Shown here in pieces: positions 1 to 20,000 of a DNA stretch of 20,000 nt (positions within the stretch are counted from its first letter, which is position 1; each line of letters opens with the position of its first letter). Made by a program: the position numbers and the translations under genes. The DNA comes from an uncultured virus (IMG/VR IMGVR_UViG_3300029305_001083) (Duplodnaviria; Heunggongvirae; Uroviricota; Caudoviricetes). Under the pieces are notes generated by a model. That model worked only from the letters and a program-made list of their open reading frames with translations, ran no database searches and was not told the origin of the DNA. The stretch lies in the IMG/VR virus record IMGVR_UViG_3300029305_001083, one strand, 5' to 3'.

Positions 1-1674
1 CCAGTTTGTAAAGAAATCTCAATGGAGATGAACAGAATCGACGACCTAATTGCGAACCCTGGAATCTACTATGACGATCAAGCAATTAATGGGTTCATTG
101 AATTCTGTGAGAAAGAATTAACATTAACCGACGGAGGGGATCTACATCTATTGGACTCGTTCAAACTGTGGGCCGAACAAGTATTCGGATGGTACTACTT
201 TGTTGAACGAAGTGTGTTTGAACCATCGCCAGATGGACATGGTGGTAGATATGTAACTAAAAAGATAAAGAAACGTTTGATTAATAAACAGTATCTAATA
301 GTCGCAAGGGGTGCGGCAAAATCGATGTATGGTTCACTGATACAAAATTACTATCTTAACGTTGACGTTACAACCACTCACCAGATAACAACTGCGCCGA
401 CAATGAAACAAGCGGAGGAGATACTATCACCAATGCGTACATCTATTACCCGAGCAAAAGGACCTTTATTTCAATTCTTAACCGAAGGGTCTTTACAGAA
501 TACCACTGGCTCTAAAGCTAATAGAACAAAGCTAGCATCAACTAAGAAAGGGATAGAGAACTTCTTAACTGGTTCTTTATTGGAGATTAGACCTATGAAC
601 ATTAACAAACTTCAAGGTTTGCGTTGTAAAATCGCAACAGTTGACGAATGGTTATCGGGGGATATACGGGAGGACGTAATAGGTGCCATAGAACAAGGGG
701 CATCTAAATTAGATGATTATTTGATTATAGCTATGAGTTCAGAAGGTACTGTGCGTAATGGAAGTGGTGACACAATCAAAATGGAATTAATGGAAATCCT
801 TAAAGGTGAATATATTAATCCCCACGTATCGATTTGGTACTATCGTTTGGATGAAGTAGAAGAAGTAGGAGATCCCAGAACATGGTTGAAAGCAAACCCG
901 AATCTTGGTAAAACCGTAACATATGAAACTTATCAATTGGATGTAGAAAGAGCCGAGAAAGCACCGGCCGTTCGAAATGATATTCTAGCTAAACGTTTCG
1001 GAATACCAATGGAAGGTTATACATACTTCTTTACTTACGATGAAACACTACCACATAGACGAAGAGATTTCTGGGGTATGCCGTGTGCCATGGGAGCGGA
1101 CTTATCTCAGGGTGATGATTTCTGTGCGTTTACATTCTTATTCCCATTAAGAGATGGATCGTTTGGAATAAAGACTCGAAACTATATAACCGATAAGACA
1201 TTACATAAACTTCCAGGAGCAATGAGGTTGAAGTATGATGAATTTATGAGGGAAGGAAGCCTAATAGTTCTCGAAGGTACCGTTTTAGATATGGAGGAAG
1301 TTTATGATGACTTGGATGCACATATAGTCGATAGGGAATACGATATTCGATGCTTTGGGTTTGACCCTTATAACGCCAGAGCATTTGTTGAACGATGGGA
1401 ACGAGAAAACGGACCATTTGGTATAGAAAAAGTTATACAAGGAGCTAAAACCGAGTCAGTTCCATTAGGGGAACTTAAAAAGTTAGCAGAAGAAAGAATG
1501 TTAATCTTCGATGAAGAACTTATGACGTTTGCTATGGGGAATTGTATAACTCTAGAAGATACTAACGGTAATAGGAAGTTATTAAAAAGACGATATGACC
1601 AGAAGATAGATGCGGTTGCTGCGATGATGGATGGTTATGTCGCATATAAGTTAAATAAAGACGCCTTTGAGTAA
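1..1674 (+). CDS. terL: Terminase large subunit (5'-truncated at window edge)
   Basis: Frame is open from base 1 (PVCKEIS-MEMNRID), so the true start is probably upstream of the ATG at 22. Walker A-like IVARGAAKS, Walker B IATVDE, RNase H-like nuclease motifs GADLSQGDDF and KIDAVAAMMD. Lies upstream of the portal. Confidence 0.95.
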   Translation, partial: PVCKEISMEMNRIDDLIANPGIYYDDQAINGFIEFCEKELTLTDGGDLHLLDSFKLWAEQVFGWYYFVERSVFEPSPDGHGGRYVTKKIKKRLINKQYLIVARGAAKSMYGSLIQNYYLNVDVTTTHQITTAPTMKQAEEILSPMRTSITRAKGPLFQFLTEGSLQNTTGSKANRTKLASTKKGIENFLTGSLLEIRPMNINKLQGLRCKIATVDEWLSGDIREDVIGAIEQGASKLDDYLIIAMSSEGTVRNGSGDTIKMELMEILKGEYINPHVSIWYYRLDEVEEVGDPRTWLKANPNLGKTVTYETYQLDVERAEKAPAVRNDILAKRFGIPMEGYTYFFTYDETLPHRRRDFWGMPCAMGADLSQGDDFCAFTFLFPLRDGSFGIKTRNYITDKTLHKLPGAMRLKYDEFMREGSLIVLEGTVLDMEEVYDDLDAHIVDREYDIRCFGFDPYNARAFVERWERENGPFGIEKVIQGAKTESVPLGELKKLAEERMLIFDEELMTFAMGNCITLEDTNGNRKLLKRRYDQKIDAVAAMMDGYVAYKLNKDAFE

Positions 1675-1817
1675 GGGGGTGATAAGATGAACACTTGGAC
1701 TTGTACACGCCAAGGTGAGCTGTATCATCATGGTATTAAAGGACAAAAATGGGGTGTACGAAGATTTCAAAATAAAGACGGTTCTCTAACTCCTGCGGGT
1801 AGAAGAAGATATGACGA
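1672..1817 (+). repeat. 146-bp perfect direct repeat, copy 1 (TAA stop + RBS + first 43 codons of leader)
   Basis: Identical base for base to 2719-2864 (offset 1047), from TAAGGGGGTGATAAGATG to AGAAGATATGACGA. Confidence 0.98.
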
Positions 1818-2721
1818 ACCAAACAAGGGTCGAAAAAGTAATGGTGAGGAAATAACAATTGATGGACAGACTTTTAAAATCCATGGAAATAGACAATCTA
1901 ATAAATCATACGTCGATAAGGTTGAGAAAAAAGCAAAAGGTATGGGTTATAAAGTGGAAAGAAAGTCTAACGTAAACGAATCATCAAAAAATCAGACATT
2001 ATCCGACGAGGAGCGAAAAAGACGTATAAGAAGAAATGTAATGATCGGTGCCGGAGCTGTCGCGGCAGGATTAATCGTTATAGGGACTATGCGTTATGTT
2101 TCTAATAATAAGAAAATGGATTTAGCAAAAGGTGTGCAAGAGATTGGTTTTCGTAAAATGATTGGTGAAGAATTATCAGGAAAAGATACAATAATAAAAA
2201 AGGGTACAAAATTTCAACGTATAAGTTCTATGAAATTAGAAGACTATACTAATAAAGGTAGGGTTGTATATACTTCTTATTTAAAAGGTGATAACTCCAT
2301 ATATATGCGTGATATGCCAGATAATATAGCTCAATGGAGACGCTCGCATATCATAAATGATGGTGGAAAAGACGTATATCGACATCTGATGACTATGAAT
2401 AAAGATATTAAAGTGGCGTCACCTAGAAAGGTGTTGGAGGCATATGAGGCTGCTACTGGAAACAAACAACCTAAACATTATGAATACATGAATTTTATGA
2501 CCAATCTTGTTGATAGGGATAATGCTGATAATCAAAAATTCTTCGACTATTTAAGAAAAGCCGGTTATAACGCATTAGTTGATGAAAACGACTCAACTGC
2601 TTATACTAAGAAGCCGTTGATACTTCTTGACGCTGCTAGCGATATTGCGGGTGTTAAGACCGATAAAGTTGGCTGGTTTAATTCTATAATCAGCGTATTA
2701 ATGTATAGCGATAAAAGATAA
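1687..2721 (+). CDS. HHGIKGQKWGVRR-leader protein 1: constant leader, one hydrophobic segment, putative ART-like C-terminal domain
   Basis: 344 aa, RBS GGGGGTGA. The leader matches a motif I recall from phage head-module genes (recalled as DUF7211, not verified). Hydrophobic stretch VMIGAGAVAAGLIVIG. C-terminal motifs FQRIS / VYTSY / KDIKVAS / LRKAGYNALVDEND / PLILLD. The CDS is solid; the function is tentative. Confidence 0.75.
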   Translation: MNTWTCTRQGELYHHGIKGQKWGVRRFQNKDGSLTPAGRRRYDEPNKGRKSNGEEITIDGQTFKIHGNRQSNKSYVDKVEKKAKGMGYKVERKSNVNESSKNQTLSDEERKRRIRRNVMIGAGAVAAGLIVIGTMRYVSNNKKMDLAKGVQEIGFRKMIGEELSGKDTIIKKGTKFQRISSMKLEDYTNKGRVVYTSYLKGDNSIYMRDMPDNIAQWRRSHIINDGGKDVYRHLMTMNKDIKVASPRKVLEAYEAATGNKQPKHYEYMNFMTNLVDRDNADNQKFFDYLRKAGYNALVDENDSTAYTKKPLILLDAASDIAGVKTDKVGWFNSIISVLMYSDKR

Positions 2722-2864
2722 GGGGGTGATAAGATGAACACTTGGACTTGTACACGCCAAGGTGAGCTGTATCATCATGGTATTAAAGGACAAAAATGGG
2801 GTGTACGAAGATTTCAAAATAAAGACGGTTCTCTAACTCCTGCGGGTAGAAGAAGATATGACGA
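2719..2864 (+). repeat. 146-bp perfect direct repeat, copy 2
   Basis: Identical to 1672-1817. Confidence 0.98.
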
Positions 2865-3810
2865 CGATGGATCAACGGTTAAGGGTATGAAATACGGTGT
2901 CAATAAGAAGTTCTATAAGTCATATATGGATGAAGACCGAGTTCTCAAAGAGGGTAAACATATCCAAAACATAACATCCAATCAAGCTCGTGATTTATCT
3001 AGAGGAGCGCCCGTTTATGGAGCCCATACTAAGCATGATAAGAATGCGTATGCGGGTAGATATGCTATGGGTAAACTTGCCCTAGGGGAAAAAGCGATTA
3101 AAAACGATTTGGTTTTACTTAAAGATGTTAAGGTCGCTTCCCAAAAACAAGCTGTTGATACCTTTATGGAAATGTATAAAAAGGACCCGAAAGGTGTTGC
3201 TGAATCTATAGGTAGAGCGTATGCTGAAATAGATTTCCTTAATGGTATATCTAGATTCAGGGAATGGAATGCTAAACGAGTTGCGGATAAATACGGCAAA
3301 AAGGGAGAAGACTGGGTTAAGTCTAAAGGGTATTTATTATTTAATCAATCCATGATGTCTACGAAAGAAGCTGAAGCTAGAAATAGATACTATGAACTCT
3401 TAACTAAGAAAGGATACGACGCGATAAGTGATATTAATGATATTCAGACTGGTTATAATTCCGACGACCCTATTATCTTCTTTAATGCGAAGTCAACGAT
3501 GAAGAATGTTAGCCAAAAAGAATTAACTCTCGGAGATATAGAGTTGGCAAAAGCTAGATATGAGTATGATGAGGCTCGTAGATTAAGTCCTATTTGGAGA
3601 ACTATCGATAAGATGACATACCAACAACATTCGAATGCCAAAACGAACCTGAGAGCAGCCGAAAGAAGAAACGATGTTAAAAAGCAAGATTCATATGTAA
3701 AAGAAAGAGCTGAGTTAGATAGAAAAGTTAAGCAATACAAGAAGGAACACCCTAATACTAAATTAACGAATTCAGAAATAGAAACTATGCTACAAGCTGA
3801 AGAGACATAG
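2734..3810 (+). CDS. HHGIKGQKWGVRR-leader protein 2: constant leader, putative ART-like domain, charged helical C-terminus
   Basis: 358 aa with the same first 43 residues as 1687..2721. Paralogous motifs IQNIT / VYGAH / KDVKVAS / LTKKGYDAISDIND / PIIFFN. Ends YKKEHPNTKLTNSEI. Confidence 0.75.
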   Translation: MNTWTCTRQGELYHHGIKGQKWGVRRFQNKDGSLTPAGRRRYDDDGSTVKGMKYGVNKKFYKSYMDEDRVLKEGKHIQNITSNQARDLSRGAPVYGAHTKHDKNAYAGRYAMGKLALGEKAIKNDLVLLKDVKVASQKQAVDTFMEMYKKDPKGVAESIGRAYAEIDFLNGISRFREWNAKRVADKYGKKGEDWVKSKGYLLFNQSMMSTKEAEARNRYYELLTKKGYDAISDINDIQTGYNSDDPIIFFNAKSTMKNVSQKELTLGDIELAKARYEYDEARRLSPIWRTIDKMTYQQHSNAKTNLRAAERRNDVKKQDSYVKERAELDRKVKQYKKEHPNTKLTNSEIETMLQAEET

Positions 3811-3830
3811 AAAGGGGGTGAAAATTCAAA

Positions 3831-5075
3831 ATGAGAATGAGAGATAGACTACAACATGCTTGGAATGCGTTCGTCTATAATGATAACACTTATACCAACC
3901 CTCAAAATTTAGGTGGGTTTAGTACCTTCAAGCCGGATAGAGTTCATTTTTCGAGAGGTGTTGAAAAGTCAATAGTAACATCGGTGTATAATCGTTTAGC
4001 TTTGGATGTCGCGTCCCTTGCGATAAAACATGTTCGTTTGGATGAAAACGGTAGATATATGGAGGAAGTAAATTCTGGCTTACAAAATTGCTTGACCGTT
4101 GAAGCTAACATCGACCAAACAGGCAGAGCATTCTTACAAGATGTGGTAATGTCTATGTTGGACGAAGGATGTGTTGCTATTGTGCCGGTAGACACAACTG
4201 TAAATCCGGCAGTATCTGGTTCTTATGAGATAAACACAATGCGAACAGGAAAGATATTAGAGTGGTATCCGGCACATGTGAGAATCAGAGTGTATAACGA
4301 TAAGAAAGGTATACATGAAGAGATAACACTTCCAAAATCATCGGTAGCAATAATTGAAAACCCACTATATGCTGTCATCAATGAACCGAATTCAACAATG
4401 CAGCGTCTAATAAGAAAATTAAATTTATTAGATGTCGTAGACGAGCAGACAAGTTCTGGAAAACTTGACCTAATCATCCAATTACCATACGTTATTAAAA
4501 GTGAAGCCAGAAGAAGACAAGCCGAGGAACGCAGAAAAGACATCGAAATGCAATTATCGGGCTCTAAGTATGGTATAGCTTATACGGATGGAACCGAAAG
4601 AATTACACAATTGAATAGACCTGCCGAAAACAACTTAATGAAACAAGTTGAGTATTTAACTAGCATGCTCTATAGTCAATTAGGACTAACACAAAGTATT
4701 ATGGATGGAAGCGCGGATGAGAAAACAATGTTAAACTATTATAATAGAACAATCGAACCTATTATCGCGGCAATAGTAGATGAAATGAAACGTAAATTCT
4801 TGACGAAAACCGCTAGATCACAAAGACAAACGGTTATGTATTTCCGAGACCCATTTAAGTTAGTACCAGTAAATGAAATAGCTGAAATAGCCGATAAATT
4901 TACTAGAAATGAAATTATGACATCTAACGAAATAAGACAAGTAGTGGGAATGAGACCTTCGGATGACCCATCGGCAGACGAACTACGTAATAAGAACCTA
5001 AATCAATCAGGTGAAGAGATTGAAGCAAAACAGGCTCCTGAGAAAATTCAAAATGAAAAAGAGGTGACTGAATAA
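3831..5075 (+). CDS. Phage portal protein
   Basis: 414 aa between terL and the protease/capsid gene. HK97-type portal features: N-terminal VYNRLALDVASL and C-terminal IMTSNEIRQVVGMRP. RBS AAGGGGGTGA at 3812-3821. Confidence 0.92.
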   Translation: MRMRDRLQHAWNAFVYNDNTYTNPQNLGGFSTFKPDRVHFSRGVEKSIVTSVYNRLALDVASLAIKHVRLDENGRYMEEVNSGLQNCLTVEANIDQTGRAFLQDVVMSMLDEGCVAIVPVDTTVNPAVSGSYEINTMRTGKILEWYPAHVRIRVYNDKKGIHEEITLPKSSVAIIENPLYAVINEPNSTMQRLIRKLNLLDVVDEQTSSGKLDLIIQLPYVIKSEARRRQAEERRKDIEMQLSGSKYGIAYTDGTERITQLNRPAENNLMKQVEYLTSMLYSQLGLTQSIMDGSADEKTMLNYYNRTIEPIIAAIVDEMKRKFLTKTARSQRQTVMYFRDPFKLVPVNEIAEIADKFTRNEIMTSNEIRQVVGMRPSDDPSADELRNKNLNQSGEEIEAKQAPEKIQNEKEVTE

Positions 5076-6763
5076 TGAAATACGATTTCAGTGGATGGGC
5101 TACTAAGAATAATCTTAAATGTTCAGATGGTAGAACTATCCTACGAGATGCATTTAAACATAACGATGGACAAACCGTTCCGTTAGTATGGAACCACCAA
5201 CACAATGACCCATTGAATGTGTTAGGGCATGCATTACTTGAGAATAGAGAATCTGGTGTATATGCTTATTGTAAATTCAATGAGACTGAAGCTGGTAAAA
5301 ATGCAAAAATGTTAGTGGAACATGGCGATGTAACAGCGTTATCAATTTATGCAAATCAATTAAAACAAAAAGGCGGTAACGTCGAACACGGTGTTATTCG
5401 TGAAGTAAGTTTAGTGCTAGCTGGAGCTAATCCAGGGGCATTTATTGACTCTATCTTACGTCATGGGGAAGCTTCAGACGAAGAAGGGGTTATTTATACT
5501 GGTGAGAATATCGAATTAGCTCACGCAGAAGAAAAGAAAGAGGAGGAGAAAGAAGTGGCAGATAATAAAGAAAGAACAGTTCAAGATGTTGTTGATAGTA
5601 TGACTGAAGAACAACGCAATGTTATGTACGCTTTAATTGGACAAGCCTTAGAAGGCTCAGATGTTAAACATTCAGATGAATATGAAAATGGAGGAGACGA
5701 TGAGATGAAACATAATGTATTTGAAAGTGAAAATATTCAAGGAGCTAATTCTAATGAATTAACTCATGCTGAGATGCAAACTATATTAAAAGATGCTAAG
5801 AGATATGGTTCTTTACGTGAAAGCTGCTTACAACACGGTATCGAACATATCGATGAACCTGGATATTTATTCCCAGAATTCAAAAATTTAAACCGTGAAC
5901 CAGAATTTGTTGGTCGCGACCAAGGATGGGTTGGAGTTGTAATGTCTGGAGTACACCGCACACCATTCTCTCGTATCAAATCTTTACAAGCTGATATTCG
6001 TGAAGACGAAGCTCGTGCATTAGGTTACATTAAAGGTAACATGAAAAAAGAAGAAGTATTCACATTATTAAAACGTACTACTGACCCACAAACTGTGTAT
6101 AAAAAACAAAAATTACATCGAGATGATGTATTGGATATCACAGATTTCGATGTTGTAGCATTTATTAAAAAAGAAATGCGTATGATGTTAGAAGAAGAAA
6201 TCGCTCGTGCTATCTTAATCGGTGATGGACGTTTACCAGATTCAGATGATAAAATTCAACAAAGCCATATTCGTTCAATCGCAAACGAAGAAGAATTATA
6301 CTGCATCAAATACGACGTTAAACCTGCTGAAAATACACCAGAAGCTAAAGCTAAAGAAATGATTCGTTCGGCTTTACGTGCTCGCGTTGATTATAAAGGT
6401 TCTGGAGAACCAACATTATTTACTACAGAAGCTGTTGTAACTGAAATGTTATTATTAGAAGATAAAAATGGACGCGTTATCTATGATTCAGTTTCTAAAT
6501 TAGCTACAGCTATGCGTGTTAAAAACATCGTAACAGTTCCAGTTATGGAAGGCGCTCAAAACCTTGATAAAACTAAAAACATCTTAGGTATTATCGTTAA
6601 CTTACGTGACTATAATGTTGGTGCAGATAAAGGTGGAGCTGTATCAATGTTCGAAGATTTCGATATCGACTACAATGCTCAAAAATACTTAATTGAAACA
6701 CGTTGCTCTGGAGCATTAATTAAACCATTCTCAGCTATCGTATTACAAGAAGACCCTCAATAA
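5075..6763 (+). CDS. Fused prohead protease / scaffold-like linker / major capsid protein (HK97 fold)
   Basis: 562 aa, TAATG coupling to the portal. N-terminal ~130 aa resemble HK97 gp4-type proteases (VPLVWNHQH, LSIYAN, IREVSLVLAGANPGA). An acidic linker follows. C-terminal ~310 aa are capsid-like (EEEIARAILIGDG, FEDFDIDYN...ETRCSGALIKPFSAIVL). Confidence 0.92.
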   Translation: MKYDFSGWATKNNLKCSDGRTILRDAFKHNDGQTVPLVWNHQHNDPLNVLGHALLENRESGVYAYCKFNETEAGKNAKMLVEHGDVTALSIYANQLKQKGGNVEHGVIREVSLVLAGANPGAFIDSILRHGEASDEEGVIYTGENIELAHAEEKKEEEKEVADNKERTVQDVVDSMTEEQRNVMYALIGQALEGSDVKHSDEYENGGDDEMKHNVFESENIQGANSNELTHAEMQTILKDAKRYGSLRESCLQHGIEHIDEPGYLFPEFKNLNREPEFVGRDQGWVGVVMSGVHRTPFSRIKSLQADIREDEARALGYIKGNMKKEEVFTLLKRTTDPQTVYKKQKLHRDDVLDITDFDVVAFIKKEMRMMLEEEIARAILIGDGRLPDSDDKIQQSHIRSIANEEELYCIKYDVKPAENTPEAKAKEMIRSALRARVDYKGSGEPTLFTTEAVVTEMLLLEDKNGRVIYDSVSKLATAMRVKNIVTVPVMEGAQNLDKTKNILGIIVNLRDYNVGADKGGAVSMFEDFDIDYNAQKYLIETRCSGALIKPFSAIVLQEDPQ

Positions 6764-6778
6764 TAGGAGAAATTCAAA

Positions 6779-7093
6779 ATGGCTAAATTCTATGGGGTAA
6801 TTGGCTATGCTGTAACCGAAGAAACAGAGCCGGGTATCTATGAAGAACGAATTATAGAAAAAGAACATTTCGGAGATGTAATTAGAAACACTCGTAGATT
6901 AAGTAATGCGGCAAAAGTGAATGATGATATCACCATCTCAAATCAAATAAGTATAGTAGCAGACCCATTCGCAAATAATAACTTTCATTCAATGCGATAT
7001 GTTTCATTTATGGGTTCGAAATGGAAAGTAACCGAAGTAGAAGTCCAATACCCTAGATTGATATTGACGTTAGGGGGAGTGTATAATGGATAG
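6779..7093 (+). CDS. Putative head-closure / head-tail joining protein
   Basis: 104 aa, beta-rich, directly after the capsid gene. VSFMGSKWKVTEVE resembles SPP1 gp16-like stoppers. RBS AGGAG. Confidence 0.65.
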   Translation: MAKFYGVIGYAVTEETEPGIYEERIIEKEHFGDVIRNTRRLSNAAKVNDDITISNQISIVADPFANNNFHSMRYVSFMGSKWKVTEVEVQYPRLILTLGGVYNG

Positions 7094-7394
7094 ACGAATC
7101 GAACTACACGATAAATTAATCGATATACTTGGAAATAGAAATGTATATTTTCAACCCCCAGCGTCGGTACAACTCTCTTATCCGTGTGTTATTTATAATC
7201 TTGGAACTGGCGATATTAAACGTGCGGATAATTCGGTTTACACTTATACCAATAGTTATGAGGTAATGTTTATTTACAAAAGACCAAACATGGAAATTCT
7301 TGAGACAATGTTAACCACATTTTCAATGTGCAGCGTATCAAGGGTCTATGTTGCTGATAACTTGAATCATTATACATTTAATTTATATTATTAA
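7086..7394 (+). CDS. Putative tail terminator / tail completion protein
   Basis: 102 aa with NVYFQPP...LSYPCVIY motif, immediately before the major tail gene. RBS GGGGGAG. Confidence 0.65.
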   Translation: MDRRIELHDKLIDILGNRNVYFQPPASVQLSYPCVIYNLGTGDIKRADNSVYTYTNSYEVMFIYKRPNMEILETMLTTFSMCSVSRVYVADNLNHYTFNLYY

Positions 7395-7410
7395 ATAAGG
7401 AGGAAATGAA

Positions 7411-8061
7411 ATGGCAAAATTAGTATTTAACAACGTCGGTGAACGTTTATTCGAAACCGGAGTTAAAAACGGCGTTCTTTATGTTATGGGGGACAACGGT
7501 GCTTATGAAACTGGTGTGGTATGGAATGGGTTAACTTCTGTTACAGAAAGTCCATCTGGGGCAGAAACAACTCCATTATATGCGGATGATGTAAAATACG
7601 TAGTAATCTATGCGGCGGAAGAATTCGGAGCAACAGTTGAAGCTTATACTTATCCAGAAGAATTCGAACAATGTGACGGTAGCGCAGCAATTTCTGATGG
7701 TATTACAATCGGACAACAAACACGTAAATCATTTGGTATGTGTTATAAAACTTCTGTTGGTAACGACGTACAAGGACAAGATTATGGATACAAAATTCAT
7801 ATTATTTATGGGGCTAAAGCTGCACCATCTGAAAAATCTTATTCTACAATCAATGATAGCCCAGAAGCAGTAACATTTAGCTGGGAGTTATCAACTGTTC
7901 CAGTACCAGTTGAAGGTCACAACCCAACTGCTACAATGGTAATCGATTCTACTCGTGTTCCAGCTGAGAAAATGGCATTAATCGAAGCTAAATTATATGG
8001 GTCGGAAGAAGGAGAAGCAACTTTACCATTACCGGATGAAATCTTAGCGTTAATTAAATAG
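7411..8061 (+). CDS. Major tail (tube) protein
   Basis: 216 aa, RBS AAGGAGG. Motifs ETGVKNGVLY, WNGLTSVTESPSGAE, LYADD, APSEKSYSTINDSPE are typical of siphovirus tube proteins. Synteny agrees. Confidence 0.9.
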   Translation: MAKLVFNNVGERLFETGVKNGVLYVMGDNGAYETGVVWNGLTSVTESPSGAETTPLYADDVKYVVIYAAEEFGATVEAYTYPEEFEQCDGSAAISDGITIGQQTRKSFGMCYKTSVGNDVQGQDYGYKIHIIYGAKAAPSEKSYSTINDSPEAVTFSWELSTVPVPVEGHNPTATMVIDSTRVPAEKMALIEAKLYGSEEGEATLPLPDEILALIK

Positions 8062-8070
8062 TTTATATTT

Positions 8071-8105
8071 GGGCCTCGCGGTAAATCGTGAGGCTCTTAG
8101 ATTTT
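8071..8105 (+). terminator. Stem-loop after major tail gene (weak intrinsic terminator or mRNA-stabilising hairpin)
   Basis: GGGCCTCGCGG-TAAA-TCGTGAGGCTC forms an 11-bp stem with 3 G-U pairs, followed by TTAGATTTT. Confidence 0.7.
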
Positions 8106-8142
8106 ACAAAATACAAAAATACTAATAAGGAGAGATGAATGT

Positions 8143-8511
8143 ATGTTAAAGAAAACAGTTACTTATGTTGATTATAATGGTGTTGAAAGAACAGAGGATT
8201 TCTACTTTAATTTATCTAAAGCCGAGGTTACGGAAATGGAACTATCCGTTCGAGGTGGTTTATCTGCAATGTTAGAAGAATTAGTTAAATCGGGAGATAA
8301 TGCGAGAATCGTAGAGATTTTTAAGGATTTAGTTTTAAGATCATACGGTGAGAAATCAGCAGATGGTAAACGATTCGTAAAAAGTAAAGAACTTTCGGAA
8401 GCATTCTCACAAACAGAAGCATATAGTGAAATCTTTATGGAGCTAGCGTTAGATGAAAAAGCCGCAGCGGCTTTCGTAAATGGAATCCTACCGGCAAACC
8501 TAACCAAATAA
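8143..8511 (+). CDS. Tail assembly chaperone
   Basis: 122 aa acidic, helical protein directly after the major tail gene. RBS AAGGAG. Confidence 0.7.
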   Translation: MLKKTVTYVDYNGVERTEDFYFNLSKAEVTEMELSVRGGLSAMLEELVKSGDNARIVEIFKDLVLRSYGEKSADGKRFVKSKELSEAFSQTEAYSEIFMELALDEKAAAAFVNGILPANLTK

Positions 8512-8527
8512 ATCTAGGTGATGTCAC

Positions 8528-9067
8528 ATGTTAGAGATAACAATACCAGGTCTAGAATATTTTAATGAAGAGACGAACGAATTCACTTATTACGACGATG
8601 TTACTATAGAACTGGAGCATTCCCTTGTGTCGATTTCAAAATGGGAATCGAATTGGTGTAAACCATTTCTTGATGGTAAAGATAAAACGATGGAAGAAAT
8701 AATCGATTATGTTAAATGTATGACTATAACAGATAAAGTCGACGATGATACGTATAATAGGTTGACGGAGGGTAATCTTATAGCAATTAATGAATATATC
8801 GGTCGACCGATGACTGCAACAACATTTAGAGAAGAAAAGAAACCTGGCGGGAGAGAGATAATAACATCTGAAATAATCTACTATTGGATGGTTTCTTATA
8901 ACATACCGTTCGAGTGTCAATATTGGCATCTTAACAGGCTATTAACACTGGTGAAAGTTTGTAATGTTAAGAATAATCCACCTAAGAAAATGTCACAACA
9001 AGAGATTCTAGCAAGAAATAAAGCCTTGAATGATGCTAGAAGAAAACAATACGGAACAAGGGGATGA
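8528..9067 (+). CDS. Conserved tail-module protein (possibly a stand-alone second chaperone)
   Basis: 179 aa, RBS AGGTGA. C-terminal IPFECQYWHLNRLLTL resembles gpT/Gp15-like chaperone segments. Call rests mainly on synteny. Confidence 0.5.
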   Translation: MLEITIPGLEYFNEETNEFTYYDDVTIELEHSLVSISKWESNWCKPFLDGKDKTMEEIIDYVKCMTITDKVDDDTYNRLTEGNLIAINEYIGRPMTATTFREEKKPGGREIITSEIIYYWMVSYNIPFECQYWHLNRLLTLVKVCNVKNNPPKKMSQQEILARNKALNDARRKQYGTRG

Positions 9068-9071
9068 TAGC

Positions 9072-9449
9072 TTGATACGGTTAACATCTAAAGGTGATTT
9101 CGATAAAACTTTTAGATTTCTAAAGAAAATGAGTAATTTCAAAGTTAATAAAATATTAGAGAAGTATGGAGCCATGGGTGTTAGCGCTTTATCGAACGCT
9201 ACACCTGTGGATAGTGGTTTAACAGCTAGTAGTTGGGGTTATGAAATCTCAGTTGGGAAAGAAGGAGCAACTATACATTGGACTAATACGAATCAACAAA
9301 ACGGTATTTATATAGCTGTTATTCTACAATACGGTCATGGAACTGGTACTGGGGGATATGTGCAAGGAAGAGATTACATCAACCCAGCCATTCGTCCGGT
9401 ATTCGACAAGATAGCCGAGGAGGCATGGATGGAGGTGGTTAACTCATGA
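9072..9449 (+). CDS. HK97 gp10-like neck / tail-completion protein
   Basis: TPVDSGLTASSW, LQYGHGT and YINPAIRP motifs. Start re-assigned from ATG 9030 to the in-frame TTG at 9072, which follows AAGGGG and avoids a 38-bp overlap. Confidence 0.75.
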   Translation: MIRLTSKGDFDKTFRFLKKMSNFKVNKILEKYGAMGVSALSNATPVDSGLTASSWGYEISVGKEGATIHWTNTNQQNGIYIAVILQYGHGTGTGGYVQGRDYINPAIRPVFDKIAEEAWMEVVNS

Positions 9450-12400
9450 GTTCCATTGACAAAAGAATAGTTCAGATGCAATTCGATAATCAGGGATTTG
9501 AACGCGGAGTAAAGGCGACACAAAAATCTCTAGAAAGTCTGAATGAAAGTCTCAAAATGAAAGGAGCCACAAACGGCCTTAGTGATGTTAATAGCGGTAT
9601 AAATAAGTTGACTTCACTGGGTATTGGTGCCTTATCTTCGGGTGTTGACACAGTATCAAGTAAATTCAACGCTCTTGGTATTATCGCCGCCACAGCCTTG
9701 ATGAATATTACAAACAGGGCGATTGAAACGGGTAGACGAGTTACCAACATGTTAACCATGGAACCTATAACTGGCGGATTTAGTGAGTACGAAACTAAAA
9801 TGAATGCCATCCAGACAATCTTAACAAATACCGCTAGTAAAGGTACAACAATGGATGATGTGACAGCGGGGTTGGCTGAATTAAATAAATACGCAGACCA
9901 AACTATATATAATTTCGCCGATATGACTAAAAATATTGGTACATTCACTGCAGCCGGTATCGATCTAGACACATCTATATCCGCAATTAAAGGTATAGCT
10001 AACTTAGCTGCGGGTTCCGGTTCTAGCGCACAGCAAGCATCTACCGCGATGTATCAATTATCGCAAGCTTTAGCAGCCGGTAAAGTAAGTTTGATGGATT
10101 GGAACTCGGTCGTTAATGCTGGTATGGGTGGAGAATTATTCCAAAACGCATTAATAGAAACGGCTAATGCGATGGGTATTGTTGTCGATAAAGGAAAACC
10201 GTTCAGGGAAACATTGCAGGATGGATGGTTAACTGCTGAGGTTCTAACTAAAACATTGGAGCAATTCGCTGAAGATGAAAGTTTAATCAAAGCTGCCACA
10301 GAAGTAAAAACATTTACCCAATTAGTGGATACCATGAAAGAATCCGTATCTTCTGGATGGGCTACTTCATGGGAACACATAATCGGGGATAAAGAACAAG
10401 CGGCGGAATTCTTCACTTCGATAAGTGATGGGTTTAATTCCATCATGCAACCATCGACGGATGCTCGAAATTCCATGCTTAAGTTTTGGAATGAACACGG
10501 TGGACGCGCTGCGATTATAGAAGGCTTAACGAATATCGTGGAAAGTTTTGGTAAAGTATTACGAGGTATCGGAATGGCGTGGGATATGGTATTTCCACCG
10601 ATGACCGGACAAAAGCTCGTTGACCTTTCTAATAAATTTAAAGACTTAACGGAAAAATTCAAAATAACCGATCAAACAGCCGGTAAGATAGGACGAGTGT
10701 TTAAAGGTTTCTTTGATACCATAGTTATGGTTAAAGATGGTGTTGTGAGTTTTGTTAAGGCGATGTTTCCTATTAAAGACGTATTTAAGGGATTTGGCGC
10801 TGGTGCTCTAGACGCCGCAGCCGAGGTCGGTGGATTCTTTAGTAATCTGAGCGAAACAATCGCTAAAAAGGGATATTTCGAAACTATCGCTTCCGGTGTA
10901 ACCACGGCTTCAACGAAAATAGCGGGATTCATGTTAAATATTAAAAGTGGTATGAGTACCGCATGGGGTTATATATCGAGTATGGATTTCGAAGGATTCT
11001 TTGAAAGTATCAAAAACGGATTTGATGGTGTTCTTGAGTTTTTTAAACCCATGGTGGATAGTATAGCCAACGTTATAGGTACTATTAATTTCGATACGTT
11101 ATTCGGTCTAGTTAAAGCAGGATCGGCAATAGAGATTGTTAAAGCCTTAAAAGGTATGTTCGCTGAGATCGAGGGTGTTGGGGAATCGGCTAAAGGTATT
11201 TTTGGATCGATAAAAGAGCTTGGTAGTGGTATCGCCGAAACTCTATCGTCCGTAAGAGAAACATTAGAAGAGTATCAGAAAAATCTACAAGCTGATACAT
11301 TGATTAAAATTGCCGGAGCGATAGCAATTTTAGCAGCATCTTTATTATTGATATCCACTCTTGACGCTAAACAAATTACAACCGGCCTATTAGGTTTAAT
11401 GGGAATTGTTCTAGAACTCGTCGGTGCATTCTTATTGGTTGCTAAATTTGGTACCGGTAAAGGTATGTTGGCGATGGCAACAATTGGTGATACTATGAGA
11501 AATATAGCCATCGGTATTGGTATATTAGCGTTAGCGTTGAAAGCCCTATCAACTTTATCGCCAGAACAATTAGTTACAGGTATTCTCGGTTTAACCGTCG
11601 CTATGACTACAATGGTTATAGCTGCGAGATTAATTAGCGGGCATACAAAAGGTTTGATACGCGGATCGATAGGTCTTACTATATTCGCTGGGGCGCTACA
11701 CGTTATGGCTAGTGCGTTAGAAGCACTCGGTTCTATAGACCCCGAAGTATTAGGTTCAGGATTAGTTGCTTTGGGAATATTATTAGGTGAATTAGCTATA
11801 TTTATGATTGGAGCAAAATTTGGGTCGCTCGGTATGACATCCGCAATCGGAATATTGATATTATCACATGCGTTATTGGTACTTAAAGACGCTGTTGATG
11901 GATTTGGAAAAATGAATCCCGAACAAATCGTAAAAGGATTGGCTGGTATAGCCGGTATATTAACAGAGATAGCTTTATTCTCGGCGTTTGCCGGGGGAGG
12001 TCTAAACATGGTGGTCTTAGGTGTCGGTATGATGGCACTCGGCGAAGCAATGAAATCGCTTGCGGTTGTTATGGGATATTTTGGTACCATGGATTGGGGT
12101 GATATAGGTAAGGGTCTAGTTACTATGGCCGGATCACTACTGATACTAGGGACTTCTTCAAAACTTATATCTGGAATAAAAATGACGGTTGTTGCTATGG
12201 GTATAGCGGCAATGTCTGCGGCATTAATGTTATTGGCTGAAGTAATAAAATCAATGGGTGGTATGAAAGTAGAAGAAATACAACTCGGATTAGTCACGTT
12301 GGCTGGATCTCTAGCCATCTTAGCAATTGCCATGGCGGCTATGTCTAGTTGTTTACTTGGTGCAGCGGCATTGGTAGTGGTTGCTGGAGCATTAGCAATA

Positions 12401-13936
12401 TTAACACCTCAACTTATAATAATGTCACAAATGAGTCTAGAGGGTGTTGGTATAGCATTATTAGCACTAGCCGGGGCATTCACGGTATTAGGTTTAGCCG
12501 GCTTAATATTAACACCGGTGGTTCCAACATTAATTGGATTAGCCGGAGCAATAGCTTTACTCGGACTTGGTGCCGTAGCGTGTGGCGCAGGTTTAACGAT
12601 GATTGGTACTGGATTAGCTGCAATAGGTGTCGCTATCGGTGGTTCAGGATTATTGATTATCGAGTTCCTTAAACAGGCGATTAATTTATTACCACAATTA
12701 GGGACTAAACTGGGAGAAATGTTTGTTAATATGGCTGTAGCTATCGGTAATAGTGCATCGGCAATATTAACTGCTTTGGAGCAAATATTAATGGCTTTAT
12801 TACAAGCAATTCAAAATGTAATACCGAAAGTAATAGAGGTAGCGGTTGATATTGTAGTGGCTTTAGCCGAAGGCTTAGCTCGAGGGGTTCCAGCTGTAGT
12901 TACAGCAGCGATGGAGTTAATAAAAGGTGTCCTACAGGGTATCGCGGCTAATATCGAAGATATTGTGGTAGCTGGTATGGAGTGCGTAATCGGATTCATG
13001 GATGGTATAGCCTCTCGAATAGGAGACGTTATTCAGTCAGGTATCGAATTAGCCCTAAGCTTCATTGAGGGTGTTGCTGACGGTTTAACTAACAACAAAG
13101 AACGCATAGGGGAAGCCGTTAGAAAAGTAATAAAAGCGATGCTAACAACAGGTGTTGAGGTGATAAAAGGTGGTTTAACCGGATTCCTTCAAGGAGGTAA
13201 AGAATTACTTGGTGGTTTAGTTGACGGTATCAAAGCTAAATGGCCCGCAGTCAAAGAAGCCGTTAAAAGCGCTATCGATAAAGCAAAGGGAGCAGTAGCT
13301 AACGCGGGAAGTAAACTATTACAAGCAGGTAAAGACTTAATTCAAGGATTCATCAATGGTATTGCTTCAAAAGCTTGGGCTGTAATTTCCAAAGCGACCG
13401 AAGTTGTTGGTGGAGCAGTGGAAGCCGTTAAAAACTTCTTGGGTATTAACTCGCCATCAAGAGTATTTATGGAAATAGGTAAATATACCGCACAAGGTAT
13501 GTCTATTGGTTTGGATAAATATGCGTATATGGCTGAAGATTCGGCATCCGGATTAGCTGAAAATGTTGTAAATAATGTTAAAAACCCATTATCCAATATA
13601 GCTAAATTAGTCGATGGAGATATAGATATTAATCCAACCATCACACCGGTAATGGATTTATCGAATGTTGAACAAGGGGCACGTCGTCTAAGTGATATGA
13701 TCGGTAATCAAGATGTTAGAATAAATGCTAGAACTGGAATGCTTGCGGGAAGTGTTGGTAAAATTCAAAATGGAAAAGATAACAGCGATGTTATCTCGGC
13801 AATAAAAGATTTAAAAGAAGGTTTAAGTAATAGCACGTCATATAATATTAACGGTATAACATATGATGATGGAAGTAATATAACAAACGCCGTCGAAACA
13901 TTAGTTAGAGCGGCTAGAATAGAAAGGAGGATATAG
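9446..13936 (+). CDS. Tail tape measure protein
   Basis: 1496 aa, Ala/Gly-rich and helical. N-terminal tape-measure domain (AMYQLSQALAAGKVSLMDWNSV), long hydrophobic repeat region, C-terminal LGINSPSRVFMEIG motif. RBS GGAGGTG. Confidence 0.95.
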   Translation: MSSIDKRIVQMQFDNQGFERGVKATQKSLESLNESLKMKGATNGLSDVNSGINKLTSLGIGALSSGVDTVSSKFNALGIIAATALMNITNRAIETGRRVTNMLTMEPITGGFSEYETKMNAIQTILTNTASKGTTMDDVTAGLAELNKYADQTIYNFADMTKNIGTFTAAGIDLDTSISAIKGIANLAAGSGSSAQQASTAMYQLSQALAAGKVSLMDWNSVVNAGMGGELFQNALIETANAMGIVVDKGKPFRETLQDGWLTAEVLTKTLEQFAEDESLIKAATEVKTFTQLVDTMKESVSSGWATSWEHIIGDKEQAAEFFTSISDGFNSIMQPSTDARNSMLKFWNEHGGRAAIIEGLTNIVESFGKVLRGIGMAWDMVFPPMTGQKLVDLSNKFKDLTEKFKITDQTAGKIGRVFKGFFDTIVMVKDGVVSFVKAMFPIKDVFKGFGAGALDAAAEVGGFFSNLSETIAKKGYFETIASGVTTASTKIAGFMLNIKSGMSTAWGYISSMDFEGFFESIKNGFDGVLEFFKPMVDSIANVIGTINFDTLFGLVKAGSAIEIVKALKGMFAEIEGVGESAKGIFGSIKELGSGIAETLSSVRETLEEYQKNLQADTLIKIAGAIAILAASLLLISTLDAKQITTGLLGLMGIVLELVGAFLLVAKFGTGKGMLAMATIGDTMRNIAIGIGILALALKALSTLSPEQLVTGILGLTVAMTTMVIAARLISGHTKGLIRGSIGLTIFAGALHVMASALEALGSIDPEVLGSGLVALGILLGELAIFMIGAKFGSLGMTSAIGILILSHALLVLKDAVDGFGKMNPEQIVKGLAGIAGILTEIALFSAFAGGGLNMVVLGVGMMALGEAMKSLAVVMGYFGTMDWGDIGKGLVTMAGSLLILGTSSKLISGIKMTVVAMGIAAMSAALMLLAEVIKSMGGMKVEEIQLGLVTLAGSLAILAIAMAAMSSCLLGAAALVVVAGALAILTPQLIIMSQMSLEGVGIALLALAGAFTVLGLAGLILTPVVPTLIGLAGAIALLGLGAVACGAGLTMIGTGLAAIGVAIGGSGLLIIEFLKQAINLLPQLGTKLGEMFVNMAVAIGNSASAILTALEQILMALLQAIQNVIPKVIEVAVDIVVALAEGLARGVPAVVTAAMELIKGVLQGIAANIEDIVVAGMECVIGFMDGIASRIGDVIQSGIELALSFIEGVADGLTNNKERIGEAVRKVIKAMLTTGVEVIKGGLTGFLQGGKELLGGLVDGIKAKWPAVKEAVKSAIDKAKGAVANAGSKLLQAGKDLIQGFINGIASKAWAVISKATEVVGGAVEAVKNFLGINSPSRVFMEIGKYTAQGMSIGLDKYAYMAEDSASGLAENVVNNVKNPLSNIAKLVDGDIDINPTITPVMDLSNVEQGARRLSDMIGNQDVRINARTGMLAGSVGKIQNGKDNSDVISAIKDLKEGLSNSTSYNINGITYDDGSNITNAVETLVRAARIERRI

Positions 13937-16222
13937 ATGGCAAAGGCAACGATAACGCAGATAGGATTACAAACTGGAACAACCAGAACCGTTTTTGCTA
14001 CTTGGACGTGGACGAAACGAGATCAAACCGATAAATACGATGTTCGCTGGTATTATGGTACAGGAGACGGGATTCGTTTCATAGGTAATCAAGAGCAGGT
14101 TGAAATAACAAATGCGCAGCTTCAAAGTACATATACTCCGCCCGAAAACGCATATGTTGTTAAACTCCAAGTTAAGCCTATCGCTAAAACACGTAAGGTT
14201 AACGATAAAGACATAGCATATTGGACGGCTGAATGGTCGACCGAAGCGGTTTATTATTTTAGTAATAACCCACCAACCACGCCGGGGATACCAAATGTAG
14301 TGATAGACGACTATACACTTACTACTTCTTTGGAAAATCTAAACGTTGGTGGGAATCAGATACAATTTCAAGTTGTAAAAGACGATTCCACTATATTTAA
14401 TAGCGGAATAGCGAATATAGTAACATCCTCGGCGTCTTATTCGTGTTCGGTTACACCAGGTTCAAAATATAAGGTTAGATGTAGAGCCAAGAAAAACGAT
14501 ATGTATAGCGGATGGACTGAGTATTCGGCTAATGTGGATACCATCCCAGCAACACCAAAAGAAATAACATCTTGTCATGCTATAAGTGATACAGCAGTGT
14601 TTATGAGTTGGTCTTCTATATCTTCTTCCACATCATATGATATAGAATATGCCACGAATCCGGATTATCTCGGAAATTCAAACGCATCCACGACGATAAA
14701 TAATATTACAAATTCACAATATACGATTACTGGATTGACTACTGGACAAAAATATTATTTTAGAGTTAGAGCGGTAAATGAAAAAGGCGAGTCGGCTTGG
14801 AGTAATTCTTCAAGTGTTATCATTGGGACAAAACCTGTTGCACCCACTACGTGGTCTTCGACAACTACTGCTACGATTGGAGAGCAAGTGGTATTATATT
14901 GGATACATAATACCGAAGACGGTTCAAGTGAACATTATGCCGAGGTAGAGATGTATGTGAACGGTACGAAATATACTTATACTGTAAAAAACGAAAATAA
15001 AGACGAAGAGAAAAATAGTTTCTATACTGTAAATACGTCTAGATATTCCGACGGGGCAACTATTAATTGGCGAGTTAGAACCGCAGGTATAACCTTGAAT
15101 TATGGTGAATGGTCTATACAAAGAACTGTAAATATTTACGCCCCAGCAACACTAGAATTACATATAACAGATAAAAGTGGTGATGACGTGTATGAAATAA
15201 CATCATTCCCATTTTTCATTAAAGGTATAGCTGGTCCAGATAACCAAACGGTAATCGGTTATCATGTCTCCATAACATCTAATTCGTCTTATGAAACCAT
15301 CGATGAGATGGGAAACGTCAAAATGATTAATGCTGGTGATGAGGTATATTCTAAATTTTACGATGTAAAACAAGAATTGATTTTAGAATTAACGGCCGGA
15401 AGTATAGATTTGGAGAATAATATCAAATATACAGTAAATTGTATATCCACAATGGATACCGGCATAGCTGCTCAAGAATCTCGAACATTCATGGTTGCGT
15501 GGTCGGAAAACACATATGAACCCAACGCTGAAATAGGATACGATCCCGAAACATTATCGGCATATATCCGCCCATATTGCGAAGATATAAATGGCAATTT
15601 AATCGGTGATATAACTTTGTCGGTTTATAGACGTCAATACGATGGGGGTTTTATTGAAATCGGTAAGGGTCTAACTAATACGAATTCCACTTTTGTTACA
15701 GACCCACATCCATCACTGGATTATGGACGCTACAGAATTGTGGCTGTAGATAATACAACAGGGAGCGTGAGTTATTCGGATATCCCTGGGTATCCAATTG
15801 GTGAAAAAGCAATAATTATTCAATGGGGCGAGAAATGGATTAATTTTGACGACCTAGGTGAGCTACCACAAGAACCCCCAGCATGGTCGGGTTCAATGTT
15901 AAAACTACCTTACAATATAGACGTGTCTGACAGTAACTCGGCGGATGTATCATTCATCGAATATATAGGGCGTTCTCATCCTGTTAGTTACTACGGCACA
16001 CAATTGGGGTCAACATCAACATGGAAGGTCGACATCGATAAAAAAGATAAAAAAACATTATATTCTTTAAGACGTCTCGCGACATGGATGGGGGATGTTT
16101 ATGTTCGTGAACCATCCGGAAGTGGTTATTGGGCCAACATATCCGTATCATTCGACCAAACACATAGAGAATTAGTCATACCTGTAACATTGAATATTAC
16201 AAGAGTAGAAGGTGGTATATAA
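13937..16222 (+). CDS. Minor tail protein with multiple fibronectin type III / Ig-like domains (distal-tail position)
   Basis: 761 aa. Clear FN3 signatures YTITGLTTGQKYYFRVRAVNEKGESAWS, YKVRCRAK...YSGWT and WRVRTAG...YGEWS. First gene after the tape measure. RBS AAAGGAGG. Confidence 0.8.
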   Translation: MAKATITQIGLQTGTTRTVFATWTWTKRDQTDKYDVRWYYGTGDGIRFIGNQEQVEITNAQLQSTYTPPENAYVVKLQVKPIAKTRKVNDKDIAYWTAEWSTEAVYYFSNNPPTTPGIPNVVIDDYTLTTSLENLNVGGNQIQFQVVKDDSTIFNSGIANIVTSSASYSCSVTPGSKYKVRCRAKKNDMYSGWTEYSANVDTIPATPKEITSCHAISDTAVFMSWSSISSSTSYDIEYATNPDYLGNSNASTTINNITNSQYTITGLTTGQKYYFRVRAVNEKGESAWSNSSSVIIGTKPVAPTTWSSTTTATIGEQVVLYWIHNTEDGSSEHYAEVEMYVNGTKYTYTVKNENKDEEKNSFYTVNTSRYSDGATINWRVRTAGITLNYGEWSIQRTVNIYAPATLELHITDKSGDDVYEITSFPFFIKGIAGPDNQTVIGYHVSITSNSSYETIDEMGNVKMINAGDEVYSKFYDVKQELILELTAGSIDLENNIKYTVNCISTMDTGIAAQESRTFMVAWSENTYEPNAEIGYDPETLSAYIRPYCEDINGNLIGDITLSVYRRQYDGGFIEIGKGLTNTNSTFVTDPHPSLDYGRYRIVAVDNTTGSVSYSDIPGYPIGEKAIIIQWGEKWINFDDLGELPQEPPAWSGSMLKLPYNIDVSDSNSADVSFIEYIGRSHPVSYYGTQLGSTSTWKVDIDKKDKKTLYSLRRLATWMGDVYVREPSGSGYWANISVSFDQTHRELVIPVTLNITRVEGGI

Positions 16223-17280
16223 TGCCTAATTGGTTATCTTCAATGCAACAAACGTTCGAATATTATATTGTTGATCCGGGAACATGGAAAGATATAAAAA
16301 AAATCGATAATATAACAGACAGTACAATAAATAGAGATTTAGAAGCAGAGACACTTGGTTCGGCATCAATCACAATTACAGAGTCGCTAGGTGAATGTTA
16401 TATACGCGTTTACCTTATAACGATTCAAAATGGAATTAGAGAAAAGCATCCGTTAGGTACTTTCTTGGTACAGACTCCATCGTATAGCTTTGATGGGAAG
16501 ATTAAAAACATAACGATGGATGCATACACCCCTCTTTTAGAACTTAAAGAGAACCCAACACCGCTTGGGTACTCTATTCTAAAAGGTGAAAATATATTAG
16601 ATATCTCTTATAGAATAGTAAGAGAGCGATTAAGAGCTCCGGTTGTAAAAACCGAAAACGAGGATATCCTTAATGTGAATTTCATCGCAAATATTGATGA
16701 TACATGGATCACATTCATACGTGATTTATTGGGAAATGCTAAGCATTCTTTATATTTAGATGAAATGGGTCGTGTGTTATTCACACCAGAACAAGACACG
16801 GCGTCATTACAACCCGTGTGGTCATATGACGACTCGAATAGTTCCATATTATACCCTCAGTTAGATATAGATCACGATTTATATGGCATACCAAATGTTG
16901 TGGAGGTTGTATATTCTAATGGACTCGAGTATTATTACGGTAGAGCGGTAAATAATGACCCCGCGAGTCCTATATCTGTGGTCAATAGAGGGCGTGAGAT
17001 AACACATCGCGAGAATAATCCCAATTTACTAGGTAACCCAAGCAAAGAAGAAGTACAAGCCTATGCTGAGCGAACACTTCGCGAGTTATCCGCGTTGGAA
17101 TACACAATAACTTATACACATGGATATTGTCCTGTTAGAATAGGAGATTGTGTACGGTTGAATTATTCTAGAGCGGGATTACATGGTGTAAAAGCGAAAG
17201 TAATTAGTCAAAGTATTAAATGTGAACCCGGGTGTCCGGTAACAGAGAAAGCCGTATTTACATCAGAATTATGGAGGTGA
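16222..17280 (+). CDS. Putative baseplate hub / Tal-like tail protein
   Basis: 352 aa, TAATG coupling. LYLDEMGRVLF, IPNVVEV and PVRIGDCVRL resemble hub (gp27-like) proteins. Synteny agrees. Confidence 0.6.
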   Translation: MPNWLSSMQQTFEYYIVDPGTWKDIKKIDNITDSTINRDLEAETLGSASITITESLGECYIRVYLITIQNGIREKHPLGTFLVQTPSYSFDGKIKNITMDAYTPLLELKENPTPLGYSILKGENILDISYRIVRERLRAPVVKTENEDILNVNFIANIDDTWITFIRDLLGNAKHSLYLDEMGRVLFTPEQDTASLQPVWSYDDSNSSILYPQLDIDHDLYGIPNVVEVVYSNGLEYYYGRAVNNDPASPISVVNRGREITHRENNPNLLGNPSKEEVQAYAERTLRELSALEYTITYTHGYCPVRIGDCVRLNYSRAGLHGVKAKVISQSIKCEPGCPVTEKAVFTSELWR

Positions 17281-17284
17281 TTAA

Positions 17285-20000
17285 ATGAGCCTATCAAACG
17301 AATTAATATCAAAATTTGTCAAAATAACCAATGATTTCAATAGAGACGAACCAAAAGAAGGAACTGTATATGGTACAGCGGTTGAGTATGAAGGTGAAAT
17401 ATATGTAAAAATAGACGGATCGGATTTATTAACCCCTATAGATACTACTGCGGATATCAAAGAGGGTGAACGCGTCACCGTAATGATTAAAAACCACAAC
17501 GCGACCGTATCTGGTAATATTTCATCGCCTTCTGCTAGTAGTAATGATGTTAAAAAAGTAACACAAGATGTGGAATCAATCGGTAGTCAAATAACCGAAT
17601 TCGAGATTATTGTGGCAGATAAAGTTAGCACGAAAGAATTGGATGCGGAAGTTGCACGAATAGATACACTCATTGCTGGAAAAGCTACCATAGAAGAATT
17701 AGAAGCCGTGGATGCTAAGATAAAAAATTTAGATGTTGAAGTATTGGAAGCTGTAAATGCTAAAATAGAGAACCTTGAAGCAAAAGATGCGCATATCGAA
17801 AATCTCGTAGCCGATAATTTAAAAGCTACTAATGCAGAAATAGAAATATTGGACGCTGAAGTTGCTGATATAAAAACGCTGGTTAACGGTAATTTAACAA
17901 GCGATAATATTCTCTCGTTTCATATAACAGCGGATAACGTGACGATGGACGATGCATTCATATCAGATGCCATGATTGCGAATGTTAGTGCTGGGAAAAT
18001 AAGCTCGGGACACATAAATACTAATTTGGTAAATATTCAAAGCGAAGATGGAAGTATGTTGATAAACGGATCAACCCAACAATTCAAGGATGACGAAGGA
18101 AATGTACGTATACAGATAGGTAAAGATGAGAGTGGTGATTTCACTTTCATACTATATGGCGAGGATGGAAAAGGTCAAATATTAAATCAAAATGGTATAA
18201 CTTCATCGGCTATAGCAGATGGTTTGATAGTTAATAGTATGGTTAGCGATAATGCCGCCATATCAGGCGGTAAGTTGGATATTTCAAGTGTTATAACGGA
18301 AATAAACGATGATAATAGCACAACGATAAAATCTAATAAAATTTATTTGAATGACCAAAAACAATCACTCGAAGTGGCATTCAACAGTCTTAAGACTAAA
18401 GTTGACATGATCCAAGATGTAACTATTGATGGCGATTTATCATCGGTTATAGCGCAAGTACAAACCAACACTACACAAATAAATGTTAATAAAGAGGGTA
18501 TTAATGCTCTTGTGGCCGAGGACAATATATTAAAAAAACAAATAACCGATTTAAACGGGGAAGTGTCGTCGGTTGAAGAAACATTGAGTTCTAAATATAC
18601 ATCCCTGGAACAAAATGTTAATGGGTTTAAAACCTCGGTGGCCGATACATATGTATCGAAAGGAGAGTTTAAAGGACTTCAAATTGGTGGTAGAAATTTA
18701 TTATTGGATACATCTACACCTAAGAGTATAGTTGGTAATAATGGTTCAAACCAAACCATGTTATTATATACTATATCCGACCCATCTAAAGTTACAGGTG
18801 ATGTAACTTTCAGCTTCACATATATTATAGATGGATATGAGAGCGGTGATATCAAAATACAAACCCGCCCAACACAGTATATGAATCTACTTGATCCTTC
18901 AATAAAACCCACCGAAGATGGCGTGTTCCACTATACCCATACCGCGACTATCAATCTTGGTACTATTAGTTTTAAGGAGATTCAAATTCGACTAGATAAT
19001 TTCATCGGCAGTGTAACTATATCCGAGATGAAGCTGGAACAAGGTGAAAAAGCAACAACCTGGACCCCAGCACCCGAAGACTTAGAGAAGGTAGTTGATG
19101 ATCTAGATAGCAATCTAACAAGCAACTACTCAACTACATCAGCCATGAACTCGGCTATTAATCAAAAAGCGAATGAAATTACAAGTTCTGTAAGTAGTAC
19201 TTACGCGACCAAAACGTCGGTTACCAATCTAAGTAACAACCTTTCTAATAATTACTCAACCACATCAGCTATGAACTCGGCTATTAATCAAAAAGCGAAT
19301 GAAATTACAAGTTCTGTAAGTAGTACTTATGCCACAAAAACATCGCTCAATAATCTAAGTAATGATCTTTCCAATCTATCTATAGGTAGCAGAAATCTGG
19401 TACGAGAGAAAAGTGGCTATAAATATGGATATTTACGTTCGTCAACGGGTGATCAGGTCGATACCGGTAGTCTTAATGGAAATAAAGATGCCTACTCCAC
19501 ATTTTACATTCAAGTAAAAAAAGATGAGGAGTACACGCTTACCGCCTATGATAGCACTGAAAATATTACAGGGGCCATAACCTTACTTTTCTATGATGCG
19601 AATAAACAATGGATCTCATCACACCCAATACACCACGACGGGGTGAGTAGTATAACACCGAAGTCAAAAATTGTAAAGATGCCTAGTGATGGTTATATTA
19701 GATATTCGCGTAGGGGTTACGGATTATTAAAGGTTAAATTAGAAAAAGGTAATAAAGCGACGGATTGGACCCCAGCACCCGAGGATATTCAAAGCGATAT
19801 CGATGGTATAACTAATAATCTATCCGTAAATTACTCAACTACGTCGGCCATGAACTCGGCTATTAATCAAAAAGCGAATGAAATTACAAGTTCTGTAAGT
19901 AGTACTTACGCGACCAAAACGTCGGTTACCAATCTAAGTAACAACCTTTCTAATAATTACTCAACCACATCAGCTATGAACTCGGCTATTAATCAAAAAG
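17285..20000 (+). CDS. Tail fibre / receptor-binding protein (3'-truncated; absent from ORF track)
   Basis: ATG at 17285 after GGAGGTGA. My manual translation is open for about 905 codons to the window end (MSLSNELISKFVKITND...). Contains a coiled-coil-like region, two G[GS]RNL...KLExGxKATxWTPAPED domains and 42-aa repeats. Confidence 0.88.
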   Translation, partial: MSLSNELISKFVKITNDFNRDEPKEGTVYGTAVEYEGEIYVKIDGSDLLTPIDTTADIKEGERVTVMIKNHNATVSGNISSPSASSNDVKKVTQDVESIGSQITEFEIIVADKVSTKELDAEVARIDTLIAGKATIEELEAVDAKIKNLDVEVLEAVNAKIENLEAKDAHIENLVADNLKATNAEIEILDAEVADIKTLVNGNLTSDNILSFHITADNVTMDDAFISDAMIANVSAGKISSGHINTNLVNIQSEDGSMLINGSTQQFKDDEGNVRIQIGKDESGDFTFILYGEDGKGQILNQNGITSSAIADGLIVNSMVSDNAAISGGKLDISSVITEINDDNSTTIKSNKIYLNDQKQSLEVAFNSLKTKVDMIQDVTIDGDLSSVIAQVQTNTTQINVNKEGINALVAEDNILKKQITDLNGEVSSVEETLSSKYTSLEQNVNGFKTSVADTYVSKGEFKGLQIGGRNLLLDTSTPKSIVGNNGSNQTMLLYTISDPSKVTGDVTFSFTYIIDGYESGDIKIQTRPTQYMNLLDPSIKPTEDGVFHYTHTATINLGTISFKEIQIRLDNFIGSVTISEMKLEQGEKATTWTPAPEDLEKVVDDLDSNLTSNYSTTSAMNSAINQKANEITSSVSSTYATKTSVTNLSNNLSNNYSTTSAMNSAINQKANEITSSVSSTYATKTSLNNLSNDLSNLSIGSRNLVREKSGYKYGYLRSSTGDQVDTGSLNGNKDAYSTFYIQVKKDEEYTLTAYDSTENITGAITLLFYDANKQWISSHPIHHDGVSSITPKSKIVKMPSDGYIRYSRRGYGLLKVKLEKGNKATDWTPAPEDIQSDIDGITNNLSVNYSTTSAMNSAINQKANEITSSVSSTYATKTSVTNLSNNLSNNYSTTSAMNSAINQK
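19124..19375 (+). repeat. Tandem 126-bp (42-aa) repeat x2 in tail fibre
   Basis: NYSTTSAMNSAINQKANEITSSVSSTYATKTS units start at 19124 and 19250. Confidence 0.95.
19829..20000 (+). repeat. Second tandem set of the 126-bp repeat (truncated by window end)
   Basis: Units start at 19829 and 19955. 19847-20000 is identical to 19142-19295. Confidence 0.95.

What the first reader, a model, noticed from the sequence alone, without database searches (positions are those of the whole stretch)
776..18194. Strand-biased recurring motif (AAAT)TCAAAATG(G/A) dispersed through the whole operon
Seen: TCAAAATG starts at 776, 3826, 5048, 6774, 8636, 9552, 12811, 13765, 15318, 16425 and 18187, roughly every 1-3 kb. 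I noticed no reverse-strand copy (CATTTTGA) by eye. Longer matches include GAAAATTCAAAATGA at both 3820 and 5042, AAATTCAAAATGG at 6770 and 13761, and ATTCAAAATG at 12809 and 16423. It is read in different frames (IKM, SKW, IQN), so protein constraint does not explain it. It supplies the start codons of the portal and head-closure genes. A rough base-composition estimate gives only about 1-2 expected copies. Inference: an oriented, non-palindromic binding site, comparable in logic to mycobacteriophage stoperators, Chi/KOPS-like sites, or a packaging, ejection or antitermination signal.
Basis: partly seen in the sequence, partly recalled or inferred. Interest (0 to 1): 0.7.

Follow-up and report, generated by a model that had tools for sequence, protein, structure and literature searches.

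The report
One-strand word marking phage virion genes
An eight-letter DNA word is repeated every one to three thousand bases, on one strand only, through the particle-building genes of this gut phage and its relatives, and it is most likely where the phage's own unusual RNA polymerase starts reading, although no experiment shows this yet.

Summary
Confirmed: TCAAAATG occurs 11 times on +, never on - (Markov 0.8-1.1; codon shuffle mean 4.6, 0 of 2000 reach 11). The window is the virion operon of a 1706/Oengus/actinophage BI-AM-AU-DJ-CC-EL-type siphophage. All 78 related loci carry the word on the gene strand only (434:0), from 33% to 62% GC, as a strict octamer held at synonymous positions, evenly spaced, purged from the opposite strand of the virion block and scarce in the replication half. 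Five outgroup phages show nothing (10:11). The clade encodes a single-chain two-barrel RNA polymerase (DFDGD; folds like QDE-1 and P23-45 gp64), which the original 1706 record labels a structural protein. Best reading (0.6): start sites of that polymerase for the virion genes. Main rival (0.2): programmed single-strand nicks, as in phage tf. No start or nick was mapped; most sites lie inside genes, and one 95-kb relative carries 68 sites reaching into replication genes. This scan noted the same word, with the same promoter reading, on two other genomes. I found it in no paper searched. Boldest reading (0.15): a packaged polymerase uses the array to pull the genome into the cell.

The parts
776..783 (+). 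TCAAAATG inside the large terminase gene (Ile-Lys-Met); an ancient site
   Evidence: kept in 6 of 7 aligned relatives and in most TerL G.GD.IKME words up to 59% GC
3826..3833 (+). TCAAAATG whose ATG is the portal start codon (3831)
   Evidence: kept in 8 of 8 aligned relatives; supplies the portal start in 37 of 84 non-redundant relatives
5048..5055 (+). TCAAAATG at the end of the portal gene, 27 bases before the protease-capsid start; in most relatives this site is the capsid start codon itself
   Evidence: 70 of 85 relatives have it as the protease-capsid start, 4 more within 60 bases upstream
6774..6781 (+). TCAAAATG whose ATG starts the gene after the capsid gene (6779; head closure by position)
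   Evidence: 41 of 81 relatives at the start, 10 more upstream
8636..8643 (+). TCAAAATG inside the gene after the tail chaperone (Ser-Lys-Trp); synonymous codons fixed
   Evidence: 52 of 61 relatives; 19 of 19 at GC >= 50%, where other Ser-Lys pairs use TCA-AAA in 5 of 322
9552..9559 (+). TCAAAATG in the tape measure gene (Leu-Lys-Met)
   Evidence: kept in 5 of 6 aligned relatives
12811..12818 (+). TCAAAATG in the tape measure gene (Ile-Gln-Asn)
   Evidence: only 1 relative aligned here, which keeps it
13765..13772 (+). TCAAAATG near the end of the tape measure gene (Ile-Gln-Asn-Gly)
   Evidence: the 3 aligned relatives read TCAAAATA here, so this copy is not conserved as an octamer
15318..15325 (+). 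TCAAAATG in the tail gene 13937-16222 (Val-Lys-Met)
   Evidence: kept in 2 of 5 aligned relatives
16425..16432 (+). TCAAAATG in the tail gene 16222-17280 (Ile-Gln-Asn-Gly)
   Evidence: kept in 6 of 6 aligned relatives
18187..18194 (+). TCAAAATG in the large tail or fibre gene starting at 17285 (Asn-Gln-Asn-Gly)
   Evidence: no relative aligned
1..20000 (+). Virion operon, all on +: TerL (to 1674, start outside the window), two DUF7211 proteins (1687-2721, 2734-3810), portal (3831-5075), protease-capsid fusion (5075-6763), 6779-7093, tail terminator (7086-7394), major tail (7411-8061), tail chaperone (8143-8511), 8528-9067, neck/tail completion (to 9449), tape measure (9446-13936), tail genes to the window end
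8071..8096 (+). Terminator-like hairpin after the major tail gene, with no motif between it and the next gene
   Evidence: a consensus match only

Best explanation
TCAAAATG(G) is a DNA recognition and start site of the clade's own single-chain, two-barrel RNA polymerase. An array of these short promoters, one every 1-3 kb and all facing the same way, keeps the long virion operon transcribed independently of the host polymerase. [quoted passage not shown] Inferred: that the polymerase reads the word; that transcription starts at or next to its ATG(G), as in phiKZ late promoters; that the timing is late. Many copies sit on start codons probably because the spacer between ribosome site and ATG is the cheapest place to write the word.
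For: A phage-encoded reader is needed: 434:0 in 78 of 78 loci, and the same word in phages of Lactococcus, Faecalibacterium, Streptomyces, Arthrobacter, Gordonia, Rhodococcus and Microbacterium, but 10:11 in 5 outgroup phages. Same-strand TCAAAATGG is purged from the replication side, 1 against 9.7, lower than all 150 controls, while the opposite-strand 9-mer there is at background, 4 against 5.4. Candidate enzyme: 938-aa protein of the close relative G003 with invariant SGAD.DGD in 143 aligned sequences, HTH domains at both ends and a weak RdRP hit, a confident model (pLDDT 85.7) whose best solved matches are QDE-1, P74-26 gp62 and P23-45 gp64; 250 cultured-phage records hold it and 243 hold the tail protein, with the same host groups; Koert et al. 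named it a putative RNAP. Its relative YonO transcribes the structural and lysis genes of SPbeta. 24% of 341 sites supply a start codon and 8.5% lie intergenic within 40 bases of one, against 6.8% and 0.8% for other NNAAAATG words; the capsid start carries it in 70 of 85 relatives. In 6 of 7 cultured lytic phages the dense run of sites lies left of the first TATAAT-repeat cassette; for the seventh (Count) my pattern found only one repeat.
Against: No transcript end was mapped: only assembled contigs were available. 61% of sites are inside genes and are not shifted towards the next start (histogram 53/54/38/20/25 from 5' to 3'). A site on a gene's own ATG cannot serve that gene unless the message is leaderless. 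Order against terminators was 2 downstream, 2 upstream, 2 overlapping. The major tail gene, a high-copy protein, has the site at its start in only 3 of 83. G008 has 68 sites, up to five in one gene, and they reach the primase-polymerase gene. Opposite-strand 8-mers are also mildly scarce on the replication side (17 against 32). The polymerase never occurs apart from the HNH, terminase and other core nucleases in what I examined, so presence and absence cannot single it out. The window's own polymerase gene lies outside the window and was not found in the nearest held genome, a 340-contig assembly. A packaged polymerase is odd for a purely late enzyme.
Confidence: 0.6

Rival explanations
1. The word is the target of a phage nickase, and packaged DNA carries programmed single-strand breaks there, in the half of the genome that is packaged first.
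For: Phage tf is a close precedent: 14 sites of a strict 9-mer, all on one strand, 11 in the left half, gene-independent, and proposed to lie in the first-packaged half (PMC3517423). This explains strictness, indifference to gene borders, the purge from the other strand and the 68 sites of G008. An HNH gene is a core gene at the left end. A nick could also be the polymerase's entry point, so this and the best explanation are not exclusive.
Against: The block follows the virion genes, not a fixed share of the genome: the dense run spans 3-22 kb of 113 kb in Qui and 7-36 kb of 78 kb in Poco6. It does not explain why same-strand TCAAAATGG is purged from replication genes (1 against 9.7). I found no report of nicks in this group (0 uses of 'nick' in the cluster AU preprint).
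Confidence: 0.2
2. Stoperator-like operators: a phage repressor bound at many oriented sites blocks host-polymerase read-through into late genes.
For: Overlap with start codons and intergenic gaps; scarcity on the same strand in replication genes; temperate members exist. The likeness to L5 stoperators is recalled, not read here.
Against: Lytic members keep the word (clusters AU and EL are described as lacking lysogeny genes). No single-mismatch variant is enriched more than 1.8-fold, unlike a degenerate operator. A reversed roadblock should be neutral, yet reversed copies are purged.
Confidence: 0.06
3. An RNA-level signal in late mRNA (antitermination reload, RNase site or translational operator).
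For: Coding-strand only, evenly spaced, often at ribosome binding regions.
Against: An RNA word has no reason to be purged from the untranscribed strand (0 against 12.3; 2 against 17.4), and in two minus-strand genes it follows the DNA strand, not the gene.
Confidence: 0.05
4. A replication, recombination or translocation signal (primase site, Chi-like stop for the phage exonuclease, KOPS-like or terminase guide).
For: Spacing of 1-3 kb resembles Okazaki fragments (inference); the clade encodes a primase-polymerase and a Cas4-like nuclease.
Against: The 1706 primase prefers 5'-CCAAC-3' with low stringency (PMC12205980). Half of the genome lacks the word. The nearest bacterial genome holds it evenly on both strands, 167:184 in 4.2 Mb, so it is no host repeat.
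Confidence: 0.06

Closest known systems
YonO of Bacillus phage SPbeta and its late promoter (PMC5467207; passages read)
   Same: Single-chain two-barrel phage RNA polymerase of about 100 kDa that serves structural genes.
   Different: YonO transcribes its late genes as one operon from one mapped start, and its promoter sequence was left undetermined. Here there are 5-20 or more oriented copies, and the enzyme has HTH domains at both ends and is labelled a virion protein in 1706.
phiKZ late promoter 5'-T(-3)ATG(+1)-3' (PMC7598289; passages read)
   Same: Very short promoter ending in ATG, read by a phage two-barrel polymerase.
   Different: Four letters, multisubunit enzyme, not sufficient for specificity; here eight to nine letters, strict and strand-purged.
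Thermus phage P23-45 gp96 and gp64 promoters (PMC10770324; passages read)
   Same: Single-chain two-barrel polymerases (gp64 and P74-26 gp62 are fold hits) with their own motifs; gp96 is packaged.
   Different: They serve pre-early and early genes; middle and late genes use host polymerase.
T4 late promoter TATAAATA and the T7 phi promoter series (recalled, not read here)
   Same: An 8-base oriented late promoter in many copies (T4); an oriented series of promoters along a one-directional genome, some inside genes (T7).
   Different: T4 needs host core with gp55, gp33 and the clamp; T7 promoters are 23 bases and the enzyme is of another family.
Programmed nick sites of phages tf, T5 and phiKMV (PMC3517423; passages and Discussion read)
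   Same: Strict short word, one strand only, concentrated in one half of the genome.
   Different: Those sites are shown to be nicked and are unevenly spaced; nothing shows nicks here.
N4 virion RNA polymerase, transcription-driven genome injection (PMC4496689; passages read)
   Same: Packaged polymerase with promoters at the left end of a linear genome.
   Different: N4 has three hairpin promoters for early genes and a T7-type enzyme; the review cites unpublished data for the injection role.

Membership tests
Promoter of a phage-encoded two-barrel RNA polymerase | The phage group encodes a two-barrel RNAP with DxDGD | tested here: met
   Invariant SGAD.DGD in 143 sequences; model matches QDE-1 and P23-45 gp64. 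Shown for relatives; the window's own gene is outside the window.
Promoter of a phage-encoded two-barrel RNA polymerase | Oriented with the transcribed genes, absent from phages without the enzyme | tested here: met
   434:0 in 78 loci; 10:11 in 5 outgroup phages with distant terminases, whose lack of the enzyme follows from the host groups listed and was not searched genome by genome.
Promoter of a phage-encoded two-barrel RNA polymerase | Placed upstream of genes and downstream of terminators | tested here: inconclusive
   Enriched at and before starts, but 61% internal; 2 down, 2 up, 2 overlapping against terminators.
Promoter of a phage-encoded two-barrel RNA polymerase | Transcript 5' ends map to the word; enzyme initiates there | not testable with these tools
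   Only contigs were offered; no read starts.
Programmed nick site (tf, T5, phiKMV type) | Strict word on one strand, concentrated in one genome half | tested here: met
Programmed nick site (tf, T5, phiKMV type) | Ligatable single-strand breaks in virion DNA at the word | not testable with these tools
   No raw or long reads of virion DNA were available.
Stoperator (mycobacteriophage L5 type; features recalled) | Belongs to the repressor system of a temperate phage | tested here: not met
   Present in lytic members without repressor or integrase.
Stoperator (mycobacteriophage L5 type; features recalled) | 13-base degenerate asymmetric operator, mostly between genes | tested here: not met
   8-9 bases, strict; 61% inside genes.
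Host Chi, KOPS or uptake sequence | Host-specific word, enriched or skewed in the host chromosome | tested here: not met
   Same word across two phyla; 167:184 in the 4.2-Mb nearest genome (fragmented, so replichore skew was not tested, and it may not be the host).
Primase recognition site of 1706 GP55 | Matches 5'-CCAAC-3' on either strand | tested here: not met
   PMC12205980 passages
Candidate family Sisseviridae / 1706-Oengus-actinophage supercluster | Shared terminase, protease-capsid fusion and tail tube with Oengus, 1706 and clusters BI, AM, AU, DJ, CC, EL | tested here: met
   TerL 59-81% identical to members, then a gap to 28%; tail tube 43-62%. The name Sisseviridae comes from its holding Oengus; that paper's clustering was not rerun.

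The most novel reading that the evidence does not exclude
The polymerase is carried in the virion and the evenly spaced array is a track for genome entry: the left end enters first, the packaged enzyme transcribes from site to site and pulls in the virion-gene half until the host-type early promoters arrive, and newly made enzyme reuses the same sites for late expression. For it: the original 1706 record labels the polymerase gene orf75 'structural protein', all genes face one way, the array fills the DNA between the left end and the TATAAT cassette, and spacing is regular. Against it: terminase genes at the left end suggest lambda-like packaging, which would send the right end in first (inference), and Tanis has a 12-kb gap before its early cassette.
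Probability: 0.15. Interest if true: 0.9.

Novelty: new variant of a known kind. Interest (0 to 1): 0.7.

Why it matters
The clade is large (1233 polymerase clusters at 50% identity with E <= 1e-30; the candidate family is reported in 80% of infants), has cultured members in Lactococcus and several Actinobacteria, and appears to have moved between phyla. A fixed 8-9 base signal shared across those hosts gives a direct handle on how a YonO-type single-chain polymerase finds its genes, which the YonO paper left open, and would help explain host-independent gene expression. If the enzyme needs only this word it could be a compact orthogonal expression system. If the sites are nicks, a fourth phage group joins an unexplained phenomenon. 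One end-mapping experiment and one alkaline gel on phage 1706 separate the two.

Tried and rejected
No own genome is held. Sequencing runs were contigs only, so no start, end or nick could be seen; laying 4 runs gave no pile-ups, and its variant table showed 40 of 2463 rows, so I drew nothing from it about the sites. A single-sequence fold of the polymerase was unusable (pLDDT 42); a sequence search of the PDB gave only HTH-level matches; the ESM Atlas returned only the family's own clusters. Sigma-70 promoter matches in the window are not above shuffles, 56 against 73.6. No conserved upstream element or pairing partner was seen within 60 bases of the word, and local GC is flat beyond 20 bases. 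The terminator-order test was uninformative. The N-terminal His-x-Gly...Trp-Gly tag of the polymerase looks like DUF7211 by eye, but Pfam did not match it in 3 of 3 polymerases tried, while it matched 1706 orf7 (below the curated cut-off) and the window gene at 1687. 'First site lies after the HNH gene' held in 58 of 62 loci, but may follow from spacing counted from the genome end, so I do not use it as promoter evidence. I looked for a phage with the polymerase but another virion module and found none: Siphovirus 29632 is a partial member with 1 site, and L174 has no plus-strand site in 7.6 kb but its contig ends before the terminase. The 1706 primase site does not match. The 2008 paper on 1706 is not held, so the basis of the 'structural protein' label was not read.
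Full report
Observation. TCAAAATG stands at the 11 stated places on + and never on -. Markov models of order 0-3 expect 0.8-1.1 copies; a shuffle of synonymous codons within each gene gives 4.6 on average and never 11 in 2000 runs. The mean spacing is 1741 bases (916-3259) with a coefficient of variation of 0.47, against 0.92 for random placement (p = 0.005) and lower than all 104 control 7-mers of similar count in the window.

What the window is. It is the virion operon of a siphophage, all genes on +. Its terminase is 73-81% identical to those of Streptomyces, Gordonia, Rhodococcus, Arthrobacter and Curtobacterium phages and 59% to a 1706-like lactococcal phage, after which identity drops to 28%. 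The tail tube finds the same set plus Faecalibacterium phage Oengus. This is the cross-phylum group of Koert et al. (bioRxiv 10.1101/842583; two passages read) and probably candidate family Sisseviridae (PMC10159846; one passage read). Near-identical DNA occurs in animal faeces and gut runs.

Conservation. All 78 viral loci found with the tail tube carry the word on the gene strand and none on the other, 434:0, at 33-62% GC. After removing redundancy (52 of 78 kept, 690 kb) it is the most over-represented 8-mer, 270 against 25.4, and 0 against 12.3 on the other strand; none of the 24 single-base variants exceeds 1.8-fold. Cultured phages agree: Qui 16:0, Poco6 9:0, Count 7:0, Oengus 22:2, ClubPenguin 5:0 over whole records; 1706 8:0, Circum 6:0, Tanis 5:0 in their first 50 kb. 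Five outgroup phages give 10:11. The letters are held beyond protein need: at one Ser-Lys-Trp word, 19 of 19 relatives with GC of 50% or more keep TCA-AAA-TGG, while other Ser-Lys pairs in such genomes use TCA-AAA in 5 of 322; when the first Ser-Lys-Trp loses it, a second one four codons on often has it. These loci share ancestry, so the counts are not independent events. Not every window copy is conserved: three relatives read TCAAAATA at 13765.

Distribution. In whole genomes the sites crowd into the virion half although the replication half is on the same strand. In 86 non-redundant loci anchored on the polymerase gene (of 158), the side leading into the virion genes has 225 same-strand copies against 25.5 expected and 2 opposite-strand copies against 17.4; the replication side has 18 against 35 and 17 against 32, and only 1 same-strand TCAAAATGG against 9.7. 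Spacing is more even than random in 29 of 29 sets, 23 at p < 0.05; one set with four sites was skipped. In larger genomes the block follows the virion genes rather than a fixed share of the genome. Exceptions: G008 has 68 sites over 62 of 95 kb, dense in tail-fibre genes and thinning out into the primase-polymerase gene; actinophage tape-measure genes often have none.

Position. Of 341 sites in 60 sets, 81 supply a start codon, 36 lie within 40 bases before one, 17 are otherwise intergenic and 207 are internal; starts come from my own gene caller. The capsid start carries the word in 70 of 85 relatives, the portal in 37 of 84, the gene after the capsid in 41 of 81, TerL in 10 of 89, the major tail in 3 of 83, and the presumed small terminase, HNH and tail terminator in none. 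Internal sites are not shifted to gene ends, and the order against terminators was undecided.

The candidate reader. Near the right end of the close relative G003 (tail tube 87% identical) lies a 938-aa gene with HTH domains at both ends and a weak RdRP hit. SGAD.DGD is invariant in 143 aligned relatives. A model from 78 sequences (pLDDT 85.7) matches QDE-1, P74-26 gp62, P23-45 gp64 and plant RDR2, at low TM-scores of about 0.3. It is a single-chain two-barrel polymerase, as Koert et al. proposed; their preprint does not use the word promoter. Its 1706 counterpart orf75 (38% identical over the full length) is labelled 'structural protein' in the original GenBank record, a label given selectively and withheld from the tail chaperone genes. 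I recall that the 2008 paper did virion mass spectrometry, but could not read it. Activity of this enzyme has not been shown in anything I read. The window's own polymerase gene was not seen.

Mechanism. One word in hosts of two phyla needs a phage factor. The purge from the opposite strand points to DNA, not RNA. A promoter explains three things at once: reversed copies in the virion block would make antisense RNA, same-strand copies in replication genes would misexpress them, and an even array keeps a 20-35 kb operon supplied. YonO (late genes) and the phiKZ TATG promoter are precedents. I put this at 0.6. Programmed nicks as in phage tf fit the strictness, the strand rule and the indifference to gene borders equally well, and fit G008 better; 0.2. 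Stoperator, RNA-level and replication readings each fail one or more tests. The virion label raises the bolder possibility of transcription-driven genome entry, as described for N4; 0.15, counted within the promoter reading.

In print? A full-text search for the word with 'phage' returned 431 papers, of which I saw 20 titles, none on this group, and opened none. Searches on 1706, ReqiPepy6, YonO, Oengus, Sisseviridae and the actinophage clusters gave listings only, apart from the papers cited. The cluster AU preprint describes a 32-bp repeat around genes 37-41, a different element (passages); the Microbacterium survey passages on cluster EL do not mention the word; the Faecalibacterium paper has no use of 'RNA polymerase'. 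I read no supplements, bioRxiv supplements are closed, and subscription papers on 1706 and the Rhodococcus phages are not held, so a mention there is possible.

Earlier notes. Two unchecked notes of this scan report the same word on other genomes and read it as this polymerase's late promoter. I had reached that reading before seeing them. One mentions 68 sites over 62 kb, which led me to the large records; G008 shows that pattern. What this report tests itself is the even spacing, the strictness, the purge by genome half, the outgroup control, the virion label and the nick rival.

Verdict. A real, clade-wide, selected cis-element; most likely the undescribed promoter of a phage single-chain polymerase; new variant of a known kind; interest 0.7.

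Noticed in passing
L100, L104, L188, L189, L102 and G003-G009; weak in the window: A second oriented word, ATATT(T/C), is strongly enriched on the gene strand: ClubPenguin 68:2 (4.4 expected), Tanis 75:0 (13.2), Poco6 50:0 (9.5), Count 85:3 (14.0), Oengus 69:28. In gut members it is densest in the replication half and lowest where TCAAAATG is dense. Circum and 1706 favour the reverse form instead (51:90, 45:135). Unexplained; possibly a second class of signal.
   Followed up: partly
L190:8083-11172 (1706 orf75): The RNA polymerase homologue is labelled 'structural protein' in the original GenBank record, which suggests a virion-packaged YonO-type enzyme.
   Followed up: partly
window 1687-1800 and 2734-2850; G008 genes at 28867 and 67544 (reversed record): Two window genes share an identical N-terminus with DUF7211. 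In G008 two non-polymerase proteins begin with the polymerase's own HYG..SGRYPWGSG tag. It may be a modular capsid-targeting tag.
   Followed up: partly
L104:28650-38300, L101:24044-26300, L188:40942-44400, L187:37667-42600: Arrays of TATAAT- or TATAGT-containing repeats before the small genes that follow the tail module, probably host-type early promoters; probably the repeat that the AU preprint read as a recombination boundary.
   Followed up: partly
L187:26829, 28824, 37225, 45505; L103:2440-24540: Arthrobacter phages carry a variant TCAAAATAGGAG before several tail genes.
   Followed up: no
L100, L103, L104, L187, L188, L189: bases 1-30: A similar left-end sequence with a CCCC..GGGG core in the actinophage records, a candidate terminase binding site.
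   Followed up: no
window 19127-19362: 126-bp tandem repeat, 1.9 copies, in the large tail gene; the same protein words recur near the window end.
   Followed up: no
G007 (L281-L285): The 95-kb record holds the polymerase and primase-polymerase genes twice, probably an assembly overlap.
   Followed up: no
G008, reversed record 64217-65284: A 355-aa ORF among the tail-fibre genes that looks like a reverse transcriptase by eye carries five copies of the word.
   Followed up: no

Follow-up and report, generated by a model that had tools for sequence, protein, structure and literature searches.

The locus raises the question of how a siphophage that encodes its prohead protease, scaffold and major capsid protein as one polypeptide matures its head, and whether proteins encoded nearby are drawn into the same process. 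The window analysed (20,000 nt, with all long ORFs on the plus strand, to which all window coordinates below refer) is the head-tail module of a siphophage like 1706, Oengus and the phages of clusters AU, DJ and BI, with a fusion of S78 protease, scaffold and HK97-type capsid. The genes run in the order terminase, A1, A2, portal and protease-capsid fusion, followed by neck, tail, tape measure and tail-tip genes. The terminase large subunit (22..1674), assigned by profile matches, served as a negative control for the motif described below; the portal gene (3831..5075) matches Pfam Phage_portal. The tail-tip or fibre ORF (17285-20000) runs past the end of the window and contains imperfect direct repeats at 19026-19375 and 19731-20000.

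The fusion protein matches 261 phage records, with 80% or more of it covered in 244; among them are Arthrobacter phages of clusters AU, AM and AW, Gordonia DJ, Streptomyces BI and Rhodococcus CC phages. It is 48.6% identical to the capsid fusion of Faecalibacterium phage Oengus and 36.4% to that of Lactococcus phage 1706, and the genome contigs closest by this protein are labelled Roseburia (84%) and Lachnospiraceae (75%). In the accessible parts of the sources, the 1706/Oengus clade is treated as the candidate family Sisseviridae (PMC9723715, PMC10159846), detected in 80% of infants (PMC10159846), and its protease-capsid fusion is already described (PMC5513430, PMC7302621, 10.1101/2020.01.10.891226). 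The window has the head module with protease-capsid fusion that defines candidate Sisseviridae, and it shares the same capsid fusion and DUF7211 leader with 1706, Oengus and clusters AU, AM, AW, BI, CC, DJ and EL.

The fusion gene (5075..6763) encodes 562 amino acids, matching phrog_3270 (1e-224) and Pfam Peptidase_S78 (PF04586; E 2.2e-6, 28.3 bits, above the cut-off of 21); matches to Phage_capsid (E 7.2e-5) and to TIGR01543 (35.5 bits, under the equivalog cut-off of 59) are below threshold. Its protease domain (residues 1-130; 5075..5464) aligns with HK97 gp4 by hhalign (probability 90.6, E 1.3e-6), and H41 (5195) and S90 (5342), both invariant among 42 sequences, fall upon H65 and S116 of gp4, which we take to be the catalytic residues. 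An acidic scaffold linker follows (5456..5836; net charge -20), with histidine sites H130, H150, H199, H213, H231 and H254 and a helical unit at residues 169-195. In an AlphaFold model of the fusion (pLDDT 75.7), residues 1-128 form the folded protease, helices occupy 169-195 and 231-253, and the capsid comes after; the low-confidence segments 129-166 and 196-227, which contain H130, H150, H199 and H213, are probably disordered, and H231 and H254 adjoin predicted helices. The rest of the chain, G255-Q562 (308 aa; 5837..6763), is a predicted mature capsid protein, inside the range of about 280-310 residues taken for the HK97 fold, matched to 1ohg by Foldseek (E 2.9e-10) and placed in the HK97 fold by structural alignment (Z 16.0, rmsd 8.6, 266 residues aligned). 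The mature chains of HK97 (104-383), D3 (114-395) and T5 (161-457) lie on model residues 248-561, 253-562 and 250-561, respectively; solved mature capsids thus start at model residues 248-255, and G255 is where the mature protein should begin. No solved relative of the window family came up when the PDB was searched by sequence, and profile searches of the PDB returned a single weak match, the 516-aa capsid chain 9sz9 (E 0.043 and 0.81).

The first-pass annotation had proposed that this protease may cleave after an L-x-H motif clustered in the linker, citing ILRH-G (H130, nt 5462), ELAH-A (H150), DVKH-S (H199), ELTH-A (H231) and CLQH-G (H254, nt 5834). All five are present; H130 closes the S78 domain as it had stated, and a cut after H254 would leave 562-254 = 308 residues, in keeping with the mature starts aligned at 248-255. 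The cluster is thus real, but its pattern is hydrophobic-x-His rather than strict L-x-H (H199 being V-x-H), and two sites had been overlooked, M-K-H213 (41 of 56 linkers) and I-E-H258 (2 of 56). Residues 122-264 contain five instances of [LIVMF]-x-H-[GASD], a number reached by none of 100,000 shuffles (mean 0.44), and four of strict L-x-H against 0.39 in shuffles (P=1.9e-4). Between residues 130 and 254 the motifs are spaced 14-49 residues apart, and the 304 residues that follow H258 in the window protein contain none.

Conservation was assessed in homologues drawn from the window and 87 loci (88 BLAST matches, 79 of full length), which with 14 cultured phages made 93 sequences, reduced to 56 at less than 80% identity. 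Across these linkers, whose alignment had been suggested as a check on the motif, His is kept at H130 in 56/56, at H150 and H231 in 54 each and at H254 in 42, and the H199 column is poorly conserved (3/56). Although the H254 column has His in only 42 of the 56, every one has a site 3-25 residues before the L-F-P anchor. Each linker carries 5-12 motifs. With His taken as P1, P3 is L, I, V, M or F at 328 of 357 linker histidines (background 22%) and P1' is G, A, S or D at 284 of 357 (background 34%), compared with hydrophobic P3 at 47 of 198 histidines in the mature capsid (24%), 57 of 313 in 50 terminases and 5 of 29 in nine neck and tail genes of the window. The P3 bias belongs to His (0.92) far more than to any other common linker residue, Tyr coming next (0.42) and Glu having a hydrophobic P3 in 18%. 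Acidic spacers beyond the alignment, some segments of which include duplicated scaffold units, give the cleanest test and add 63 distinct His sites, all 63 with L, I, V, M, F or A at P3 (background 0.158). Of the 13 homologues that lack H213, 12 have a motif no more than 25 residues upstream of its place, compared with 10 of the 40 that keep it (p=2.4e-5; 53 of 56 scored). The p-values are overstated because the homologous sequences are related; the spacer sites nevertheless arise at different places.

Four histidines inside the protease (H29, H52, H83 and H105) were considered as self-shredding sites and give a weak lead only: H105 is V/I-x-H-G in 56/56 and H52 is mostly L-x-H-A, both lie in predicted strands, and H29 is variable. 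HK97 gp4 carries M-Q-H-G at the place equivalent to H83, and some of these histidines are therefore old structural features.

The fusion gene has, on the evidence of homologue codons, a nested in-frame start at M211 (5705..5707), preceded by GGAGG, which is predicted to yield a 352-aa capsid precursor with a 44-residue propeptide. Of 53 homologues, 52 have ATG, GTG or TTG at this position, Val being encoded there only by GTG (4/4) and Leu only by TTG (2/2), and at least four of the five GGAGG bases match upstream of it in 53/53, compared with 75 of 468 core Met codons. A second nested start is probably V161 (GTG, 5555..5557; SD-like sequence upstream), which would give a 402-aa scaffold-capsid product; a start codon with SD is present there in 37 of 56 homologues and in 21 of 252 control windows, a comparison in which control composition is unmatched and Glu codons mimic the signal. 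The predicted products of the gene would then be 562, 402 and 352 aa.

The same motif heads the two accessory proteins encoded between terminase and portal. A1 (1687..2721) and A2 (2734..3810) are identical over their N-terminal 43 residues and share E11-L12-Y13-H14-H15-G16, as the first-pass annotation had noticed; the L-x-H codons lie at 1720-1728 (L12-Y13-H14) and 2767-2775, respectively. This leader is DUF7211 (PF23847; threshold 27 bits), matched by A1 with 27.2 and by A2 with 28.5 bits, and both proteins also match phrog_7502 (1e-28 and 7.3e-18). The kinship of the basic A1 body and the diverged A2 body rests on phrog_7502, since a profile comparison of A2 with A1 is circular, the A2 body being in that alignment. 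A 146-nt cassette (15 nt upstream and 43 codons; 1672..1817) is repeated exactly at 2719-2864, its copies unchanged through the ribosome-binding region ahead of bodies only about 23% alike, and its duplication may reflect recent gene conversion or module swapping.

A search for the leader core that did not require His, in the window and the 87 loci, gave 171 matches, 163 of them distinct. His is present in all 163, with L or I at P3 in 159 and H (94), Y (51) or F (10) at P1' in 155. The His stands at about residue 9, and in the 161 leaders with a start, net charge is zero or negative before it in 89% and positive after it in 99%. The residues before L12 are variable; the invariant L12, H14, G16, G19, W22, G23 and R25 lie mostly past the His, as does the conserved G-x-x-G-[MQ]-K-W-G-x-R-R, and a conserved tag would therefore remain on the cargo after cutting. 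A complex prediction of protease residues 1-126 with the 43-aa leader scored 0.02 against a mark of 0.32 and counts neither way.

The bodies behind the leader are very basic (K+R 21%) and diverse (157 bodies in 65 clusters, with up to eight leader genes per locus). Among 80 leader proteins searched against Pfam (69 cluster representatives and 11 from cultured phages), GNAT was found in three and a papain-fold deamidase in one, most having no further domain; LibertyBell gp9 is a leader-bearing GNAT. Loci are cited hereafter by L-number and position. Leader cargo with papain-fold glutamine deamidase or GNAT domains is encoded at L072:7051-8133, L015:937-1968, L026:3504-4100, L035:2748-3323 and L094:4955-5548. 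P162 gp8 and Tribby gp7 combine linker-type sites and leaders within one chain. In Gravy gp12 (L091:5628-7193) and Pepy6 gp013 (L093:3555-5150), a 2H phosphoesterase-like N-terminus (a weak Pfam match in gp12) precedes a stretch rich in His motifs and an internal DUF7211 leader, so that both look like cleavable polyproteins; the 2H domain presumably resembles that of the anti-CBASS protein Acb1. A dockerin match on L003:4443-4889 was set aside as a possible frameshift artefact.

The A1 body is suggested, with moderate confidence, to have a RES/ADP-ribosyltransferase-like fold. In its model (pLDDT 81) the best structural neighbour is MbcT (Z 7.9 against a mark of 8, rmsd 4.2, 144 residues aligned), and 10 of the 11 structural matches at Z of at least 5 are presumably ART/RES-type proteins. 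A cyanophage pre-ejectosome domain is also a neighbour (Z 6.5), the best Foldseek match of the body has E 4.1e-3, and in the Atlas it lies near ART-PolyVal and AcrIF11 at 0.88-0.89; all of these values fall short of their marks, and together they make a consistent lead. Pfam gives no ART domain match in A1; conserved columns of its family are R, Y-x-S, Y and G-Y-x-A-x-x-D-x-N-D.

Two further N-terminal tags follow the same kind of motif. A DxDGD polymerase, proposed for the clade in what could be seen of an earlier study (10.1101/842583), occurs in 250 phage records; it begins with [LI]-x-H-[YIV]-G and a variant tag in 10/10 cultured phages examined and in six further loci. All 80 Oengus-like loci also have the polymerase leader, but they amount to about one datum because they are 84-100% identical. 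In 1706 the protein is orf75 (L102:22082-25171), a two-barrel DxDGD RNA polymerase that bears HTH domains at its two ends and a variant L-x-H-Y-G leader. Both orf75 and orf7, which has two leaders and three linker-type sites, are annotated as structural in GenBank. The labelled structural proteins of 1706, with portal, capsid and two tail proteins, make 15, and the 1706 study reportedly found 15 virion proteins by LC-MS/MS, the presumed basis of the structural labels; orf6, orf62 and orf71 are labelled structural and have no leader. Polymerases of the orf75 type, present in about 250 phage records, are candidates for packaging in the virion. No such gene turned up in the five nearest records (G001-G005, four of which are incomplete virus records), and the window phage's own copy lies outside the window. 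In P118 the polymerase (L184:201-3167) has an extra L-Q-H five residues before its C-terminus.

A third tag family (12 distinct matches) usually has hydrophobic-x-H ahead of Y-D-P-x-K, together with a basic coiled-coil body, and its members are encoded between the genes for portal and capsid or are fused to the tail of the portal; examples are L090:7765-8283, L095:8216-8995 and the portal tails of L040, L019 and L007. The portal itself has a possible further site at its N-terminus, L-Q-H9-A (3849-3857 in the window); of 67 unique portal N-termini, 49 have His in the corresponding position and the other 18 have it replaced.

As a whole explanation, with a probability of roughly 0.68, the fused S78 protease would cut after His at hydrophobic(P3)-x-His(P1) in a maturation code like that of T4. 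The His motif most likely marks head-protease cut sites and head-packaged proteins. Among the parts of this reading, cleavage of the linker with His at P1 is quite probable, loading of the leader proteins into the head with trimming there is likely, and their ejection as effectors is only slightly favoured. The full-length chain would carry the protease into the shell, with M211 and probably V161 supplying protease-free capsid precursors; the sequence signal for this step is strong. After assembly, the protease would shred the acidic scaffold at its sites 14-49 residues apart, giving peptides that can exit, and would free the capsid protein at G255. Many unrelated basic proteins, as well as the two-barrel polymerase, have at their N-terminus a short peptide of zero or negative charge, followed by L-x-H and a conserved Gly/Trp/basic tag; such tagged proteins would enter the prohead and be trimmed at L-x-H with the conserved tag kept on the mature protein, a step for which one annotated phage provides support. 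Least certainly, the cargo would leave with the DNA and act early, the polymerase in transcription and the RES/ART-like A1, A2, GNAT and 2H phosphoesterase proteins in host modification or counter-defence. Searches of the literature, and of the PDB by sequence, turned up neither a cleavage nor an N-terminal sequence nor a virion structure for the clade.

A more elaborate version is tentative, at somewhat less than even odds. It joins the His-specific protease to an exchangeable N-terminal cassette, comprising DUF7211 and two variant tags, whose cutting at L-x-H would expose a retained tag that loads or ejects any protein fused to it, so that siphophages of ordinary size would inject a single-subunit RNA polymerase and fast-changing effectors (RES/ART-like, GNAT, 2H phosphoesterase, papain-fold), with the nested starts setting the ratio of protease to scaffold to capsid.

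Parallels exist among known head-maturation systems. As described in the available portions of the sources, gp21 of T4 cleaves after I/L-x-E (PMC12991175) and trims the IPs and Alt (PMC9958956), and gp245 of SPN3US cleaves at A-x-E with Ser preferred at P1' (PMC10052503, PMC5694885). Like the protease proposed here, gp21 is a serine prohead protease; it cuts an acidic scaffold to pieces at multiple positions and takes short peptides off the N-termini of basic internal proteins. The first 10 residues of T4 IPII and IPIII end in F-I-A-E, close in shape to the actinophage leaders that end in D-F-L-A-H, a likeness not claimed as sequence homology, and Alt is a packaged ADP-ribosyltransferase, the superfamily that the A1 model resembles. 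The analogy drawn by the first-pass annotation with the T4 capsid-targeting sequence (CTS) is borne out insofar as a hydrophobic-x-P1 motif is common to scaffold and cargo leaders; it breaks down in that the conserved part lies past the His, so that only about 14 variable residues could be removed, whereas in T4 the CTS itself (10 residues in IPII and IPIII) is removed. P1 is Glu in T4 and His here (163/163 leaders), and because the two disagree both in P1 and in where the conserved tag lies, the clade system would work like that of T4 without being a member of it. It differs further in belonging to a siphophage whose protease, scaffold and capsid are encoded by a single gene that has nested starts, and in a tagged set that includes an RNA polymerase.

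The heads of phiKZ and SPN3US (gp175 and gp245; A-x-E) offer multi-site shredding of propeptides, cleavage of portal and capsid, and a packaged polymerase; in the accessible text on them, however, the proteases are Glu-specific, the polymerase is multi-subunit, the SPN3US polymerase beta subunit is unprocessed, and no shared modular tag is reported. HK97 gp4 and gp5 agree with the window fusion in S78 family, His/Ser alignment, capsid fold and mature start, but they are encoded by separate genes, the delta domain (1-103) contains no His, residue 103 is Lys, and there are no cargo leaders.

The preference for cleavage at His has to be weighed against the reading of hydrophobic-x-His as a docking peptide for a pocket in the protease, the capsid interior or the portal, by which scaffold and cargo would be recruited, with the cut made elsewhere or the cargo left uncut. 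Repeated motifs within disordered spacers would suit multivalent binding, the conserved tag comes after the His, and P1' differs between linker (small; A/S/G/N) and leaders (His, Tyr or Phe), which counts against cleavage after His. Docking is nevertheless judged unlikely: the last site coincides with the point at which the mature HK97 fold begins in the structures, a hydrophobic P3, a P1 and a small P1' together make the pattern of gp21 and gp245 cut sites, and the fusion must be cut somewhere, no other residue having a constrained context. Chemistry of another kind, in which the linker histidines coordinate metal or serve as pH switches while the scaffold assembles and is released, and the likeness to the leaders is coincidental, is very improbable. 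It would account for the His content of the linker (3.7%, against 1.2% in the capsid core), for the frequency of H-H in leaders and for the M-Q-H-G of HK97 gp4 at the H83-equivalent place as one of the old structural features, but it would not predict a fixed hydrophobe at P3 with a small P1' at independently arising sites, nor one motif heading three unrelated N-terminal tags.

Even if the linker histidines mark cuts, the leader proteins might be outer decoration, portal- or neck-associated proteins, or core proteins that condense DNA and remain inside the head, their ART-like and GNAT bodies never delivered. Highly basic bodies, the scarcity of Pfam domains beyond the leader, an A1 fold match under Z 8, and the SEA-PHAGES annotation of several Qui leader proteins as membrane protein are all compatible with this, which is held to be slightly less likely than docking. 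Against it, the polymerase, headed by a variant leader and given a structural label in 1706, would be useful only inside a cell, bodies of GNAT, papain-fold deamidase and 2H phosphoesterase type exist, and only internal proteins are within reach of a prohead protease.

Should the reading of hydrophobic-x-His as a cut and packaging signal be correct, DUF7211 would gain a function, and many hypothetical genes of very common gut and soil phages would become candidate injected effectors. Small siphophages would then be expected to package a single-subunit RNA polymerase in the virion, and protein could be loaded into the heads of phages of Gram-positive hosts by means of a short tag. The enzyme would be of interest in itself, because a P1 His sets it apart from the head proteases used for comparison, which cut at Glu or Lys. 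More speculatively, there may be a link to the CBASS sensors that detect prohead-protease cleavage, as described in the part of PMC12991175 available. The open literature searched contained no report of a His-cutting head protease, of this tag, of a function for DUF7211, or of a cut site or internal start in the clade. The accessible text of PMC13432834, PMC5883640, PMC12205980, PMC7302621 and two preprints presents no virion proteomics for the clade, and peptide tables in subscription papers or supplements could hold cut sites.

As a predictor of virion proteins, bare [LI]-x-H within the first 40 residues performed poorly in 1706 (4 of 15 structural proteins against 6 of 61 others, p=0.10) and was rejected. 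The capsid fusion and the major tail protein of that phage (L088:6971-9031 and 9741-10478) end in the same C-terminal tail, a run of Thr with H-H-D.
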